63,286 nucleotides of DNA from positions 1 through 63,286 of the forward strand of contig JBFMHI010000001.1 of assembly GCA_040753085.1 (NCBI GenBank). Direction: 5' to 3'. The translations under genes and the position numbers were made by a program. Shown here piece by piece: positions 1 through 63,286 of this stretch. The notes beneath the pieces were generated by a model, which was not told where the DNA came from, made no database searches, and saw nothing but the letters and a program-made list of their open reading frames with translations. Origin of the DNA: a bacterium. Its GTDB lineage: Bacteria > UBA9089 > JASEGY01. Numbering within the stretch: position 1 is the stretch's first letter; every line of letters starts with the position of its first letter.

Positions 1-147
1 GATTCCTGCTTGCGCAGGAATGACAAAAAGTGCAAAAGTATAGGCTTCTATTAGATAAAGCTATCTTTCAAAAAGCCTTGTTGGCCCAATAGCACAAAAC
101 CTTTTCTGGAAGTGCGGAATGCAAGTTAGAAAAGCTAAAAGATTACA

Positions 148-333
148 GTGACTATTACTATCTTACTTGCAGGTGGATTAGTGGGGTTGTTATTTAAAGA
201 CGTACGGTTGCCATTGAATATTATTATGTTTGTTGTAGGCATTATATCAGAAATAATTTTGGCATCATATCTGGTTATTTTAAATGCCGGCATTAAGAAC
301 CTCTTAGAGAAATTGGAGGTCATCAATGATTGA
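148..333 (+). CDS. small hydrophobic hypothetical protein (61 aa, GTG start)
   Basis: ORF track. The sequence is mostly hydrophobic and overlaps the next small ORF by ATGA. No family recognised. Confidence 0.3.
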   Translation: MTITILLAGGLVGLLFKDVRLPLNIIMFVVGIISEIILASYLVILNAGIKNLLEKLEVIND

Positions 334-418
334 GGTAATAGGGGCAGTAATTCTGGGAGGAGTATTTTTATACTTTATATGGGCATTTACTCATGAGCCC
401 AAAAAGAAACACAATTAG
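326..418 (+). CDS. 30-aa single-TM peptide, hypothetical
   Basis: Hand translation gives MIEVIGAVILGGVFLYFIWAFTHEPKKKHN. GGAGGT lies at 315-320, 5 nt before the ATG. Too short for the ORF track. The stop codon sits on the MITE junction. Confidence 0.3.
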   Translation: MIEVIGAVILGGVFLYFIWAFTHEPKKKHN

Positions 419-622
419 TAACCGTTCAGCCACGGATGCACACAGATGAAACACGGAAAATCCCGCTACGGCGTATTTTCCTGCAACTAAGGTTGTAGGG
501 ACAACCCGTGTGGTTGTCCGCCTACGGAACGGAGAGGGACAAGCTTTGTCCCTACAACTCAGCCTTCTGTCCTCTGTTATTTATCTGTGCTAATCCGTGT
601 TAATCAGTGGCTAAACAGTTAC
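418..622. mobile_element. MITE, family A (GTAAC-type termini), long variant
   Basis: Termini are GTAACCGTTCAGCCAC and GTGGCTAAACAGTTAC. A perfect 8-bp direct repeat CACAATTA lies at 410-417 and 623-630. The interior is collinear with the inverted copy at 31879-32102. Confidence 0.85.
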
Positions 623-642
623 CACAATTAAAGTCTGCATAG

Positions 643-1533
643 TTAAAACCGAAGGCTAAGGGAGAGGCGGTGGATGTTGTCCGAGTTGCGGTCATGTCTG
701 AGGAAGGCGTAATCGAGGCGGCATATCTTCCAGGTAAGTCCTAGGCCGGCGGTAACTTTAGCTTCTTCGTCTTCATCAAATTTGGCGCCTAATCTTAAAG
801 CCAGAGGGCTGCCCGGACGATATTCGGCCCCGAGTCCGTATTGAATATCTTCATCTTTTTCTTTAACGGCATCGAGGACAAAAATGGCCGTCTCATTAAA
901 AAGGTTTAAGGCCAAGCCGCTTCTGACTGTCCGAGGTAAAGGGTCTTCTTTAGGTCTATCATAACTCAGATTTTGGAGGACTAACCCGAATTTCAAAGGA
1001 CGGAAGGAAGCTATGCCTCCCACATCAAGGTAGTTGGCTTTAGTAATTTCAGCTTCCCTGTTCTTCTGGTAAATATATTTAAAGTTAGCCCCTATCTCGA
1101 AATTCCTACCTATCTTTCCGGCCCAGGCAAGAATCCCCAGCAAATCATAGGGCGTGAAAGAAGCTATCTCATCACCGGACTCGTCCCTTTGGCGTACTTC
1201 ATCTAAATGGAGATAAGTCAATCCCCCACCTACCGCCCCAAGCCTGCCCAGGGGATGGGCATAGCCGACAAATTCCTCTCGAATATCTCCGTAAAAGACA
1301 GCGTGGGTAAAGGCCAGCTCCTTTTCCCGGAGTTTCCCCAAACCAGCCGGATTCCAATGAAGGGCATTTATATCATCGCTTAAGGCCGTAAAGGCCCCCC
1401 CTAAGCCGGCTGGTCTGGCGCCAATCCCGATCTTCAGCAGACCGCTTCCGATATCTTCCTGTCCCAGGGCAATCCCCGACCAGAGGCAGACCATAAGAAC
1501 GAAAATGGTTGTTTGACTCTTTTTGGTCACCAT
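643..1533 (-). CDS. PorV/PorQ-like outer-membrane beta-barrel protein
   Basis: Signal peptide, then GARPAGLGGAFTALSDDINALHWNPAGL, a motif typical of PorV/PorQ/UPF0164-type barrels. The C-terminus ends in F. Confidence 0.55.
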   Translation of the reverse strand: MVTKKSQTTIFVLMVCLWSGIALGQEDIGSGLLKIGIGARPAGLGGAFTALSDDINALHWNPAGLGKLREKELAFTHAVFYGDIREEFVGYAHPLGRLGAVGGGLTYLHLDEVRQRDESGDEIASFTPYDLLGILAWAGKIGRNFEIGANFKYIYQKNREAEITKANYLDVGGIASFRPLKFGLVLQNLSYDRPKEDPLPRTVRSGLALNLFNETAIFVLDAVKEKDEDIQYGLGAEYRPGSPLALRLGAKFDEDEEAKVTAGLGLTWKICRLDYAFLRHDRNSDNIHRLSLSLRF

Positions 1534-1625
1534 TTTATTACCTCTAATTTTATCTTACTAAAAGCTCTTTCGTCAAGCAGAATTTTACTGCCTCGGTGAA
1601 AAATACGGTCCAGTGAACTTTTAGC

Positions 1626-1655
1626 TTGACATAATCAGCTCTATTGTGATATATT
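1626..1655 (+). promoter_or_regulatory. sigma70-type promoter candidate (TTGACA, TG-extended TATATT)
   Basis: TTGACA at 1626-1631 and TGaTATATT at 1647-1655, about 75 nt upstream of the LysW-like gene. Confidence 0.4.
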
Positions 1656-1730
1656 TCCGATGGTTCAACACGGCTAGCCTTGATAATGAAAGATCAAGGG
1701 AATAAATCTTAGAAAGGAGATAATAAAACC

Positions 1731-1892
1731 ATGGATATGGCGGTCAGGTGCCCGGAATGCGATGAGGAATTGATAATCCCTGAAGACGCTGAGGAAGGAG
1801 AGATAATAGACTGCGAGAATTGTGGGGTAGAGATTGAGATCGTTTGTATTGATCCTTTGGAGATTAAAATCTTTGAAGAAGAAGAAAAGTAA
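1731..1892 (+). CDS. LysW-like zinc-ribbon small acidic protein (53 aa)
   Basis: Hand translation gives MDMAVRCPECDEELIIPEDAEEGEIIDCENCGVEIEIVCIDPLEIKIFEEEEK. It has CPEC...CENC cysteine pairs, an acidic tail and AGGAGA at 1715-1720. Too short for the ORF track. The antisense ORF 1709..2008 is spurious. Confidence 0.7.
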   Translation: MDMAVRCPECDEELIIPEDAEEGEIIDCENCGVEIEIVCIDPLEIKIFEEEEK

Positions 1893-1897
1893 GAGAA

Positions 1898-2806
1898 ATG
1901 TATTCCAGACAAATAGAGGAAATTATTGCTCAGATAAAAAGAGGGTATGCGGCCAAATATGATCGGGTAGTAATAGAGGCGACCCCTGTTCTTAATCAGC
2001 GCCGGCAAGAATTAGTCCTGAGAGGGAGAGTGCTGCTGTCGAGCCAGAGGGATCGAATAGTTAATGCCCTGGGGAAAAGAATCCCTTTCAAGATTATCGA
2101 CCGTTTACTTATCCTCTCTGATCCGACCCAACCTGCCCTGAATTGGGGAAAGGCAGGACAAGAGATAGTAGGGCTTAGAAGGCAGAGGGATTCTTTCGAG
2201 CTTTCTACTCAGACGACACCGGAAGATAATCCTTTCAGGGTTTTAATCAAGGATGGAAGGCAGTATCTCATCCAGTTAGACGACCTAAGCCTGGGCTGGG
2301 TCTATGAAGATGAAATAGTCATTCTTGAGCCGCCTTGGGAAGATCTCTGGAAAGAAATAAAGAGACCTGAGAAGGGTAAGTTGATTAAGATTGAACCAAA
2401 AGATTTGAGTAAACTCGCCAACACCGCCCTGAAATATGTGAGAATAACGCCTTATCATCGAGGTGGAAGAAGCCGCCAGGGCCTTGACTGTTCCGGTCTT
2501 ATTCAAGTTATCTTTAAAGAAGCCCTTGATTTAGTCCTTCCCAAACATGCCCTTGATCAGATGAAGATGGGTCAGAGATTGAGTCGATTGGAAAGACAAA
2601 CAGGGGATTTAATCTTTGCTAAAGTAATCGGCAGGAATATAGTTCACGTTGGGTTGCTGTTAGTTAACCAAAAGAAAAAGGTTGTCCACTCATGCTTAAG
2701 AAAGGGACAGGTGGTGGCTGAAGCCCTGGAAGATTTTTTAAAAAACTATAAGCCGGTTGGTTACAGGCGGTACTTGTTTACCTCACCGGAAGGCAAAGAT
2801 GATTGA
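1898..2806 (+). CDS. cytoplasmic SH3b + NlpC/P60 family peptidase (YkfC-like gamma-D-glutamyl endopeptidase candidate)
   Basis: The C-terminal domain carries GLDCSGLIQVIF and a later HVGLLL block, giving the NlpC/P60 Cys/His arrangement. No signal peptide. Confidence 0.75.
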   Translation: MYSRQIEEIIAQIKRGYAAKYDRVVIEATPVLNQRRQELVLRGRVLLSSQRDRIVNALGKRIPFKIIDRLLILSDPTQPALNWGKAGQEIVGLRRQRDSFELSTQTTPEDNPFRVLIKDGRQYLIQLDDLSLGWVYEDEIVILEPPWEDLWKEIKRPEKGKLIKIEPKDLSKLANTALKYVRITPYHRGGRSRQGLDCSGLIQVIFKEALDLVLPKHALDQMKMGQRLSRLERQTGDLIFAKVIGRNIVHVGLLLVNQKKKVVHSCLRKGQVVAEALEDFLKNYKPVGYRRYLFTSPEGKDD

Positions 2807-3845
2807 GATAGACGGATCGAGATATTCAGGAAGCGGCACTATTCTCCGTTACGCCGTAGCACTTTCAGCCTTGATGGGTAAGACGCTTCGGATGATAAAT
2901 ATCCGGGCTAAACGAGGTAAGCCCGGCCTGCGGTCTCAACACCTGAAATCTGTTCTGGCCTGTAGTGAGTTGGTCAGAGGTGAAGTAGAAGGGGCCGAAG
3001 TCGGCTCCCAGGAGATACTTTTTAGGCCAGGCAGTTCAATAAAAGGCGGCTATTATGAGTGGGAGATCGGCACGGCCGGTTCATCCACTATGCTGGCCAT
3101 GACGGTTCTGCCCTTGCTTATTTATGCAGACAAACCTTCCAAATTAAGAATATCCGGTGGTCTATTTCAGGACCATGCCCCCTCCGCCTTTCATATGGCC
3201 CACGTGCTCTTTCCCGTCATTAAACAGACAGGGATTGAAGCCTCACTTGAAATAATTAAGCCAGGTTATGTGCCAAAAGGTGGAGGAGTAATAGAAGTTC
3301 AGGTCGAGCCGGTCGCTTATCCTCTTAATCCGATTAGATTACTCAAACAGGGGGGAGTAGTTGAAGTTAATGGGAGGGCTCTTTCTTCCCATCTTAGCCG
3401 TCAGCGGGTGAGTGAACGGATGGCTGAACCCTGCCGGCGAATCCTCCAACAGAAAGGATATGCCCCCAAAATAGAGGTGGTGGATGATGAATCAGCCCTG
3501 CAAAAAGGGGCGGCTTTAGCTGTCTGGGCCAGGACTGATACCGGCTGCCTCATTGGGTCTGACATGGCCGGCAAGGTTGGCCGGGCGGCTGAAGCCATTG
3601 GCCGGCATGTAGCCAGAGCCTTACTGGAAGATATCGAACAGGGGGCTACAGTGGATAGATTCCTGGCCGATCAATTAATCATCTATGCTGCCCTGGCTAA
3701 TAGGGTCTCAGAATACCTCATCCCTTCTCTTACCGATCATGTGGAAACAAACCTGTGGCTGGTGGAAGAGATAATCGGGGCCAAAACAGAGGTGGCGGAT
3801 AAACGAATCCGGATTGAAGGTATTGGGTATGGGGGGGCTAAGTGA
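2799..3845 (+). CDS. rtcA: RNA 3'-terminal phosphate cyclase
   Basis: MIEIDGSRYSGSGTILRYAVALSAL..., GTAGSSTM and LTDHVETNLWLVEEI blocks typical of RtcA. I chose the ATG at 2799, which overlaps the upstream stop by 8 nt, over the track start at 2757. Confidence 0.9.
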   Translation: MIEIDGSRYSGSGTILRYAVALSALMGKTLRMINIRAKRGKPGLRSQHLKSVLACSELVRGEVEGAEVGSQEILFRPGSSIKGGYYEWEIGTAGSSTMLAMTVLPLLIYADKPSKLRISGGLFQDHAPSAFHMAHVLFPVIKQTGIEASLEIIKPGYVPKGGGVIEVQVEPVAYPLNPIRLLKQGGVVEVNGRALSSHLSRQRVSERMAEPCRRILQQKGYAPKIEVVDDESALQKGAALAVWARTDTGCLIGSDMAGKVGRAAEAIGRHVARALLEDIEQGATVDRFLADQLIIYAALANRVSEYLIPSLTDHVETNLWLVEEIIGAKTEVADKRIRIEGIGYGGAK

Positions 3846-3939
3846 GATCATTTATTGAAGAGGCCTTATGAAGTATAGACAGCCTGGATAGGGTGGAGGT
3901 GAAGAATGGCCAGGCGAGAAGGTAGCTGAGGATGATCTT

Positions 3940-5202
3940 ATGAAGTATGGACAGGAGGGACAGGGTGGAGATAGTGGACGAGGCGGCAGGGCCGGCCAAC
4001 CGGAAGTGGATAATCTGATTCCGAAGCACGGCGGCTATCGGAAGCTGAAGAGCTTTCAGATCGCGCAGTTGGTCTATGATGTGACGGTGCGATTTTGTGA
4101 CCGGTATATCGATAAGCGGAGCCGGACGCATGACCAAATGGTTCAGGCGGCGCGGTCAGGGGTGCAGAATATCGCTGAGGGGAGCCAAGCATCAGGCACA
4201 TCGAAGAAGTTTGAGCTGAAATTGACGAATGTGGCGCGGGCGAGTTTGGAGGAGTTGCGATTGGATTATGAGGATTTTCTGCGGCAGCGGGGGCTGTCAA
4301 AATGGGACAGGCAGGATGCGCGCCGGGCGGAACTGATTGATCGGCGGTTTGGAACCGTCGATGAAATCGCCGATTGGATACGGGAAGTTCATATCAGGAG
4401 TGGACTGAGTGGACAGAGTAGACAGGGTGGACAGAGTGGACTGAGTGGACAGAGTGGACTGAGTGGACAGAGTAGACAGGATGGACAGAGTGAACTGAGT
4501 GGACAGAGTGGACAGGGTGGACAGAGTGGACAGGGTGGACAGGGTGGACAGGGTGGACAGGGTGGACAGGGTGGACAGGGTGGACTGAGTGGACAGAGTG
4601 GACAGAGTGGACAGAGTGGACTGAGTGGACAGAGTGGACAGGGTGGACAGAGTGGACAGGGTGGACAGGGTGGACTGAGTGGACAGAGTGGACAGGGTGG
4701 ACAGAGTGGACAGGGTGGACTGAGTGGACAGAGTGGACAGGGTGGACAGGGTGGACTGAGTGGACAGAGTGGACAGGGTGGACAGAGTGGACTGAGTGGA
4801 CAGAGTGGACAGGGTGGACAGAGTGGACAGAGTGGACAGGGTGGACCGAGTGGACTGAGTGGACTGAGTGGACTTAGTGGACAGGGTGGACAGGGTAGAC
4901 AGGGTGGAGCGTCCATTGAGTCTACTTTGTCCACTAGGTCCATATCGTCCACTAAGTCCACCTTGTCCACCAAGTCCACCACGTCCATATCGTCCACTAA
5001 GTCCACCAAGTCCACCACGTCCACATCATCCACCAAGTCCACTTATCCCGAGATTGCGGCCAATGTCGCTTTGACGCTGATCGCGGTGGCCTGTAGTCTG
5101 CTGGATCGGCAACTGACGGCGCAGTCCAAAGCCTTTGAGCAAGAGGGCGGTTTCACAGAAAGGCTGTATCAAACGCGCCAAAGGGCAAAGAGGAATCAAT
5201 GA
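3940..5202 (+). CDS. four-helix-bundle protein (23S-IVS-like family with suffix domain) carrying a large in-frame repeat expansion
   Basis: The N-terminus has HGGYRKLKSFQIAQLVYDVTVRFC...QNIAEGSQA...ASLEEL. The C-terminus has PEIAANVALTLIAVACSLLDRQL...EGGFTERLYQTR. About 215 aa of GQS/GQG/GLS and STKST repeats lie in between. Confidence 0.7.
   Translation: MKYGQEGQGGDSGRGGRAGQPEVDNLIPKHGGYRKLKSFQIAQLVYDVTVRFCDRYIDKRSRTHDQMVQAARSGVQNIAEGSQASGTSKKFELKLTNVARASLEELRLDYEDFLRQRGLSKWDRQDARRAELIDRRFGTVDEIADWIREVHIRSGLSGQSRQGGQSGLSGQSGLSGQSRQDGQSELSGQSGQGGQSGQGGQGGQGGQGGQGGQGGLSGQSGQSGQSGLSGQSGQGGQSGQGGQGGLSGQSGQGGQSGQGGLSGQSGQGGQGGLSGQSGQGGQSGLSGQSGQGGQSGQSGQGGPSGLSGLSGLSGQGGQGRQGGASIESTLSTRSISSTKSTLSTKSTTSISSTKSTKSTTSTSSTKSTYPEIAANVALTLIAVACSLLDRQLTAQSKAFEQEGGFTERLYQTRQRAKRNQ
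4398..4908 (+). repeat. tandem 9-nt repeat RGTGGACWG, about 57 units
   Basis: Direct reading shows GTGGAC recurring every 9 nt. In frame it translates as Gly-X-Y-like GQS/GQG/GLS. Confidence 0.95.
4911..5045 (+). repeat. tandem 9-nt repeat GTCCAYNNN, 15 units, opposite polarity to the preceding array
   Basis: GTCCAC, the reverse complement of GTGGAC, recurs every 9 nt. Translated as S/T-rich STKST-like repeats. Confidence 0.9.
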
Positions 5203-5255
5203 ACGTCATAACCGAAAATCAAGCTAAATGGTAATGTTACAATGCACTACTGACA

Positions 5256-5327
5256 AGAGGAGGTTGAAGATGAAGATCAAGAGGAGGTTGAAGATGAAGA
5301 TCAAGAGGATGTTGAAAATGAAGATAT
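5256..5327 (+). repeat. 24-bp tandem triplication containing the RBS and start codon
   Basis: AAGAGGAGGTTGAAGATGAAGATC occurs three times (the third copy has diverged). The ATGs are at 5270, 5294 and 5318, all in frame. Confidence 0.9.
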
Positions 5328-6478
5328 GGTTGGGTGTCTTAGGATTACTTTTATGGCTGCCGGTTACTTCTTTTGGGGGAGAGGTTCTGATCGACATAGA
5401 CGAGGAATGGAGATATCTGGAGGGGTATGCCCCGCCGCCTAAGAGCTGGAATCAACTTAACTTTGATGATTCAGACTGGTTGAGAGGAGAATCCGGCTTC
5501 GGTTACGGTGATGAAGATGACGCTACCTTGCTCCCGGAGATGCAAGGAAAATTCACTACCCTTTATCTAAGGAAGAAGTTTGTAGTGACTGACTTAGCCA
5601 CGGTCAAAACCCTCTTTCTAAACGTAGATTATGATGACGGCTTTGTGGCTTATCTTAATGGAACAGAAGTAGTCCGGGTCGGATTAGATGAATCGGTTGA
5701 CTACGATTCCCTGGCTGAAAATCACGAGGCCATCCACGATGGAAAGTTAGATATGACTCACCCCCAGAATTATAATCCCTTACCTACCCTGGAGCCTTTT
5801 AATTTGAACCGATTTATCGGCCTTCTAAAAAAGGGAACAAACCTTCTGGCTATTGAGGTCCATAATGCCACGCTTGATAGTTCGGATCTGACTATGATTC
5901 CCCAATTGGTGGCTGATGAATTTATTTATGGCTTCGTTATCGCCTCGGCTGACACCTGGGCATATAGGATTCCTGCCCCAACCCTTTCGGATCAGGCCGA
6001 GCCTAACTGGACCGATCCGAGGTATAATGATGGAGGCTGGATGAGAGGCCCTTCTGGTTTTGGTTATGGAGACGAAGACGATCGAACCATCCTTCCGGCA
6101 GGCACCATTTGTGTTTATACCAGAAAGGATTTTTGGATTGAGGATAAGGAGAAGATTGGTTCTCTTATCTTACAGATAGACTATGATGACGGATATATTG
6201 TTTACCTCAATGGTCGGGAGATAGCCCGAAGTAATGCGGCCCCCTATCGTTATTACGCCTCGGTGGCCTTAACAAAACACGAGGCGGTAATTGACAAGGG
6301 AATTAAAGATACCATCAAAATCGATCCGGCTCTTCTGGTCAAAGGAAAAAATTGGTTGGCTATCTCAGGGCATAATTTTAAAAGTCCCCAAAAGATTCCG
6401 GCGGGTGACGATGATATGAGCCTTTGTGTGGAGCTGTTGTCCAGGAAGGAACCAGAAAGAGGAAAAGAGAGGAAATAA
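5318..6478 (+). CDS. secreted protein with two galactose-binding-like (SGFGYGDEDD-motif) beta-sandwich repeats
   Basis: Signal peptide MKIWLGVLGLLLWLPVTSFG. The block W..G.SGFGYGDEDD..L....DYDDG...YLNG occurs twice. The start was chosen at the third repeat copy; the ORF track extends to 5228. Confidence 0.6.
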   Translation: MKIWLGVLGLLLWLPVTSFGGEVLIDIDEEWRYLEGYAPPPKSWNQLNFDDSDWLRGESGFGYGDEDDATLLPEMQGKFTTLYLRKKFVVTDLATVKTLFLNVDYDDGFVAYLNGTEVVRVGLDESVDYDSLAENHEAIHDGKLDMTHPQNYNPLPTLEPFNLNRFIGLLKKGTNLLAIEVHNATLDSSDLTMIPQLVADEFIYGFVIASADTWAYRIPAPTLSDQAEPNWTDPRYNDGGWMRGPSGFGYGDEDDRTILPAGTICVYTRKDFWIEDKEKIGSLILQIDYDDGYIVYLNGREIARSNAAPYRYYASVALTKHEAVIDKGIKDTIKIDPALLVKGKNWLAISGHNFKSPQKIPAGDDDMSLCVELLSRKEPERGKERK

Positions 6479-6482
6479 GTCA

Positions 6483-7778
6483 ATGGAAGCCTATAACTTA
6501 GTAAGCTTTGCCGGCATCTTTTTGCTGTTGGCTTTTGCCTGGCTTTGTTCTTCCCATCGAAGAGTCCTTAATGGGCGGGTTGTTTTATGGGGAACAAGCT
6601 TACAATTACTGTTTGCCCTGTTTATCTTTCAGGTTCCAGCCGGGACAAAGGTCTTCTTGGCCATTAACGAGGCGGTGGTAAAGGTCCTGGACTGCGCTAC
6701 GGCCGGAACCAAATTTCTCTTTGGCCGTCTGGCCCTTCCGCCGGGCACACCTGATTCTTTAGGGTTTTTCCTGGCCTTTCAGGCCTTACCTACCATTGTC
6801 TTCTTTGCCGCCCTGGTGGGCGTCCTTTATTATTTAAACATAATGCCCCTGTTTATTCGGGGATTTGCTTATATTTTTACCAGACTGATGCGGTTAAGCG
6901 GGGCAGAGTCTTTATGTGTTTCGAGTAATATCTTTGTGGGGATTGAATCTGCCCTGACTATCCGGCCGCATTTGAATGATATGACCCGTTCCGAGTTATG
7001 CACTATTCTGACCGCTGGCATGGCCACTATTGCCTCCAGTGTGATGGCCCTTTATGTCTTCATCCTGCAGGGAGAATTTCCCACCATTGCCGGCCATCTG
7101 GTTTCTGCTTCTATTCTCTCTGCCCCAGCCGCCGTGGTTATGGCCAAGATTCTTTTACCGGAGACGGAAACACCAGCCACCCTGGGGGTAAAGATTCACC
7201 CTCACTATGAACGAGAAAATAACCTTATTGAGGCGATCATTAACGGCGCCAACAATGGCCTGCGGCTGGTAGCCGGCATTACTGCCTTACTGTTGGCCTT
7301 TCTTGGTTTAGTCGCTCTGGTTGATTTGTTCCTGATGGTGGTGGGAGGCTGGGTCAATAACGGGTTGAATTGGCAGATTGACTGGTCGCTTCGGGGACTA
7401 CTGGGTTATATTTTCTATCCCTTCACCTTAGCGATCGGCATTCCACCGTCTGATGCGGGGGCTATCGCCAGGATAATCGGCGAACGGGCCATAGTCACTG
7501 AAGTCCAGGCATATCAGGACCTGGCCCAGTTATTGGCGGCAGATGTATTAAAGCACCCGCGCTCAACAGTAATCACTACTTATGCCCTCTGTGGCTTTGC
7601 CCATGTAGCTTCCCTGGCCATCTTTGTGGGAGGCACCGCTGCTCTGGCCCCAAAACGAACCAAAGACCTTTCGGCGCTGGGATTCAGAGCGCTCTTAGCC
7701 GCTACTCTGGCCTGCCTGATGACGGCCGCCGTGGCCGGGACTTTCTTCTCCCAAGGCTCAATATTGATGGGGCGCTGA
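6483..7778 (+). CDS. NupC/CNT-family nucleoside transporter
   Basis: Polytopic protein starting MEAYNLVSFAGIFLLLAFAWL, with conserved CNT-like blocks (GTKFLFG, ESLCVSSNIFVG, GFAHVASLAIF). Confidence 0.8.
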   Translation: MEAYNLVSFAGIFLLLAFAWLCSSHRRVLNGRVVLWGTSLQLLFALFIFQVPAGTKVFLAINEAVVKVLDCATAGTKFLFGRLALPPGTPDSLGFFLAFQALPTIVFFAALVGVLYYLNIMPLFIRGFAYIFTRLMRLSGAESLCVSSNIFVGIESALTIRPHLNDMTRSELCTILTAGMATIASSVMALYVFILQGEFPTIAGHLVSASILSAPAAVVMAKILLPETETPATLGVKIHPHYERENNLIEAIINGANNGLRLVAGITALLLAFLGLVALVDLFLMVVGGWVNNGLNWQIDWSLRGLLGYIFYPFTLAIGIPPSDAGAIARIIGERAIVTEVQAYQDLAQLLAADVLKHPRSTVITTYALCGFAHVASLAIFVGGTAALAPKRTKDLSALGFRALLAATLACLMTAAVAGTFFSQGSILMGR

Positions 7779-7795
7779 GAGGAGAGAGTTGAGGT

Positions 7796-8749
7796 ATGTG
7801 GATCTACATTAACGGAGAATTCTTTACCAAAGACCAGGCCAAGGTCTCCGTCCTTGATCGGGGCTATTTATACGGCGATGCTGTCTTTGAGACTATGCGG
7901 ATTTGTAGGGGGAGGGTCTTCAGGTTGAGACAGCACCTGGAAAGGCTTCAGGCCTCAACCAGGGCCATTTCTCTCGATATTCCCCCTATCAGTCGGATGG
8001 AAGAGGCGGTCTATGAAACAGTTCGAAAGAACGGCATGGATGAGGCCATCCTGAGACTTAGCCTTTCCCGGGGTGAGACAGAAAAGCCAGGACTCGATAT
8101 TTCCGAGGGGAAACCAACCCTGGTAATCGTAGTCAGACCCTTTACTCCCTATCCAGATCATCTTTTTCAGCAGGGGATTTCAGTAGTTACGGTGGCCACT
8201 CCGAGAGGCAGTGGATTTCTACCTCAAATCAAATCAGCCAATTTTTTGACTAATATCCTGGCTAAACAGGAGGCGGCTGCCAGAGGCGCCTTTGAGGGGA
8301 TAATGCTTGATGAAGACGGCTATGTGACGGAAGGGAGCATAAGTAATATCTTTATTATTGATCGGGCCGGACAGTTGGTTACCCCTCCGGCGCATAGTCT
8401 TTTGAAAGGGATAACCAGAGAGGTAGTCATAGAACTGGCTCAACAAGAGGGCCTTATCACTTACCAAAAGAGAATGACCCGTTACGATCTTTTCACTGCC
8501 TCCGAATCCTTCCTTACCTTTACCTCCGCCGGGATCATGCCGGTGGTTAAGGTGGATGAGAGAAAAATTGGCGAGGGTAAGGTCGGCCCTCTGACTGAAC
8601 ATCTCCGCCAATTATATGAAGGTCTTCTCGGCACACATGTTGACAAGTCTCGAACTTGTCATTTCTGCTCCTGTGAAAACAGGGGCGGCAATGACAAAAA
8701 GAAGCAATGTGGTAATATCAGAGGGGAAGTTCGGGGTAATGAAATTTAA
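7796..8749 (+). CDS. ilvE: class IV aminotransferase (branched-chain amino acid aminotransferase-like) with a repeat-derived C-terminal tail
   Basis: DRGYLYGDAVFETMR, KSANFL and GITR blocks. The last ~38 aa (from about 8636) read through hairpin/repeat sequence. Confidence 0.7.
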   Translation: MWIYINGEFFTKDQAKVSVLDRGYLYGDAVFETMRICRGRVFRLRQHLERLQASTRAISLDIPPISRMEEAVYETVRKNGMDEAILRLSLSRGETEKPGLDISEGKPTLVIVVRPFTPYPDHLFQQGISVVTVATPRGSGFLPQIKSANFLTNILAKQEAAARGAFEGIMLDEDGYVTEGSISNIFIIDRAGQLVTPPAHSLLKGITREVVIELAQQEGLITYQKRMTRYDLFTASESFLTFTSAGIMPVVKVDERKIGEGKVGPLTEHLRQLYEGLLGTHVDKSRTCHFCSCENRGGNDKKKQCGNIRGEVRGNEI

Positions 8750-8779
8750 TTGACATTTATACTGCTGTCGTGCTATAAT
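8750..8779 (+). promoter_or_regulatory. sigma70-type promoter candidate TTGACA-N18-TATAAT
   Basis: TTGACA at 8750-8755 and TATAAT at 8774-8779, 33 nt upstream of the mntA-like start. Confidence 0.5.
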
Positions 8780-8811
8780 TTAAGTATTGAATTTAAGTTA
8801 AGTGAAAAATT

Positions 8812-9234
8812 ATGCTTGAATTTAACAGTCTGAAACACATATTTAAAGATTATCCCTATATTGCTTCAGCCTATCTTTTTGGCTCTCAGGCTACAGGGAG
8901 GATAATGCCAATGAGTGATGTGGATATTGCTATCTTAGTGATGGATAATGCTCCAAAGGGCAGAGAACTTTTACACGAAGAGGATTATCTATCTTACAGG
9001 ATTGCAGAGGGTTTGAAGGTAAGGGAGGTTGATTTAATAGATCTCAATAGTCAGGGATTGATCTTTCAACATAATGTTCTAAGGACAGGTAAGCTTATTT
9101 ACGATGCTTATCCACTATTCAGGATACAATTTGAAATGAGGGTAATTCCCCAATTTTGTGATTTTGAGCCAACCCTTAGATTTATTGAGCGGTTTCATTT
9201 TCAGGGTCGACTGAGGAGATTAGCAAGGGTATGA
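8812..9234 (+). CDS. mntA: MntA-like nucleotidyltransferase antitoxin (type VII TA)
   Basis: LFGSQATGR...SDVDIAILV (GS..DxD NTase motif). Overlaps the DUF86 gene by 4 nt. Confidence 0.8.
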   Translation: MLEFNSLKHIFKDYPYIASAYLFGSQATGRIMPMSDVDIAILVMDNAPKGRELLHEEDYLSYRIAEGLKVREVDLIDLNSQGLIFQHNVLRTGKLIYDAYPLFRIQFEMRVIPQFCDFEPTLRFIERFHFQGRLRRLARV

Positions 9235-9671
9235 ATTCCAGAGATATTCAGATAAAGATAGATATTATCATCAATAATTTTGAAAAATTAAATATTTTAA
9301 AGTCAAAGAGATACGAAGAGTTTATATCAGATTTTAGAAATATGGATTCAACCCTTCACATTCTTCAGACCTCTATCCAGGCACTCCTTGATATTGGGAG
9401 CTATATCATTGCCTCCCTTGGTTTGAGGACACCAAATACTAATGCAGAGATTATAAAGATATTGAGTGAGGCCGGACATATTGATCGAGATAAGGCAAAG
9501 ACCTACATAAAGATAACCCAGTTCAGAAACAGGATTGTGCACCTCTACAACCACATAGATACAGAAACACTCTACGACATCCTGGTTAATGAACTGGATG
9601 ACATAAAAGAATTCTATATAAACCTGCTTCAGGTTATTGAAAAATATCAAAGATGGAAAACCCCCAGGTGA
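9231..9671 (+). CDS. hepT: HepT-like DUF86/HEPN toxin
   Basis: RNRIVHLY gives the Rx4H HEPN motif near the C-terminus. Size and pairing with the NTase fit. Confidence 0.8.
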   Translation: MNSRDIQIKIDIIINNFEKLNILKSKRYEEFISDFRNMDSTLHILQTSIQALLDIGSYIIASLGLRTPNTNAEIIKILSEAGHIDRDKAKTYIKITQFRNRIVHLYNHIDTETLYDILVNELDDIKEFYINLLQVIEKYQRWKTPR

Positions 9672-9782
9672 GGTGGATGCCCTTCTGGCCGCCACTGCAC
9701 AAGTATCCTCTATGAAAGCTTATTATTTTATTATTTCTACTCATAACCTTATGTCTGAATCACAAGAAGGGGACAATTCTGA

Positions 9783-9811
9783 TTGACAAATCAACTGAAG
9801 TTTGTTATACT
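9783..9811 (+). promoter_or_regulatory. sigma70-type promoter candidate TTGACA-N17-TATACT
   Basis: TTGACA at 9783-9788 and TATACT at 9806-9811, upstream of dxs. Confidence 0.5.
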
Positions 9812-9812
9812 C

Positions 9813-9909
9813 ATAGCGCCTCTCCCAAAACCGGCAAAAGTAGCCCAGCCCTTCCGGCGGTGAATATGCCCCCTTCCAAAAAGTAGGTTTTAGGATAGGC
9901 TCTTAGACG
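9813..9909. repeat. family B inverted-repeat element (GCCTMTCCCAAAACC ... GGTTTTRGGATAGGC)
   Basis: The termini ATAGCGCCTCTCCCAAAACC and GGTTTTAGGATAGGCTCTTAGAC match the element at 43739-43878 and the half copy at 22880-22916. Confidence 0.6.
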
Positions 9910-9954
9910 GGGTGGGAAAGGTCACCATATTAACTCCACCACGAATTGGATGGG

Positions 9955-10046
9955 AAAGAGAATGCCTGAATTTTTAGTCCTGTAGGGGCGAATAATTATT
10001 CGCCCCTACCCAAAAAAGGAGATAAAGAGAATGCCTGGATTTTTAG
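9955..10046 (+). repeat. 23-nt direct duplication of the dxs start region flanking a 46-nt hairpin insert
   Basis: AAAGAGAATGCCTGRATTTTTAG at 9955-9977 and 10024-10046, with one mismatch. The hairpin CTGTAGGGGCGAATAATTATTCGCCCCTAC lies between them. Confidence 0.85.
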
Positions 10047-11968
10047 AGCGGATTGATAAGCCGCTTGATTTGAAACATCTTACCATTACTGAGCTTCAAG
10101 CCCTGGCTTCTGAAATCAGGCAAATGATTATCCATACCGTGGCTAAAACAGGCGGGCATCTGGCCTCTAATCTGGGGGTGGTGGAACTAACTATCGCCCT
10201 TCATTATTGCCTTAATTCTCCACGCGATAAGATCATCTTTGATGTCGGCCACCAATCCTATACTCATAAGCTCCTCACCGGCAGAAAAAAAGCCTTCTCT
10301 ACTTTGCGGCAACTCGACGGACTTTCTGGATTCCCCAGGCGAGAAGAAAGTCCTTATGATCCCTTTAATACCGGTCATGCCTCCACTTCTATCTCGGCTG
10401 CTTTGGGTATGGCGGTGAGCAGAGACCTTAAGGGAGAGAATTATGTAGTAGCGGCCATAATCGGGGATGGAGCGCTCTCTGGTGGCATGGCCTTCGAGGC
10501 CTTGAATCATGCCGGACACCTGAAAAACAACCTCCTGGTTATTTTAAACTCCAATGAGATGTCTATTTCCCCCTCGGTTGGCGCCATGTCGGCTTATTTG
10601 AACCGGCTTATTACTAGGCCTATTTACAACCGGTTAAGAGAAGATGCCCAGGAACTCCTTAACAGGATTCCATATTTGGGTCACCCCATAGCCACCCTGG
10701 CTAAACGGGTAGAGGAGGGGATAAAAAACCTGGTGGTCCCTGGAGCCCTCTTCCATGAGCTTGGATTTCGGTATTTCGGCCCTATTGATGGCCATGACCT
10801 GCCTTTACTTATAGAGACCCTGGGCCGGATCAAAGAATTCAAAGGCCCGATCCTCCTCCACGTGGCCACCAAAAAGGGCAAGGGATATCTTCCGGCTGAA
10901 AAGAATCCTACTTTCTTTCACGGCAGCAGCCCTTTTGAAATTAAGACAGGCCGTCCCCTGGATAATGGCAAGAAAGTAACCTATACTAAGGTATTTGCTA
11001 AGAATCTGGTAGAATTAGCTAAGCAGGATAGACGAATCGTGGCTATCACGGCGGCCATGGCTGAAGGGACGGGTCTGGCCCTCTTTAATCAGCATCTGCC
11101 TGAGCGGTTCTTTGATGTGGGTATTGCTGAATCCCATGCCGTCACTCTGGCGGCGGGGATGGCGGCCGAAGGACTAAGACCGGTGGTGACCATTTATTCC
11201 ACCTTTCTCCAACGCGGTTATGATCAAATCCTGCATGACGTTTGTCTGCCCGATCTTCCAGTCATCTTTGCCCTTGATCGAGCCGGCCTGGTGGGTAATG
11301 ACGGACCAACCCACCAGGGGATATATGATATTGCCTATCTCAGACATTTACCTAACCTAATTCTGGCTGCTCCCAGGGATGGGTTGGAACTCAGATTAAT
11401 GTTAGAGGCAGCCCTGACCTGGAATCATCCCACAGCTATTCGATACCCCAGGGGAAAGGTTCCTTCTGAGGCACCCCCTGTCCGGCCGGCCATAGAACCA
11501 GGTCAGGCCGAAGTCCTGCGTGAGGGGGAGGACGGAGTCATCGTGGCCTTGGGAAATATGGTGGACAGAGCTATGGAAGTAAGCCGGACCCTGGCTAAGG
11601 AAGATATTTCAGTGGGGGTGATTAATGCCCGTTTTGTTAAACCCTTGGATAAAGAGCTTATCCTTAAAATGGGTAGTAGAAGAAGGCCGGTTATTACCCT
11701 GGAAGATCACACCTTGACCGGAGGCTTTGGAAGCGCTGTTCTGGAAGCCCTGGCTGAGGCAGGAATTACTGCCAGGGTTAAGTGTTTAGGCCTGCCGGAT
11801 AAATTTGTAGAACATGGAGATGTGGAATCCCTTTATAAAAGATATGGGCTTGATACCGAAGGCATACTTAGAGAAGTCAGGGAAACCCTTAGCCAAAGGA
11901 TATCCCGAAGCCCAGACTACAGAGCTGCCGAGCGCAGAACCCCACCATTCGCCATTCGCCATCCGTAA
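10031..11968 (+). CDS. dxs: 1-deoxy-D-xylulose-5-phosphate synthase
   Basis: GGHLASNLGVVELT, DVGHQSY.HK, GDGALSGGMA and the transketolase-like C-terminus. The last ~25 aa read into a CCATTCG-type repeat. Confidence 0.92.
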   Translation: MPGFLERIDKPLDLKHLTITELQALASEIRQMIIHTVAKTGGHLASNLGVVELTIALHYCLNSPRDKIIFDVGHQSYTHKLLTGRKKAFSTLRQLDGLSGFPRREESPYDPFNTGHASTSISAALGMAVSRDLKGENYVVAAIIGDGALSGGMAFEALNHAGHLKNNLLVILNSNEMSISPSVGAMSAYLNRLITRPIYNRLREDAQELLNRIPYLGHPIATLAKRVEEGIKNLVVPGALFHELGFRYFGPIDGHDLPLLIETLGRIKEFKGPILLHVATKKGKGYLPAEKNPTFFHGSSPFEIKTGRPLDNGKKVTYTKVFAKNLVELAKQDRRIVAITAAMAEGTGLALFNQHLPERFFDVGIAESHAVTLAAGMAAEGLRPVVTIYSTFLQRGYDQILHDVCLPDLPVIFALDRAGLVGNDGPTHQGIYDIAYLRHLPNLILAAPRDGLELRLMLEAALTWNHPTAIRYPRGKVPSEAPPVRPAIEPGQAEVLREGEDGVIVALGNMVDRAMEVSRTLAKEDISVGVINARFVKPLDKELILKMGSRRRPVITLEDHTLTGGFGSAVLEALAEAGITARVKCLGLPDKFVEHGDVESLYKRYGLDTEGILREVRETLSQRISRSPDYRAAERRTPPFAIRHP

Positions 11969-11987
11969 TCCGCCATCAGTAAGATGG

Positions 11988-12362
11988 TTGACTAAAGTAG
12001 ATAAGCTTCTTCTGGGCATTATTTTTCTTGTGATTGCCACCGGCTATCTGGGGGTTAAATATCTTCCAAAACAGGGCAAAATGGTCGAGATTGAAAGCCC
12101 TGGAGGGAGACAAGTAATTCCTTTAACCGGTCATCCCCAAAAGGTAACGGTAGCTGGGTGTTTGGGGTCAACTACCCTTGAGATAAAAAACGGGAAGGTG
12201 AGAGTAGTAGACAGTCCTTGTCCCCAGCATATATGTGTCAAGCAGGGTTGGAAGAGCAGGGGAGGGGAGGTCATTGTCTGTTTACCCAACCGAATTGTGG
12301 TCAAGGTGGTGGGGGGTGAATCGAAAGATGACCCTTCGACCCTGGATGGAGTCACCCAGTGA
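11988..12362 (+). CDS. NusG domain II-containing membrane-anchored protein
   Basis: TM helix LLLGIIFLVIATGYLGV followed by CPQHICVKQGW...VIVCLPNRIVV. A TTG start at 11988 is inferred. The track start at 11814 overlaps dxs and repeat sequence. Confidence 0.55.
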   Translation: MTKVDKLLLGIIFLVIATGYLGVKYLPKQGKMVEIESPGGRQVIPLTGHPQKVTVAGCLGSTTLEIKNGKVRVVDSPCPQHICVKQGWKSRGGEVIVCLPNRIVVKVVGGESKDDPSTLDGVTQ

Positions 12363-12553
12363 ATGGCAGATGGCAACATTTGCGTTATCCGCGAGAATTA
12401 GGTGTCTGGTAGTCGTTAAACTATCAGCTCACCAGACTACCAGGCGCCAGACACCAGACTGATTGATCTTACGGGTTTCTCCTTACTGATAACCGATGAC
12501 CTATCACCTGGTTGCCTCGAGTTATTGAAAAGATACGTCTGGAGGATAGGGCG

Positions 12554-12886
12554 ATGATAGATTCTCAAGACATAAAAGAGGTTATCCATAGCATTCTCCA
12601 AAAACTTATTAGTGATTATGCCCCGCAAAAGGTGATTTTATTTGGCTCTCATGTTTATGGATATGCCGGACCAGACAGTGATATTGACCTTCTTATTATC
12701 AAAGAGACGGTAGACCGCTTCATTGATCGATGGGTGACAGTTCAACATATCCTCACCGGCACTCATCGATCCATTCCGGTAGAAGCCCTGGTGTTAACTC
12801 CTGCTGAGGTTGAAAAGCGGTTGGCTATTGGCGATCAGTTTATAGCGGAGATTCTGGAGAAAGGGAAGCTTTTATATGCCGCGTAA
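12554..12886 (+). CDS. nucleotidyltransferase-domain protein (antitoxin-like partner of HEPN)
   Basis: ILFGSHVYGYAGPDSDIDLLII motif. GGAGGA lies before the ATG at 12554. The track TTG at 12512 lies in a repeat shared with 19523-19560. Confidence 0.75.
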   Translation: MIDSQDIKEVIHSILQKLISDYAPQKVILFGSHVYGYAGPDSDIDLLIIKETVDRFIDRWVTVQHILTGTHRSIPVEALVLTPAEVEKRLAIGDQFIAEILEKGKLLYAA

Positions 12887-13304
12887 GGAATCGCTTTATC
12901 CGGCCGACTGGCTGCATATTGCAGAAAAAGATTTGAGACGAGTAGATCGACTTCTTGAGGAGGATGATCCGGAGTTGGCTGGTTTCTGCCTTCAACAGGC
13001 TGTGGAGAAGTTTCTGAAGGCGTTTCTTCTTTCCCAGGGATGGCAACTCCGACGGATTCATGATTTAGATACACTCCTTGATGATACGCTCGCCTATGAT
13101 GCCTCCCTGGAAAAATTTAGGAGTGTGTGTCAAAAGATTAGCGGCTTTTACTTTGTGGAGAGGTATCCCTTTGTTGTCGAGTCTGATATCACGGAGGAAG
13201 ATGTTCGCACCTCTCTGGAACAAGCTAAGAGGCTTATTGAAGAGCTTCGAAGGAAAGTTGCTGAAAGACGGGAAGATGCCGCTCCCTCGAATAACAATGA
13301 GTAA
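12876..13304 (+). CDS. HEPN-domain protein
   Basis: AEKDLRRVDRLLEEDDPELAGFCLQQAVEKFLKAFL...RRIHDLDTLL (PF05168-type HEPN). Overlaps the NTase gene by 11 nt. Confidence 0.75.
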   Translation: MPRKESLYPADWLHIAEKDLRRVDRLLEEDDPELAGFCLQQAVEKFLKAFLLSQGWQLRRIHDLDTLLDDTLAYDASLEKFRSVCQKISGFYFVERYPFVVESDITEEDVRTSLEQAKRLIEELRRKVAERREDAAPSNNNE

Positions 13305-14208
13305 TTACTGGCTGATCTTATTTACTCTCATCTTATGGCTATTGGGGTGCTCCAGAGAGTGGAATAACCCCTATGACCCTAAGAGCGATAACTACATGAA
13401 AATCTTGTGGACCACCAAGGAATATGGTGTCTGGCTTGATTCCCCCCGGGATGTAGACTGGCTTCCTGATAGCCAGACCTTCTTAATCACTGAATATCGT
13501 CAGACAGGGGGCAGGGTAATCGAGGTGAATAGGGCAGGGGAGATAGTCTGGGACAGCCGAGATAAGGGGGGGGAGTTTTCTTTCCCTCTTGATGCGGACA
13601 GGCTGCCCCAAGGAACAATCCTGATAGCCGAGTTCGGAAGGGTCGTTGAGGTAACTGATGCTGGAGATACGGTTTGGGAGCTTACGGGTGTGCTTGAGCC
13701 CGGAGATACAGAGCCGACCAGGCTTACTACCATAACCGATGCGGATAGGCTTGACGATGGAAATACCTTGATAGCTGAATCATCGAGGAACAGGGTTATT
13801 GAAGTGGATAAAGAGGGCAGGGTAGTCTGGGAATACAGTAAAGGTTTGTATTCTCCAGAGGACGCTGATCGCTTAGAGAATGGCAACACCTTAATAGTCG
13901 ATGGTAAAAACAATCGGGTAATAGAGGTGAAGAGGGGAGGGGAGATGTGTTGGCAGCAGACGGGGTTGGGACATCCCCGGGATGCCGACCGGCTTCCCAA
14001 TGGGAATATCCTGATCACTGATACGGACAACAAAAGGATCATCGAGGTAGACTCAGCCCATAGAATTGTCTGGGAACAAACCCATTTGAATTACCCTTAT
14101 GAAGCAGATAAATTAGAATTAGAGAACGAGGAGATCATCATTTTTGCCGAGGCTAAGACCCCGGATAATTACGACCAGGTAGTGGAGATAAAGGTATCTG
14201 CTCAATAA
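13297..14208 (+). CDS. lipoprotein with beta-propeller-like repeats
   Basis: Lipobox LWLLGC. The unit DADRL.NGNTLI.....NRVIEV...G..VWE is repeated about 5 times. The start overlaps the HEPN stop. Confidence 0.65.
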   Translation: MSNYWLILFTLILWLLGCSREWNNPYDPKSDNYMKILWTTKEYGVWLDSPRDVDWLPDSQTFLITEYRQTGGRVIEVNRAGEIVWDSRDKGGEFSFPLDADRLPQGTILIAEFGRVVEVTDAGDTVWELTGVLEPGDTEPTRLTTITDADRLDDGNTLIAESSRNRVIEVDKEGRVVWEYSKGLYSPEDADRLENGNTLIVDGKNNRVIEVKRGGEMCWQQTGLGHPRDADRLPNGNILITDTDNKRIIEVDSAHRIVWEQTHLNYPYEADKLELENEEIIIFAEAKTPDNYDQVVEIKVSAQ

Positions 14209-14414
14209 ATCGGGGTGGAGCCTAATTCGTTGTCCTTCGCCCCTGCGGGGCTTAATTTCCAAATTCAATCTTCCGTAGGTTGAAACCTACGGCTAAATTC
14301 CTTGGCGCCTTCGGTGCATATAGCAATTCTTATTCAAAAGTGAACATCGAGCAAATGAATAATAAGGAAGACCAATCAGGGGGAGAGTCTTAAATACGGA
14401 GAGAGGGGATAAGT

Positions 14415-14570
14415 TTGGATTTTTTTCAGAACCTATGGCAGAAGATAAAAAAAGCCTTTAGGGGCGGGGATGTCTTTCTTTGTGATACCTGCCGTTATGA
14501 TTATCCATCTGCCTGCTATCGACCTGAAAGGCCTAATGCTACTCGCTGTCCGAATTACAAATCCAGGTAG
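14415..14570 (+). CDS. small Cys-rich protein (51 aa)
   Basis: Hand translation from TTG gives LDFFQNLWQKIKKAFRGGDVFLCDTCRYDYPSACYRPERPNATRCPNYKSR. GAGAGGGGA is upstream. Too short for the ORF track. Confidence 0.45.
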   Translation: MDFFQNLWQKIKKAFRGGDVFLCDTCRYDYPSACYRPERPNATRCPNYKSR

Positions 14571-14618
14571 AGTAGGGGGAGTAATCACCGGTGGTCAGTT
14601 TAAGGAGAGATACTTAAA

Positions 14619-14807
14619 GTGAATGATGAAGTTAAGAAGCCTAAGCTTCTAAAACAGAGAAAGCTATGGAAGATAAAGCCCTTCTCCAGGATAAAAGAAA
14701 GCGAGAAGCTCTACCAGCGGGATAAGAAGAAGGAAATAGTCGCTAAGGCGATTGAGGAAGGTTTAGCCGAAAAGGAAGGGGAGGATGAGAGGAGAGGCTT
14801 ACCTTGA
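14619..14807 (+). CDS. small basic hypothetical protein (62 aa)
   Basis: ORF track. Lys/Arg-rich, and its end overlaps the next gene. Confidence 0.35.
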   Translation: MNDEVKKPKLLKQRKLWKIKPFSRIKESEKLYQRDKKKEIVAKAIEEGLAEKEGEDERRGLP

Positions 14808-15333
14808 TATTGAGACCTCTTATAATGGCCGCCTTACCGTTGTAGGTGTATACCGGGAAGATAACTCAGAAACAATAGGGGAGTTTCAAAACAAGGCGGT
14901 TGTTTCCAAAGGGACCAAAGGAAGCTCTATTCAGTTAATTGGGCAGATGATTACCCCAGCCGCCCTTCTTGAGATCCTTAAGGGGGTCAAAACTATCTTT
15001 ACTTATAATGGCAGTCGATTCGATCTGCCTGTTATTAAAAGGGTTGCTGGCCTTGATTTAAGAGGATACTTTAAGTCTCACGATCTAATGTATGACTGTT
15101 GGCGTCAAAACTTATATGGGGGATTGAAGGCGGTTGAAAGAAAATTAGGGATTAAAAGAAAACTTCCTGACGTAGACGGCTGGGAGGCAATGGCCCTCTG
15201 GGCCAGGTATGAACGATTTAATGACAAAGCTGCCCTGCACCAGTTGTTGATCTATAACCGGGAGGATATAGAAAACCTGCCCCTTTTGAGGGAGAAGCTA
15301 AGTGGTAACTGGTCAGCCGTAATCGGTAATTAG
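14785..15333 (+). CDS. RNase H-fold predicted 3'-5' exonuclease (YprB/COG3359-like)
   Basis: YLDIETS near the N-terminus, FTYNGSRFDLPVIKR and YNREDIENL blocks (DEDD-like arrangement). Confidence 0.6.
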   Translation: MRGEAYLDIETSYNGRLTVVGVYREDNSETIGEFQNKAVVSKGTKGSSIQLIGQMITPAALLEILKGVKTIFTYNGSRFDLPVIKRVAGLDLRGYFKSHDLMYDCWRQNLYGGLKAVERKLGIKRKLPDVDGWEAMALWARYERFNDKAALHQLLIYNREDIENLPLLREKLSGNWSAVIGN

Positions 15334-15390
15334 TGATAACCGATTACGGCTTTCTTCTCACCGAGAACCGATTACCGGATGCCTGAGTAA

Positions 15391-16278
15391 TTACTTTTTC
15401 ATCCGGGTGGCCCACCGGTTATGGAGCCAAAACCATTGGTCAGGATAGCGTCTGATATATTCCTCAAGCTTCTTGGACAGAGAGGCCACGTTGGCCAGAA
15501 TATCCTGCTTTCTATCGCCGGCTTGAATAAGAGGGTATGGTTTTTCAATAATGATTCGATGTCGGTTATCGGGCAGCCTGATGACAAAGAGGGGAAGAAT
15601 ATCGGCGCCTGTTCTCATAGCGAAGATAACCGGACCGGGCGGCGTGGAAGCCGGTTTATCAAAAAAACTGACAAATACCCCGCCTTTGCCTCCATCCTGA
15701 TCGGCTAACATCGCCACTGTCTCACCTCTTTTTAAGCGCCGCAAGACTTCCCCGGAGGCCCTTTTCATAGAGATAGTGGTAAGCCCTATCTTTTTTCGCT
15801 GAGCCTCGATTAAATCCTCGGTTAATTTATTCTTCTGCCTGCGAACAACCGTGGATAGAGGACATCCTTTTAGGGGAAGAGCAGACCCAATAAGTTCCCA
15901 GTTTCCAAAATGAGCCATCAAGATAATGATCCCACGTCCCCTGGCACGGGCCGCTTCTAAATGAGACCAGCCTTCGATTATAATCCGGCTGCCAAGCCCT
16001 TCCTCTACAAACTGAGGCAGGTGAATGAATTCTATTAAATTCTTTCCCAGATTCCGGTAGGTCTGTCTGGCTATCTCCTCTATCCCTTGAGAAGGTAATT
16101 GAGTCTGAAAAGCGGTCTTAAGATTATCCAGGGTTCGCTTTCTGTAATGCGGCAGCAGGAAGTAGGTTAGATCTCCTAATCTCTCACCTAACCAATATCC
16201 TGCCTTAAGTGGGAGTATTCGGATAAAGGAGGCAATAATCTGAACCAAAAGGTATTCCAGGTAGTGCTTGATATTCAT
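15391..16278 (-). CDS. LpxL/HtrB-family lipid A (Kdo) late acyltransferase
   Basis: MAHFGNWELIG (HX4E-type motif) and the length and layout of lysophospholipid acyltransferase family proteins. Confidence 0.75.
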   Translation of the reverse strand: MNIKHYLEYLLVQIIASFIRILPLKAGYWLGERLGDLTYFLLPHYRKRTLDNLKTAFQTQLPSQGIEEIARQTYRNLGKNLIEFIHLPQFVEEGLGSRIIIEGWSHLEAARARGRGIIILMAHFGNWELIGSALPLKGCPLSTVVRRQKNKLTEDLIEAQRKKIGLTTISMKRASGEVLRRLKRGETVAMLADQDGGKGGVFVSFFDKPASTPPGPVIFAMRTGADILPLFVIRLPDNRHRIIIEKPYPLIQAGDRKQDILANVASLSKKLEEYIRRYPDQWFWLHNRWATRMKK

Positions 16279-16451
16279 AGATGCTCGATGCTCGATGCTC
16301 GATGCTGGATGCTCGATCCTCGATCCTCGTTGCTCGATCCTCGATGCTCGATCCTCGATGTTCGATGCTCGATGCTCGATCCTCGTTGCTCGATCCTCGA
16401 TGCTCGATGCTGGATGCTTCGATGCTCGAGGCTCGAGGATCGAGCATCGAG
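16279..16451. repeat. CTCGATG-type degenerate tandem array filling an entire intergenic gap
   Basis: GCTCGATGCTCGATGCTGGATGCTCGATCCTCGAT... All three plus frames are open across it (track ORFs 16264, 16268, 16281). Confidence 0.9.
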
Positions 16452-19325
16452 TTAAAAATCATACCCCAGGCTAAAGTGGAAGACAGATTTGCTTTTAATT
16501 TCTTTCAAGTCAGTAGGAAAGGCCCAATCAAGCCTGATAGGGAAGAAACCAAGGGTCAATCTGGTCCCCAGGCCGATAGCGCTGTGGAACCTCTCCCCTA
16601 AGTGATTTTTATCGTCATTCCAGAATCTGGGTTTTTCCGACTCATTCCATGCCCCGCCTAAATCGAAAAAGCCTACCCCACTAATGCCCTTCAAAGATAT
16701 AGGTAGAGGGAAGGCCAGGTCGAGCCGGTCGATAAAGGGGACTCTCAGTTCTAAATTGGCTATAACCACCCGGTTGCCCCAAAACTTGTTGTATTGAACC
16801 TCACGCATGTCCCAACTGCCGCCCAGAGGAAAGATGTCAGGGTCTTTTCCTTCACTTATCTCTCCGGCTATCCTGAAGGCCAGAGCCGATCGGGCTGATA
16901 GTCTGATATACTTCCTCACATCGAGGATGTAATTGGTAAAACTCCGTTTTTTGAAAAAGACCGGCACTGACTGCTCTACCCTCAATACTAACCTGGCCCC
17001 ATCTATGGGGGCCAATAAGCCCCACCTGGTCGTATCTTTCACATAAGAGAGGCCAACTATGTCCGCCCCCTCTTCTCTGACTTCGATCTCATCGGTTCCG
17101 GTCAAAAACTCCTCTCCTTTGAACTCAGAGATAAATTCAGCCTCCAGTCGGCGAAAGGTGTCAAGGGGATAAGCCAAGTAGAGAAAACCTCCATACCGGC
17201 GATTATCCAATTCCTTGTCTTCATCCCAGAAACGTAAATCCCTCCAGTTGAATAAACCCACCCCCACTACCGGTCTTTTGGCTAAATAGAGATAACGAAG
17301 AACAAGATTGAGATCAGCCAGGTTGCTAATCGTAGTTAAATAATCCGTCAAGAGGATAAAGCGGTGATTACCCAGGATATCACTGACGGCAATTTCAGTA
17401 AACCCGGTGAAGCCCTGACTGGTATTGTAAATTATATTACCCTGCGCCCAGTCCATGGTCAGATGCATTTTATAATCCTTCAGTTCAAAGGAAGTGTCAA
17501 CAGAGGCCTCTTGCTTGGTCAACTTAGCCAGTTCATCCGCCTTTCCGCTCTGGGCGGTATAATCTAAGCCCCTTCCTACCTCTTCTCTGGTTAGCTTCTC
17601 CAGTTCACTCACATAGGTCACCGGTTCGCCCTCAAGATAAGCCGTGAAGGCCAATCTTTTCCCATCTCTTGATACCCTGGGAGATCGAGATCCACCCAAA
17701 GAATTGGTCAACTTCATCATCTGCTCAGACTCAAGATTATACTCATAAATGTCATAACCGCCCCCTATATCAGAGGCAAAATATAATCGCTTTCCATTCG
17801 GCCCCCAGGCTGGGTCTACATTTTGCTGGCCATTTTGGATCAGGGGCCTGATGGGAAGGCGGAAGGCGGCTGGCGCACCCACTTCGTGGGTACCCGGGAT
17901 TATTGAGTCTAATTCAAGCAGGTAAATATCCCTGGCCTCACCATTTTCCACGACAAAGGCGATCTGCCTTTCATCCGGAGAACAGGCCGGTTGGTAAGCA
18001 GTAAATGTATCCGCCGTAAGCTGAGTAAGGGTGGTAGTTGTTGAAGGATCAAAGAGATAGAGGCTGCTTTTTCCGGCCTTTGTGCCGGCAAAGACCAGTC
18101 TTTTTCCCAACCAGGCCGGTGAAGAAAGGCTATCTAACCCTTCAAGAGGAATTCGCTTTGTGGCCTCTTCTCCAGGCACGTCTCGGATCAAGAAGTAATC
18201 CTTGGCCTTCTTGCTAACCAACAAGACAATAAATCGGCCGTCAGGAGACCAGTCAAGAGGATTTCCTTCCATATTTACCTCTTCAAGTTCATCAAACCCG
18301 AATTTATCCACCTCAACGCCGTCTTCAACCTTGATCAGGCTAACCCCGGCTCCCTTGTATCCATGTCTGGTTAAGACCGCCATTAAGTCTCCGCCGGCGG
18401 ACCACACCGCCCCAAGGCTTATTTTATTGATCAACTTTTTGCCGTAAGTTTCCGGAGGTTCCTTGTCTGCCACATTAGGATAATATTTTCTCTTAGCATA
18501 TCTTAGCCACCCTTCCCAGACCTCGGGAAGTTCCTGGCCTAAAGTTGATTTTACCACGGTTTCTATATTAGGTGAATCCCTGTATTTCTTGATCAGAAGG
18601 GCCGGCTTGTCCGGACCGTAAGTTTCAGCAATGTAGCCGACAAAGGAGGCGCTTTGTTTATACCCCAGGTAGACCTTAGGGGAGCTGGAAAAATCAGCCA
18701 TCTCTTTCAAGGGAATGAGATCGTTATCAATAACGGCGTTTTGAAGGACAGCCTCGCCTTCCGGGTCCATCTTCCCGGCTCCATATTCGGCTATCCCCTC
18801 CATTAACCAAAGGGGCGGGGGGGTAATCATCCGGCTGGAAAAGAAGGCGCCAAAAGCATCTCGATAAAGTATATCGTAGGTAAAGATATGAACTAACTCG
18901 TGGGTAACGACGTGCTGAAACTGGGCATAGGAACCGGTAAAAGGTATGACAATCCGGTATTTGAATATCTCAGCAAATCCCCCCACCCCCCGATCAATAA
19001 ACTCCAGGATAACATTGGTTTGTTGGAAATCAGAATGGGAGGGGAATATGATGAGGGGGATAGCCCGGCTGACTTTGAAGTCAAAATCTTGAGATACCTT
19101 GCGATAGGCCTCTTCAGCAAATTCAGCCGCTTTAGCGGCCAGGATTTCTGTGCCGGGATGGAAGTAAATATCAAAATGTTTGGTGGAGGCTATCTTCCAG
19201 GTAAAGTCTTTATACCTGACCCGGTTTTTACCAAAATCTTGCCCGATTACAGGTTGGGAAAAGAGAAGAGAGATAAAAATCCAGCCTATGATGAAAAGCT
19301 TAGTTTCGAGTTTTAAGTTATCCAC
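16452..19325 (-). CDS. fusion protein: MA-clan HExxH peptidase-like domain + PD40/TolB-like beta-propeller + Omp85/BamA-type beta-barrel
   Basis: Signal peptide; VVTHELVHIF and WLMEGIAEY; repeated PD40-like segments (SPDG, DPAWGPNGKRLYFASD, SRDGKRLAF); C-terminus GVGFFDLGGAW...IRLDWAFP...FHFSLGYDF. Confidence 0.7.
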   Translation of the reverse strand: MDNLKLETKLFIIGWIFISLLFSQPVIGQDFGKNRVRYKDFTWKIASTKHFDIYFHPGTEILAAKAAEFAEEAYRKVSQDFDFKVSRAIPLIIFPSHSDFQQTNVILEFIDRGVGGFAEIFKYRIVIPFTGSYAQFQHVVTHELVHIFTYDILYRDAFGAFFSSRMITPPPLWLMEGIAEYGAGKMDPEGEAVLQNAVIDNDLIPLKEMADFSSSPKVYLGYKQSASFVGYIAETYGPDKPALLIKKYRDSPNIETVVKSTLGQELPEVWEGWLRYAKRKYYPNVADKEPPETYGKKLINKISLGAVWSAGGDLMAVLTRHGYKGAGVSLIKVEDGVEVDKFGFDELEEVNMEGNPLDWSPDGRFIVLLVSKKAKDYFLIRDVPGEEATKRIPLEGLDSLSSPAWLGKRLVFAGTKAGKSSLYLFDPSTTTTLTQLTADTFTAYQPACSPDERQIAFVVENGEARDIYLLELDSIIPGTHEVGAPAAFRLPIRPLIQNGQQNVDPAWGPNGKRLYFASDIGGGYDIYEYNLESEQMMKLTNSLGGSRSPRVSRDGKRLAFTAYLEGEPVTYVSELEKLTREEVGRGLDYTAQSGKADELAKLTKQEASVDTSFELKDYKMHLTMDWAQGNIIYNTSQGFTGFTEIAVSDILGNHRFILLTDYLTTISNLADLNLVLRYLYLAKRPVVGVGLFNWRDLRFWDEDKELDNRRYGGFLYLAYPLDTFRRLEAEFISEFKGEEFLTGTDEIEVREEGADIVGLSYVKDTTRWGLLAPIDGARLVLRVEQSVPVFFKKRSFTNYILDVRKYIRLSARSALAFRIAGEISEGKDPDIFPLGGSWDMREVQYNKFWGNRVVIANLELRVPFIDRLDLAFPLPISLKGISGVGFFDLGGAWNESEKPRFWNDDKNHLGERFHSAIGLGTRLTLGFFPIRLDWAFPTDLKEIKSKSVFHFSLGYDF
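17853..17898. repeat. intragenic palindromic element, copy A
   Basis: GGAAGGCGGAAGGCGGCTGGC followed by GCACCCACTTCGTGGGTACCCGGG. Read on the minus strand as IPGTHEVGAPAAFRLP. Confidence 0.85.
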
Positions 19326-19373
19326 TTTACCTATATCCCCTTTATCGGTGATCGGTCATCGGTAACAATTGAT

Positions 19374-19486
19374 GTAACCGTTCAGCCACCAAGGCACAAA
19401 GACACAAAGGGGAAAATATCTGTTGAGCTATTAAGAAATAATCCTTTAATCTTTGTGTGTTAGTGTCTTTGTGGCGGAACACTTAC
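19374..19486. mobile_element. MITE, family A, short variant
   Basis: Termini are GTAACCGTTCAGCCAC and GTGGCGGAACACTTAC. The 8-bp direct repeat CAATTGAT lies at 19366-19373 and 19487-19494. Confidence 0.85.
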
Positions 19487-19542
19487 CAATTGATTACTGG
19501 TTACTCCTCACCGATGACCGATCGCCTGGTTGCGCCGAGTTA

Positions 19543-20151
19543 TTAAGAAGATACAATCCCCCCACTATTTCTAAATAGGGCCAACTTTTCCTCCATTGAA
19601 CCCTCAGGCACATCAATCCCTCTGGTGGCCTCAAGGAGAATGGTGACCTCATATCCATTTTCCAGACCATCCATCGCCGTAAAATAAACGCAAAAATCCG
19701 TGGCCAGCCCGGCCAAGTAAAGATGTTTTACTCCAAGTGCCTTGAGGTAGCCGTCGAGTCCGGTAATGGCTGTCTTCGAGTTGTCTCGAAAACCAGAGTA
19801 AGAATCCACCTCAGGATCCATACCCTTGCGCAGGATCATTCGGATAGGTTCAGGTTCCAGATCATTTACCAATTGAGCCCCCTTGCTCCCCTGAACACAG
19901 TGATCAGGCCATAGAACCTGGGTGGTGCCTTGAAGATCGATGGTCTCAAAGGGCTTTTTGCCAGGATGAGCCGAAGCAAAGGACTTATGACCAGGCGGAT
20001 GCCAGTCCTGGGTGGCAATGACAATATCAAAGGCCTTCGTAAGCCGGTTAATAAGAGGGACAATGCGATCACCTTCAGGCACAGGTAAAGCCCCTCCCGG
20101 GCAAAAGTCATTTTGGACATCGATGATGAGTAGAGCTTCTTTATTTCCCAT
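19543..20151 (-). CDS. pncA: nicotinamidase/pyrazinamidase
   Basis: ALLIIDVQNDFCPGGALPV, QDWHPPGHKSFA and LAGLATDFCV blocks. Confidence 0.85.
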   Translation of the reverse strand: MGNKEALLIIDVQNDFCPGGALPVPEGDRIVPLINRLTKAFDIVIATQDWHPPGHKSFASAHPGKKPFETIDLQGTTQVLWPDHCVQGSKGAQLVNDLEPEPIRMILRKGMDPEVDSYSGFRDNSKTAITGLDGYLKALGVKHLYLAGLATDFCVYFTAMDGLENGYEVTILLEATRGIDVPEGSMEEKLALFRNSGGIVSS

Positions 20152-20225
20152 AATTTCTCCCTCCTATACCTCTCGGTAATCGGTAATCAATACCGATTAC
20201 CTGATGGCCTGAGGAGACTATCTGT

Positions 20226-21578
20226 TTACAAATCGATATCAATCGGGGTTTGGAGAGAAAGGATAGCCCATTTAGGATTATCCAGCTGAGATACATACCA
20301 TTGCCCGGCTTCATATTCCAAATAATCCTCAGCCGGCGCAGATATTATTTCCTTCTCATCCCAGTCTCCATCACTATCCGTGTCATCCCAGGCTCGGACA
20401 TCGTAGGCGTAATCTGAAGGTGTGGCTGGAAGCTCGATCTGATAACGATAATTTCCATTCGACTCCACCACTGATCCCGTAACTATTATTTTCGGGGGAG
20501 CACTCCACTTAGTCAATCCAACCCATATCTTTCCAGTTGGTTCTTTGGTGGTTCTAATGGTTCCGATTACCTTTGGTTTCTCGCCTTCGCTAACCACCTT
20601 AAATAGGCCGGCCGTCAGGGAGAGGTTTTGGAACTTTTCATTAGAAGCCGCCAAGAGATACCACTTATATGTCTCTCCAATAGTAAGAGATTGGGGGACT
20701 TTGATGTCGGTTGTCTGGTAGAGGAAATTGCTGGTCCAGAGAGGATAGCAGGGCTCGCTTTCTTCATCAGTGATTCTAACCTCGTATAGGGATGCCCCCG
20801 AGACTGCTTGCCAAGTAAGAGTCGGGGTTGAGCTGGTTTCCTGACGGTCCTTAGGTTGGATGATTTCCGGGAGGGGAAGAGGCGCCTCGACTAATTCTTT
20901 GGTAACCTGGAGAGGAGGAGAATCCGTAAAAATCACGGTAAGGGTATATGCGCCGAGGAAAGAAGCGGTGGACATCGGTAAAGTAAGACCGTAGTGGCTA
21001 TCCGAAGGCCCATTATTTTCTATCAGACAAATACCCTCGGGTTCAGTATCTTTAAGTTCATATTCCTTCTTATCGTGTCCCGTGACTGTAACTGAATCTA
21101 TTATTTGGGGATTTATATCCCGTAATGTAGCTTCCAAGAGAAGATAGTATCCCTCAGCAAACCCTGGATAGGCATTCGGAGCAAGATGAAGGCTTAAAAT
21201 GGAATAAGATAGGTCTATTTGATGATTGGCTTTAACCACTGTAATTTCGATATGTTGCCTTACCTGGGTCTGACCATCGTCTACGGTTACAGTAATGGTG
21301 TAAGCGCCGGCCGTTGGCGGAGCGGTCCAGGTTATAGATTCCCCCCTGCCGGTAATACTTCCCGGCTCATATATCCAGGAATAGGTGAGGGCATCTCCAT
21401 CCGCATCCTCAGCCTTAACCGTTATAGTAGTAGTGTCTCCTGTTTCTACGGTGGTCGGGTAAGCTGACAGATCGTTAATGACCGGCGGCTGGTTTTCGGA
21501 CTCTGTCCCCTTATCCCTTCCGCAGCCCATCGGAAATAAAAAAAGAAGCAGGCATAAAAAAACAGCTTTTTGGTTCAT
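20226..21578 (-). CDS. lipoprotein with an Ig-like (PKD-like) domain and FN3-like modules
   Basis: Lipobox FPMGC. NQPPVINDLSAYP...AEDADGDALTYSW...WTAP..AGAYTITVTVDDGQ is paralogous to the N-terminus of 39223..40092. Confidence 0.6.
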   Translation of the reverse strand: MNQKAVFLCLLLFLFPMGCGRDKGTESENQPPVINDLSAYPTTVETGDTTTITVKAEDADGDALTYSWIYEPGSITGRGESITWTAPPTAGAYTITVTVDDGQTQVRQHIEITVVKANHQIDLSYSILSLHLAPNAYPGFAEGYYLLLEATLRDINPQIIDSVTVTGHDKKEYELKDTEPEGICLIENNGPSDSHYGLTLPMSTASFLGAYTLTVIFTDSPPLQVTKELVEAPLPLPEIIQPKDRQETSSTPTLTWQAVSGASLYEVRITDEESEPCYPLWTSNFLYQTTDIKVPQSLTIGETYKWYLLAASNEKFQNLSLTAGLFKVVSEGEKPKVIGTIRTTKEPTGKIWVGLTKWSAPPKIIVTGSVVESNGNYRYQIELPATPSDYAYDVRAWDDTDSDGDWDEKEIISAPAEDYLEYEAGQWYVSQLDNPKWAILSLQTPIDIDL

Positions 21579-21758
21579 CTTAGTAAGGCTAATCCCTTTA
21601 GTAAACTCTGTAGCCGTAAGCCTTGTTCTATCAGACCCTATTTTATTCTACACTTTTCTCGCCATATTGTCAACTAAGAAAATGAGACAGCAGCCACGGA
21701 TTAACACAGATAAAATAATTATAACCATTCAGTCCTTTTTTGTCGTACTGTCTACTTT

Positions 21759-22058
21759 TTACCAGAGTTTTCTTAGGTTCTTTAGCCCTTTTAAGTAATC
21801 CTCATATTCTAAGTTTGCCTCAATCCCGTATCCTTTGAGGATCTCCATCATCTTTGAGATAGAAACACCGGCTATCTTTGCAGATTTTTCAATGGATGCC
21901 TCTTGTTTTTTATACTTTTCTATGGCAAGCATTATTCTTCCCCACTCAAGAAGTTCCCTTACAGACTTTGAAATATCCTCTTTTTCTTCTTTTGCAAGAA
22001 AGGAAAGGAAGTCATAATCCTCGCCCTTTATGCGTATACTCAGGGTCTTAGGGGCCAT
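21759..22058 (-). CDS. UPF0175-family antitoxin-like protein
   Basis: Size, and the C-terminal HTH-like SAKIAGVSISKMMEILKGYGI. Adjacent to the PIN gene. Confidence 0.6.
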   Translation of the reverse strand: MAPKTLSIRIKGEDYDFLSFLAKEEKEDISKSVRELLEWGRIMLAIEKYKKQEASIEKSAKIAGVSISKMMEILKGYGIEANLEYEDYLKGLKNLRKLW

Positions 22059-22060
22059 CT

Positions 22061-22561
22061 TTACCCACCTCCTCTAATTTGGTTCATTGCATCTTCAATT
22101 ATTGTTTCCTTATATCTGCCAATAGATTGAAGTTTTTTAAGTCTTATAAGGGCTTCATTTCTATCAATTAGCCTCTTTTCAAACACTCTTATTAAGACAG
22201 CAATTGCTGTAACAAAATCTAACCTTAAGGCTTTGCATGCCTTTATGGCATTTCTATCATCTGTGGCAATTATACAATTCTTTTCTTGAAGAGCAAGCGT
22301 TAATGCTTCTGCCTCACCTACATCTATATTAAAATCTTCCATAAGTTTTTGGATGAGATTGATCTGTTTTGGTCTTAAAACCTCGATTCTTTTCTCTTTA
22401 ATCAACTTAGCGATCAAATGCGTATCTTCCCTTTTCCCTTTTTCTACCTCTAATTTAATTTTTAGGGAAACCAAAGTTCTATCCGGGAAATTTAAGAGAA
22501 ATGCATCTAAAATCTCTATCTTAGTAAGGAGAATGATTGTAGAGGAGTCAAAAACTATCAT
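22061..22561 (-). CDS. PIN-domain protein (COG2405/DUF3368-like)
   Basis: MIVFDSSTIILL...ATDDRNAIKA has acidic residues in PIN-like positions. The start at 22561 is preferred because the promoter -10 lies 6 nt upstream. Confidence 0.6.
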   Translation of the reverse strand: MIVFDSSTIILLTKIEILDAFLLNFPDRTLVSLKIKLEVEKGKREDTHLIAKLIKEKRIEVLRPKQINLIQKLMEDFNIDVGEAEALTLALQEKNCIIATDDRNAIKACKALRLDFVTAIAVLIRVFEKRLIDRNEALIRLKKLQSIGRYKETIIEDAMNQIRGGG

Positions 22562-22567
22562 ATTACA

Positions 22568-22596
22568 ATTATATGACATTTATATGACAATGTCAA
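22568..22596 (-). promoter_or_regulatory. sigma70-type promoter TTGACA-N17-TATAAT implying a leaderless PIN mRNA
   Basis: On the minus strand, TTGACA (22596-22591), a 17-nt spacer, TATAAT (22573-22568), then TGTAAT and the ATG at 22561. Confidence 0.45.
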
Positions 22597-22918
22597 GAAA
22601 AAAAAATTCGACCTGTGCGGTTAGATCTCTACTGCGAATGAGAAAACTATTACTATTCTCTGGGCAACAACAGGGCAACCACGTTTCGGCCAGTCGGAAT
22701 AGAGTCCGTTGTCCACATCGTCGGATTCCTCTTGACAAATTTAAGAATTTATAGTGTAATAGTAACTACTCAGCCATTAAGGCACAAAGACACAAAGACT
22801 ACCAATAATAGCACACGGATTACACGGATGAGACGGATTGACATGGAGCGTCTCGCCTGGGGTCATATTCACAGCCGGCACGGCTGTGGGCTGCTTTTGG
22901 GATAGGCACTAAGACGTT

Positions 22919-25363
22919 ATGTTCCTTTCTATCTTACTCATTGGCCTTACTTCCATGGTCTCTCAAGTCATCCTCTTGAGAGAACTCATGGCCGCGGTCG
23001 GTGGGAATGAGCTTTTAATCGGTTTAACTCTGGCCTCCTGGCTTTTTTGGGCAGGCGTAGGCAGCAGTCTGCCCAGCCCGTGGGTTGATAAATTGAGACG
23101 ACCCCACCTGGCCCTGGGAATGGCTCAAATAATCATTTCCGTGGCCTTGCCCGCGGTTATTATCCTGGTCAGGGTCAGAGGGTTATTTCCTGACCTCCTC
23201 CCCGGCGAAATGATTGACCCCCGGTTTATGATCCTCCTGGCCTTGCTTTCACCAGCCCCCCTGTCAAGCCTCCTTGGTCTTCAGTTTATCTTAGCCTGCA
23301 GGGGAAAGACATCTCCATTTCGGATTGCGGATTTCGGATTGCGGATTGGAAAATCCGAAATCCGAAATCCGCAATCCGCATTCCGTCATCCCGCGTACCC
23401 ACGAAGTGGGTGCACCCTCCGCCATCGGGACGATCCGCCATCCGCAAGGCGGTGGGTTACTTCGGTTTACATTCTGGAGGCCTTAGGGGCAAGCGGGGGC
23501 GGCTTGATTTTCAGTCTGCTTATCCCATTAATCTTGCCGCTCCATATCATCATCTACCTTAGCTTACTTAATTTGATCTCGGCTTTTTTCCTGCTAACAA
23601 GAAGCGAGATGCGATTCGGTCTTAAGGTCGGGACTTTTACCCTTGGGCTCGTCATTCTATTGGGATTTTTAATAATGGCCGAAAGGATGGAAGATATTTC
23701 ACAATCTTTCCGATGGCGGAATTTGGAACTGGTCAAGACTCAGGACTCTATTTATGGTCGTGTTTCAATTATCCGATTGGGGGATGAATTCAGCTTCTAT
23801 GAGAATGGAGGCCTTATGTTTACCACCCGGGATCGGATTAGGTCTGAGGAATTAGTTCATCCGGCCCTTCTCCAGCATCCCAATCCCCAAAAGATACTTT
23901 TGATCGGCGGAGGCGTAGGTGGCGCCCTTCTTGAGATTCTTAAGTATCCTGTAAAAGAGATCGATTATCTGGAACTTGATCCCCTGGTGATTGAGCTATC
24001 CCGCCGGATACTTCCGCCGGAAGACCTCCAGGCCCTGGAAGATAGACGGGTCAGGCTAAGACACGTTGACGGCCGCTTTTTCATCAAGCAAACTAAACAG
24101 CGCTACGACGTCATCCTGGTTAATCTGCCTGATCCCTCTACGGCCCAGATTAATCGCTTTTATTCTCAAGAATTCTTTGAGGAGGCCAAACAGGCGCTCC
24201 GGCCGGCCGGCCTTATTGCCTTTGGACTGACTTCCTCTGAAAACTATATCAATCCCGAGCTGCAGCAACTTCTCTCTTGTATCTTTACCACCTTGAAGCT
24301 GAGTTTTACCAGGGTAATTGTTATTCCTGGAGACACGAATTACTTTTTGGCCAGCGAGACTATTGATTTGACCTTAAATCCAGGTAAATTGATAGAGAGA
24401 CTTAAAAAGAGAAAAATAGAGACAAGATATATCTCAGAGGCTTATCTCCCCTCCAGACTGACGCCTGATAGGATAGCTTATCTCCAACGCACTTTAACTG
24501 AGCCTATTTCGCACCCACTTTGTAGGTACCCGGGATTTCGGATCTTCCCTTCCGCCCTCGGAACCATCCGAACAAATTCTGATTTTACGCCTATTGGTTA
24601 TCTTTATTACCTTCTTACTTGGGGAACTCATTTCCCCTCATCGCTTCAGCCCATTATTACCGCTCTTTCCCGGATGGGACCTGAACTCCCTTTTTTGGCA
24701 GTACCTTTTTTTTTAGTTATTATGCTGCCGCTGGCTTTTCGGTTTCGTCGAAGACTCCCGGTTATTACGGCAGTGGCCACCACAGGTTTAGCCGAGATTG
24801 CCTTTCAGATAATTATCATCCTGGCCCATCAGGCAATTTATGGCTACGTTTATTACCGACTGGGGCTTATTATGGCCCTCTTTATGGCCGGCCTTGCTCT
24901 GGGAGGATGGTGGGTCAGAAGACAGAAGACAGAAGGCGGAAGGCAGAAATCAGAAGAAGAACTAGCCGAAATCCCGGGTACCCACAAAGTGGGTGTGAAA
25001 TCCGCCCTCGAAAGACTAACTGGGATCCAACTGGTAGTAGTTATTTATTCTTTTTTACTGCCTTTTGTTTTCTTGGGACTGGCTAAAATCAGGGGTGGAG
25101 AATTTATCTTTATCCTTCTGCCCCTTGTGGCCGGACTGGTTGGGGGTCTTCAATTTCCTCTGGCCTGTGAAGCTTGTTGGGAAGAGGGTGGGATAGCCAA
25201 AACTACCGGATTGGTTTATGGCGCCGACCTTTTTGGGGCCTGTCTGGGAGCGGGCCTGATCAGTCTTGTCCTGATCCCGCTCCTGGGTTTAATTTGGACC
25301 GCTTTCTTTACAGCGGTGATTAATTTAGTAAGTTTGATCCTGCTGCGAATGACTCAAAAATAA
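22919..25363 (+). CDS. polytopic membrane protein fused to a spermidine-synthase-like methyltransferase-fold domain
   Basis: N- and C-terminal TM bundles. The central block has ILLIGGGVGGALLEILKY...YLELDP...YDVILVNLPDP, as in spermidine synthases. Three in-frame repeat inserts. Confidence 0.7.
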   Translation: MFLSILLIGLTSMVSQVILLRELMAAVGGNELLIGLTLASWLFWAGVGSSLPSPWVDKLRRPHLALGMAQIIISVALPAVIILVRVRGLFPDLLPGEMIDPRFMILLALLSPAPLSSLLGLQFILACRGKTSPFRIADFGLRIGKSEIRNPQSAFRHPAYPRSGCTLRHRDDPPSARRWVTSVYILEALGASGGGLIFSLLIPLILPLHIIIYLSLLNLISAFFLLTRSEMRFGLKVGTFTLGLVILLGFLIMAERMEDISQSFRWRNLELVKTQDSIYGRVSIIRLGDEFSFYENGGLMFTTRDRIRSEELVHPALLQHPNPQKILLIGGGVGGALLEILKYPVKEIDYLELDPLVIELSRRILPPEDLQALEDRRVRLRHVDGRFFIKQTKQRYDVILVNLPDPSTAQINRFYSQEFFEEAKQALRPAGLIAFGLTSSENYINPELQQLLSCIFTTLKLSFTRVIVIPGDTNYFLASETIDLTLNPGKLIERLKKRKIETRYISEAYLPSRLTPDRIAYLQRTLTEPISHPLCRYPGFRIFPSALGTIRTNSDFTPIGYLYYLLTWGTHFPSSLQPIITALSRMGPELPFLAVPFFLVIMLPLAFRFRRRLPVITAVATTGLAEIAFQIIIILAHQAIYGYVYYRLGLIMALFMAGLALGGWWVRRQKTEGGRQKSEEELAEIPGTHKVGVKSALERLTGIQLVVVIYSFLLPFVFLGLAKIRGGEFIFILLPLVAGLVGGLQFPLACEACWEEGGIAKTTGLVYGADLFGACLGAGLISLVLIPLLGLIWTAFFTAVINLVSLILLRMTQK
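23317..23455. repeat. intragenic palindromic element, copy B (with an ATTTCGGATTGCGG inverted-repeat hairpin)
   Basis: Core GTACCCACGAAGTGGGTGCACC at 23395-23416. Translated as PFRIADFGLRIGKSEIRNPQSAFRHPAYPRSGCTLRH... Confidence 0.85.
24511..24572. repeat. intragenic palindromic element, copy C
   Basis: GCACCCACTTTGTAGGTACCCGGG followed by ATTTCGGATC.... Translated as SHPLCRYPGFRIFPSALG. Confidence 0.8.
24918..25009. repeat. intragenic palindromic element, copy D
   Basis: AGAAGACAGAAGACAGAAGGCGGAAGGCAGAAATCAGAAG followed by CCCGGGTACCCACAAAGTGGGTGTG. Translated as ...EIPGTHKVGVKSALE. Confidence 0.8.
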
Positions 25364-25377
25364 ATCCCTTATCATTT

Positions 25378-27942
25378 TCAGACCACGATATTTACTATCT
25401 TCTTAGGCACATAGATCAATTTTCTTATTTCTTGGCCTGAAATAAAGCGGGCTACATTTTCATCAGCCAGGGCAGCGGCCTTGATCTCTTCTTCAGAGGC
25501 ATCAGCTCTAACCTTGATTTTCCCTCTCAACTTGCCCTTGACCTGAACAATAATCAGTATCTCTTCTTCAACTATCACCGCCGGATCAAACTGGGGCCAG
25601 GGTTGTTGGAGCACACTGGGCCGGTGGCCTATTCTTTCCCATAGATCTTCAGCCAGATGTGGGGCAAAGGGAGAGAGAAGCAGGATAATAGCCTCTATGG
25701 TCTCCTTGAATACAGCCGAATTGATTGACTCGACCTGGTAGACCTCATTAACCAATTCCATAATAGCCGCAATAGCCGTGTTAAATTGAAAGCGCCGACT
25801 AATATCTTCACTTACCCGTTTAATCGTTTGGTGAGTAAATCTATGCAGCCTTTGTTCGGTGGGGCTAAGTTGATCAGGAAGGGAGACGGCTGCTTCTCTG
25901 AGGAGCTTGAGATTAGAGTCAACTAACCGATTTACCCTCCTTAAAAACCGGAAGGCCCCTTCTACTCCCCGGTCACTCCAATCGAGGTCACGCTCCGGAG
26001 GGGAGGCAAATAAGATAAAGACCCTGACTGTATCAGCCCCGTATTTTTCAATAATATCTCCCGGGTCTACCACATTGCCTTTTGATTTAGACATCTTGGC
26101 CCCATCCTTGATGACCATGCCCTGCGTGAGTAGATTGGTAAAAGGTTCCTTGGGGGTCAAGAGTTTTAAGTCGTACATAACCTTGGTGAAGAAGCGGGCA
26201 TAGAGAAGATGAAGAATGGCATGTTCTATGCCGCCGATGTATTGATCCACCGGAAGCCAGTAGTTAGCCTTAGTTCGATCAAAGGGCACCTTAGTCTGGT
26301 GCGGATCGACAAACCTGGCAAAATACCAGGATGAATCAACAAAGGTGTCCATTGTATCGGTCTCTCTTTTGGCCGGGCCGCCACATTGAGGGCACTCCGT
26401 TTGAACAAAGTCGTCTATTTTATAAAGATGGGATTGAGCCTCTTCATATATATTAAGGTCGGGCAACTTGACGGGTAGATCCTCCTCCGGCACCGGCACT
26501 GGGCCACACTTCGGACAGTAGATAATGGGTATGGGTGTGCCCCAGTATCTCTGTCTGGAGACAAGCCAATCCCGGAGACGGTAATGGATGGTGGCCTTAC
26601 CCATACCTTCGGACTCCATCCAGTCAATAATGGCCCCGATGGCTTCCTTACTGGGCATCCCATCAAATTGGGCCGAATTAACCAAAAATCCCGCTTCTTC
26701 ATAAGCCTCTTTCATGCTATCTACTGACAGCTCCTGCCCCGAGGGCTGGATAACTACCCGCATGGGAAGGTGGTGGGCTTTGGCAAATTCAAAATCCCTC
26801 TGATCGTGGGTAGGCACCGCCATAATAGCCCCAGTGCCATATTCCATCAGGACATAGTTGGCCACCCAGATAGGTATTTCCTCACCATTAACCGGGTTAA
26901 GAGCGGTTCGACCCGTGAGTATGCCTTCTTTGGAAAGTTCTATCTCGGCCGGATCACGTCCTTTCCAGCGGTCAACAAATTCCCATACTTTTTTTTCCGT
27001 AGGGAGTCCTTTGATTAATTGAGGCAGCAGGGGGTGTAGGGGGGCCAGAACCACGTAGGTGGCTCCAAAGATGGTATCCGGACGGGTGGTAAAGACAGGG
27101 ATTTCTGAAGACGGAAGGCGGATGTCGCACCCACTTCGTGGGTACCCGGGCTGGTCAACGACTTTGAAATAGATCTCCACGCCCTTACTTTTACCGATCC
27201 AGTTCTGCTGCATCGTCAGGACCCTCTCCGGCCAATCACCCAGCAGAGAGTGGTCTTCTAATAGGGCATCGGCATAAGCCGTGATCTTAAAAAACCACTG
27301 AGCCAGTTGACGCTGGGTAACCGCCGAGTCGCATCGCCAGCAGAGACCTCCGATCACCTGTTCATTGGCCAAAACCGTTAAGCAGCTCGGACACCAGTTA
27401 ACCGCGGCTTCTTTTCGGTAAACCAGCCCTCGCTCGTAGAATTTCAGGAAAAACCACTGATTCCAGCGGTAGTAATCTTCCCCGCAGGTAGCGATCTCAC
27501 AATCCCAATCGTAAGCAAACCCCAGACGCTGCAACTGATTACTCATATAGTTAATATTTTCAATGGTCCATTTAGCCGGCCGGAGGCGTTGATCCAGGGC
27601 AGCATTTTCAGCCGGCAGGCCAAAGGCATCCCAACCCATCGGATGAAGGACATTATAGCCCTGCATAATCTTGAATCTGGCCAGGGCATCTCCGATAGTA
27701 TAATTTCGCACATGGCCCATGTGGATGCGGCCCGAAGGGTAGGGAAACATCTCCAGGCAATAATACTTGGGTTTATCAGGATCAACTTTCGTCTTAAAGA
27801 GTCCCTGTTTCTCCCAATATCTCTGCCATTTGGTCTCAATTTCCTCAAAGGGGTAGTCCTTACCCATTTCGGATTTCGGATTTCGGATTTCGGATTTCGC
27901 ACCCACTTCGTGGGTACCCGGGATTTCGGATTCTAAATTCAT
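25378..27942 (-). CDS. leuS: leucyl-tRNA synthetase
   Basis: PYPSGRIHMGHVRNY (HIGH region), VFTTRPDTIFGATY and KMSKSKGN. The start at 27942 has GAGAGG 8 nt upstream. An alternative ATG at 27867 would skip the repeat-encoded N-terminus. Confidence 0.93.
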   Translation of the reverse strand: MNLESEIPGTHEVGAKSEIRNPKSEMGKDYPFEEIETKWQRYWEKQGLFKTKVDPDKPKYYCLEMFPYPSGRIHMGHVRNYTIGDALARFKIMQGYNVLHPMGWDAFGLPAENAALDQRLRPAKWTIENINYMSNQLQRLGFAYDWDCEIATCGEDYYRWNQWFFLKFYERGLVYRKEAAVNWCPSCLTVLANEQVIGGLCWRCDSAVTQRQLAQWFFKITAYADALLEDHSLLGDWPERVLTMQQNWIGKSKGVEIYFKVVDQPGYPRSGCDIRLPSSEIPVFTTRPDTIFGATYVVLAPLHPLLPQLIKGLPTEKKVWEFVDRWKGRDPAEIELSKEGILTGRTALNPVNGEEIPIWVANYVLMEYGTGAIMAVPTHDQRDFEFAKAHHLPMRVVIQPSGQELSVDSMKEAYEEAGFLVNSAQFDGMPSKEAIGAIIDWMESEGMGKATIHYRLRDWLVSRQRYWGTPIPIIYCPKCGPVPVPEEDLPVKLPDLNIYEEAQSHLYKIDDFVQTECPQCGGPAKRETDTMDTFVDSSWYFARFVDPHQTKVPFDRTKANYWLPVDQYIGGIEHAILHLLYARFFTKVMYDLKLLTPKEPFTNLLTQGMVIKDGAKMSKSKGNVVDPGDIIEKYGADTVRVFILFASPPERDLDWSDRGVEGAFRFLRRVNRLVDSNLKLLREAAVSLPDQLSPTEQRLHRFTHQTIKRVSEDISRRFQFNTAIAAIMELVNEVYQVESINSAVFKETIEAIILLLSPFAPHLAEDLWERIGHRPSVLQQPWPQFDPAVIVEEEILIIVQVKGKLRGKIKVRADASEEEIKAAALADENVARFISGQEIRKLIYVPKKIVNIVV
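27101..27150. repeat. intragenic palindromic element, copy E (inside leuS)
   Basis: ATTTCTGAAGACGGAAGGCGGATGTC followed by GCACCCACTTCGTGGGTACCCGGG. Read as QPGYPRSGCDIRLPSSE immediately before VFTTRPDT. Confidence 0.85.
27866..27933. repeat. intragenic palindromic element, copy F (leuS 5' end)
   Basis: (ATTTCGG)n followed by GCACCCACTTCGTGGGTACCCGGG and ATTTCGGATTC. Read as SEIPGTHEVGAKSEIRNPKSE. Confidence 0.85.
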
Positions 27943-27953
27943 TTTTAGCCTCT

Positions 27954-28676
27954 CTATGCTTCGCCACTCGCTTTTTCCAGGATCTCGATTAATTCTTGAG
28001 CCAAGTTTATTACTTTTTGAGCCTTATCTTTATCAATCTCGGCATGCCAGTCATATCTGGCTTTGTTTCTTTGTTCCAGACTATTATTCAAGTTTCGTCC
28101 CAAATGAGGTGGCAATATCCCCGTTTTGACGTATATCTCTCCAAACCGACCGACAACACCACCGTGAGATTGAGGCAATATATCCTGTTTTAATAAAATT
28201 AGTCCCTTGACTACGAGTTCAGCGCTATTATAAGAAAGGTCTACACATGCCCGATATTGACCTTCATGTAAGTTGACCTCCGCCGAACGTAGATACTCTT
28301 TAGCCAGTTCCAATAAATTAAAGGCTTCCTTTTTCTTTAATTCTTCTCTTTCCATCTGATAAATCTCCTTCCCATAACGAGTAGCCGAATAGAGAAAGTA
28401 TGAAGGCGGATGTCTATATTCCTCTATACAGTAAACCAGCGGTTCAATGCTTTCCTTATATTCGATGGCCAGATCAAAGGAAATTTCATGGCATAGCTCT
28501 TGAATCGTTCTTAGGCGATCCGTTCCGATTACAATCAGATCAATATCGCTCCCTTCATCTTCTTCCCCTCTGGCTACACTGCCAAATAGATATATCCCGG
28601 CTACCGAAGAAGCAATAGGGTTATCTAATATTTTAGTAGTAAAGGCCTTTAGGGCCAGATGCTTATTGGAAATCAT
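27954..28676 (-). CDS. fused nucleotidyltransferase-HEPN protein
   Basis: N-terminal LFGSVARGEEDEGSDIDLIVIG. The C-terminal HEPN-like helices are LELAKEYLRSAEVNLHEGQYRACVDLSYNSAELVVKGL...SHGGVVGRF. Confidence 0.7.
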   Translation of the reverse strand: MISNKHLALKAFTTKILDNPIASSVAGIYLFGSVARGEEDEGSDIDLIVIGTDRLRTIQELCHEISFDLAIEYKESIEPLVYCIEEYRHPPSYFLYSATRYGKEIYQMEREELKKKEAFNLLELAKEYLRSAEVNLHEGQYRACVDLSYNSAELVVKGLILLKQDILPQSHGGVVGRFGEIYVKTGILPPHLGRNLNNSLEQRNKARYDWHAEIDKDKAQKVINLAQELIEILEKASGEA

Positions 28677-28692
28677 CGCACCACCTGAAATC

Positions 28693-28864
28693 GTAACTAC
28701 TCAGCCCTCATTGGGAACACCTATCAGGTCATTTGACTCCCGGATATATTTGAGAAAAAATTGTTAAATTCAACCTTTTCCCTTCCAAAATTGATAAGTA
28801 AGCCCACTCCTTTTTTGTTGCTTTTAATTATTTTATCCGTGTTAATCCGTGGCTGAATAGTTAC
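28693..28864. mobile_element. family A MITE-like composite (no clean TSD)
   Basis: GTAACTACTCAGCC at the left and GGCTGAATAGTTAC at the right. The interior shares CTCATTGGGAACAC with 51990-52015. Flanks do not match, so it is probably composite or rearranged. Confidence 0.5.
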
Positions 28865-29050
28865 ATCATAATATAATACCTTTCCCCTGTCAAGGTGTTT
28901 TTTCACTAACGGCGAATAATCAAGGTCTGATAGAGGATAGTGATGAGAATAGAATATTTTAATTTAAAGAAAAAAGGCTATATTAGTATTTAAATAGACG
29001 GAATAATAAGCTAATTGCTTATAACGTCCATATTTCTTTTGAAATATCCT

Positions 29051-29078
29051 TAAATAAATCTATGCTTTTGGTCGATAA
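29051..29078 (+). promoter_or_regulatory. sigma28 (FliA)-like promoter candidate TAAA-N16-GTCGATAA
   Basis: TAAA at 29051-29054 and GTCGATAA at 29071-29078. The spacer is one nt longer than the TAAA-N15-GCCGATAA consensus. Confidence 0.3.
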
Positions 29079-29085
29079 GATAAAT

Positions 29086-29332
29086 AGAACGTAACGGGAA
29101 AATGTAAGTTGGTCACCTTGAAATGGGGAAAATCAAGAGACCAGCTTAAGGCGTAAGGAATAAAAAACAAGAAAATAAAACTGGGAGGTGATAAATAGGC
29201 AGACAGGGATGTGACTTTACTTACTTAGTCTCCTGTCAGGGATGACGAGAGAAGGGACTAAGTAAATTATTTGGAGGAGGATAATATAGGCCTATCCAAT
29301 AAGGGTACACACCCTGTTGGGTAGGCTTTTTT
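29086..29332 (+). ncRNA. candidate GGA-rich small RNA or leader-attenuator ending at an intrinsic terminator
   Basis: At least eight GGA motifs (CTGGGAGGTG, ACAGGGATG, TCAGGGATG in a hairpin loop, TTGGAGGAGGAT and others) followed by the terminator at 29290-29332. No plus-strand CDS lies upstream. Confidence 0.3.
29290..29332 (+). terminator. Rho-independent terminator with no upstream CDS
   Basis: GCCTATCCAA...TTGGGTAGGC outer stem, AGGGT/ACCCT inner stem, then TTTTTT. Confidence 0.75.
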
Positions 29333-29676
29333 ATTAACTACTTGGTTTGTGTCTGTCTCCGCGCCGGTTGACAGCTTATGAACTAAATTTAGAAAGGAGG
29401 TGTTAAGAACCGGAAATTTGGAGGGGAATCTATCTATTGATCTATGAGGAATAATAAATTCCTGGCTGGAAAACTTTACCCTTAATCTTCAAATTCCTTT
29501 TTCTTAAGGACCGTCTCCTTTAATGTGTTAGCCTCTATTATTATTATCGGAGATAAAGGGGATTTTATTTAGACATTTTTTAAAGGTTGATATATTTTTA
29601 ATAATTAATTCTTAATTCTATCAGCCAGGCCCCTGGACAGGGAGGACCAGGGAAACATCAGGGAGGATGAGAAATA

Positions 29677-31638
29677 ATGAGAATAATGCATAATATTAGT
29701 GCCATCTTTGCCCAACGGCATTTGCGGATTACTAATGAAATGATAAATGAAAATATAGAAAAGTTATCCAGCGGTTACCGGATCAATCGGGCGGCTGACG
29801 ATGCGGCTGGGCTGGCGGTTTCAGAAAAGTTTCGTTCTCAGATAAATGGCCTTGATCAAGGCCTTAGAAACACTATGGATGGGATATCGGTCGTCCAAAC
29901 TGCCGAAGCCGGACTGGAAGAAGTCCACAAGATGCTTCAGCGGATGAGAGTTCTATCCGTGCAGGTGGCTAATGGGAGCTACACTGACGACGACAGAAGC
30001 ATGGTGCAGGTAGAGGTCGATCAAATACTGGATGAGATTGACCGGATGGCCGAGTCGGTCCAGTTTAATACCTTAAAATTATTTACTGGTAATTTTTCAA
30101 AGGACTCACCTTACCCACTGACTCAGAATGCCAGCCAGAGGGAGGTCGTGAAAGGAACAGCCCGGATAGACCTCAATGCCCGTTTTTCTACGGCCGGTTT
30201 TGATGGGGGCACCCCCAATGGCGCCATCATCGTTAATGGGGTCACCTTTTCTTTAGCCGATTATTCCTCGGTTAGAGAATTTATCGAGGCCGTTAATGCC
30301 TCCCAGGAGGCCGGCGTAACCTTAGAATACGATAAGAGTGCTGATAAATTTATCTTCCAGAGCAAGGAAATCGAGGAGAACCTGACTCTCATAGAAAAGC
30401 CGGTCACAGAGGGACATGGGTTCCTGACTATGGCCAAGATCGAGTCAGGCACGACCCCGGCCATCTTTGACCACGCCGCTACGGCCATCACCCGCTATCA
30501 AGCCGCCCTCGCCGGAACAGATGCCGACTACATAACCAATAACAACATTATCGACATTACTAAGCCTTTTTCCTCGGCCGGGTTTGATCTCTCAGTTACC
30601 GGAACGGTAACGGTTAACGGAGAAAAATTCAGCATTGCCAAATACAGTAGTGTCTTGCAATTTATGAAGGCCATCAATGAGTCTGAAAGGGCCGATGCCA
30701 CTATCCGTTATGATGCCGAGACCGATCAGTTTACTATCCGCACAGATACGCCGGGTCAGGATCTTCGCTTAGAGGAAACCACCTCTGCCGGGACAGCCGA
30801 CGAGGTTGGATTCTTTACCGCCGTAGGCATACAACCCCTCCTTTACCTTGCCCCCAGTCTGACCGCCGCAAAAACGAGCACGGAAAGGGTCAAGCTTGAT
30901 GGAACCTATGTTGATGTAGATAAAGGATTTGCCGCTGACAACTTCCGAGGAAAAGATATCGGAGGGGTGGCCATCATTAATGGTCAAATCTTCTCTATAG
31001 CCGATTACAAAACCGTTCAGGAGTTTATAGACGAGGTCAATAGGAATGAGGCGGCTGATGTAACCATGACCTATGATAAGAGCACTGATCAATTTATTAT
31101 CAGAAGAGATACGCCTGGTGAGAATCTTAGACTTGCCGAGGTGGCTTCCTCGGCAGGCAGCACCTTCTTCAAGGAAATCAATATGGCCATCGGGACAACT
31201 AAACCGGCTGTGCCTGATGGCTTTGAGGAATGGCAAGGGAGTCTGGTGCTTCACGTGGGGGCTAATAAAAATGAGACCTTCAGTGTGCATATTCAGACTA
31301 TGACCACGGCGGGGCTGAAAATCGATATGTTGAAGGAGCTTGGGTTAACTACCAGAGAGAGGGCGGAGAGCGCTATCAAAAAATTCCAGAAGGCGATTGA
31401 TCAGGTTTCGGTTCTGCGGTCCAATTTAGGCGCCTATCAAAACCGACTAGAACACACCTTGAACTTTGTGGAAATAGCCCATGAGGAAATGACTGCTTCG
31501 GAAGCCAGGATTCGTGATCTTGATATGGCCAGCGAGACATCGCTTTTTACCCGAAACCAGATATTGGCTCAAGCTGGAACGGCTATGTTGGCTCAGGCCA
31601 ATCTGATGCCTCAGAGTGTCTTACAGTTGTTAAGCTAA
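29677..31638 (+). CDS. giant flagellin paralogue 1 (653 aa) with three IN-motif-like internal repeats
   Basis: N-terminal MRIMHNISA...LSSGYRINRAADDAAGLAVSEK. C-terminal LGAYQNRLEHT...RIRDLDMASE...ILAQAGTAMLAQAN. The central unit INGxxFSxADYxxVxEFxxAVNxxxxAxVTxxYDxxxDxF occurs three times. Confidence 0.9.
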   Translation: MRIMHNISAIFAQRHLRITNEMINENIEKLSSGYRINRAADDAAGLAVSEKFRSQINGLDQGLRNTMDGISVVQTAEAGLEEVHKMLQRMRVLSVQVANGSYTDDDRSMVQVEVDQILDEIDRMAESVQFNTLKLFTGNFSKDSPYPLTQNASQREVVKGTARIDLNARFSTAGFDGGTPNGAIIVNGVTFSLADYSSVREFIEAVNASQEAGVTLEYDKSADKFIFQSKEIEENLTLIEKPVTEGHGFLTMAKIESGTTPAIFDHAATAITRYQAALAGTDADYITNNNIIDITKPFSSAGFDLSVTGTVTVNGEKFSIAKYSSVLQFMKAINESERADATIRYDAETDQFTIRTDTPGQDLRLEETTSAGTADEVGFFTAVGIQPLLYLAPSLTAAKTSTERVKLDGTYVDVDKGFAADNFRGKDIGGVAIINGQIFSIADYKTVQEFIDEVNRNEAADVTMTYDKSTDQFIIRRDTPGENLRLAEVASSAGSTFFKEINMAIGTTKPAVPDGFEEWQGSLVLHVGANKNETFSVHIQTMTTAGLKIDMLKELGLTTRERAESAIKKFQKAIDQVSVLRSNLGAYQNRLEHTLNFVEIAHEEMTASEARIRDLDMASETSLFTRNQILAQAGTAMLAQANLMPQSVLQLLS

Positions 31639-31640
31639 TA

Positions 31641-31827
31641 CCTCGATCCTCGATGCTCGATACTCGATGCTGGATGCTCGATGCTCGATACTCGATGCTC
31701 GATACTCGATGCTCGATCCTCGATGCTCGATGCTTGATGCTGGATGCTCGATGTGGATGCTCGATGCTCGAGGCTGGATGCTCGATGCTGGAGGCTGGAT
31801 GCTCGAGGCTGGATGCTGGATGCTGGA
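31641..31827. repeat. CTCGATG-type array (left arm of a composite element)
   Basis: Starts 3 nt after the flagellin stop. Phantom ORFs lie on both strands. Confidence 0.9.
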
Positions 31828-32198
31828 TCAGGGCAATCGCATCAAATTTATCGACCTGTCCGGTTAGAATCTTTCGTTGTAACCGTTCAGGTATAGCTGC
31901 ACGGATTAGCACGGATAAATAACACAGGACAGAAGGCGGAAGTGTAGGGACAGGGCTTGTCCCTGTCCGTGCTTGTCCATGTCCGTTCCGTAGACGGACA
32001 ACCACAAGGGTTGTCCCTACAGCCTAAGGACAGACCCGAATCACGGACACGGCTCACGGATTTTCCGTGTTTCATCTGTGTGCATCTGTGGCTGAACGGT
32101 TACCTTTCATTTAAAACCGCTAAAGCGGTTACGGTTTACTATTATGTTGTCTTTGTTCGCATCACCCCGATAAATCAGGGTGCTAATCTCAATAAACA
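31828..32198. mobile_element. element X carrying a nested family A MITE (filled site)
   Basis: The sequences outside 31879-32102 are collinear with the reverse complement of 40341-40478. Confidence 0.8.
31879..32102. mobile_element. MITE, family A long variant, nested in element X
   Basis: Termini are GTAACCGTTCAGG and GGCTGAACGGTTAC. The TSD is CTTTCGTT (31871-31878) and CTTTCATT (32103-32110). The uninterrupted target GAATCTTTCATTTAAA is seen in the other copy of X. Confidence 0.85.
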
Positions 32199-32247
32199 CG
32201 AGGATCGAGCCTCGAGCCTCGAGCCTCGAGCATCGAGTCTCGAGCTC
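32199..32247. repeat. CTCGATG-type array, inverted orientation (right arm)
   Basis: CGAGGATCGAGCCTCGAGCCTCGAGCCTCGAGCATCGAG... Confidence 0.85.
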
Positions 32248-32270
32248 AATAATCTCCGGCTGATAATTTT

Positions 32271-32332
32271 CAGCCACCGCTAGTGGACTTGGGAGTTTCA
32301 AGGAGGAATCCCGAGTTCAGTAGCGGTTGCTG
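32271..32332 (+). promoter_or_regulatory. leader hairpin H1 with an SD-mimic loop
   Basis: CAGCCACCGCTAGTG pairs with CAGTAGCGGTTGCTG. An inner stem CTTGGGA/TCCCGAG presents CAAGGAGGAA in the loop. Confidence 0.45.
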
Positions 32333-32759
32333 GAAGGGACTCAGCATCCCCGGTAATCGTCTTAATCAGGATAATAAAGAATAAGGTTCCGCGGATTTAT
32401 TTATTCCGAAGTTAAGACAGATTAATCTCCATAACTCGCCACAGGGCCGGACACTGTGAGCGAATTTAGATTAGGTAGTCTGGTTGGCCTGGTGGTTTGG
32501 TGTTTAAGGTGAGTGAACTAATTACCAGACGACCAGAGACCAGACAACCAACCAGGGATCAGACCCCCGGCAATCTCAACTCGGGGAATGGTAGCATGAG
32601 ATATATTGAGAATCGTTCTTTTTATATTCAGGGGGAGTGGCTTCCACTTTCCCCTGGTTCAATCACCAGGAAAGGAGGTTAATTTTTTAATCAAATCTGA
32701 TTCTACTTAATACTTAATAATAAATAAAATTGGGAGGGAACCGATACTTCAGCAACCGC

Positions 32760-32820
32760 TAGTGGGCTTGGTGCTTCAGGGAGGAACCCCGAGTTCAGTA
32801 GCGGTTGCTGGAGTGCCCCA
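32760..32820 (+). promoter_or_regulatory. leader hairpin H2 with an SD-mimic loop
   Basis: CAGCAACCGCTAGTG pairs with CAGTAGCGGTTGCTG (14 of 15 pairs). The loop shows CAGGGAGGAA, identical to the flagellin SD core. Confidence 0.45.
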
Positions 32821-33230
32821 TCAAGGTCCGGTATTAATCGAGATTCAGGTGATAGTGAGATATGTCCGGATTCAACTATTCCTGAATAACGGCGACATCT
32901 TCTAAAATTCCGACCGCAAATGGAGGATTGCCTCAGGAAAGGGAGAAGATGGTTGAGGCCGGCGGCAGTCCGATGGGCAGACGGAGGTTAATTGAGCCTG
33001 ACTATTCGTCGGCCGGTCGGCTGGTTAAAGGGGAGATACGGTAACCACAAGGAGAACACCTTGTAAAAAGGCCAATAATTCAGGGGTTGGGATCTTTAAG
33101 GTTAAATAATTTTATTTATCTTAAATTCCACAACCTCTGATCCCTACCCCCTGAATTTAGGTGCCCTCCAGCGCCAGGGACGGCGCGGAGAACAAATACC
33201 CAATAATAATCATCAGGGAGGGTGATTGAC

Positions 33231-35228
33231 GTGAGAGTAATTCATAACATACCGGCCCTAAGCGCTCATCGGCAATTAGGGCTGACAAACCGGGCCCTGG
33301 GCAAGAACTTGGAGCGACTTTCTTCAGGTTTGCGCATCAATCGGGCCAGTGATGACGCCGCTGGGTTGGCCATCGCCCAGCGGATAGACACCCAGGTTCT
33401 GGGACTTGAGCAGGGCACCAGAAACCTGTTAGATGGTATTTCAGTGGTTCAAACGGCTGAGGCCAGTATGGATGAGATCCATAAGATGCTCCAACGAATG
33501 AGGGTCCTGGCTATTGAGTCGGCTAATGGCTCTGAATCAGCGGATCAGCGAGAGATGATCCAGGCTGAGATAGACCAACTTTTGGAGTCTGTCAACCACC
33601 AGGCTGAAGCAGCTGAATTCAATTCTATGAAGTTGCTTACCGGGGATTTTTCGGCTGCTGAACCGGTTAGCTACAAGGCCAGTTGTTTCAGCACCTTTGA
33701 GGCCTCTTCCGGCTCCGGTAAAATAGACATCTATGCCAAATTTTCCACGGCCGGCTATGAGACCTATGATGCGGTCACCGGCAAGTCCACGCCGGTGACT
33801 CCTCAAGGCTCAGTTATCATCAACGGGGCCATCTTCTCCATAAGCGATTACGACTCTACCAGGGAGTTTATGGATGCCGTTAATGCATCTGAAAAGGCTG
33901 GAGTTACGATAACTTACGATAAGGATCTGGATATCTTCAAGATCTTCAGTGACAGACCTGGTGAGGCCCTCAGGTTGACTCAATCAGCCACTGATATGTC
34001 CAAGGCCTTCTTTAATGTGGCCAATATTGAAACCGGCACCTCGGCTGCTCCGGGACCGGTAGCCCAAGCTATCTCCCGAACAGAGGTGGCTGACGGTGAG
34101 CACTACACGGTTAACAAACATATCATTGACACTTCTAAGGCCTTCAGCATCGCCGGGTTTGACAATACGGTCAGCGGCTGGGTCAGGATCAATGGAGTTC
34201 AATTCAGCTTAGCTGATTATGCCACCGTCGGGCATTTTATGGAGGCGATCAACACCGATAGCCAGGCGGGAGTGACTATCTCCTATGATTCATTCCACGA
34301 TGAGTTCACCATCAAAAGTGATGTGACAGGAGAGAATTTACTCCTCTCTGCCGGCGGGGCCAGAACAGGGGAGGTTGACTTCCTGGAAGCAGTTAAGATC
34401 GACCAGAATTATTATCCTTCCCCCAGCAGCAATGCAACCGCCAGGAGTGTCTTTGAAATACTGCCTAACGGGCCGAATATGGATATCTTTAAGGAAGGGG
34501 CGGCGGCCTGGAATGACTGGGAAAACGGCGGCAATTTCAAGCAGACGGTTACTGGAACCGTAACTATTAACGACGCCACTTTCTCGGTGTCAGCCTATAA
34601 TACAGTCAACGATTTCATGAAGGCCGTCAATGCCTCAGATAAGGCCAAGGCAACTATCTTCTACGATAACCTAGAAGATAAGTTCATTATCCGAAGCGAC
34701 GTGCCTGATGGGGTCCTCTATCTGGCTGAAAGTAAGTCAACATCCGGATATGGATTTTTAACCACGGCCAACATTACCCCCGGGACGTACGGACGTCAAA
34801 CCGCCCCCAATGAAAATTGGCGTCCGGAAGGATTGCTCTTCCATGTAGGGGCCAACAAAGATCAGGTCATTGTGACTCATATAGCCACGGTCAGCTCGGC
34901 TGCCCTGGGTATAGATGTCCTGGAAAAAAATGGCGTCACTAATGCTTTTGCCGCTGAGAGCGCCATAAGACTATTAGGAGAGGCTATTGACCACGTTTCA
35001 CGCCTAAGGTCTGATCTGGGAGCTGTTCAAAACCGGATGGAGCACCAGTTAGTTTATAATGAAGTTGCCCATGAGGAACAGTCATCTGCTCTATCACGCA
35101 TCAGAGATCTGGACTTCTCCACCGAGACGATTGACTTTGTTAAGAACCAGATCCTGCTTTCCTCATCAACGGCCATGTTGGCGCAGGCCAACACCTTGCC
35201 GCAAAATGTATTAACACTGCTTGCCTAA
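33231..35228 (+). CDS. giant flagellin paralogue 2 (665 aa from GTG 33231)
   Basis: MRVIHNIPALSAHRQL...RINRASDDAAGLAIAQR. C-terminal LGAVQNRMEHQL...RIRDLDFSTE...MLAQAN. Three IN-like repeats. The start was chosen by homology to paralogue 3 (CAGGGAGGG-N8-GTG). Confidence 0.9.
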   Translation: MRVIHNIPALSAHRQLGLTNRALGKNLERLSSGLRINRASDDAAGLAIAQRIDTQVLGLEQGTRNLLDGISVVQTAEASMDEIHKMLQRMRVLAIESANGSESADQREMIQAEIDQLLESVNHQAEAAEFNSMKLLTGDFSAAEPVSYKASCFSTFEASSGSGKIDIYAKFSTAGYETYDAVTGKSTPVTPQGSVIINGAIFSISDYDSTREFMDAVNASEKAGVTITYDKDLDIFKIFSDRPGEALRLTQSATDMSKAFFNVANIETGTSAAPGPVAQAISRTEVADGEHYTVNKHIIDTSKAFSIAGFDNTVSGWVRINGVQFSLADYATVGHFMEAINTDSQAGVTISYDSFHDEFTIKSDVTGENLLLSAGGARTGEVDFLEAVKIDQNYYPSPSSNATARSVFEILPNGPNMDIFKEGAAAWNDWENGGNFKQTVTGTVTINDATFSVSAYNTVNDFMKAVNASDKAKATIFYDNLEDKFIIRSDVPDGVLYLAESKSTSGYGFLTTANITPGTYGRQTAPNENWRPEGLLFHVGANKDQVIVTHIATVSSAALGIDVLEKNGVTNAFAAESAIRLLGEAIDHVSRLRSDLGAVQNRMEHQLVYNEVAHEEQSSALSRIRDLDFSTETIDFVKNQILLSSSTAMLAQANTLPQNVLTLLA

Positions 35229-35242
35229 CCACAGGCAGTGAA

Positions 35243-35279
35243 GTTAAGGGATGAAGTGTATTATCACTCATCCCTTAAC
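35243..35279 (+). terminator. terminator-like hairpin after flagellin 2
   Basis: GTTAAGGGATGA pairs with TCATCCCTTAAC (12 bp). It is followed by A/T-rich sequence with no clean T-run. Confidence 0.4.
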
Positions 35280-35322
35280 AATTAATAATTATAGGAGGTG
35301 ATAGCCAATTTTTCTGCCCTTC

Positions 35323-35465
35323 AGCAGTGATTAGTGGGCTTTACCGATTTCGGATGGCAGATTTTTGGGCCTGGTTCATCGCCGATTTTTTAATCGGCAA
35401 TTCGCCCTAACAAATCGCCACCGAAATCCGCATCCGCCATTAGATGAGTCCAGTAATGGCTGTTG
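35323..35465 (+). promoter_or_regulatory. leader hairpin H3 (homologue of H1/H2 with the loop replaced by an AATCCGAAAT-type repeat)
   Basis: CAGCAGTGATTAGTG pairs with CAGTAATGGCTGTTG and shows partly compensatory changes relative to H1/H2. Confidence 0.35.
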
Positions 35466-35826
35466 AAGTTAGCTGTCTGGGTGGTATTCTTCCTAACCTA
35501 GACCAGAGAAAGCGCGCCTCTGGCAGGAAGGATCAAGCCGTCGAACCAGGCACGGGGCGTACGACCGGGCCTGGCATCGAAGGCTGATCAAAACCATAAT
35601 CTCTCTAGAAGATGGGGTTTTTATATATCATATTATATTTTCCCCTCATTTATCTTAGCCGGCAGGAGACATTAGACAGCTTTGGCGGCAGCCGCAAGGA
35701 GAGAACCTTGTAAAAAGGCCCGAAGATCAGGGGTTAGAAAACCGGGAGGTATTTGACCTCTGGTCTGAGGGCCCCCTTAGAACGGGAGGTCTGAGGGAAC
35801 AAATACCTTAACAGGGAGGGATTGAC

Positions 35827-38055
35827 GTGAGAGTAGTTCATAATGTTCCAGCTATTAATTCTCATCGCAATGTAATGTCAACCAATCGGGCCTTGGCCAG
35901 AAATTTAGAGAAGATGTCCAGCGGTCTTCGGATCAATCGGGCTAGCGACGATGCGGCTGGATTGGCCATTTCTCAACGAATTGATACACAGGTTCTGGGC
36001 CTGGAACAAGGCATCAGGAATACCCTGGATGGCATTAGTGTTATCCAGACGGCTGAAGCAAGCATGCACGAGATACAGGAGATGCTTCAGCGGATGAGGG
36101 TGTTGGCCATTGAATCGGCTAACGGGTCTGAATCATCTGATCAACGGGAGATGATTCAGGCAGAGGTTGACCAGTTATTAGAGTCAATTAATGCCCAGGC
36201 CGAGGCGGCTGAGTTTAACGCCATGAAGCTGCTTACCGGTGATTTCTCGGAGACAGCCCCCTGGACCTGGAAGGCATCACGGACCAGTGGAGAGCAGGTG
36301 ATCGATAGCTCAAAGACGATCGATATCTACGCCAAGTTTTCCGAGGCCGGTTTTGAGACGGCTTTGGGCACACCAATGACGCCGGGTGGGTATGTCATTG
36401 TTAATGGAGCTGTTTTCTCCGTAACCGATTATGATTCGGTTAACGATTTTATGCGGGCCATTAACGAATCTAAACAGGCCAATGCTACTATCAGCTATGA
36501 TGTATTGACCGACCGCTTTACTATCACTTCCGATACCCCGGGAGAGGTTATGCGGTTGGCTGATATGGGTTCCGGCGGCAACTATGGGTTCTTCCAGTTG
36601 GTCAACATCGATGTGGGCGTTCTTACTCCACCGCCCGGCCCAACAGCCAGGGCCATCAGCCAGTATGAGGGCGCCGATGAAAATGATTCGATACCAGTAG
36701 GAACTCAAAATACCAAGATCATTGATCTTACCAAAGATTTCACCGCCCAGAACGGTGGATTTGATCACGATGTCGATGGCAGCTTCCGAATTAATGGGGT
36801 TATCTTCTCGGTGGCTGACTATGCCTCTATCGAAGAGATGATGAATGCCATTAACACCAACAAGGAGGCCGATGTCACTATTTCCTATGACCGCACCTAT
36901 GATGAGTTCACTATTGCTTCTAATACCGAGGGCAAAGACCTCACTCTTTCAGCGGTATCGGGCATAAATAATTTCCTCTATGAAGTGGAGCTCCTGGATG
37001 ATGAGGGAAATACCCAGAATGCGGACGGTTCTTACAACGGCAGCTTTTACAACCACTCCAATGTCTTTCGTGCCCCCATACCTAACGCCCTCGCTGAAAG
37101 TATCTATGAGGTTCGCCAGGATGATGTAGAGACGGTTAACAACGTCCGGGAGGTCCTGAACAAGGACAAGGTCAACCTGAATTATGGGGCTTTCTATGAT
37201 TCGGCCGGCCGGAAGCTTGGCCGGGTGTCTCAGAATGAGGCTTCGGAGGATCCAAATTATTCAGTGGCCTGGCGAGGAGGAGTTTGGGGCTCCGGCGATG
37301 GACAGGGCAGCGCCCCAACCGGTGATTACACTAATGATGCTTACCACAACTTTGACCAGTATATCACCGGGACTATAACCATCAACGAGGCCACCTTCTC
37401 TATTGCCAAGTATGATACGGTCAACGAACTTATCAAGGAAGTCAACGCCTCTCAGGCGGCCCGGGCAACTATGGGTTACGATACCATTGCCGATAAGTTC
37501 TGGATCAGAGCCGATAATCTGGATGAGGATCTCTTCCTGGCTGAAAATCGTTCCACTTCCGGCTTCGGTTTTTTTGAGGCAGCCAACATCACGGCCGGGC
37601 CGACAGGAACCTGGTATCACGCCGATGGCTTCACCAACCCCGACTGGCGCAAAGAGGGTTTAGTCTTCCATGTAGGGGCGAATAAGGACGAAGTTGTGGT
37701 TACCCACATTGCCACTATTTCGACCCAGTCCATGAAGGTCGATGTCCTGGAAAAAAACGGGGTAACCAATACCTTTGCCGCTGAGAGTGCCATTCAGCTT
37801 CTCAGGGATGCTATTGACTGGGTCTCAATGCAGCGAGCTGATCTTGGCGCCATCCAAAATCAGATGGAGCACAGGCTGAACTACAATGAGATCGCCTATG
37901 AAAATCAAACAGCCTCTCTGTCCAGGATCAGGGATCTGGATTTTGCTGAGGAAAGTATTGCCTTTGTCAAGAATCAGATCCTGCTGAATTCCTCGACGGC
38001 TATGCTGGCCCAGGCTAATGCCCTGCCACAAAACGTGCTGACCCTGATTAGCTAA
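35827..38055 (+). CDS. giant flagellin paralogue 3 (742 aa)
   Basis: MRVVHNVPAINSHRN...RINRASDDAAGLAISQR. C-terminal LGAIQNQMEHRL...RIRDLDFAEE...MLAQAN. IN-like repeats plus an extra insert. Confidence 0.9.
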   Translation: MRVVHNVPAINSHRNVMSTNRALARNLEKMSSGLRINRASDDAAGLAISQRIDTQVLGLEQGIRNTLDGISVIQTAEASMHEIQEMLQRMRVLAIESANGSESSDQREMIQAEVDQLLESINAQAEAAEFNAMKLLTGDFSETAPWTWKASRTSGEQVIDSSKTIDIYAKFSEAGFETALGTPMTPGGYVIVNGAVFSVTDYDSVNDFMRAINESKQANATISYDVLTDRFTITSDTPGEVMRLADMGSGGNYGFFQLVNIDVGVLTPPPGPTARAISQYEGADENDSIPVGTQNTKIIDLTKDFTAQNGGFDHDVDGSFRINGVIFSVADYASIEEMMNAINTNKEADVTISYDRTYDEFTIASNTEGKDLTLSAVSGINNFLYEVELLDDEGNTQNADGSYNGSFYNHSNVFRAPIPNALAESIYEVRQDDVETVNNVREVLNKDKVNLNYGAFYDSAGRKLGRVSQNEASEDPNYSVAWRGGVWGSGDGQGSAPTGDYTNDAYHNFDQYITGTITINEATFSIAKYDTVNELIKEVNASQAARATMGYDTIADKFWIRADNLDEDLFLAENRSTSGFGFFEAANITAGPTGTWYHADGFTNPDWRKEGLVFHVGANKDEVVVTHIATISTQSMKVDVLEKNGVTNTFAAESAIQLLRDAIDWVSMQRADLGAIQNQMEHRLNYNEIAYENQTASLSRIRDLDFAEESIAFVKNQILLNSSTAMLAQANALPQNVLTLIS

Positions 38056-38081
38056 CCCAGAAAGAATAGCTGGATTAGACC

Positions 38082-38121
38082 AGGAGAGGAGACCGTTATT
38101 ACGGTCTCCTCTCTTTTTTTG
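38082..38121 (+). terminator. Rho-independent terminator of the flagellin cluster
   Basis: AGGAGAGGAGACCGT-TATT-ACGGTCTCCTCTCT followed by TTTTTTT. Confidence 0.85.
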
Positions 38122-38249
38122 GTGAAACACCAGGCCACCAGACACCAGGTGGCCAGAGGGCTCTTCATAAATGGCCGAAACGATGAACATCGCCTAAATA
38201 TGAATACTTATAAATATTAAAATAGACTAAAATTATTATTACGCAATAC

Positions 38250-38278
38250 TTGACAACTAAAGATATATATGATATACT
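38250..38278 (+). promoter_or_regulatory. sigma70-type promoter TTGACA-N17-TATACT
   Basis: TTGACA at 38250-38255 and TATACT at 38273-38278. Confidence 0.5.
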
Positions 38279-38369
38279 TTATGTTGTAGGAGTAGACTAA
38301 AAAGTAATAAAACATAACCATCAAGGATATTTAGCTGATGGCTTAATCAAAAACTCGAAGGTACCAAGG

Positions 38370-39161
38370 ATGATAAAAGCGGTAATTTTTTCTCTTGATG
38401 ATACCCTCTATCCGGAGAAAGAGTATGTGGAGAGTGGGTTTCTTGAGGTAGCCAAATATCTTGCCGGCTACTTCAATGAGTTGAATGAGGTCGAAGTTTA
38501 TTGCCACCTGATTACTATCTTTCAGACGGGTGTAAGGGGGAATAATATTTTTAATCTTGTTTTGGATGTGCTTAATGTCCCTCAAAATAACGGCCTTATT
38601 CAGGAGTTGGTCCAGGTTTATCAAGAACACCTCCCCCGCATAAATCCTTATCCTGATTGTCTGCCCAACTTGATTAAATTAAAGAAAAAAGGATACTTGT
38701 TAGGGATTATAACCGATGGTTGGGCTGAGGCTCAGAGGAAAAAGATAGATGCTTTAGGCATTGTTGATTACTTTAATTCCATCATCTACACTGATGACTA
38801 CGGAGGCGAAGACCGTAGACCGGCTCAATATCCCTACCAATTATCCCTGTCAGAGCTAAAAATTTTTTCTGACCAGGCCCTCTATGTGGTGGGAGATAAG
38901 CCCAGTAAAAATTTCGTAGGTGCCAGAGCTTTGGGACTTTATACGATCCTGATTAGCCGGCGGGGTGAAAAACACAGGGGGGTCCGGATGGAGACCTTCT
39001 GCTCCGAGGCTGATGCAGTGACCTATAGTTTATCCGGCCTCTGGAAGATCATTAGGTGGCTTCAAAGCTGGCATAACCTTTGCACTACAGGCCGACTGGT
39101 CCAGACTCCCAGGCTGCCAGAGTACCGGTTTAAAGTGGGAAAGCATAAGATTCAACTTTAA
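38370..39161 (+). CDS. HAD-superfamily hydrolase
   Basis: IFSLDDTLY (DxD motif I), GIITDG and VGDKPSKNF motifs. Confidence 0.7.
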   Translation: MIKAVIFSLDDTLYPEKEYVESGFLEVAKYLAGYFNELNEVEVYCHLITIFQTGVRGNNIFNLVLDVLNVPQNNGLIQELVQVYQEHLPRINPYPDCLPNLIKLKKKGYLLGIITDGWAEAQRKKIDALGIVDYFNSIIYTDDYGGEDRRPAQYPYQLSLSELKIFSDQALYVVGDKPSKNFVGARALGLYTILISRRGEKHRGVRMETFCSEADAVTYSLSGLWKIIRWLQSWHNLCTTGRLVQTPRLPEYRFKVGKHKIQL

Positions 39162-39222
39162 GCGATCTTTGGCCTCTGTTTTTTGTCTCAGTATTGGGAT
39201 TAGCTAATTAACACCGGAAGAT

Positions 39223-40092
39223 TTACCAACGACTCACTATCACCTGGGTTTGACCAAGGGGGAGAGTATTTTTGTCAAATCCTGAGACAGGCTTTGAGAA
39301 GGGATTATAAAGGGCTAAGGTATCCCGGTAAAAAGTTAACCAGGTGGTACCCTCTGTCCGGGCGAAAAAGGTAATTTTAGCCAAGCCCCAGGAGCCGTCT
39401 TTGGATATTTTTTCACCATTATGGGGTTGGGCTATTCCACCTGCCACTATGACCATTCCCGGCTGCTCGAAATTTTTAAGGGGAAGAATGGGCTGTGTGT
39501 CCCAGAAATCACCCCATGCCACACCGGTTACCTCTATTACAGGTTCAAAATAAAGCCGGAAGGAAATAGCGGCTAAATCTTCCACCTCGTCTACTCTAAC
39601 CTCTAAATCAAAATTCTCTCCTACCTTTACCTGTTTTAAGCCCGGCTCCAATCTCAAACTCAGGCCGGCCGGCTTTCCCACCGTAACAGTTACCACCGAA
39701 CTTACCTTATCTTGACCGTCACTTACTGTCACCGCTATCTGATAAGAACCAAAATCAAAAGAGGGGGCTTGCCAGGAAATAGATACTCCGGCGCCCGGAA
39801 GTATTTCACCGTTTACCGTCCACGAGTAGCTGAGTTCATCTCCGTCTTCATCAACTGCTTTTACCGTAATAATAGTGGTGCCTCCCAGGTCAATCTCGGG
39901 CGGATTAGCCGTTAACTCCTGAATATTCGGCGGATTATTTGTCGCTACCGGGCTTGAGCCTTTATCTTTTGAACAACCACTGATAAGACCATTAAGCCCC
40001 AGGAGAAGGAGTATTATTACCGTAACGGACCAGATAACTTTGAGTTTCGGGTTCGGGGCCCCCGCTTGCGGGTCGTTGAGCTTCGAGTTCAT
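39223..40092 (-). CDS. lipoprotein with an Ig-like (PKD-like) domain and a cohesin-like domain
   Basis: Lipobox LISGC. NNPPNIQELTANP...AVDEDGDELSYSW...YQIAVTVSDGQ. Then LRLEPGLKQVKVGENFDLEVRVDEVEDLAAISFRLYF. Confidence 0.6.
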   Translation of the reverse strand: MNSKLNDPQAGAPNPKLKVIWSVTVIILLLLGLNGLISGCSKDKGSSPVATNNPPNIQELTANPPEIDLGGTTIITVKAVDEDGDELSYSWTVNGEILPGAGVSISWQAPSFDFGSYQIAVTVSDGQDKVSSVVTVTVGKPAGLSLRLEPGLKQVKVGENFDLEVRVDEVEDLAAISFRLYFEPVIEVTGVAWGDFWDTQPILPLKNFEQPGMVIVAGGIAQPHNGEKISKDGSWGLAKITFFARTEGTTWLTFYRDTLALYNPFSKPVSGFDKNTLPLGQTQVIVSRW

Positions 40093-40242
40093 TTATATTT
40101 CGTTTCCTTTACCCTTCTGAAGTTTCGTCATTTATGCTGCTCTTGCGAGCGCTTGGATGAGAAATCCAAGAGGATTATCTACCTTACCAAGGTATCAAGT
40201 TTACATAAGATATATTATCGGAACCAAAGGGTCGGCCCTTAT

Positions 40243-40506
40243 ACTCGATACTCGATGCTGGATGCTCTCGATGCTGGATACGGGGAGTCTTTGCCTGCCT
40301 CGAGTATCCAGCATCCAGCCTCGAGCATCGAGTATCCAGCTTTATTGAGATTAGCACCCTGATTTATCAGGGTGATGCGAACCAGACAACATAGCAAGCC
40401 GTAACCGCTTCAGCGGTTTTAAATGAAAGATTCTAACCGGACAGGTCGATAAATTTGAGGCGATTGCCCTGACCCAGCATCGAGCATCGAGCATCGAGCA
40501 TCGAGC
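40243..40506. repeat. composite: CTCGATG arrays flanking element X (empty site, inverted copy)
   Basis: Arrays at 40243-40340 and 40473-40506. X lies at 40341-40478 and lacks the nested MITE. Confidence 0.8.
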
Positions 40507-40511
40507 AATCA

Positions 40512-41165
40512 TCATATCTTTAGTCTTTGCTTAAATTTGTCTACTATACCTTCAGGTAATACTTTAAGCCTCGACTGGCTGCTTCGGGCCGTAATGGTTA
40601 ATCGAGCCAGAAATTCCAATGTCTCTATCTTGTTAACCACCTCTTCTGCCGAAATACCCACGCCAAGCACACCATGATTCTCCAGGAGGAGGACATCGGC
40701 TTCAATGCTTCGCCTGGCTACTTCTTTGGCTAAGGCGATGCTTCCCGGATGTTGGTAAGGCACCCTCTCTATTTTCTTGATGTAAGCAATAGATTCGGGA
40801 AGGATCGCTCTCTCCAACTCTATCTCAGAACTGCAGGCGACTAATGTGCTAAAAAGTGGCTGAGTATGCAAAATAGCCGACACATCCTCTCTGATCCAAT
40901 ATATCTCCCGATGCATCCTGAATTCCATCGAAGGCCTTATCTCTCCGCACGCCTCCCCTTCCTTCCCGGGGTCAAGACTGCATTCGACTATGTCTAAATC
41001 ACTCAACTCCCTCAAACTCGAACCAGCAGCCGTAATGATAAAGTGATTTCTATCCAATCTAAGGCTCATATTCCCACTTCTTCCCCAGACCAGTCCAAGC
41101 TGATAAGCCAGTTGAGCGTATGTTACTAATTTAGCCTTCACATCTACTTTATTTAATTCAGACAT
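40512..41165 (-). CDS. class II aldolase/adducin-family protein
   Basis: GNMSLRL, ILHTQP and LLENHGVLGVG blocks. Confidence 0.7.
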   Translation of the reverse strand: MSELNKVDVKAKLVTYAQLAYQLGLVWGRSGNMSLRLDRNHFIITAAGSSLRELSDLDIVECSLDPGKEGEACGEIRPSMEFRMHREIYWIREDVSAILHTQPLFSTLVACSSEIELERAILPESIAYIKKIERVPYQHPGSIALAKEVARRSIEADVLLLENHGVLGVGISAEEVVNKIETLEFLARLTITARSSQSRLKVLPEGIVDKFKQRLKI

Positions 41166-41780
41166 TTATTACTCGCTGTAGTTTCGCCATTTTTTAAGTT
41201 TTATTAAAACCTAAGTTTTGCACGAAATCGAATCTATCGTCTTTCTTTTTTTATAAGCCCCAGAAACTTCTCAATATCTTTCCCACTTCGTAAAAGTCGT
41301 TTGGTGTCTCGTTTGAAATGCCTAACATATCTTAGCCAATTCTCCCCAGGAACTCATTGTTATAGTCCCAGGGATCAAAAAGGCAACCTGTTTTATGGTC
41401 TTTGATATACTGCATGATTCCTCCTCAACCTCTTAAGTTATGATAGATTATCATAAATCTTTTTGTCGCTGAAGTCAAGAAGAAAATTGCATTATCATAT
41501 ATTTTTTTAAGGGGTTAATGAGTTCTTAGAGTTTTTGCCTAACCATCAAACAAGCATCCTCTAAAAAGGCTTATTATTTCTACTCATAACCTAATTTCCA
41601 ATCCTTACGTCTGAATCACAGATCCCCAATATCTTCCTTTGTCTCGAAAACTCTCAAGGGGGATATTCCGCCCTTTTTTCTCTTCAGAATATATTTCTCC
41701 TCCCTTCCCCTCTTTTCTCTGCCTGAGGATTCTCCTGGTAGATTTTCATTCTTCACACCTGGTTTTTTCCGATATTCCGA

Positions 41781-41809
41781 TTGACAAAAGAAGGATATTG
41801 CTTTATAAT
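41781..41809 (+). promoter_or_regulatory. sigma70 consensus promoter TTGACA-N17-TATAAT
   Basis: TTGACA at 41781-41786 and TATAAT at 41804-41809, 110 nt upstream of the carboxyltransferase gene. Confidence 0.55.
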
Positions 41810-41919
41810 GTAGCAACTTTATATCAAGAGCCAAGAGCCAATCAGGTGTTTAGGCTGAAGGCTGAAGTTCAATAGCCTTCAGCCTTCAGCCTATCCACCT
41901 GCGTAGTTACTGAGAGAAT

Positions 41920-43734
41920 ATGAATAATCCCAAACCAATCTTAATCACCGATACTACTCTAAGAGAAGTCCATCAGGACCGGCGGGCTGTCAGGATAAGG
42001 CTGGAAGATATTCTCCCCATAGCTGAGGCCATAGATCAAGCTGGTTACCATTCAGTTGAGGTCTGGGGTGGAGCTAACTTTGAGATCGCTCTCAAATATC
42101 TGGGGGAGGATCCCTGGGAACGCTTGAAACAGCTCAGGAAGGTTATCAAATCTACCCCCCTTCAGATGCTGCTTGCCGGCCAAAATATAGTTGGAGATAG
42201 GCCTTATCCTGATGATGTCCTTAAGGCCTTTGTATCCAAATCGGTAGAAAACGGAATCAAGATATTTAGAATTGTTGATGCCCTGAATGATGTTAGGAAT
42301 ATGAAGATAGCCATAGCTACAGTTAAGAAAGAAGGGGGGAAAGTTCAGGGAAATATTTGCGGTGTGATTAGCCCGATTCACAACCTGGATTATTATCTTA
42401 ACTGTGCCGCCCGGCAAGTAGATTTAGGGATCGACTCTCTTTGTGTAAAAGACACTTCTGGTATCCTTACCCCTTATGCGGCTTATAACCTGGTGAAGGC
42501 ATTCAAAGAAAGGTTTAATATTCCTGTTCAGATGCGGTGTCATTCATCAAGAGGTTTAGCCACAGCGACTTATTTGAAGGCCATTGAAGCCGGTGTGGAT
42601 ATGATTGACGGGGCGGTCTCAGCAATGGCTATTTATACTGCCCTGCCGGCTGTTGAGACTATGGCGGCTGTCCTGGAAGACACCGGATATGCCCTGGCCA
42701 TTAACTTGCCCGTGGTTAAAAAGATATCAGATTATTTTGAAAAAGTAGTTAAGCCAGGACACCTGTTCGGACCAGAGTGGCTTATGATGGAGGCAGCCGG
42801 TATCACCTCTCAGATTCCCTGTGAAATGACGGCTGATTTAATCAGTCATTTAGAAGAGCAGCATGCCCTCTCCAGGTTAAAGGAAGTTCTGGTAGAGATT
42901 CCCCAGGTAAGAAAGGAAATGGGTTATCCCGCCCTTATTCCCCCTATCCATCAGATAATAGGTAATCAATCCCTCTTAAATGTCCTGACAGGTGAGAGAT
43001 ATAAGTTTGTTCCCAAAGAAGTCAAGGCTTATTTTAAGGGTTACTATGGAAGACCTCCTAAATTGGTAGATGAATGGGTTAGAAATAAGCTTCTGGGTGA
43101 ACAAGAACCTATCCGGGTTCGACCGGCCGAGACCCTTGAGCCGGCCATTCCTGAAGCCAAAAAGAAACTCCCCGCCCCCCTGATCGAAAAGGAGGAAGAT
43201 ATTATTACCTATTGTCTTTTCCCCAAAAACGCCCTTATGTTCTTTGAGTGGAGAAAAGACCCGGCGGGACATCCGTCCCCGGCAGAAGAAGTCCTTAAAG
43301 AAGAGCTTAGAGATAAGGAAACCCTCGAAGTTGAGGATATCATTCAGTTTGCTTATCAAGAGGGTCTATTGGAGCTTGAACTTACTGAAGGGAAAAAGAG
43401 AATCCGTATCAAAGGGGCTATATCTTTTCCTGAAGAAATACTTGCCCCTGTCACCAAAGAAGAAGCAAAAGAAGAATTTCCCCTGGCCCATCTTATTCCT
43501 GTTATCTCACCACTGGTTGGGACTTTTTATCGATCCCCTATCCCGGATCAACCACCCTTTGTGGAAGAAGGAGATATGATCAAGGAGGGAGATAGCCTAG
43601 GGATTATTGAGGCGATGAAGCTCTTTAACGAAATCAAATCAGAGGTTAGCGGTCGGGTAGTCAAAATCCTGGTCGAAAACGCTCAAACAGTAGAAGCCGG
43701 AGAGACCCTCTTCCTTATTGAACCGGAGGTGTAA
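41920..43734 (+). CDS. biotin-dependent carboxyltransferase + biotinyl carrier domain (pyruvate carboxylase subunit B / oxaloacetate decarboxylase alpha)
   Basis: ITDTTLREVHQ start, HMGL-like TIM barrel blocks, and a C-terminal lipoyl/biotinyl domain with IIEAMKLFNEI. Confidence 0.85.
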   Translation: MNNPKPILITDTTLREVHQDRRAVRIRLEDILPIAEAIDQAGYHSVEVWGGANFEIALKYLGEDPWERLKQLRKVIKSTPLQMLLAGQNIVGDRPYPDDVLKAFVSKSVENGIKIFRIVDALNDVRNMKIAIATVKKEGGKVQGNICGVISPIHNLDYYLNCAARQVDLGIDSLCVKDTSGILTPYAAYNLVKAFKERFNIPVQMRCHSSRGLATATYLKAIEAGVDMIDGAVSAMAIYTALPAVETMAAVLEDTGYALAINLPVVKKISDYFEKVVKPGHLFGPEWLMMEAAGITSQIPCEMTADLISHLEEQHALSRLKEVLVEIPQVRKEMGYPALIPPIHQIIGNQSLLNVLTGERYKFVPKEVKAYFKGYYGRPPKLVDEWVRNKLLGEQEPIRVRPAETLEPAIPEAKKKLPAPLIEKEEDIITYCLFPKNALMFFEWRKDPAGHPSPAEEVLKEELRDKETLEVEDIIQFAYQEGLLELELTEGKKRIRIKGAISFPEEILAPVTKEEAKEEFPLAHLIPVISPLVGTFYRSPIPDQPPFVEEGDMIKEGDSLGIIEAMKLFNEIKSEVSGRVVKILVENAQTVEAGETLFLIEPEV

Positions 43735-43738
43735 TTAG

Positions 43739-43878
43739 CCACTAAGCGCCTATCCCCAAAACCTCGGCCCGATGAAAGCCGATAAAGGAGGCAGCTACAA
43801 CTGCCGAGGGATAGAAGGCGCCAGTGGTCGCTCTCTAATGGTTGCGACTCGGATCGGTTTTGGGATAGGCTCTAAGTA
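43739..43878. repeat. family B inverted-repeat element
   Basis: CACTAAGCGCCTATCCCCAAAACC and GGTTTTGGGATAGGCTCTAAGTAG. It lies between the carboxyltransferase stop and the next start. Confidence 0.65.
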
Positions 43879-43895
43879 GTGAGGGGTATTTTGAA

Positions 43896-44561
43896 ATGAG
43901 ATGTGTCAGTTGCCATCAGAAAAAAGCTAAGCGATCCTGCCCTGCCCTGGGAGGGATGATCTGCCCCCAGTGCTGCGGAAACAAGAGAAATACAGAGATC
44001 AAATGCACCGGCGACTGTGCGTATTTACCGAAAGCTGAAAACTATCACGCTCAGAAAAAGGAGCTAAAGGAACTTAAGGATAGGGCCCGCCAAATCAAAC
44101 CACCTGAAGAGACCGAGTTTTCTGAAGAGCGAAGGATGATTATGTTGAGGTGCACCGCGGTCATCTTTGACTTTTATGAAGAAACTCCGAAATTGGTGGA
44201 TAAGGATGTCCAGGAGGCCCTGGAGCTGCTGGTAAAAAACTGCCGCACCAGGGGGGCAGGACTCATTTATGCCCAAAGGGCCGACCGGCCTATGGTAAAC
44301 GCACTTATCTCTGAAATAGAAGAGGTAATAGACCACTTAGTCAATAAGGAAAAGACAAAGATGGATGATATTATTTACACTCTGGAGAGGTTAGTTGATA
44401 TGGTCATTATCTCTCGAAGCCGTGGGGAAAGTGATCGATATTACTTATACCTCCTCCGGGGGATGTTTCAGAATATGCCCTATCCTTATGAGTATGAGGA
44501 TGAAGAAGATAGCCCGATAGTAGACCCCCGGATTATCGGGAGAAAGCAAAGAGGCCGCTGA
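43896..44561 (+). CDS. hypothetical protein with an N-terminal Cys-rich zinc-finger-like segment
   Basis: MRCVSCHQKKAKRSCPALGGMICPQCCGNKRNTEIKCTGDCAY. The rest is helical with no recognised family. Confidence 0.5.
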   Translation: MRCVSCHQKKAKRSCPALGGMICPQCCGNKRNTEIKCTGDCAYLPKAENYHAQKKELKELKDRARQIKPPEETEFSEERRMIMLRCTAVIFDFYEETPKLVDKDVQEALELLVKNCRTRGAGLIYAQRADRPMVNALISEIEEVIDHLVNKEKTKMDDIIYTLERLVDMVIISRSRGESDRYYLYLLRGMFQNMPYPYEYEDEEDSPIVDPRIIGRKQRGR

Positions 44562-44604
44562 TTATAACCCCATCCTAATTGAGGGGGGAGAGGGAAGAGT
44601 TGAC

Positions 44605-45327
44605 TTGAGTGGACTTTTTATCACCGGAACTGATACCGGGGTAGGAAAAACTGTTGTGGCGGCCGGCCTGACCAGGGCCTACCGAGATATGGGACATCGG
44701 GTGGGGGTGATGAAACCTGTTTCAAGCGGGGCGATAAAGACACCAACCAGTGGCCTGGAGTGCCGGGATACCCGGCTGCTGATAGAGGCAAGTGGAATAC
44801 AGGAAGAAGTCAGCCTCATTAATCCCTATTGTTTTGAAGAAGCCCTGGCCCCGGCGGCGGCTGCCTCTTTAGCTAAAATAGAGATAGAGGTTGGCAAAAT
44901 CCTGGAGGCATATCATCTTTTAGCCCAAGGCTATGATCCGATGATCGTAGAGGGTGTGGGTGGGCTTCTTGTCCCTATTCGAAAAGACTACCTGGTTATC
45001 GACCTTGTCCGCGATCTTAACCTGCCCCTCCTGGTTGTAGCCAGACCTGGGCTGGGGACCATAAATCATACCTGCTTGACCGTCAAATACGCCCTTAAAG
45101 AGGGAATTAGAGTAGTGGGGATAATAATAAACGGTTTAAAAAAGGCCGGTCTGGCTGAAAAGACCAGCCCAGCTTTAATAGAGGAGATAACCGGCGTCCC
45201 TATCCTGGGCATCCTCCCTTATCTTTCTGACCTGACTGTTTCTACGGTGGCCGCCCTTCTAAAGAAAACCATATCGTCTCTACCCGTGATAACTCCTCAG
45301 GCAGATAGGCTGAAGGCTGAAGGCTGA
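44605..45327 (+). CDS. bioD: dethiobiotin synthase
   Basis: LFITGTDTGVGKTVVAAGL P-loop and EGVGGLLVP. TTG start. The last residues are encoded by the GGCTGAAGG repeat. Confidence 0.85.
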   Translation: MSGLFITGTDTGVGKTVVAAGLTRAYRDMGHRVGVMKPVSSGAIKTPTSGLECRDTRLLIEASGIQEEVSLINPYCFEEALAPAAAASLAKIEIEVGKILEAYHLLAQGYDPMIVEGVGGLLVPIRKDYLVIDLVRDLNLPLLVVARPGLGTINHTCLTVKYALKEGIRVVGIIINGLKKAGLAEKTSPALIEEITGVPILGILPYLSDLTVSTVAALLKKTISSLPVITPQADRLKAEG

Positions 45328-46424
45328 AGTTCAATAGCCTTCAGCCTATTTTTAATGGCTTGAATAAACCGCTCATTTTCTTCCGGTCGGCCAATGGTGA
45401 CCCTGAGATGGGTGGTTAGGCCGTAGCCGCCCATCGGTCGAACTACCACACCTTCAGCCAGTAATCTCTCAAAAACCCTTCTACCATCCTGCCCTACATC
45501 TACCAGAATGAAATTGGCTACCGAGTGAACAAAGGCTAGGCCCAGTCTCTTTAGTTCCTGAGTCAGATAGACATATCCCTCCTGATTGAGTCTTCGACAT
45601 TGCTTTGCATATTCTTCATCGTCTAAGGCAGCTACGGCTGCCTTCTGGGCCAGGGAATTGACATTAAAAGGCGGTCTAACCCGATTGATGGCTGAAATAA
45701 CCTCTGGTCTCCCTATCCCATACCCTATCCTTAACCCAGCCAGACCATATATCTTGGAAAAGGTCCTCAGGATAAGGATGTTCTCTCTCTCCTTTAGAAG
45801 TTCTAAACTTTTGGGGAAGTCTTCTCGGTCAATGTATTCGTAGTAGGCTTCATCAAAGACGACCAGGACTGATGAGGGGATCCGGGACAGAAAGTGACCT
45901 ACTGCTTGTTGAGTCACCATAGTGCCGGTGGGATTGTTAGGGTTGGCGATGAAGACAAGTTTGGTCTTAGGTGTAACGGCTTCGGCCATAGCCGGCAGGT
46001 CGTGAGTAAATTCCCTCAGCTTGACCGAGATACATTCTCCCCCTACCATAGCCACATTCTGGGCATAACGGATGAAGGCCGGCTCACCAACTACCGCCTC
46101 GTCACCCGGATTAAGATAAGTCAAGGCAAGCAGCCCCCCAATTTCATCCGAACCATTGCCCAGGATAATCCAATCAGGGTCTACGCCCAGTTTAGCCGAA
46201 AGGGCCTCTTTGAGGTAAAAACCTCCCCCATCAGGATAGCGGTTGACTTCAGCCAAAGAACCCTTTAAAGCCGCTAAGGCCTTAGGTGACGGCCCCCAGG
46301 GATTTTCATTAGAGGCAAGTTTGACCACATCAGTTAGCCCCAGTTCCCGGGCCACCTCGCTGACAGGTTTCCCCGGTTCGTAAGGCTGAACCTTGAGGAT
46401 ATTTGGTCTGGCTTTAAGCAACAT
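45297..46424 (-). CDS. hisC: histidinol-phosphate/aromatic aminotransferase
   Basis: SNENPWGPSP, YPDGGG, NPNNPTG and TFSKIYGLAGLRIGY blocks. The C-terminal tail is encoded by the opposite strand of the same repeat as the bioD tail. Confidence 0.85.
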   Translation of the reverse strand: MLLKARPNILKVQPYEPGKPVSEVARELGLTDVVKLASNENPWGPSPKALAALKGSLAEVNRYPDGGGFYLKEALSAKLGVDPDWIILGNGSDEIGGLLALTYLNPGDEAVVGEPAFIRYAQNVAMVGGECISVKLREFTHDLPAMAEAVTPKTKLVFIANPNNPTGTMVTQQAVGHFLSRIPSSVLVVFDEAYYEYIDREDFPKSLELLKERENILILRTFSKIYGLAGLRIGYGIGRPEVISAINRVRPPFNVNSLAQKAAVAALDDEEYAKQCRRLNQEGYVYLTQELKRLGLAFVHSVANFILVDVGQDGRRVFERLLAEGVVVRPMGGYGLTTHLRVTIGRPEENERFIQAIKNRLKAIELQPSAFSLSA

Positions 46425-47493
46425 CAGGCATCGACTCCCTGGGATAAGATCCCAGCACCTTCAAGAAAAGACATTCTTCCTTGAGCTTATTCAAGGCCTT
46501 TTTTACCTTGTCCTCCTCCACATGTCCCTGAAAATCCAAGAAAAAAATATATTCCCAGAGCTGTCTTCGTGAGGGACGGGACTCGATCTTGGTCAGATTG
46601 ATATCCAACTCGGCAAAAGGCTGGGTAATCCGATATAGAGCGCCAGGCCTGTCGGTAATCGAGAAGAGAATGGAGGTCTTGTCATCACCAGTAACTGGAT
46701 TGGGTTGATTTCCAAGAACCAGGAAACGGGTGTAATTCCCGGCCTTATCCTCGATATGCCGGGCCAGGATTTTAAGATCGTAAAGCTCGGCCGCTAAGGC
46801 CGAAGCAATAGCCCCGCTTTCGGAGTTTTCCTTAGCCAGCTTAGCCGCGGCCGTAGTACTGGAGGTTTCGATATATTCCACCCCCGGCAGGTTTTCCCTT
46901 AGCCAGGCTCGACTCTGCGCCAGGGGTTGGGGGTGGGAATAAAGCACCTTTATTTTCTTAAGCTCACAATTAGCCACTAAATTGAGCGAAATAGCCAGGA
47001 GAAGTTCAGCACATATATTCAACCTGGAATCTATTAACGTATCCAGGGTATAAGCCACTGAACCTTCAATAGAATTTTCGATGGGCACAACCCCGTAATC
47101 AGCTTCTCCTCGCTCGACCTCTCTGGCTACTTCAGGGATGCTCTGTTTAGGGATAAGATCAACCCCGGCGCCGAATTCCTTCCTGGCCGCCAGATGGCTA
47201 AAAGTTGCCTCCGGCCCCAAATAGGCCACCCGAACTCTTTTTGACTGAAGTCCTCTGGTCCCGGAGATAATCTCCCGATAAATGGCCACAATATTGTCTT
47301 CGGAAAGATGTCCGGCATTCAACCGCTTAATTCGTTCTAAAACAGCCCTCTCCCGGTCGGGTTGATAGATCGGTAGTTCCTCCTGCCGCTTGATTTGACT
47401 TATCTCTAAGGCTGCCTCCGCCCGTTTATTTAATAGCTCAATAATTTGGGCGTCAATATCATCGATCTTTGAACGTAATTCTGAAAGACTCAT
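46414..47493 (-). CDS. pheA: bifunctional chorismate mutase / prephenate dehydratase
   Basis: N-terminal LRSKIDDIDAQIIELLNKRA (CM type 2), the PDT domain with TRFLVLG, and the ACT domain ESRPS. Confidence 0.9.
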   Translation of the reverse strand: MSLSELRSKIDDIDAQIIELLNKRAEAALEISQIKRQEELPIYQPDRERAVLERIKRLNAGHLSEDNIVAIYREIISGTRGLQSKRVRVAYLGPEATFSHLAARKEFGAGVDLIPKQSIPEVAREVERGEADYGVVPIENSIEGSVAYTLDTLIDSRLNICAELLLAISLNLVANCELKKIKVLYSHPQPLAQSRAWLRENLPGVEYIETSSTTAAAKLAKENSESGAIASALAAELYDLKILARHIEDKAGNYTRFLVLGNQPNPVTGDDKTSILFSITDRPGALYRITQPFAELDINLTKIESRPSRRQLWEYIFFLDFQGHVEEDKVKKALNKLKEECLFLKVLGSYPRESMPDVA

Positions 47494-47554
47494 CCGTCAC
47501 TCCTTAATCCGCCTTCAGCCTTCAGCCTTCAGCCTATCTACCTGAGTAGTTACT

Positions 47555-48352
47555 CTATCCTTTTATTCGTATTCCAGGTTTATGGTATCCGCTTCTGACC
47601 GTAGTATTGGGGTAAACCAGAGACCTTGGGCCAAGGATAGTGCCCGGACTGGTAACCGAATTACAACCGGTTTCGACCCTATCCCCCAGGATAGCCCCAA
47701 ATTTTCTCAGGCCGGTATCATATTTTTTCCCTTCAATCTTTAGGGATACGGAGGAAGCAATAATCTTCAAATTGGCCAGTTTGGTTCCTGCTCCCAGGTT
47801 TACCTCGTTGCCAAGGATACTGTCGCCGATATAGGCAAAATGTCCAGCCTTGGCGCCATCCAGCATAATCCCTGTCTTGATTTCCGTGGTGTGACCCACC
47901 ACACAACGATCTCCAATCAGACAATCACCCCGAATATAGGCGCCCTGCCTGACTTCTGTGCCGCCGCCAATAATAGTCGGCCCTTTTATCAATGCCCCCG
48001 GCTCAATTACCGTTCCTTCTCCGATATATATTTGATCATCAAAGAGGCTGACTCCCGCGTAAATAACGGCCGCCCCAACTAGGACCTCTCCTCGATAAAT
48101 TACCTTGAATTTTCCTTTGGCGGGGTCTCCCATCTCCAACTCATATCCTTCATCCAGGACTTGGTCCTGGTAAAGGACGACTGTTCTAAGCAGCACATCG
48201 CCTCTATTTCTTATCTTGCTTACATTAGGCTCGATCACTTCTCTGATATATGGCTTGATCCTCTTCAGGCTTTCCCAGACGGGCTTATCTTCTTCGAAGA
48301 AAGGCCGATGCTTAAACTTAGACAAATCAAAAAAATCTTTGGGCGGCAACAT
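47555..48352 (-). CDS. left-handed beta-helix (hexapeptide-repeat) transferase, GlmU C-terminal-like
   Basis: Repeated [LIV]G..... hexapeptides (IGEGTVIEPGALIKGPTIIGGGTEVRQGAYIRG...). Confidence 0.6.
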   Translation of the reverse strand: MLPPKDFFDLSKFKHRPFFEEDKPVWESLKRIKPYIREVIEPNVSKIRNRGDVLLRTVVLYQDQVLDEGYELEMGDPAKGKFKVIYRGEVLVGAAVIYAGVSLFDDQIYIGEGTVIEPGALIKGPTIIGGGTEVRQGAYIRGDCLIGDRCVVGHTTEIKTGIMLDGAKAGHFAYIGDSILGNEVNLGAGTKLANLKIIASSVSLKIEGKKYDTGLRKFGAILGDRVETGCNSVTSPGTILGPRSLVYPNTTVRSGYHKPGIRIKG

Positions 48353-48460
48353 CTTATTTTACTTCCTCCTCCTGAATAAGCCAGTTTCTGAGCAAAAAAC
48401 CGGCCTTGGCCATCGTTTCGGCTACTCTCTAAGACGGTCCACTGTTAATAACTGGCGAGG

Positions 48461-48541
48461 GACTGTAGACTCTGTGGACGGTATGGACTGGGTGGACAGT
48501 GGACCCTCGGGACAGTATGGACTGGTTGGACCGTGGACTCT
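48461..48541. repeat. intergenic copy of the GTGGAC 9-mer repeat family
   Basis: CTGTAGACT CTGTGGACG GTATGGACT GGGTGGACA GTGGACCCT ... with a 9-nt period, outside any CDS. Confidence 0.75.
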
Positions 48542-48571
48542 ATTCTGACTGGCCGAAACAGTGACCATCGC

Positions 48572-49441
48572 CTATTTATCCATATCCCTATGTTTAACAA
48601 TCAAATTGGCCTTCAGACCCTGCTGTTGAATGAACTCCCCCAACATCTCGGTGATGGTAATAGACCTATGCTTGCCTCCGGTGCAGCCGATGGCTATCGT
48701 CAGATAAGTCTTGCCCTCGGCCATATACTGGGGGACAAGGAATCCCATCAACTCGAAAAATATCTTGAGGAAGTTTTTTGTTACCGGCCACTGCATAACG
48801 TAGTCAATAACCGGTTTATCTTGCCCGGTCAAGGGTTGAAGTTCTTCTATATAATGCGGATTGGGCAGAAAGCGGACATCGAAGAGGAGGTCAGTATCCA
48901 TAGGCGCCCCGTATTTATAACCAAAAGAGGTGAGAATTATGGTCATTTCCCTCGGTTTGGCCAGGGTAAGGAAGGCCTCCTTCAGTTTCTCCCGCAAATC
49001 ACCCGGCGTAAGATACGAGGTGTCCACCACCAGATCGGCTCTCTCTTTAAGTGGGCTTAAGGCCTTCCTTTCAGTCTGGATATATTCATCCAGAGAACGG
49101 CTTATACCTAAAGGATGCCTCCGCCTGCTTTCCTTGAAACGGCGACTTAAAACACCATCCAGGGCCTCAAGGAAAAGGATCTTGTATTCGATTCCTTTTT
49201 GAGAAATATTACTTAAGGCATCAAATAGATTGGTCAGGAATTCTCCTTCTCTAATGTCAATGACTAAAGCCACGTCTTTTATCGGGGTCTTCGATCGACT
49301 GCACAGTTCAGCAAAAAGGGGAATTAGGGTAGTCGGGAGATTATCGACACAGAAGAATCCTCTGTCCTCAAAGAAATCAGCCGCCTGGGTTTTTCCGGCG
49401 CCAGACAGACCAGTGATAATAATAAACCGGCTGTTACTCAT
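48572..49441 (-). CDS. rapZ: RNase adapter protein RapZ (YvcJ-type P-loop NTPase)
   Basis: FIIITGLSGAGKTQAADFFEDRGFFCVDNLP and CTGGKHRS. The start at 49441 overlaps the hprK stop. Confidence 0.88.
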   Translation of the reverse strand: MSNSRFIIITGLSGAGKTQAADFFEDRGFFCVDNLPTTLIPLFAELCSRSKTPIKDVALVIDIREGEFLTNLFDALSNISQKGIEYKILFLEALDGVLSRRFKESRRRHPLGISRSLDEYIQTERKALSPLKERADLVVDTSYLTPGDLREKLKEAFLTLAKPREMTIILTSFGYKYGAPMDTDLLFDVRFLPNPHYIEELQPLTGQDKPVIDYVMQWPVTKNFLKIFFELMGFLVPQYMAEGKTYLTIAIGCTGGKHRSITITEMLGEFIQQQGLKANLIVKHRDMDK

Positions 49442-50384
49442 TTTCACCCTTATCTTGCCTTGTTGTTTCCATCCAGTCAAGCAACTTCTGATTAAACTCC
49501 TCAGCCGAATGGTACCCCATATCCTTCAGTCTCTGGTTCATAACCCCAACTTCAATAAGGATAGCGATATTTCTGCCGGGCCTAATCGGAATAATAAGAT
49601 GAGGCACTTTTACGCCTAAAAGGGTATGGGCCTTATCCCCCAGACCCAGTCGGTCATACTCATCCTTCTTCCATTCTTCCAGGTTGATCACCAGTTCGAC
49701 CTCTTTTTTTTCACATATAGCCGAAACGCCAAAAAGTTCTTTTATATTTATCACCCCAAGACCTCTTATTTCCATATGGTACTTAATAAGCTCCGCTCCG
49801 GTCCCGATCAGTTTATTCCCCAGCCGTTTAATTTCAACTATATCATCGGCAATAAGCCGATGTCCCCGCTCTATCAACTCCAGGGCGCATTCACTTTTAC
49901 CCACTCCGCTTCGTCCGACTATTAAAACCCCCATACCAAAGACATCAACCAGAGAAGCATGGATACTGGTCTCAGGGGCAAACTTATCCTCCAAATAGAA
50001 GGTAAGCTGGGTAATAAGCATAACTGTTCTTAAGGGGGTCTTGAGGATAGGGATCTGGTGGGTTTCAGCTAAGGCCACCAGTTCAGGGGGGATTCCCTGC
50101 CCCCAGGTAACAATGAAGCAGGGGATTTCATGCATAAAGAGATTCTTTAAGTTTCCAAGCCGCTGGGTGGGGGTAAGGTGGTTCAGGTAGGATATCTCAA
50201 GTTTTCCAAGAACTTGAATCTTCCGATAAGTAAAATGTTCCATATATCCGGTCAGTGCTAAACCTGGGCGGTTAAGAGTTGAAGCGGATATTCTTTTATT
50301 AAGACCACTTTCACCGGCGGCCACTTCAAGCCGAAGCCGATCGCCGTATTCTTCCAGGACTCGCTTGATGGATATACTTGGCAT
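49434..50384 (-). CDS. hprK: HPr kinase/phosphorylase
   Basis: HASLVDVFGMGVLIVGRSGVGKSECALELI...LIADD...EIRGLG. Confidence 0.9.
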   Translation of the reverse strand: MPSISIKRVLEEYGDRLRLEVAAGESGLNKRISASTLNRPGLALTGYMEHFTYRKIQVLGKLEISYLNHLTPTQRLGNLKNLFMHEIPCFIVTWGQGIPPELVALAETHQIPILKTPLRTVMLITQLTFYLEDKFAPETSIHASLVDVFGMGVLIVGRSGVGKSECALELIERGHRLIADDIVEIKRLGNKLIGTGAELIKYHMEIRGLGVINIKELFGVSAICEKKEVELVINLEEWKKDEYDRLGLGDKAHTLLGVKVPHLIIPIRPGRNIAILIEVGVMNQRLKDMGYHSAEEFNQKLLDWMETTRQDKGENE

Positions 50385-50394
50385 CTGTCTACTT

Positions 50395-50862
50395 TTAGAG
50401 GTGCTTAGCTTCTTCTTTCTTGATAAGACTTAACACTTCTTCCGAAGTTTCAGCTTTTCGTAAAAGTTCACGGAAATAATTATGCTTTAGCAGACGGGAG
50501 ATTCGAGCTAAGGCCTTTATATGAAAACCAGAGGCCTCATCAGCAGGACTTAGTAGAAGGAAAAAAATATAAGCCGGCTCCCCATCAAGGGATTGAAAAT
50601 CAATGCCCTCTTTGGAACAGCCAAAGGCAGAAATAAGTTCCTTTACGGCATCAGCCTTGGCGTGAGGGATGGCTACTCCATGCCCAATGCCGGTACTCAT
50701 CAACTCTTCACGTTTCATAATAGCCGAGAGGGCACTTTCCCTATCTGAAATCTTCTTAGCTTCAACTAAAAGATCTATTAATTCAGCCAAAACTCCTTCT
50801 TTATCTTTGGCAGAAAGATTTAATTTAATAGATTTTTTATCTAGAATATCTAAAAGTGTCAT
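50395..50862 (-). CDS. ptsN: PTS EIIA-Ntr (nitrogen regulatory IIA)
   Basis: TGIGHGVAIPHAK active-site His block. Lies in the hpf-ptsN-hprK-rapZ context. Confidence 0.85.
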   Translation of the reverse strand: MTLLDILDKKSIKLNLSAKDKEGVLAELIDLLVEAKKISDRESALSAIMKREELMSTGIGHGVAIPHAKADAVKELISAFGCSKEGIDFQSLDGEPAYIFFLLLSPADEASGFHIKALARISRLLKHNYFRELLRKAETSEEVLSLIKKEEAKHL

Positions 50863-50990
50863 AACTATTTCTCCTCCTAATTAGTCAGAATTCGGTGATG
50901 TTCATTGTGTTTCAGCCTTAAAAGCCTTCTACCTTCAGTCTATCCACTTGATCGGTAAATGGCCCCAATGATGAACCAGGCCGAATTCTG

Positions 50991-51536
50991 TTATACAGAC
51001 GGCTCAATTAAACCGTAATTACCATCCCGCCTGTGATAAATTACATTCACTTCTTCAGTTTCGGCATTAGTGAAGACCATGAAGTCATTCTTGGTCAGAC
51101 TTAATTGTAAGATAGCTTCTTCCAGAGACATAGGTTTAACCGGATGGCGTTGAGTCTTTATAACCTTAAGCTCTGATTGATCCTCCCCTCCTGAAAGAAT
51201 CTTCATCTCTATATTCTCTTCCCAGGGTGAAGACTTACCCTTATGCCCCTTAGTCTTCTCTTTATATCTTTTAAGCTGGTTTTCTATCTTGTCTAATACC
51301 TGATCGATAGAAGCATACATATCCGCCGTTACTTCTTCTCCCCTAAAGACAAGTCCGTTGGCGTTAATGGTTACTTCTACCTTGTGCCTGTTTTTTTCCA
51401 CGGAGAGACTTACATGAACGTCAGCTCCTTTTTTTAAATACTTCTCCACCCGTGAAAATTTTTTCTCCACGTAATCATTTAAGGGTGGAGTAACCTCCAT
51501 CCGTCTGCCAGTAATGGTAAGCTGCAAAAACATCAA
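50991..51536 (-). CDS. hpf: ribosome hibernation promoting factor (long form)
   Basis: LTITGRRMEVTPPLNDYVEKKFSRVEKY and the C-terminal dimerisation domain VIYHRRDGNYGLIE. Confidence 0.88.
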   Translation of the reverse strand: MMFLQLTITGRRMEVTPPLNDYVEKKFSRVEKYLKKGADVHVSLSVEKNRHKVEVTINANGLVFRGEEVTADMYASIDQVLDKIENQLKRYKEKTKGHKGKSSPWEENIEMKILSGGEDQSELKVIKTQRHPVKPMSLEEAILQLSLTKNDFMVFTNAETEEVNVIYHRRDGNYGLIEPSV

Positions 51537-51728
51537 CTCCTTTATTTACTGGTAGTAACTATACTCCTCAGGCGCCAGGACACCTTAGTCGTTCTTCATG
51601 TCCGTAACGAGCCGAAACAAAGGGAAGCTCAGACACGGATAACGCTCACGGAGGACGATGGGGTGTCTTTAGGGCGGAATAGTTACCATCAAAAGATACG
51701 GCTTAATGCCTAAAAGAAATCTTGGCGA

Positions 51729-51850
51729 TGTTCATCGTTTCGGCCATTTTTCGCCGCCCTCTGGTAGTCTGGTGTCTGGTAGGCGGGACACCAGGCTACC
51801 AGACAGCCGGTGGCCAGAGGGCTCTTCGTAAATGGCCGAAACGATGAACA
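51729..51850. repeat. inverted-repeat element with 21-bp perfect arms and an ACCAGAC-type interior
   Basis: TGTTCATCGTTTCGGCCATTT (51729-51749) pairs with AAATGGCCGAAACGATGAACA (51830-51850). A half copy lies at about 38140-38195. Confidence 0.7.
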
Positions 51851-51940
51851 AGACCAAAATCGTAAAAAAGTTTATCACAGTTTTTTTTACTTGTCAACCT
51901 CTTTTTCCGACCAAGCCAGATAGCTCGATTATTTTTTTGG

Positions 51941-51969
51941 TTTACAAATTGACCAAGATGTGGTATACT
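51941..51969 (+). promoter_or_regulatory. sigma70-type promoter TTTACA-N17-TATACT with TG extension
   Basis: TTTACA at 51941-51946 and TGgTATACT at 51961-51969. It is separated from lpxC/fabZ by two MITEs. Confidence 0.4.
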
Positions 51970-52029
51970 ATTTTTTTAATTGAAATTCGTAACTACTCAG
52001 CCCTCATTGGGAACACAGATAAAAAATAA

Positions 52030-52122
52030 CTAACTATTCAGCCACTAAGGCACTAAGGCACAAAGTAAAAGAATAATTCTTATAATCTTCGTGTCTTAGT
52101 GTCTTTGTGGCTGAATAGCTAC
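52030..52122. mobile_element. MITE, family A short variant
   Basis: Termini are CTAACTATTCAGCCAC and GTGGCTGAATAGCTAC. The TSD AAAAATAA lies at 52022-52029 and 52123-52130. Confidence 0.85.
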
Positions 52123-52211
52123 AAAAATAATTCCTGATAATCGGTGAAATCTTGGGTAATCGGTGAAATGGGTGGTCTTCTTTTGGTATGGCTAAGTAAT
52201 TACTGAAATTC

Positions 52212-52419
52212 GTAACTACTCAAAACTAAGTTAAGCAGTTAGTTGGGAGACAAAGCAAAATTCCCTCTCCCTTGATGGGAGAGGGATAGGGTGAGGGTGA
52301 AATGGGAGGGAGGGGAAGCTCTTATGCCGACGCTGTCAGGACAAAAGGAGATGAAACTTAACCCATAGCACTATAATCTGTAATGAGCTTACTTTTTTAA
52401 CTTGATTTTGAGTAGATAC
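52212..52419. mobile_element. MITE with GTAACTACTCAAAA termini
   Basis: The 24-nt arms are GTAACTACTCAAAACTAAGTTAAG and CTTAACTTGATTTTGAGTAGATAC. The TSD TGAAATTC lies at 52204-52211 and 52420-52427. The interior holds a GGGAGAGGG/GGTGAGGG-type hairpin. Confidence 0.85.
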
Positions 52420-52437
52420 TGAAATTCTAACCTAACA

Positions 52438-53727
52438 TTGGATAGGAGGAGCAAAAAACTGAAACAACAGACTATTGCCAGAGAGGTAACTTACGCTGGA
52501 ATTGGACTCCATACAGGGAACAAGATCAATCTTACCTTTAAACCGGCTCCGGTAGATACAGGGATTGTCTTTGTCAGGAGGGATTTACCCGGCAAGCCAA
52601 AGGTTAAAGCCAGTCTGGAAAATGTGGCCAGCAGTACCCGGGAGATATCGCTCAAAATAGACGGCGTGGAAGTCAGGACAGTAGAACATGTCCTTTCTGC
52701 CCTGAGCGGACTCGGGATCGATAACTGTGAAATTGAACTGGACGGCCCTGAGCCGCCAGTCGGAGACGGAAGCTCTCTTTTTTTAGTTGATCTCCTTACC
52801 GGGAGCCCAATTTTAACTCAAGAAAAATCTCGCTCTATACTTAGACCTAAAAAACCTGTCTGGGTGGTGGATGGAGACAGGGAAATCACCCTTTTACCGG
52901 ATGAAGCTTTAACTATTACTTGCATGATAGACTTTGCCCATCCGGCGGTTGGGTCTCAGTTAGCCTCCTTCACCCTGGCTCCTGACATATTTATTAATGA
53001 AATCGCTCCAGCCAGGACCTTTGGTTTTTTAGAGGAAGTAGAGACCCTGAAACAGCAAGGGTTAGCCCAGGGTGGGAGCCTAGAAAATGCTATTGTCATT
53101 GGGCCGGAGAGAATCTTAAATGATTCCCTTCGTTTTGATAACGAACTTGTCCGCCATAAGATTCTCGATCTTATTGGAGACCTCTCCCTTTTGGGCGCTC
53201 CTTTTAGTGGTCGTCTGACGGCTATTAAGCCGGGGCACAGCCTGAATGTTAAGTTAGCTAAAAAAATCGCCCAAGAAACAAAGATTGTCCCCCTGACCGG
53301 TGAACTGGATATGGCGGCTATTCAAGAGATACTGCCTCACCGGTACCCTTTTCTTTTGGTGGATAGAATTATAGAACTGGAGCCAGAAGCCCGGGTAGTG
53401 GGAATAAAGAATGTAAGTATGAATGAGGAATTTTTTCAGGGACACTTTCCGGGACATCCTATTATGCCCGGGGTATTGATGGTGGAAGCCCTGGCTCAAA
53501 CCTGCGGGGTTTTACTCCTTTCCAAGGTTGAAAACAGAGGCAAGATGGTCTATTTTACCGGAATAGATAAGGTTAGATTTAGACGCCCTGTTTTACCAGG
53601 AGATCAACTCAGACTGGAAGGAAAACCAATCAAGATCAGACAGCGAACGGGTAAGATGTTGGGCCGGGCATACGTGGGGGATAATCTGGTAACTGAAGCG
53701 GAATTAATGTTTTCTATTGCCGAATGA
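52438..53727 (+). CDS. lpxC/fabZ: bifunctional UDP-3-O-acyl-GlcNAc deacetylase / 3-hydroxyacyl-ACP dehydratase
   Basis: N-terminal GIGLHTG...TVEHVLSAL...[10 protein letters not shown] (LpxC). C-terminal [13 protein letters not shown]...FFQGHFP..PIMPGVL (FabZ). TTG start. Confidence 0.9.
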
Positions 53728-53740
53728 GGAGAAAATTTCC

Positions 53741-54577
53741 ATGAAGATTCATCCCACGGCCATCGTTCATCCCAGGGCTGAACTGGGATCAGAAGTGGAA
53801 ATCAGTCCTATGGCCCAGATAGGTGAACACGTCACCCTGGGGGATCGGACCCGGATAGGGCCTGGCGCCATCATTACCGGTTGGACCTCGATTGGTTCTG
53901 ATTGTGAAATTCATCCCGGCGCTATTATCGGCCATGATCCCCAGATAAAAGGATGCAAGGTAAAGCGGTCCTATACGGAGATTGGGAACGGCAATGTCAT
54001 CCGGGAATATGTGACTATTCATCGGGCGGGGAACGAAGAAGGCGTCACCAGAATCGGTAACCAAAACTTTATTATGGGCAACGTCCATATTGCCCATAAT
54101 TGCGAGATTGGAAATGAAGTTATTATCACCAATTATGCCGGTTTGACCGGACACGTTGAGGTGGGAGACCGGGCCTTCATTTCCGGTCTGGCCGCCATTC
54201 ATCAGTTTGTCAGGATTGGAGAGCTGGCTATGATTGGTGGGAGCTCCAAGGTGGTCCAGGACGTGCCGCCTTATTTTCTGGTGGACGGACATCCGGCCAC
54301 CGCTTGCGGCTTGAATACGGTCGGACTGAAAAGAGCCGGCTTCCCTCTTCCCCTCAGAAACCATCTCAAAAAGGCCTACCGCCTCCTTTATCGCTCTAAC
54401 CTCCTTATTTCGGCAGCCCTCTCCCAGATAGAGGAAGAGTTAGGGGAGTGCCCGGAAGTCAATCGGTTAGTGACCTTTATTCGGGCTTCAAAACGGGGGA
54501 TATGTAAAGACAGAAGTCAGAAGTCAGAACACAGAATACAGACAATCTGTGATCCATTATCTGGCTCTGACATCTGA
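53741..54577 (+). CDS. lpxA: acyl-ACP--UDP-GlcNAc O-acyltransferase
   Basis: MKIHPTAIVHP, hexapeptide repeats, GLNTVGLKRAGF. AGGAGA is upstream. The C-terminal ~20 aa are repeat-derived (CAGAAGTCAGAAGTCAGAAC). Confidence 0.88.
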   Translation: MKIHPTAIVHPRAELGSEVEISPMAQIGEHVTLGDRTRIGPGAIITGWTSIGSDCEIHPGAIIGHDPQIKGCKVKRSYTEIGNGNVIREYVTIHRAGNEEGVTRIGNQNFIMGNVHIAHNCEIGNEVIITNYAGLTGHVEVGDRAFISGLAAIHQFVRIGELAMIGGSSKVVQDVPPYFLVDGHPATACGLNTVGLKRAGFPLPLRNHLKKAYRLLYRSNLLISAALSQIEEELGECPEVNRLVTFIRASKRGICKDRSQKSEHRIQTICDPLSGSDI

Positions 54578-54588
54578 TTGAAAAGGAG

Positions 54589-55575
54589 ATGATTAGCTTG
54601 AAACCTGCTAAAGTAGGCGTTATCGGAACAGGGCATATGGGGACTTATCATGTCCGAACCCTGAGCGAAATCCCTAATGTAGAATTAACCGGAGTAACAG
54701 ACATTGATTACCATCGGGCAGAAACAATAGCCAACCAGTACGGAACTACGGCTTATCGTGATCATAAGGAGCTTTTTGATAAGGTTGAGGGAGTAAGCAT
54801 TGCTGTTCCAACCGGGCTCCATTACCAGGTGGCCAAAGATTGTCTGGAGGCGGGCCTCCATGTCCTTCTGGAAAAGCCTATGACCCAAAACCTGGAGGAG
54901 GCCAAAGAATTATTTGATCTGGCTGCCTCAAAACAAAGAATTTTGCAAATAGGACATATAGAACGATTTAATGCCGCGGTCCAGGAACTCAAGAATATCG
55001 TGCGGAATCCTATCTTCATTGAGTGTCGGCGACTCGGCCCTTATTCCTCCAACGGCCGGATAAAGGATAGCGGGGTGGTTCTGGACCTGCTTATTCACGA
55101 TATCGATATCGTTCTCAGCCTGGTTAACTCAAGGCTTGAACGAATAAACGCCGCCGGCGCTTCAGTCTATTCCAACGGACATGAGGACGTGGTCAATGTT
55201 CAGTTAATCTTTGCCAACGGCTGTATAGGCAACCTCACGGCCTCCAGAATAACTGAAAATAAGATCCGCACCTTATCCATTACCCAGCCTGACGCTTATA
55301 TCTACCTGGATTATGCTGATCAGGATCTGCATATCCACCGTCAAGCCGCCTCAAAATACATCCTCAGCCGCGAAGTGATGCGATATAAACAAGAGTCCTT
55401 TATCGAAAGACTCTTTGTCCATAAGGATAATCCCCTCAAATTGGAGCTGATTCATTTTATTAATTGTTTTGCTAATGGAGGGCGATCGAGGGTTTCCCCT
55501 GAGGAAGAACTAAATTCCCTGGGTGTTACCCTGAAGGTGTTGGATCTAATTAAGGAGGGTAAGGGAAAGTTATGA
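54589..55575 (+). CDS. Gfo/Idh/MocA-family NAD-dependent oxidoreductase (GnnA-like by context)
   Basis: [10 protein letters not shown] Rossmann start and LLEKPM. Its position after lpxA suggests UDP-GlcNAc 3-dehydrogenase, which is inference only. Confidence 0.65.
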
Positions 55576-56117
55576 GGCGGGAAGTGATGAATGCCAGGGA
55601 AATAAAAAGGGCTCTTACCAGAATGTCTCTGGAGATAATGGAAAGAAACGGTGATGTGAGCGATTTAGTCGTGGTGGGCATTATAACCAGAGGGGTTTCC
55701 CTGGCGGTCAGGCTATCTAAACTGATGGCCGCCGAAGAAGGGATAGAAGTTAAGATAGGTTCATTGGATATCACCCTCTATCGTGATGATTTAAACCTCC
55801 AGGGGAGGGATAGAATCCCCCCCGGCGAGCTGGTTTCCAAGACAGATATCCCCTTTGATGTTAACGACAAAGTGGTTATCCTGGTAGATGATATTTTATA
55901 TACCGGCCGCACCACCAGGGCTGCCCTGGGACAATTGATGGATTTTGGACGGCCCAGGTCGATACAACTGGCCATATTAGTTGATCGAGGTCACCGGGAA
56001 TTGCCTATCAGACCCGATTACGTGGGGAAAAATATCTCTACCTTACGGGAAGAAAAAGTTAAGGTTCAACTAACCGAGGTAGACGAGGTTGATCAGGATC
56101 GAGTCATTGTGATATAG
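55572..56117 (+). CDS. pyrR: PyrR bifunctional pyrimidine regulator / uracil phosphoribosyltransferase
   Basis: [10 protein letters not shown] and [18 protein letters not shown] (PRPP motif), plus the expected size. Confidence 0.85.
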
Positions 56118-56288
56118 TAGACAGTAGTGTACCATCACATTTGATTTGATAGGTTGGTCTCTTGTAGAAGCAATCCCCCTCACCCTACCCTCTCCCCTCA
56201 GGGGAGAGGATTAAGGTGAGGGGTAAAAGAGGCTCTACCCACAATACTAACTTGATAAGGCAGTAGTTAACAGTGATACTGACTACTT

Positions 56289-57386
56289 ATGAAAGCCATT
56301 CTTGCCCTTGAAAACGGAGCCGTGTTTGAAGGAGAATCTTTTGGCGCTGACGGTGAAGCTTACGGTGAAGTCGTCTTCAACACAAGCATGATGGGGTATC
56401 AGGAGATACTGACCGACCCCTCCTATCGAGGGCAGATAGTCACTATGACCTATCCCCTCATTGGAAATTACGGCATCAATGAGGAAGATTCTGAATCAAG
56501 CAGACCGTTTTTAAGCGGATTTGTCGTTCGGGAATATACCCCTTGTCCCAGCAATTGGCGGGCATCTAAGTCACTGGCTCAATATCTGAAAGAAGAGGGA
56601 ATTGTAGCTATCCAGGGGGTAGATACCAGGGCCTTAACCAGGATGCTCCGAACCGGCGGGGTAAAGAAGGGGATTATCTCGACGGAGGATCTTAGTCCTG
56701 ATTCTCTTATTAAGAAGGCCATAGATTCTCCTTCTTTAATCGGCCGGGATCTGGTCCGGGAAGTAACTACCAATAAGGTTTACACCATTCCACCCCCTCC
56801 CTCCCAGGCACCGCCCCCCAAGATAGCCGTTTATGACTTTGGGGTTAAAAAAAATATCTTAAGAAAACTTTACCAACATGGGGCCCAATTAGTAGTGGTT
56901 CCTGCGGCCACCCCCGCCGATGAAATCCTGAGATTTGAACCGGATGGAATTGTGCTTTCCAACGGTCCCGGGGACCCGGCTGGAGTGGGCTATGCCATTG
57001 AAAACGTCCGCTTGCTCCTGGGCAAGAAACCCATTTTGGGCATCTGCCTCGGCCATCAGATCCTAGGGCTGGCTATGGGCGGAAAAACCTACAAGCTCAA
57101 ATTCGGCCACCGGGGGGGAAATCAACCGGTGAAGGATTTAATCACCGGTCGGGTGGAAATTACGGCTCAAAACCACGGGTTCTGTGTTGACCTAAAATCC
57201 CTTCCCCGGGACAAGGTTTTCATCTCTCATATAAACCTTAATGATCATACGGTGGAAGGGATGACTAATTCCGAAGAGAGGGTTATTTCCGTTCAATATC
57301 ATCCTGAAGCTTCTCCCGGACCTCACGATGCTAACTACCTATTTGGAAGATATATGGAGATGGTGAGAGGAGAAATGAGTCGATGA
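56289..57386 (+). CDS. carA: carbamoyl-phosphate synthase small (glutaminase) subunit
   Basis: [16 protein letters not shown]...[17 protein letters not shown]...GICLGHQ...QYHPEA. Confidence 0.9.
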
Positions 57387-57838
57387 AAATAGGTAATATA
57401 TTGGAGACAGACCTTATCTTCCTTGATTTTGAGTCCCGTAATAAAGAAGTGGCCTTAGAGGATATGGTAGGGCGAATAAACAAAAAGGTTAGAGATACTA
57501 AAGAGGTGCTTGAGGCCATCAACCGGAGAGAAAAATTGGGGACCACGGCCGTAGGTGATGGGGTCGCTCTTCCTCATTGTCGCACCTCAGCCATAAAGAA
57601 GATATTAGCGGCCTTTTTCAGGTCAACCGCCGGTATTGATTTTGAAGCGGAAGACGGTGAGCCTGTTCATCTCATCTTTCTTATATTAGCTCCCGACGAG
57701 GAATGGGAGTCTTACCTTGAGGTTCTGGCCCAGATAGCCCGCCTTTGCAAGGAGGAAAAGAATAGAAACGCCCTCCTGAAAGCAAATAATCCAGGGGAAG
57801 TTATAAAATTCATTAAGGGTGTTTCAGAGGGCATTTGA
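57383..57838 (+). CDS. second PTS EIIA-Ntr-like protein
   Basis: [15 protein letters not shown] active-site block. The start overlaps the carA stop (ATGA). Confidence 0.75.
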
Positions 57839-57951
57839 GGCTCTGTCTCAGTTTCGGGTTTCGGGTTTGGGGTTTCGGGTTTTGGGTTGTAAGTGGCAGA
57901 TTATTCCGAGCCTCGATTTCGGATGTCTGATATTTTTGACTTTTTGGTCGG

Positions 57952-58660
57952 GTAGAGGTCAGGGGCCTTTCAGCCCCATTCCCCCCTAAGAACTGTACAT
58001 GTAAGTTTCCCCACATACAGCTCAAGCATCTCAAAGACGGCCCTTGTGGGACCCGCCCGACTGTGATTCTTCCTAAGTAAACTGGGCGCGAAATTCGCGT
58101 GCCGATAATGCCGGCAGTAGTTTGCTTTCCCTTTTGTTCCTTCACAGCCTTTGCGATACGCATTTACAGCCTTCTGACTTCCCGTTGAGCTTACTTCCAC
58201 TTAATGGAATTCCACTTCTCAGAGTCATCTGTGAGTGCACCAGCCTTTTGAGCCGTCATTTGCTTCCTCTTCTTCAAGGGTTCTCCAAATTCTCTCGCAA
58301 TGAGACACCAGTTGGACGTCAGCACGCTCTTTCACCAGTCGCCGAAAGCTTGCCAGTTTTGGCGTTGAGCCATATTTCATGCCCTATCTTTTGGCTTTCC
58401 CAAAAGCATTCGCTTCTTCCAACCTCTCCCTCCCGTCTCTCCATGGGCGTGCCTTGCGGGTTTCACTTGCCTGGCCTTGCACCAGGCAAAGGACGGGGTT
58501 ACTACGTTCCTCACAGTTGATCCTTTGGATGACTTAGGTGCGTCCTCTACGCCGATGGTTCTACAGTTCCGTGCAGGCAGTTAGAAAACCTGGCGCTCCA
58601 CCAGACGGCTATTCCGCTGCGCTCCATAGCCGCCGGTGAACTTGGTCGTTAAACATACGG
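57952..58660 (-). mobile_element. degenerate ORF-less group II intron remnant (domains IV-VI clear, 5' boundary unresolved)
   Basis: On the minus strand: domain V at 57990-58023; a D6-like helix with a bulged A ending ...CUCUAC near 57952; IEP remnants W.SIKWK*AQREVRRL*MRIAKAVKEQKGKQ with in-frame stops, joined directly to C-terminal-like LEPY-type sequence. Confidence 0.6.
57990..58023 (-). ncRNA. group II intron domain V
   Basis: The minus-strand read GAGCTGTATGTGGGGAAACTTACATGTACAGTTC matches the 34-nt D5 pattern: AGC triad, GAAA tetraloop, two-nt bulge. Confidence 0.75.
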
Positions 58661-58959
58661 AAGATAGACATACGGAAGATAGAAATCCGCCACAGTGAAA
58701 AATAAACGACAGGTGTTGGTTATCCAATGTTATCTACCATTATGGAATTAAGGATAAAGAAAGATGAAGAAGTTAAAAATATACAAAGTGCAAAAGTATA
58801 GGTGTTTAGTAATTCCGCAATTTTGACGGACTATTGGAGACCCCTGGGTCAATTTTTAATTGCCATTGACATATAGTCATATCAACTGCCCCAGTAAAGA
58901 CGCAAGTTTTTGCATCTCTACTCATTATACAACGGCATCATCTTCTTGCCAAATCTTTT

Positions 58960-59249
58960 CGACCTGTGAAATAGGCTTAAATAAAATGCAAGAAACTTCC
59001 CATAGACATAGATATTCAAGCTCTACTACTACTAAAAACAGGTCGCTCCTACGGAGCTGCAAATATATTGCTTTTGCGAAATACTACAAACAGATTGCTC
59101 CTAACGGAGCTTTATTCAGGTTAGCTCCAGAGGAGCGACATGTTTGTAGAATATATCTCTCATAACAAATTAGCTCCATAGGAGCGATCTGTTTATTCTC
59201 TTTCTTACCCTAATTGGGGGATATTTGTATAAACCTATTTCACAGGTCG
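58960..59249. mobile_element. MITE, family C
   Basis: The perfect 16-bp TIR is CGACCTGTGAAATAGG (58960-58975) and CCTATTTCACAGGTCG (59234-59249). The TSD AATCTTTT lies at 58952-58959 and 59250-59257. The interior holds four GCTCC-N3-4-GGAGC hairpins, two in each orientation. Confidence 0.85.
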
Positions 59250-59282
59250 AATCTTTTTTAGCCTCCATTTGGAATTGTTGTC

Positions 59283-59311
59283 TTGACAATCAGGGGGAGA
59301 TGTGTTATACT
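59283..59311 (+). promoter_or_regulatory. sigma70-type promoter TTGACA-N17-TATACT
   Basis: TTGACA at 59283-59288 and TATACT at 59306-59311, 40 nt upstream of the ATPase start. Confidence 0.5.
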
Positions 59312-59351
59312 TACAGGTATAATCTAAATAAGATAATCTAAGGAGGATAAT

Positions 59352-60680
59352 ATGGAAAACCCTTTCCGATATGGGGATATCGTCCGGGGAGATTATTTTA
59401 CTGACAGAGAAAAAGAGATTAAAGAGATCTGTCAGGACATGAGAAGCAGTCAAAATATCGTAACTACTCAGCCACCACATATTGATTTTGAAGCTTACAG
59501 AACACAATATATTGTGGTTCGTCTCCTTTTATAGGTTGCATAGAAAGCCGTTTTTTAGGAATTTTAGCTAACTTTTAAACACCTAAACACAATATGTTGT
59601 GGTTTCGCTAGGTAAGGCTACTATATAGAGGCTGAGTAGTTACAAAATATCTTCTTCTATTCACCCCGAAAATATGGCAAGACTTCCTTGATCACAAAAG
59701 TCCTTGGCCTTCTCCAGGCAGAAGGTCTCTTTACTATCTACCTGGACCTTTATCAGGTTCCCTCCAAAAAGGTCTGGCTGGAATTGTATGCTAAGGCTAT
59801 CTCTAAAGGGGTGGCAGGAAGGATCGAGGGGATAAAAAGATTCATAAAAGAATATCTACCCGGTTTTATTCCAAAGATTATCATTAAGGGGGAGGATAGC
59901 CCTGATATAGAATTTGAGTATGTTTCTTCCCGAAAGGGAATCGAAAGATATCTAATGGATGTTTACGACCTTCCCCAGAAAGTGGCTGAAAAGAAGGGAC
60001 GAAAAGGGGTCGTGGTCATGGATGAATTTCAGGAGATAAGAAATCTGGATGGTGAAGAAATGGAGAAGCAGATAAGATCCATAATTCAACACCACGATAA
60101 AATCTCATACGTCTTTGTGGGAAGCAAGAAAGGGATGTTATTGGACATCTTTACTAACAGAAAAAAGCCGCTTTATAATATTGGCAAGATGTTGACCCTT
60201 AAAAAGATTCCCGCAGAAAATATGGCCGAATTCATCAGAAATAGATTCAACCACACCCAACATTCAATAACTGAAGAAGTAATAGAAGAAATATTATCAC
60301 TCACTGAGAACCACCCTTATTTCACCCAGATGCTCTGTCACGAAATATGGGACCTTCTTTTTCCTGGTCAGGATGTTCAATCCAAAGATATCAAAGAAGC
60401 TATTAACCAAATCCTTTCTAACCAGTCAGAGCTTTATTTTATCATCTGGGATAGCCTCTCCCCTCACCAGAAGAACCTGCTTTTTGCCTTGACTAAAACC
60501 AGAAGCAGCAGGATATACTCAGCAGATTTCATTAATAATCACAGCCTGGGAAGCACTTCCATGATCCAAAAATCGATTAGGGCATTGCTTAATAAAGAGG
60601 TGATCGAGAAAAACGAGGGGATTTACGAAATACAGGATGTCTTCTTCCGGCAGTGGCTTCAAACAAGAATGCTGCCTTAA
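59352..60680 (+). pseudogene. AAA-type ATPase (archaeal-ATPase/DUF234-like) split by a MITE
   Basis: Removing 59460-59651 joins ...DMRSSQNI to FFYSPRKYGKTSLITKVL..., restoring the frame and a Walker A motif. A Walker B-like VVVMDEFQE lies downstream. Confidence 0.8.
59460..59643. mobile_element. MITE, family A, inserted in the ATPase gene
   Basis: Termini are GTAACTACTCAGCC and GGCTGAGTAGTTAC. The TSD AAAATATC lies at 59452-59459 and 59644-59651. Confidence 0.9.
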
Positions 60681-60879
60681 AGGTATCGTAAACGGAGAGC
60701 TCTCTTCTCTCACTTCTCAACTCTCAACCCTCAGCGCTCAACTCTTACCTGGAAGGTTTTAGGCGCTCCTCATTCAGTTAATGCGCCAGAACTAACCGCC
60801 TTCAGCCTACCGTCTAAACAAGGTGAGCAATTAGGATTAATGTATCATAGCAATAGTAGATTAAAGTAAAAATTGGCTG

Positions 60880-60908
60880 TTGATTTATAGTAGAAAATGT
60901 GGTATAAT
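60880..60908 (+). promoter_or_regulatory. sigma70-type promoter TTGATT-N17-TATAAT (TG-extended)
   Basis: TTGATT at 60880-60885 and TGgTATAAT at 60900-60908. Confidence 0.45.
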
Positions 60909-61028
60909 ATAATAGTAGTAATCCGAAGAAAAAGTCCAAGTCGATGCTCGAGCATCGAGTATCAAGTATCCTTGTGGTTGGCGGAACGGTTACAGGCGAC
61001 CGGCTAGGCCGGAACGAAAGGTGAAAAA

Positions 61029-61379
61029 ATGAGGCCGGATATATTGAAGGAATCCGAAGGAAAAGTAGTAGACGAGTTCAAAAACTTCTTACTTTCACAC
61101 TACCCGAATAGAATTGAGTTGATTGAACTTTTTGGCTCAAAAGCCAGAGGGGATAGCGATGAAGACTCGGACGTTGACCTTCTGGTTGTAGTTGATAAAG
61201 AGGATCGGGAATTTGATGATCAGATATGTGAGTTAATGAGTGAGCTTTGCCTTAAATATAACATTTTGATTTCACCAGTGATCTTTGAAAAGGAGGAGTT
61301 TGAATTGTATAAGAGAGTTGAAGCTTCAATTATTCTCAATATTGAAAAAGAGGGTATTGTGTTATGGGAAATGAGCTGA
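61029..61379 (+). CDS. nucleotidyltransferase-domain protein
   Basis: LFGSKARGDSDEDSDVDLLVVV motif. Confidence 0.75.
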   Translation: MRPDILKESEGKVVDEFKNFLLSHYPNRIELIELFGSKARGDSDEDSDVDLLVVVDKEDREFDDQICELMSELCLKYNILISPVIFEKEEFELYKRVEASIILNIEKEGIVLWEMS

Positions 61380-61480
61380 AAAAAGTCCTGGATGATTTAA
61401 TCTTGAAAGCGAAGAAAAGAATAGCCGCTGGTTGGTTAATGACAGAAAAAGACTTTTTTGCCGCAGGTTCCAAACGGTAG
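61364..61480 (+). pseudogene. truncated HEPN-partner remnant (38 aa)
   Basis: Hand translation gives MGNELKKVLDDLILKAKKRIAAGWLMTEKDFFAAGSKR*. It overlaps the NTase stop as intact HEPN partners do, but retains only a first-helix-like segment. Confidence 0.4.
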
Positions 61481-61526
61481 TGTCAAGAGATGACAATGCT
61501 TGGAGTTGGAGGAGGATACCTTTAAA

Positions 61527-63286
61527 ATGAATAAACAAAAGGATCGGGTCAGGAGGAGACGAAAAAGGCCTTATTATTGGGCTAGTCTCCTCTTATTTTT
61601 TATCTTATTTGGGACGGGATCATTTCTCCTCCCAGATACCGTGGCGGCTCAACCGGATGTAACTATCATCTCCAAGACAGATGGCACGGCTACCGCCTCA
61701 CCAGGTGATACCCTAACCTACATCATTGCTTACGAAAACACAGGTGGACTCGTCGCTAATGTCTATTATGTCCGCCCTGATGGTAATAACACTAACTCCG
61801 GGACCGGCCCTTCAGCTTCCGAGGCCTGGCGAACCATAGATTATGCTGCCTCAACTATGGGGCCAGGTGATATAGTCTATGTTGCCCCGGGAACCTATAA
61901 TGAGCAGGTTACCATAGACAATAGCGGCACTTCGGGCAACCGTATCTACTATATCGCGGATACTAATAGCTCAAAGTTTTCTGATATCTCAGCCGGAGAT
62001 GTAATTGTTGATGCCCAGAATACCCGTAATTACTGTTTTTACATTTCCGGGAAAAATTATATTACGATAGATGGATTTATAGTGAGAAATGGGACGGGCG
62101 ACTGGAATTATGCCGATATCCATATTGAGAATTCAGATTATATCGGGGTTTATAATTGTACTGGTTTTGGGGGGACTAATAAGAGAATAGTAATAAAAGG
62201 AGATTCAGATAACTGTCTTATCTCTGATTGTGAAGTCGATGGAAATGGAAGTGGATATAGCGTGAGTGTAGAGGGTACCAGTAATGACTGTATCCTTAGA
62301 CGATGCAAGATTCACGATATCTCTGATGAAGGGATCACTATCTGGCATAGTTCAAATGGGACATATAATACCATCATTGAGAACTGTATTATTTACAATA
62401 ACAATGGAAACGGCGGGATTGAAATCGGTCCTAACTCTGATGGAACAATACTAAGAAACAATACCTTCATCAATAACAATCCCGGTGGCAACGGAAATCT
62501 GTATAATCGTGGTGATAACACCATTTGTTTTAACAATATCTTTGATAATGGTTCCGGTAATATAACTATAACTAATATAGGAAGTTTCACTGGCAGTAAT
62601 TACAACTGTATCCGAGGGACTACTTCTGGTTATACGTCGGGGACTAACGACCTGATTAATACCAACCCGGACCTTGATGCGACTTATCATCTTAATTCCA
62701 CTTCTCCCTGTAGAGATTCCGGTACGGCTACTTTTAGTGGCCAGAGCGCCCCTTCAAAGGATATAGATGTAGGTTCAAGACCATATAATAGTGGCTACGA
62801 TATAGGTGCAGATGAATATGGAGTCAGTGCCCTGGTTCCTTCCTCCCGGGCCGCCACTGGCGTGGTCATTAGCGATACTATTCCAACAAATACTACCTTT
62901 GTTTCAGCCAGTGATACAGGGACTGAATCCAGTGGCGTAGTTACCTGGAACATCGGCACCCTGGAACCAGACGGCCCCCATCAGGTGACTCTGACCGTAG
63001 TGGTCAATGACACCCTGCCCGCTGGGACAACCAGTATCGTCAACACCGCTACCATTACCGACGATGGCTCAGACTCGGATTCGACCAATAATTCCCGCAC
63101 CGATACAGACACCGTGGTGGCTCAACCGGATGTGACTATTACCTCTAAGACCGACGGCACAGCTACAGCCTCCCCGGGCGACACCCTGACCTACACCATC
63201 GCTTATCAGAACACCGGCCAGATCGGCGCCACCAGTGTGGTCGTCACCGACACCATCCCCACGAACACCACCTATGTCTCAAACAC
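61527..63286 (+). CDS. large secreted adhesin-like protein, 3'-partial: DUF11-type repeats with a parallel beta-helix domain nested in the first repeat
   Basis: GGAGGAGGA lies before the ATG at 61527. Hand translation is open to the window end, which is why it is absent from the ORF track. Signal-anchor YYWASLLLFFILFG. AQPDVTI.SKTDGTATASPGDTLTY..AY.NTG occurs at both ends. The central part has NxxIxNN / IxDCxV beta-helix-like rungs. Confidence 0.75.
   Translation, partial: MNKQKDRVRRRRKRPYYWASLLLFFILFGTGSFLLPDTVAAQPDVTIISKTDGTATASPGDTLTYIIAYENTGGLVANVYYVRPDGNNTNSGTGPSASEAWRTIDYAASTMGPGDIVYVAPGTYNEQVTIDNSGTSGNRIYYIADTNSSKFSDISAGDVIVDAQNTRNYCFYISGKNYITIDGFIVRNGTGDWNYADIHIENSDYIGVYNCTGFGGTNKRIVIKGDSDNCLISDCEVDGNGSGYSVSVEGTSNDCILRRCKIHDISDEGITIWHSSNGTYNTIIENCIIYNNNGNGGIEIGPNSDGTILRNNTFINNNPGGNGNLYNRGDNTICFNNIFDNGSGNITITNIGSFTGSNYNCIRGTTSGYTSGTNDLINTNPDLDATYHLNSTSPCRDSGTATFSGQSAPSKDIDVGSRPYNSGYDIGADEYGVSALVPSSRAATGVVISDTIPTNTTFVSASDTGTESSGVVTWNIGTLEPDGPHQVTLTVVVNDTLPAGTTSIVNTATITDDGSDSDSTNNSRTDTDTVVAQPDVTITSKTDGTATASPGDTLTYTIAYQNTGQIGATSVVVTDTIPTNTTYVSN

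Follow-up and report, generated by a model that had tools for sequence, protein, structure and literature searches.

Results

The window, a 63,286-nt stretch of bacterial DNA, carries short elements with inverted GTAAC-type termini, most of them flanked by 8-bp direct repeats that we read as target-site duplications (TSDs). Subfamily A is represented by a 205-bp MITE at 418–622 (− strand; termini GTAACCGTTCAGCC / GTAACTGTTTAGCC), which lies between copies of CACAATTA at 410–417 and 623–630, and by a 225-bp MITE at 31879–32103 (+ strand), which is flanked by inverted heptamer arrays and whose repeats, CTTTCGTT (31871–31878) and CTTTCATT (32104–32111), agree at 7/8 positions. A preliminary description, which listed seven elements, ended this one at 32102; the correct end is 32103. 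Subfamily B comprises a 113-bp MITE at 19374–19486 with CACAAAG-type subterminal repeats and a hairpin fold (z-score −5.7; TSD CAATTGAT, 19366–19373 / 19487–19494), and a 93-bp MITE at 52030–52122 that forms a near-perfect hairpin (z-score −12; TSD AAAAATAA, 52022–52029 / 52123–52130).

The second subfamily B copy is nested in an eighth intact MITE, overlooked earlier, at 51989–52203. This element measures 215 bp, or 114 bp without the nested insertion and one of its TSD copies, and has termini GTAACTACTCAGCC / GTAATTACTTAGCC. Copies of TGAAATTC adjoin it at 51981–51988 and 52204–52211, and the right-hand copy is common to a 208-bp MITE at 52212–52419 (termini GTAACTACTCAAAAC / GTATCTACTCAAAAT; far repeat at 52420–52427). 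With its three copies of TGAAATTC, the cluster thus reads repeat, element 1, repeat, element 2, repeat, and it holds one nested and one tandem insertion. The last intact GTAAC-ended MITE, 184 bp at 59460–59643, has GTAACTACTCAGCC at both termini, identical over 14 nt, and TSD AAAATATC (59452–59459 / 59644–59651).

A 290-bp MITE at 58960–59249 stands apart. It has a 28-nt TIR starting CGACCTGTGAAATAGG, four internal copies of a ACAGRTYGCTCC-N-GGAGC motif, a fold z-score of −9.6 and TSD AATCTTTT (58952–58959 / 59250–59257), and is present as a single copy in the window. Two metagenome elements match it only in their 13-nt termini, have unrelated interiors and lack a duplication; viral contigs gave no match. 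It represents a second MITE family, as had been proposed, with termini quite unlike the GTAAC type and likewise with 8-bp duplications.

The window also contains three decayed or chimeric copies and five to six solo or mini ends that had been overlooked. A 90-bp degenerate element between convergent genes (15305–15394; termini GTAACTGGTCAGCC / GTAATTACTCAGGC; fold z-score −3.8) and another of ~131 bp with right terminus GTAACTATTCCGCC and an indel in the left terminus (51556–51686) have no TSD. Neither has the 172-bp element at 28693–28864, which has exact termini and is placed 16 nt upstream of the start of the gene at 27954–28676 (− strand). Its left 28 nt are those of 51989–52203 and its right end is of the subfamily A type; with ends of two different types, it is probably chimeric, composed of two elements. 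The solo and mini ends include a subfamily B-like left end with no partner (22762–22840, + strand; GTAACTACTCAGCCATTAAGGCACAAAGACACAAAG) and a solo end, GTAACCGTTCCGCCAACCAC, that adjoins heptamer-like sequence (60960–60993, − strand). Three others belong to subfamily F. The first is a ~76-bp mini-element (41835–41910, − strand; fold z-score −9.5) with a good terminus, GTAACTACGCAGG, a GGCTGAAGGCTGAAG hairpin and a decayed second terminus. The second is an end beginning ATAACTCCTCAGGCAGATAGGCTGAAGG (45289–45350, + strand) that overlaps the 3' ends of two convergent genes and is 95% complementary over 40 nt to 47513–47552. The third, a solo end beginning GTAACTACTCAGGTAGATAGGCTGAAGG (47500–47553, − strand), lies directly upstream of the start of the gene at 46414–47493 (− strand).

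Each of the seven elements of the preliminary description was read directly at its site, and the observation is confirmed: all seven have inverted termini and flanking 8-bp direct repeats, six of them perfect and one 7/8. Inclusion of the eighth element brings the tally to seven perfect repeats and one of 7/8. Two random 8-mers from the window are identical with a probability of 4e-5, and the flanks match at k=8 alone, with no match at k=6, 7, 9 or 10. The termini are similarly enriched. The 12-mer GTAACYRYTCAG occurs 22 times in the window with ≤1 mismatch (1.5 expected) and the 16-mer GTAACYRYTCAGCCAC 14 times with ≤2 mismatches (0.06 expected); the consensus terminus is GTAACYRYTCAGCC.

The interiors were said to be unrelated. 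This holds for most pairs, whose similarity scores are at shuffle level, but not for 418–622 and 31879–32103, which are ~85% identical in opposite orientation, nor for the related pair 19374–19486 and 52030–52122. The 93–224 bp quoted as interior sizes are the lengths of whole elements. At least six subfamilies are present, several with heptamer-like subterminal repeats. Heptamer-repeat tracts are abundant in this genome and form the subterminal regions of several subfamilies.

One insertion can be undone in silico. A PF01637 AAA-type ATPase gene (59352–60680, + strand) is split by 59460–59643 after codon 36. Precise excision of 59460–59651, that is, the element and one TSD copy, restores the target gene as an uninterrupted 378-codon ORF with no further stop or frameshift. 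The restored 378-aa protein has 939 homologues at E≤1e-20; among the 120 listed, nearly all are ~377 aa long and align over 98–100% of it.

The paired-termini pattern extends to other species. In species-representative genomes it marks at least 120 MITE-sized stretches, compared with an estimated chance expectation of ~6. Hosts among the matches listed include Chloroflexi, Desulfobacterota, Firmicutes, Cyanobacteria, KSB1, Calditrichota, Methanotrichaceae and Methanococcoides. A perfect 8-bp duplication flanks 41/77 of the matches listed, and one with a single mismatch flanks 9 more; permuted partners give an expectation of 0.04. In these 77 there were no duplications at k=5, 6 or 9–12, and a single one at each of k=4 and k=7.

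These data bear on whether the elements are transposons at all. REP-like hairpins, terminators, small RNA genes and other structured repeats would also fold strongly, as the elements do (z-scores −3.8 to −12), and their flank repeats would be coincidental or part of a longer unit. At two separate loci, 28685 and 51981, one and the same 28-nt terminus follows TGAAAT(T)C, so there the 8-mer could be the element's own. Yet the flank repeats vary between copies and match only at exactly 8 bp; homology between the subfamily A copies halts exactly at the GTAAC termini, with flanks unlike each other; precise excision repairs the ATPase gene; no element matches an Rfam family; and the same signature recurs with other 8-mers in the 41 listed matches elsewhere. 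For the set as a whole, the structured-repeat reading is effectively refuted. With terminal inverted repeats, fixed-length duplications that differ in sequence among copies except for the shared TGAAATTC, and sizes of 90–290 bp (90–225 bp when GTAAC-ended), below the MITE limit of ~600 bp, the GTAAC-ended elements are a genuine MITE set of an ordinary, known kind, with new members.

Single-ORF elements of the IS66 family have the same ends. ISDge4, of the ISBst12 group, encodes a 449-aa transposase, ends in TIRs GTGACTACTCAGCA / GTAACTGCTCAGCA and is flanked by an 8-bp direct repeat; its transposition has been seen experimentally (PMC12898284). An element of Geobacillus kaustophilus pHTA426 (L244, 14107–15741) has termini GTATCTATTCAGCCC / GTAACTATTCAGCCC and TSD GACGAGTT, and its 485-aa product contains PF03050, PF13005 and PF20042; a 1630-bp element of B. 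thuringiensis pLM4 carries GTAACTACTCAGCTT at both ends. Over 12–14 nt the window consensus is identical to the ends of these three. GTA-type termini that match more loosely, together with perfect 8-bp duplications, were read in seven more single-ORF IS66 elements, five of them bacterial (Acaryochloris, Octadecabacter, Streptomyces, Nostoc and ISAva2 of Trichormus) and two haloarchaeal (Halococcus and ISH10 of Halobacterium). Across the IS copies examined, the 8-bp repeat is perfect in 8/10. The inverted repeats of the window elements start with GTAA, like ISBst12-type ends (GTAACTGCTCAGC-like).

Similarity between the window MITEs and 11 IS copies did not extend beyond the outer 12–16 nt, and none of the MITEs was found to be an internal-deletion derivative of these known IS. 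Two whole MITEs used as queries had no match in a plasmid database. The missing subterminal match bears on the origin of the MITEs, not on the transposase type that fits their ends. Searches for an IS66-type transposase by tblastn (11 queries) and Pfam scans (20 ORFs) were negative in the window, in agreement with the preliminary description, and tblastn was negative in 80 fetched genome loci as well, so that no cognate autonomous element was seen in the lineage. The nearest relatives (94%, 84% and 74% protein identity), represented by short contigs with non-aligning intergenic DNA, yielded no empty orthologous site.

Discussion

The GTAAC-ended elements are best explained as non-autonomous MITEs of the ISBst12 group of the IS66 family, a reading to which we assign a probability of about 0.85. 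Because several subfamilies have one terminus type, they plausibly depend on one transposase type that moves non-autonomous elements, as the preliminary description had suggested. We infer that the mover is an ISBst12-type transposase of this host, acting by cut-and-join chemistry. This would be a single-ORF DDE transposase with domains DUF6444, zf-IS66 and DDE_Tnp_IS66, encoded elsewhere in the genome or formerly present. It would recognise only the outer 12–16 bp of the inverted termini and join the element ends to a target whose strands are cut 8 bp apart, preferably in AT-rich DNA; gap repair would then produce the 8-bp direct repeat. If such short termini suffice, we propose, unrelated interiors could all be moved in trans.

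It is very unlikely that these MITEs are moved by another 8-bp-duplicating transposase family, such as canonical IS66 with its three genes, ISL3, IS1595 or IS256. Other IS families besides ISBst12 also make 8-bp duplications, no transposase was found in the lineage (window and 80 loci), and the second MITE family at 58960–59249 generates 8-bp duplications with quite different termini. The ends of the GTAAC elements nevertheless point to the ISBst12 group. The 12–14 terminal bases here are the same as in single-ORF IS66-family elements, both read in this study and taken from the literature; ISL3, IS1595 and IS256 ends generally begin with GG-type sequences. Canonical IS66 inverted repeats, which also produce 8-bp direct repeats, begin GTAAGCG (PMC11946415, citing TnCentral) rather than GTAACYR.

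The preliminary description had called the elements active-looking, but whether the GTAAC-ended MITEs still move is a separate question from their origin. They could be immobile relics whose transposase the lineage has since lost; their origin would still be transposition, and only the activity would be wrongly ascribed. We regard this as a possibility of some weight, though not the likelier one. Same-subfamily copies diverge by 15%, three copies have no duplication, five to six ends are solo or mini, and the 63 kb contain no transposase. On the other side, seven duplications are perfect, the split ATPase gene is otherwise open over 378 codons, insertions are nested and in tandem, and the termini of 59460–59643 have stayed identical over 14 nt. 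All of these counterpoints are compatible with loss of the transposase in the meantime. Taken together, ~85% identity within a subfamily and copies without a duplication or a second end speak for old as much as for recent activity.

A broader reading, which we consider rather unlikely, is that the GTAACYRYTCAG / 8-bp elements constitute one very widespread uncatalogued MITE superfamily, spread over dozens of bacterial phyla and methanogenic archaea. ISBst12-type transposases would then need only ~12–14 terminal bases, and any short sequence gaining those ends, heptamer-repeat tracts included, could become mobile. If true, heptamer arrays and diverse MITE interiors would trace their origin to one transposase group. 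The searchable literature yielded no account of a MITE set derived from ISBst12.

Comparison with known systems places the window elements closest to the ISBst12 group. The two have in common TIRs of the form GTAAC/GTRAC...TCAGC (as in ISDge4, pHTA426 and B. thuringiensis), a duplication of exactly 8 bp and an occurrence across bacteria and archaea. ISBst12-group elements differ in being autonomous, 1.55–1.63 kb long and equipped with one DDE_Tnp_IS66 transposase, whereas the window elements are 90–225 bp long and non-coding, share only the outer 12–16 bp with them and have no parent found in the lineage. Canonical IS66 elements (IS66, IS679) resemble the window set in their 8-bp direct repeats and inverted repeats beginning GTAA, but continue as GTAAGCG and carry three genes, tnpA-tnpB-tnpC; the window termini GTAACYRYTCAG have the form of the single-ORF branch.

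The cyanobacterial MITE Nezha (Zhou et al., 2008), reported from Polaromonas too, is likewise small and non-coding, with TIRs, direct repeats and hairpin potential, and presumably relies on an IS transposase acting in trans. We considered it as the family of the window elements and rejected it: the direct repeat of the published copy, CATTATCTAC, is 10 bp long (PMC6042816), as opposed to exactly 8 bp here, and the two are therefore not the same family. The IS-derived bacterial MITEs Correia, RUP, MITEAba12, MaeMITE and Chunjie have other termini, duplication lengths and parent IS families. They resemble the window elements in general architecture and in the logic of trans-mobilisation; they too insert into AT-rich DNA between genes and now and then disrupt a gene or fuse ORFs.

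Termini, target duplications and subfamilies

The seven elements of the preliminary description, with their termini and flanking 8-mers, were all recovered by direct reading of the sequence. Six of them (418-622, 19374-19486, 31879-32103, 52030-52122, 52212-52419 and 59460-59643) carry inverted GTAACYRYTCA(G) at both ends and their stated 8-mer on either side; the only coordinate in need of correction was the end of the third, which had been placed at 32102. The terminus 12-mer with at most one mismatch occurs 22 times in the window (1.5 expected), and the 16-mer GTAACYRYTCAGCCAC with at most two mismatches 14 times (0.06 expected). Flank identity is found at exactly 8 bp and is absent at 6, 7, 9 and 10 bp; the chance that two random 8-mers of the window are equal is 4e-5. 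Insertions lie in AT-rich intergenic DNA and once in a gene, with one nested and one tandem.

An additional intact element, overlooked previously, spans 51989-52203 with TGAAATTC on either side and hosts 52030-52122 as a nested insertion. Its right-hand duplication is common to 52212-52419; therefore the order of the locus is repeat, element, repeat, element, repeat. TGAAATTC is thus present three times at 51981-52427, around two neighbouring MITEs. The 28-nt terminus found there (GTAACTACTCAGCCCTCATTGGGAACAC) recurs at 28693 (28685-28720), again preceded by a near-identical TGAAATC but without a duplication. The recurring TGAAATC-type 8-mer could be a target hot-spot, a carried-over flank or chance. 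Decayed or chimeric copies without duplications are located at 15305-15394, 28693-28864 and 51556-51686, and solo or mini ends at 22762, 41835-41910, 45289, 47553 and 60993.

The interiors had been described as unrelated. This holds for all pairs but two, with scores at the level of shuffled sequences. The exceptions are 19374-19486, which is related to 52030-52122 (subfamily B), and 418-622, which forms one subfamily (A) with 31879-32103 in opposite orientation. The latter two are 85% identical, and their alignment ends exactly at the termini, the flanks being unrelated. The window thus holds about six subfamilies that have only the terminal 12-16 bases in common. Hairpin potential is strong, with z-scores of -3.8 to -12. 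As regards activity, the subfamily A copies differ by 15% and several copies are degraded.

Tandem heptamer arrays, with units such as GATGCTC, CTCGATG and ATTTCGG in up to 27 copies, are found at 16280-16436, 27866-27899, 31642-31828, 32199-32245, 40476-40507 and 57851-57888. Two of them bracket MITE 31879-32103 in inverted orientation, and several MITE subfamilies contain heptamer-like subterminal repeats (CACGGAT, CACAAAG, GGCTGAA, GTAATCG). A long tandem array of a 9-nt unit (GAGTGGACA, ~57 copies) and, after it, an inverted counterpart occupy 4398-5043 inside ORF 3940-5202, whose N-terminus shows weak similarity, scoring under the gathering threshold, to the 23S rRNA intervening-sequence protein family.

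The seventh element

Element 58960-59249 had been set apart for its different termini and equal duplication length, and it is indeed a classical MITE of a family other than the GTAAC-ended set. Its 28-nt TIR begins CGACCTGTGAAATAGG, its 8-bp duplication is perfect, and four internal motif copies repeat the outermost terminal bases beside a small hairpin; the whole element folds into a hairpin with a z-score of -9.6. It is single-copy within the window. Scanning viral contigs with its 20-mer gave no match, and a paired-termini scan of metagenomes returned two elements that share only its 13-nt termini and lack duplications.

Just before this MITE, 57947-58025 on the minus strand matches the Rfam group II intron domain V/VI model (RF00029, 58 bits; region to ~58650). 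Upstream on the same strand lies a short, stop-interrupted remnant similar to the N-terminal part of intron reverse transcriptases. By these resemblances the region has the look of a group II intron that is degenerate or lacks an ORF.

Insertions in and near genes

Element 59460-59643 is inserted after codon 36 of a gene starting at 59352. Once this insertion and a single AAAATATC copy are excised in silico, an uninterrupted 378-codon ORF with no other lesion results. The restored protein carries a PF01637 ATPase domain and is matched over 98-100% of its length by nearly all of 120 listed homologues, which are ~377 aa long; the database entry for the source contig has the truncated 343-aa version only. 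The MITE insertion accounts for the truncated gene.

Directly upstream of the MITE stack that precedes lpxC-fabZ, 51941-51969 (+) matches a sigma-70-like promoter (TTTACA, 17-nt spacer, TATACT with TG). The start of lpxC-fabZ, at 52438, is about 470 bp away from it across inserted DNA and leftover spacer. Three stacked insertions separate this promoter-like site, a consensus match only, from the gene.

At 45289-45329 and 47513-47552, two inverted subfamily F ends with 95% complementarity over 40 nt surround two genes, which their N-terminal sequences suggest encode an aminotransferase and a chorismate mutase/prephenate dehydratase. Two convergent genes end within the left copy at 45289, which provides their final codons. 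A composite transposon around the two biosynthetic genes, bounded by the 45289 and 47553 ends, was considered and is not claimed because there is no target duplication.

Host and relatives

The window is an ordinary chromosome segment of an uncultured Gram-negative, flagellated bacterium, with lpxC-fabZ, lpxA, a BamA-like gene, hprK, rapZ, leuS, dxs and three large flagellin paralogues (29677-31638, 33222-35228 and 35827-38055). A cyanobacterial host, suggested by the heptamer repeats and the MITE style, was rejected since the homologues indicate an uncultured Gram-negative lineage instead. The nearest relatives are the NCBI MAG GCA_030019105.1, at 74-84% protein identity, and a Logan assembly whose LpxC is 94% identical; beyond these, identity to homologues does not exceed ~58%, and for the BamA-like protein, with homologues in TA06, Zixibacteria, KSB1 and Latescibacteria, it is no more than 40%. 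Nucleotidyltransferase genes are found at 8812-9671, 12512-13304, 27954-28676 and 61029-61379. Domain scans covered 12512-12886, 27954-28676 (also a HEPN domain) and 61029-61379; the remaining such genes look, on reading, like nucleotidyltransferase/HEPN toxin-antitoxin-like pairs.

The contigs of the closest relatives (L121, L122, L123 and L255) are only 1.4-4.6 kb long, and no empty orthologous site was found in them. L122, with the 94% LpxC, begins inside heptamer-repeat sequence directly upstream of lpxC; a different repeat sequence abuts the same TGAA(A)TTC position and the contig ends there. In the short contigs L121, L123 and L255 (84% and 74% relatives), intergenic DNA does not align with the window. 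Such short contigs, one starting in a repeat, suggest that repeats fragment assemblies in this lineage. L255 contains CACGGAT-type repeats resembling subfamily A without GTAAC ends.

Recurrence of the signature in other genomes

A paired-termini scan of one genome per species, with termini 165-225 bp apart, returned at least 120 stretches, against ~6 expected by chance in a rough estimate for the whole collection. The listed hosts comprise Chloroflexi, Desulfobacterota, Gamma- and Betaproteobacteria, Firmicutes, Bacteroidota, Cyanobacteria, Verrucomicrobiota, Planctomycetes, Elusimicrobia, Nitrospirota, KSB1, Calditrichota and Deinococcus, and the archaeal Methanotrichaceae and Methanococcoides. 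A general lack of flanking repeats, named earlier as speaking against such elements, is not seen at the superfamily level: among the listed elements of these species-representative genomes with enough flank, 41/77 have a perfect 8-bp duplication and 9/77 one with a single mismatch, compared with 0.04 expected for permuted partners. Other repeat lengths gave none (k=5, 6, 9-12) or one each (k=4, k=7), and the targets of the 77 are AT-rich. These data would be compatible with a single MITE superfamily, uncatalogued and very widespread, whose defining feature is a minimal end of 12-14 bp. GTAACYRYTCAG ends with an 8-bp duplication single out MITEs across very diverse bacteria and archaea, and could provide an easy rule for annotation and a handle on ISBst12-type trans-mobilisation.

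The single 14-mer terminus gave, among the matches listed for viral contigs, chance-like single occurrences only. The GGCACAAAG-type subterminal repeats of subfamily B also occur in some elements of Desulfobacteria, Deltaproteobacteria and Firmicutes MAGs. Near-identical MITEs with GGCACAAAG repeats lie in MAGs labelled Deltaproteobacteria (L185, 4531-4723) and Firmicutes (L200, 5332-5525), a likeness due to either horizontal transfer or mis-binning.

Relation to IS66-family elements

The absence of a transposase gene from the window was corroborated: eleven IS66-type tblastn queries gave no match at E<=0.1, and a Pfam scan of twenty window ORFs revealed none. Neither an IS-sized terminus pair nor a transposase was found in 80 genome loci, and BLAST searches of the plasmid collection with two whole MITEs gave no real matches. 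In the literature searched, no description of ISBst12-derived MITEs was found, and the termini as literal sequence matched unrelated primers only.

The Nezha/ISNpu3 family, our initial lead, was excluded because the Nezha direct repeat is 10 bp (PMC6042816), whereas that of the window elements is 8 bp. GTAA-initiated inverted repeats with an 8-bp duplication are a hallmark of the IS66 family (PMC11946415). ISDge4 of Deinococcus geothermalis, a member of the single-ORF ISBst12 group whose transposition has been seen experimentally, is bounded by TIRs GTGACTACTCAGCA / GTAACTGCTCAGCA with an 8-bp direct repeat, and encodes a single 449-aa transposase (PMC12898284). Its donor site is reported to be retained (PMC12898284), which suggests copy-and-paste transposition.

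The annotated IS66-like transposase of Geobacillus kaustophilus pHTA426 (485 aa; PF03050, PF13005 and PF20042) is encoded in a 1635-bp element that has GTATCTATTCAGCCC and GTAACTATTCAGCCC as its ends and is flanked on both sides by GACGAGTT. Its tblastn matches fall in 190 plasmid records; ten diverse matches were fetched, and ends could be located in nine. Perfect 8-bp duplications flank the elements of Acaryochloris (GTTACTGCCCAGGC), Octadecabacter (GTAACTCCCAAG), Streptomyces (GTAAGCATTCAG), Halococcus (GTATCTGTTTAGCG), Nostoc (GTAAGGATTCAGGT), Trichormus (ISAva2, GTAAGGATTCAGGT) and Halobacterium (ISH10, GTACGTGTTTAGCC); the B. thuringiensis element has GTAACTACTCAGCTT at both ends and a duplication matching at 5/8 positions. 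On a Nostoc sp. UHCC 0302 plasmid (L252, 440-2142), an IS66-type element (584-2130, TSD CTGAATTC) has apparently landed in the terminus of a second element that has GTAAGAATTCAG ends, a hint that IS66-type transposases may choose targets similar to their own ends.

The signature observed in the window comprises short conserved inverted ends and an 8-bp staggered-target duplication. An ISBst12-type DDE transposase would bind the outer 12-16 bp and move the elements in trans; a fitting cognate gene would be an intact single-ORF IS66 bounded by GTAACYRYTCAGCC and an 8-bp repeat. The exact form of terminus and duplication belongs to the single-ORF ISBst12 group, and thus the window MITEs carry the ends of this transposase group. 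Formerly unexplained repeats can now be labelled ISBst12/IS66-type MITEs. They reveal no new mechanism; the kind of element is thoroughly familiar, MITEs with the ends of a known IS group.

Follow-up and report, generated by a model that had tools for sequence, protein, structure and literature searches.

The window, a 63,286-nt stretch at positions 1 to 63,286 of contig JBFMHI010000001.1, contains six copies of the palindromic 24-mer GCACCCACTTCGTGGGTACCCGGG, each with at most two mismatches, which lie between positions 17875 and 27922 in three real genes (Table 1). All six of the 24-nt copies originally predicted exist, and five of their coordinates were right, the second copy having been placed 3–5 nt off. 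By chance no copy is expected (0 in 100 dinucleotide-preserving shuffles of the window), and an nhmmer search over the window recovered no extra degenerate core copies beyond the six. The copies are clustered, the probability that six random positions fall within 10 kb of 63 kb being ~5e-4, a pattern more suggestive of local gene conversion than of free transposition.

Table 1. Host genes, core copies (A–F) and inserts in the window; mismatches are relative to GCACCCACTTCGTGGGTACCCGGG.
Feature	Position	Strand	Description
Host gene 1	16452..19325	-	Peptidase_MA + PD40 + Omp85 (BamA/TamA-family) protein (OMP), 957 aa
Insert A	17854..17909	-	~aa 473–491 of host protein 1; core + GGAAGGC tract (17854–17875)
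Core A	17875..17898	+	0 mismatches; read on the minus-strand gene as IPGTHEVGA
Host gene 2	22919..25363	+	Fused membrane/spermidine-synthase-like (SpdS-like) protein, 814 aa; three inserts (B, C, D)
Insert B	23309..23464	+	~aa 131–182 of host protein 2
Core B	23390..23413	-	1 mismatch; read as PAYPRSGC
Insert C	24503..24556	+	~54 nt, 18 aa: ATTTCG, core, GATTTCGGATCTTCC...
Core C	24511..24534	+	2 mismatches; read as SHPLCRYPG
Insert D	24914..24999	+	CAGAAGA/GGAAGGC array (24914–24961) + core
Core D	24973..24996	-	2 mismatches; read as IPGTHKVGV
Host gene 3	25378..27942	-	Leucyl-tRNA synthetase (LeuRS), 854 aa from the upstream ATG, 829 aa from M26
Insert E	27106..27153	-	48 nt, LeuRS aa 264–279; β-hairpin turn before VFTTRPDT, editing-domain entry
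Core E	27127..27150	+	0 mismatches; read on minus-strand LeuRS as PGYPRSGC
Insert F	27868..27930	-	(ATTTCGG)x5 array (27866–27899) + core
Core F	27899..27922	+	0 mismatches; IPGTHEVGA in the N-terminal extension of the LeuRS ORF

A palindromic core set in heptameric arrays

The conserved unit is a hairpin-forming core of 22–23 nt (range 22–24), CACCCACTTCGTGGGTACCCGG(G). The lineage comprises 32 copies: six in the window, 25 in the metagenome-assembled genome (MAG) Yes70-08, which is the closest relative (85% LeuRS identity), and one on a related metagenome contig (L038). The low-complexity tracts noticed originally beside the core are 7-nt tandem arrays of ATTTCGG/ATTGCGG, GGAAGGC and CAGAAGA, and they are not the incidental flanks for which they had been taken: the phase of the core is fixed between GATT(G/T)CG heptamers, a unit adjoining it on the left in 30 of the 32 copies and on the right in 28. 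Most often there are one or two GATTKCG units per side, and the lineage consensus is attgcgGATTGCG-core-GATTgCGGATTgc. The composite of core and heptamers spans ~36–50 nt and whole inserts 48–156 nt, only the core being kept between copies. The core ends on the right in CCCGGG; on the left, it is preceded in the lineage by GATTGCG, a flank that varies in other phyla.

Among the heptamer units of this lineage, which are GGATTKC, GGAAGGC and GATGCTC, one family hosts the palindromic core. GTAG occurs in lineage cores only as an internal point variant of copy C, and core doublets are rare (L003, L025, L033).

The core hairpin has moderate stability, with -4.9 to -5.5 kcal/mol and z-scores of -1.0 to -1.9 relative to shuffled sequences. 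These folding energies rule out exceptional stability; the complementary strand of the core contains a C(GAA)G triloop, a known stable DNA mini-hairpin, which the nearest-neighbour model does not single out. There is no T-run at the core and hence no terminator signature, and we found neither target-site duplications (TSDs) nor terminal inverted repeats (TIRs) beyond the hairpin itself.

Reading frames and length constraint

Long ORFs contain 28 of 31 lineage copies: five or six of the six in the window and 23 of the 25 in Yes70-08, the latter in open frames of at least 146 aa. Five window copies lie inside gene calls shared with the public collection (P0121, 814 aa; P0241, 957 aa; and P0001), and copy F is probably intragenic as well, via the ORF starting at 27942; the proposal that every copy sits in a long ORF and keeps its frame was thus confirmed with that one qualification. 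The 25 Yes70-08 copies are distributed over 23 contigs, several genes carrying two, and all 19 frames tested there have Pfam domains, including those of Pol I, DnaX, ThiC, ArgJ, TrpE and GH3.

The predicted translations IPGTHEVGA, (A/G)YPRSGC and SHPLCRYPG were exact. Across the 29 intragenic copies of the window and Yes70-08, five of the six possible frames are used for the same DNA; it is therefore the nucleotide sequence that is conserved and not a peptide, and a conserved peptide motif is ruled out. Usage is uneven: the CCCGGGTACCCAC... strand is the mRNA in 22 of the 29 copies (P=0.008), and the frames are biased towards IPGTHEVGA (chi-square P=0.001). Both biases could reflect function and not mere tolerance.

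The 24-mer has zero stop codons across its six frames, as had been stated. By our own rough estimate, this holds for ~10–30% of random GC-rich 24-mers; for 50% of all heptamers, tandem arrays contain no stop on either strand, and those of ATTTCGG/ATTGCGG, GGAAGGC and CAGAAGA beside the core belong to this half. The stop-free property of the core is permissive, not remarkable. A length constraint is evident in the aligned regions spanning the inserts, which are all multiples of 3 nt in all three genomes compared while differing in length (108/132, 189/210, 126/72, 123/123 and 123/180/123 nt).

Presence and absence at orthologous sites

In alignments with distant orthologues of LeuRS, the SpdS-like protein and the OMP, each of the five internal inserts coincides with a gap, so that the segments are lineage-specific, as the original prediction expected of an alignment; only P0249 departs from this, with a long insert, unrelated in sequence, in the same loop as insert A. 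Presence or absence of the core differs between the window and Yes70-08 or ERR14788458 at every site but B. Heptamer arrays without the core occupy sites A, D, E and F of Yes70-08, with another length at site A and with (AATCCGC)n in place of the core at site D, where the aligned region measures 123 nt in both genomes and a gap of 20 aa opens in distant orthologues. The clearest presence/absence contrast is at site C, which has no TSD and where neither Yes70-08 nor any distant orthologue carries an insert.

At site B, inverted ATTKCGG / CCGMAAT arrays (23317–23385), which fold into a strong ~26-bp hairpin (-37.8 kcal/mol, z -7.8), are followed by the core and then by degenerate heptamers. Here the core is also present in Yes70-08, in another frame (RVPTKWV) and within a region 21 nt longer; it differs at 2 of 24 positions and is conserved better than its flanks.

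Because four of the five orthologous sister inserts are arrays without the core, the heptamer array, and not the palindrome alone, is on these alignments the inserted, fast-evolving entity.

Candidate mobilisers were sought in several ways. Pfam searches of 38 of the ~55 long window ORFs returned housekeeping genes only and no transposase, integrase or reverse transcriptase. A tblastn search of 287 kb with IS608 TnpA and RAYT probes, which was a weak test, gave no match. Neither IMG/VR viral contigs nor PLSDB plasmids contained a real match, so that no vector emerged.

These results invite the suggestion that the heptamer arrays are the only dynamic entity, and that the core is a variant that arose once in a GATTGCG array and, together with the flanking units, spread between the many arrays of the genome through homologous recombination, gene conversion or replication slippage, with no dedicated enzyme. 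The direct heptamer repeats bracketing the core would supply homology, and the core-free arrays at four sites, the crowding of six copies into 10 kb, the two-copy genes of Yes70-08 and the lack of a transposase in the Pfam and tblastn searches all fit. However, flanking homology of 7–14 nt is very short for RecA-dependent conversion, and insert C is new where the sister genome has no array. We consider this suggestion unlikely.

Inserts in leucyl-tRNA synthetase

The LeuRS of the host, a deep-branching bacterium, has its closest named relatives in Nitrospirota (62%) and Poribacteria (60%) and retains its catalytic motifs HMGH and KMSKS. Structural support for the position of the inserts comes from AlphaFold modelling of LeuRS, one of the three host proteins. 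The model (mean pLDDT 84) falls below 50 exactly at residues 1–16, 22–27 and 266–277, so that both inserts emerge as a disordered, low-confidence loop or tail in surface-compatible positions. Residues 266–277, within insert E, lie between strands 251–261 and 280–285, and the insert site maps to the hairpin turn before TTRPDT in Thermus thermophilus LeuRS 1H3N. At this site, two relatives with 85% identity carry inserts made of heptamers only, 48 and 105 nt long, and no orthologue at 67% identity or less has any.

Insert F, modelled as disordered in view of the two N-terminal segments of low pLDDT, lies between the conserved start MNL(E/K)SEI (ATG at 27942, 11 nt past the stop of the upstream gene) and the conserved body from YPFEEIETKWQ. 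Its core is upstream of the LeuRS start in the public collection (M26, 829 aa). Since the two closest relatives share the MNL(K/E)SEI start and follow it with in-frame heptamer arrays of their own and of other lengths, with neither a downstream ATG nor the core, copy F is probably translated too.

Could the insertions be artefacts, such as assembly chimeras at repeats, spurious ORFs or pseudogenes? Short-read metagenome assemblies of a repeat-rich genome, with many short Yes70-08 contigs, are where such errors would arise. However, every insert is bordered on either side by conserved protein sequence in the same frame, three assemblies made independently (the window, NCBI GCA_030019105.1 and Logan ERR14788458) contain orthologous inserts, the copies carry individual point differences, and the catalytic motifs of LeuRS are intact; we regard an artefact as extremely improbable. 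Contamination with a pUC-type polylinker, which GGTACCCGGG (KpnI + SmaI sites) might bring to mind, was likewise rejected: identity ends after 10 nt, and the copies are mutated, in frame in conserved genes and found in independent assemblies.

The 23-mer in other phyla

Outside the lineage, single copies of the exact 23-mer turn up in at least five further phyla, and their flanks are not homologous; it is identical in Chloroflexia, Armatimonadota, Tectomicrobia, one deltaproteobacterium and 10 soil or peat metagenome contigs. The 15 out-of-lineage contigs share the core alone, without heptamers, a distribution that array-to-array conversion is unable to explain. These copies are extragenic, lying between convergent genes or 3' of a gene, and are often the centre of a larger inverted repeat (P=0.007). 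Related hairpins, CCGGGTACCC-N6-7-GGGTG, keep their structure by compensatory changes in the upper stem. A conserved gene fragment was ruled out, as comparison of the regions flanking the 15 singletons by tblastx and blastn revealed no shared gene or sequence, and analogies with dif, parS and Noc-binding sites failed because there is no resemblance beyond CCCGGG.

The 23-mer might then be a functional signal for a conserved host factor, either as a DNA palindrome bound by a protein (GGGTACCC / CCCGGG) or as a hairpin of RNA or ssDNA with a part in termination, mRNA stability, replication or nucleoid organisation, and its intragenic copies would be kept because they are useful there. Identity across phyla confined to the core, the extragenic placement and inverted-repeat centres, the compensatory changes in related hairpins and, in the lineage, the orientation bias relative to transcription are all consistent with this; indeed, the cross-phylum identity and the conservation of the site B core are explained no less well by a sequence-specific function than by selfish spread. 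However, Rfam returned no family at the element, either at gathering thresholds (window and five loci) or at E<=10 (10 kb of the window and eight metagenome loci), and the hairpin has an unexceptional energy and no terminator T-run. Placement in the lineage, moreover, looks indiscriminate, in the loops and at the ends of housekeeping and surface proteins that are unrelated to one another, and copies are gained and lost between close relatives, which is unexpected for a needed signal. Such a role seems to us improbable.

It is also conceivable, and we put it forward tentatively, that the core is an autonomous 'nano-mobile' module belonging to a widespread and hitherto undescribed class of tagged hairpins, CACCC-stem-loop-stem-GGGTACCCGG, which would move within and between phyla without flanking DNA, entering hairpin centres or heptamer arrays via ssDNA-hairpin-specific machinery, and which would have expanded into housekeeping genes in one lineage.

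Discussion

We believe, with a probability of roughly 60%, that the element is a selfish small dispersed repeat resembling the SDRs of cyanobacteria, which is tolerated when translated, as are Rickettsia palindromic elements (RPEs) and intragenic REPs. The core would travel with one or two GATT(G/T)CG units on each side, presumably by copying. Once in place, the heptamers would expand, contract and recombine, and a pre-existing array could gain or lose the core; through this heptamer turnover and core gain or loss, the insert would evolve far faster than its host gene. Intragenic copies would survive only where their total length is a multiple of three, where no new stop codon is introduced and where they fall at a surface loop or a terminus. 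After transcription and translation, the surviving copies would form short, hydrophilic, disordered linkers that serve no function of their own in the protein; on the sequence data, the segments are likely to be translated rather than excised, and we infer that they are neutral to slightly harmful and not useful. As the mover, we favour a putative enzyme recognising a single-stranded hairpin; gene conversion or template switching between arrays may serve as the alternative.

To our knowledge, very small mobile repeats in heptamer arrays have been described only in Nostocales cyanobacteria, where they are still without a mechanism. The present findings suggest that a small repeat of this type also exists in an unrelated uncultivated lineage, where it behaves like an RPE and places translated loops on LeuRS, DNA polymerase I, DnaX and many other proteins. 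These genes offer a natural experiment on the tolerance of essential enzymes for unstructured insertion, and they show how 7-nt arrays, which shift the frame with every unit gained or lost, persist in coding sequence. The identity of the 23-mer across phyla provides a handle for finding a mobilising or binding factor. On the practical side, the inserts inflate protein lengths, confuse start calls (LeuRS M1 versus M26) and break short-read assemblies.

Among the known systems, MITEs (TIR and TSD, 70–300 nt, IS-derived) do not correspond to the element, which has no TIR beyond its 6-bp stem, no TSD at site C and a composite of only 36–50 nt. The heptameric repeats (STRR/heptameric SSR) of cyanobacteria and Xanthomonas (PMC4692102) are among the closest systems: they too form over-represented 7-nt arrays, sometimes in inverted pairs, whose positions are not conserved between related species and which are partly intragenic, 32% of them in Nostoc PCC 7120 (Rehm et al. 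2015, PMC4692102). Those arrays, however, consist of the G-quadruplex-forming GGGAATC/GGGGATT (PMC4692102), whereas ours have other units and a palindromic core.

Like REPs and the REPINs associated with RAYT transposases (Bertels and Rainey 2011, PMC3116915), the element is an imperfect palindrome in the 20–40-nt range with many copies; in other phyla the 23-mer lies between convergent genes, and a related element (L037) has a 5' GTAG. REPs may also be intragenic, and outside Rickettsia they have been documented in tRNA-synthetase and replication/repair genes (Di Nocera et al. 2013, PMC3733652), which makes the insertion into an essential synthetase, emphasised in the original prediction and correct for LeuRS, less surprising than it had appeared. 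Unlike REPs and REPINs, however, the core has no terminal GTAG or CGTC tag, and its copies are not organised as inverted doublets and are overwhelmingly intragenic in the lineage. The RAYT probes, a weak test, had no match in 287 kb.

RPEs measure ~100–150 nt, encode 30–50 aa and are known only from Rickettsia. These palindromic repeats interrupt functional ORFs without disturbing the frame (Ogata et al. 2000, as covered by PMC3733652), and the RPE-like behaviour proposed for our element holds in that its lineage-specific, stop-free inserts lie in frame in functional ORFs, including essential ones, where they appear to be translated and, as modelled for LeuRS, compatible with the fold. It is nevertheless not an RPE: the conserved unit is 22–23 nt (8 aa), the rest of the insert is a variable heptamer array, and the host is unrelated to Rickettsia, a separation made by description and not from consensus sequences.

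The closest likeness is to the SDRs, for which we know of no mobilising enzyme. SDR1–8 of Nostoc punctiforme and relatives, which Elhai et al. are said to have described in 2008, are reportedly dispersed repeats of 21–27 nt, some of them hairpin-forming; they reportedly sit at precise positions in tandem heptameric repeats and HIP1, and their mobility is said to have been deduced from presence or absence at otherwise identical sites. Small dispersed repeats have been stated to be possibly mobile (PMC2884548) and to insert precisely into another repeat (PMC4390886), and SDRs are also treated in a further citing paper (PMC3116915). Our element resembles them in its dispersed core of 22–24 nt with 32 lineage copies, in the precise position of that core (GATTKCG / core / GATTKCG) and in its presence or absence between orthologous sites, a likeness that rests on descriptions of SDR1–8 and not on their sequences. 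It differs in that the host is not cyanobacterial, most copies lie in translated genes and the core occurs in several phyla. None of the cyanobacterial species genomes in the GTDB representative set has the 23-mer, and the two are probably different sequence families. The element is a miniature relative of 'selfish' repeats already known from bacteria and does not constitute a novel type of system.

Results

Core copies and their host genes

The window holds six matches to a 24-mer, GCACCCACTTCGTGGGTACCCGGG, none with more than two mismatches, and 100 dinucleotide-preserving shuffles contained no copy; a profile search of the window found no further degenerate copies. As originally predicted, the six copies (A to F) lie inside three long ORFs, which encode a Peptidase_MA-PD40-Omp85 protein (OMP), a fused membrane/spermidine-synthase-like protein (SpdS-like) and leucyl-tRNA synthetase (LeuRS), and they are confined to 10 kb of the 63-kb window (random placement, P about 5e-4). 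The peptides assigned to them proved exact on translation, and the 24-mer is indeed stop-free in all six frames; this property is permissive and cannot serve as a diagnostic, since one in two possible heptamers also gives arrays that lack stops on both strands. The flanking tracts first described as low complexity are present; rather than being merely that, they are 7-nt tandem arrays, which are abundant across the whole window, both genic and intergenic.

Features of the window, with coordinates in other loci where indicated
Feature	Position	Strand	Content
OMP ORF	16452-19325	minus	
SpdS-like ORF	22919-25363	plus	
LeuRS ORF	25378-27942	minus	
Copy A (OMP)	start 17875	+	window: core; relatives: only heptamer array
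Copy B (SpdS-like)	start 23390	-	window: core as PAYPRSGC; relatives: core as RVPTKWV, region +21 nt
Copy C (SpdS-like)	start 24511	+	window: core-bearing 54-nt insert; Yes70-08 and all distant orthologues: empty
Copy D (SpdS-like)	start 24973	-	window: core; relatives: only heptamer array
Copy E (LeuRS, internal)	start 27127	+	window: core; relatives: only heptamer array
Copy F (LeuRS, N-terminal)	start 27899	+	window: core; relatives: only heptamer array
HEPN-nucleotidyltransferase gene	27954-28676		precedes LeuRS
ORF with 9-nt repeat	3940-5202		
9-nt tandem repeat	4398-5043		~57 copies of GAGTGGACA
Inverted array	4911-5043		directly after 9-nt repeat
GATGCTC arrays	16280-16436, 31642-31828, 32199-32245, 40297-40340, 40476-40507		22-27 units
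~180-nt repeat	418-600, 31900-32103		mutually inverted
~180-nt repeat fragments	19374-19417, 32104-32196, 40341-40429		
Flagellin paralogues	29677-31638, 33222-35228, 35827-38055		653-742 aa
73-nt repeat	38127-38199, 51788-51860		
AGGCTGA array	45307-45329		BioD-like/aminotransferase ORF overlap
AAGACAG-family array	54507-54545		3' end of LpxA-like ORF
GTTTCGG x5 array	57851-57888		
Group II intron domains V/VI	57947-58025	-	Rfam match
L035 hairpins	8-28, 1133-1155, 1194-1217, 1235-1246		one is the exact core
QSEQ/QSED motif in L029	5392-8010		

Anatomy of the core and use of reading frames

The anatomy was drawn from the six window copies, 25 copies in 'bacterium Yes70-08' (GCA_030019105.1), a sister MAG, and a further copy from a related metagenome contig. 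The conserved unit is a 22-23-nt core, CACCCACTTCGTGGGTACCCGG(G), whose phase is fixed between heptamers, with GATT(G/T)CG on either side; a heptamer unit adjoins it on the left in 30 of the 32 copies and on the right in 28, usually one or two per side. Folded, the core has a stem of 6 bp and a loop of 3 nt, with ACCCGGG as its tail, and the hairpin is only of moderate stability (-4.9 to -5.5 kcal/mol, z -1.0 to -1.9). A far stronger hairpin of ~26 bp (-37.8 kcal/mol, z -7.8) arises within the coding sequence at site B, from inverted heptamer arrays that adjoin the core. A second mini-motif, GGATTGTTCCGATTG or GGATCTTCCGATT, encoding QSEQ or QSED, recurs within heptamer arrays of other loci (L018, L024, L027, L028 and L029) and may be another tiny module nested in them.

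In Yes70-08, 23 of 25 copies fall within stop-free frames of at least 146 aa, and Pfam domains were found in all 19 frames tested. The genes that bear them include those for DNA polymerase I, DnaX, ThiC, ArgJ, TrpE, a radical SAM protein and LarA, with two copies each in a GH3 glycosidase and a second SpdS-like protein; about one third of the copies lie no further than 40 codons into the open frame. The 29 intragenic copies use five of the six frames, which indicates that the nucleotide sequence, not the peptide, is conserved. The IPGTHEVGA frame is favoured (13 of 29; chi-square P=0.001), and 22 copies have CCCGGGTACCCAC... as their mRNA sense strand (P=0.008). PQSAIRN-type linkers are hydrophilic and IADCGLR-type linkers are not; selection on the encoded linker has probably shaped which orientations survive.

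Inserts in close relatives and distant homologues

The comparison with close relatives is the most informative evidence. Yes70-08 (contig JASEGY010000136, LeuRS 85% identical) and Logan contig ERR14788458 carry inserts at the same sites, with differing content and length (see table). The aligned regions that span the inserts are all multiples of 3 nt (108/132, 189/210, 126/72, 123/123 and 123/180/123), which fits translated segments and would be unexpected if the segments were removed from RNA; predicted peptides of these regions include SEIPGTHEVGAK and VVDQPGYPR. Sites at which relatives hold an array without a core speak for, and the site that is empty in Yes70-08 against, the proposal that the element spread solely via recombination between arrays, which we consider doubtful. 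With related inserts recurring in separate genomes, it is scarcely credible that the feature is an artefact.

In alignments with distant homologues (at most 67% identity for LeuRS, 44% for SpdS-like and 41% for OMP), each internal insert is a gap in all of them, in agreement with the expected lineage-specific indels; the one exception is the Nitrospirota OMP P0249, whose loop at the OMP site carries an unrelated insert. Judged from these alignments, the inserts are foreign to the host proteins. The internal LeuRS insert (aa 264-279) occupies a β-hairpin turn directly before the VFTTRPDT block at the editing-domain entry, opposite a gap in T. thermophilus LeuRS 1H3N. Structure modelling covered LeuRS, and here the inserts were placed in a low-confidence turn and N-terminus: the AlphaFold2 model from 73 homologues has a mean pLDDT of 84; pLDDT falls under 50 precisely over residues 266-277, which separate strands 251-261 and 280-285, and over residues 1-16 and 22-27 at the N-terminus. 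The catalytic motifs HMGH and KMSKS are intact.

In all three genomes, the LeuRS N-terminus reads ATGAAYYTARAATCCGAAATC (MNL(K/E)SEI), continued by in-frame arrays of varying length into YPFEEIETKWQ, and the two relatives have no alternative downstream LeuRS ATG. The upstream ATG of the window gene (27942) lies 11 nt past the stop of the preceding HEPN-nucleotidyltransferase gene, and the public gene call starts at M26 (27867). The start conserved in two relatives, together with the 11-nt gap, suggests that the longer form is real and the M26 call too short, and that copy F is probably coding.

The core outside the lineage

The exact 23-mer is found as a single copy each in MAGs of Armatimonadota, Tectomicrobia, two Chloroflexia and one deltaproteobacterium, and in 10 soil/peat metagenome contigs of 44-71% GC; by our own estimate, the chance expectation in 596 Gb is <1. 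Among these loci, no similarity of flanking DNA or protein was found, and sharing is limited to the core. At loci with readable context, the singleton is placed between two convergent genes or on the 3' side of a gene. Its two flanks complement one another better than they complement those of other copies (P=0.007); in locus L020, for example, the 23-mer is central in ACCCTCTCC...GGAGAGGGT.

Related hairpins near the singletons keep CACCC...GGGTACCCGG, with upper stem and loop changed compensatorily; for example, L035 has ACCCGC/GCGGGT, L037 and L039 have a 5' GTAG and a loop of 19 nt, and L033 has a doublet in head-to-head arrangement. In L035, a peat/soil metagenome contig, four hairpins CCGGGTACCC-N6-7-GGGTG with compensatorily differing upper stems flank a single gene on both sides. 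The core thus looks like a single variant within a larger REP-like family of hairpins that spans phyla, and such a family could explain the exact cross-phylum matches without recent inter-phylum transfer. Compensatory change speaks for, and the moderate stability of the core hairpin against, the idea that a conserved factor recognises the core as a functional hairpin or palindrome, which we regard as quite improbable.

Other repeats in the window

A single ORF contains the 9-nt repeat and its inverted array in full; at its N-terminus this ORF has a weak match, below gathering score, to PF05635, the family of 23S rRNA intervening-sequence proteins. Translated, the repeat would give a long series of (V/S)(D/G)(R/S)-type tripeptides, and with the inverted array it could form a very long hairpin. 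Arrays of a different heptamer family, GATGCTC, are long and intergenic, have inverted partners kilobases off and contain the palindromic core in no case. Heptamer arrays in the LpxA-like ORF and at the BioD-like/aminotransferase overlap show that coding-sequence arrays extend beyond the three core-bearing genes. The dispersed ~180-nt repeat (89-98% between copies) holds a GTAG-tagged hairpin, TGTAGGGACAACCCGTGTGGTTGTCC, and represents a family of classical REP-like or MITE-like type, separate from that of the core. The group II intron match (58 bits, gathering score 40), beside a GTTTCGG array and with no obvious reverse-transcriptase ORF nearby, may represent the remains of an intron or an intron that carries no ORF. 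Three large flagellin genes in succession are paralogues whose N-terminal DNA segments are about 70% identical. A 73-nt repeat with 89% identity between its copies occupies two intergenic regions, one downstream of the last flagellin gene, the other upstream of an hpf-like gene; it may represent a small RNA or a regulatory element common to both loci.

Discussion

The reading with the best support (probability about 0.6) takes the element for a small, dispersed, selfish repeat that moves together with heptamer units; its mechanism of movement is inferred. Once inserted, the heptamer units would expand and recombine, and genic copies would persist only if length, stop-freeness and structural position permit translation as a disordered loop. 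Rfam has no family at the element, no viral or plasmid carrier was found, no transposase was found among 38 ORFs of the window, and the 287 kb searched, a weak test, gave no Y1/RAYT-like match.

The feature is real, and it differs from REP/RAYT elements in the GTAG/CGTC tag, extragenic location and doublet organisation. Its closest structural analogue is the small dispersed repeats (SDRs) of Nostoc. Elhai et al. 2008 reportedly described them as 21-27 nt long, placed at precise positions within tandem heptameric repeats or HIP1, and mobile on presence/absence evidence; they are not known to have an enzyme of their own. PMC2884548 and PMC4390886 corroborate this description, and partly intragenic heptamer SSRs are documented in Nostoc and Xanthomonas (PMC4692102). 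The Rickettsia palindromic elements (RPEs) invoked by the original prediction are matched in behaviour, as are the intragenic REPs of Di Nocera et al. (PMC3733652), but size and host set the element apart from RPEs. REPs inside tRNA-synthetase and replication/repair genes have already been reported (Di Nocera et al., PMC3733652); the interest of the present element lies, more than in the RPE analogy itself, in its tiny size, its coupling to heptamers, its heavy invasion of housekeeping genes and its cross-phylum core.
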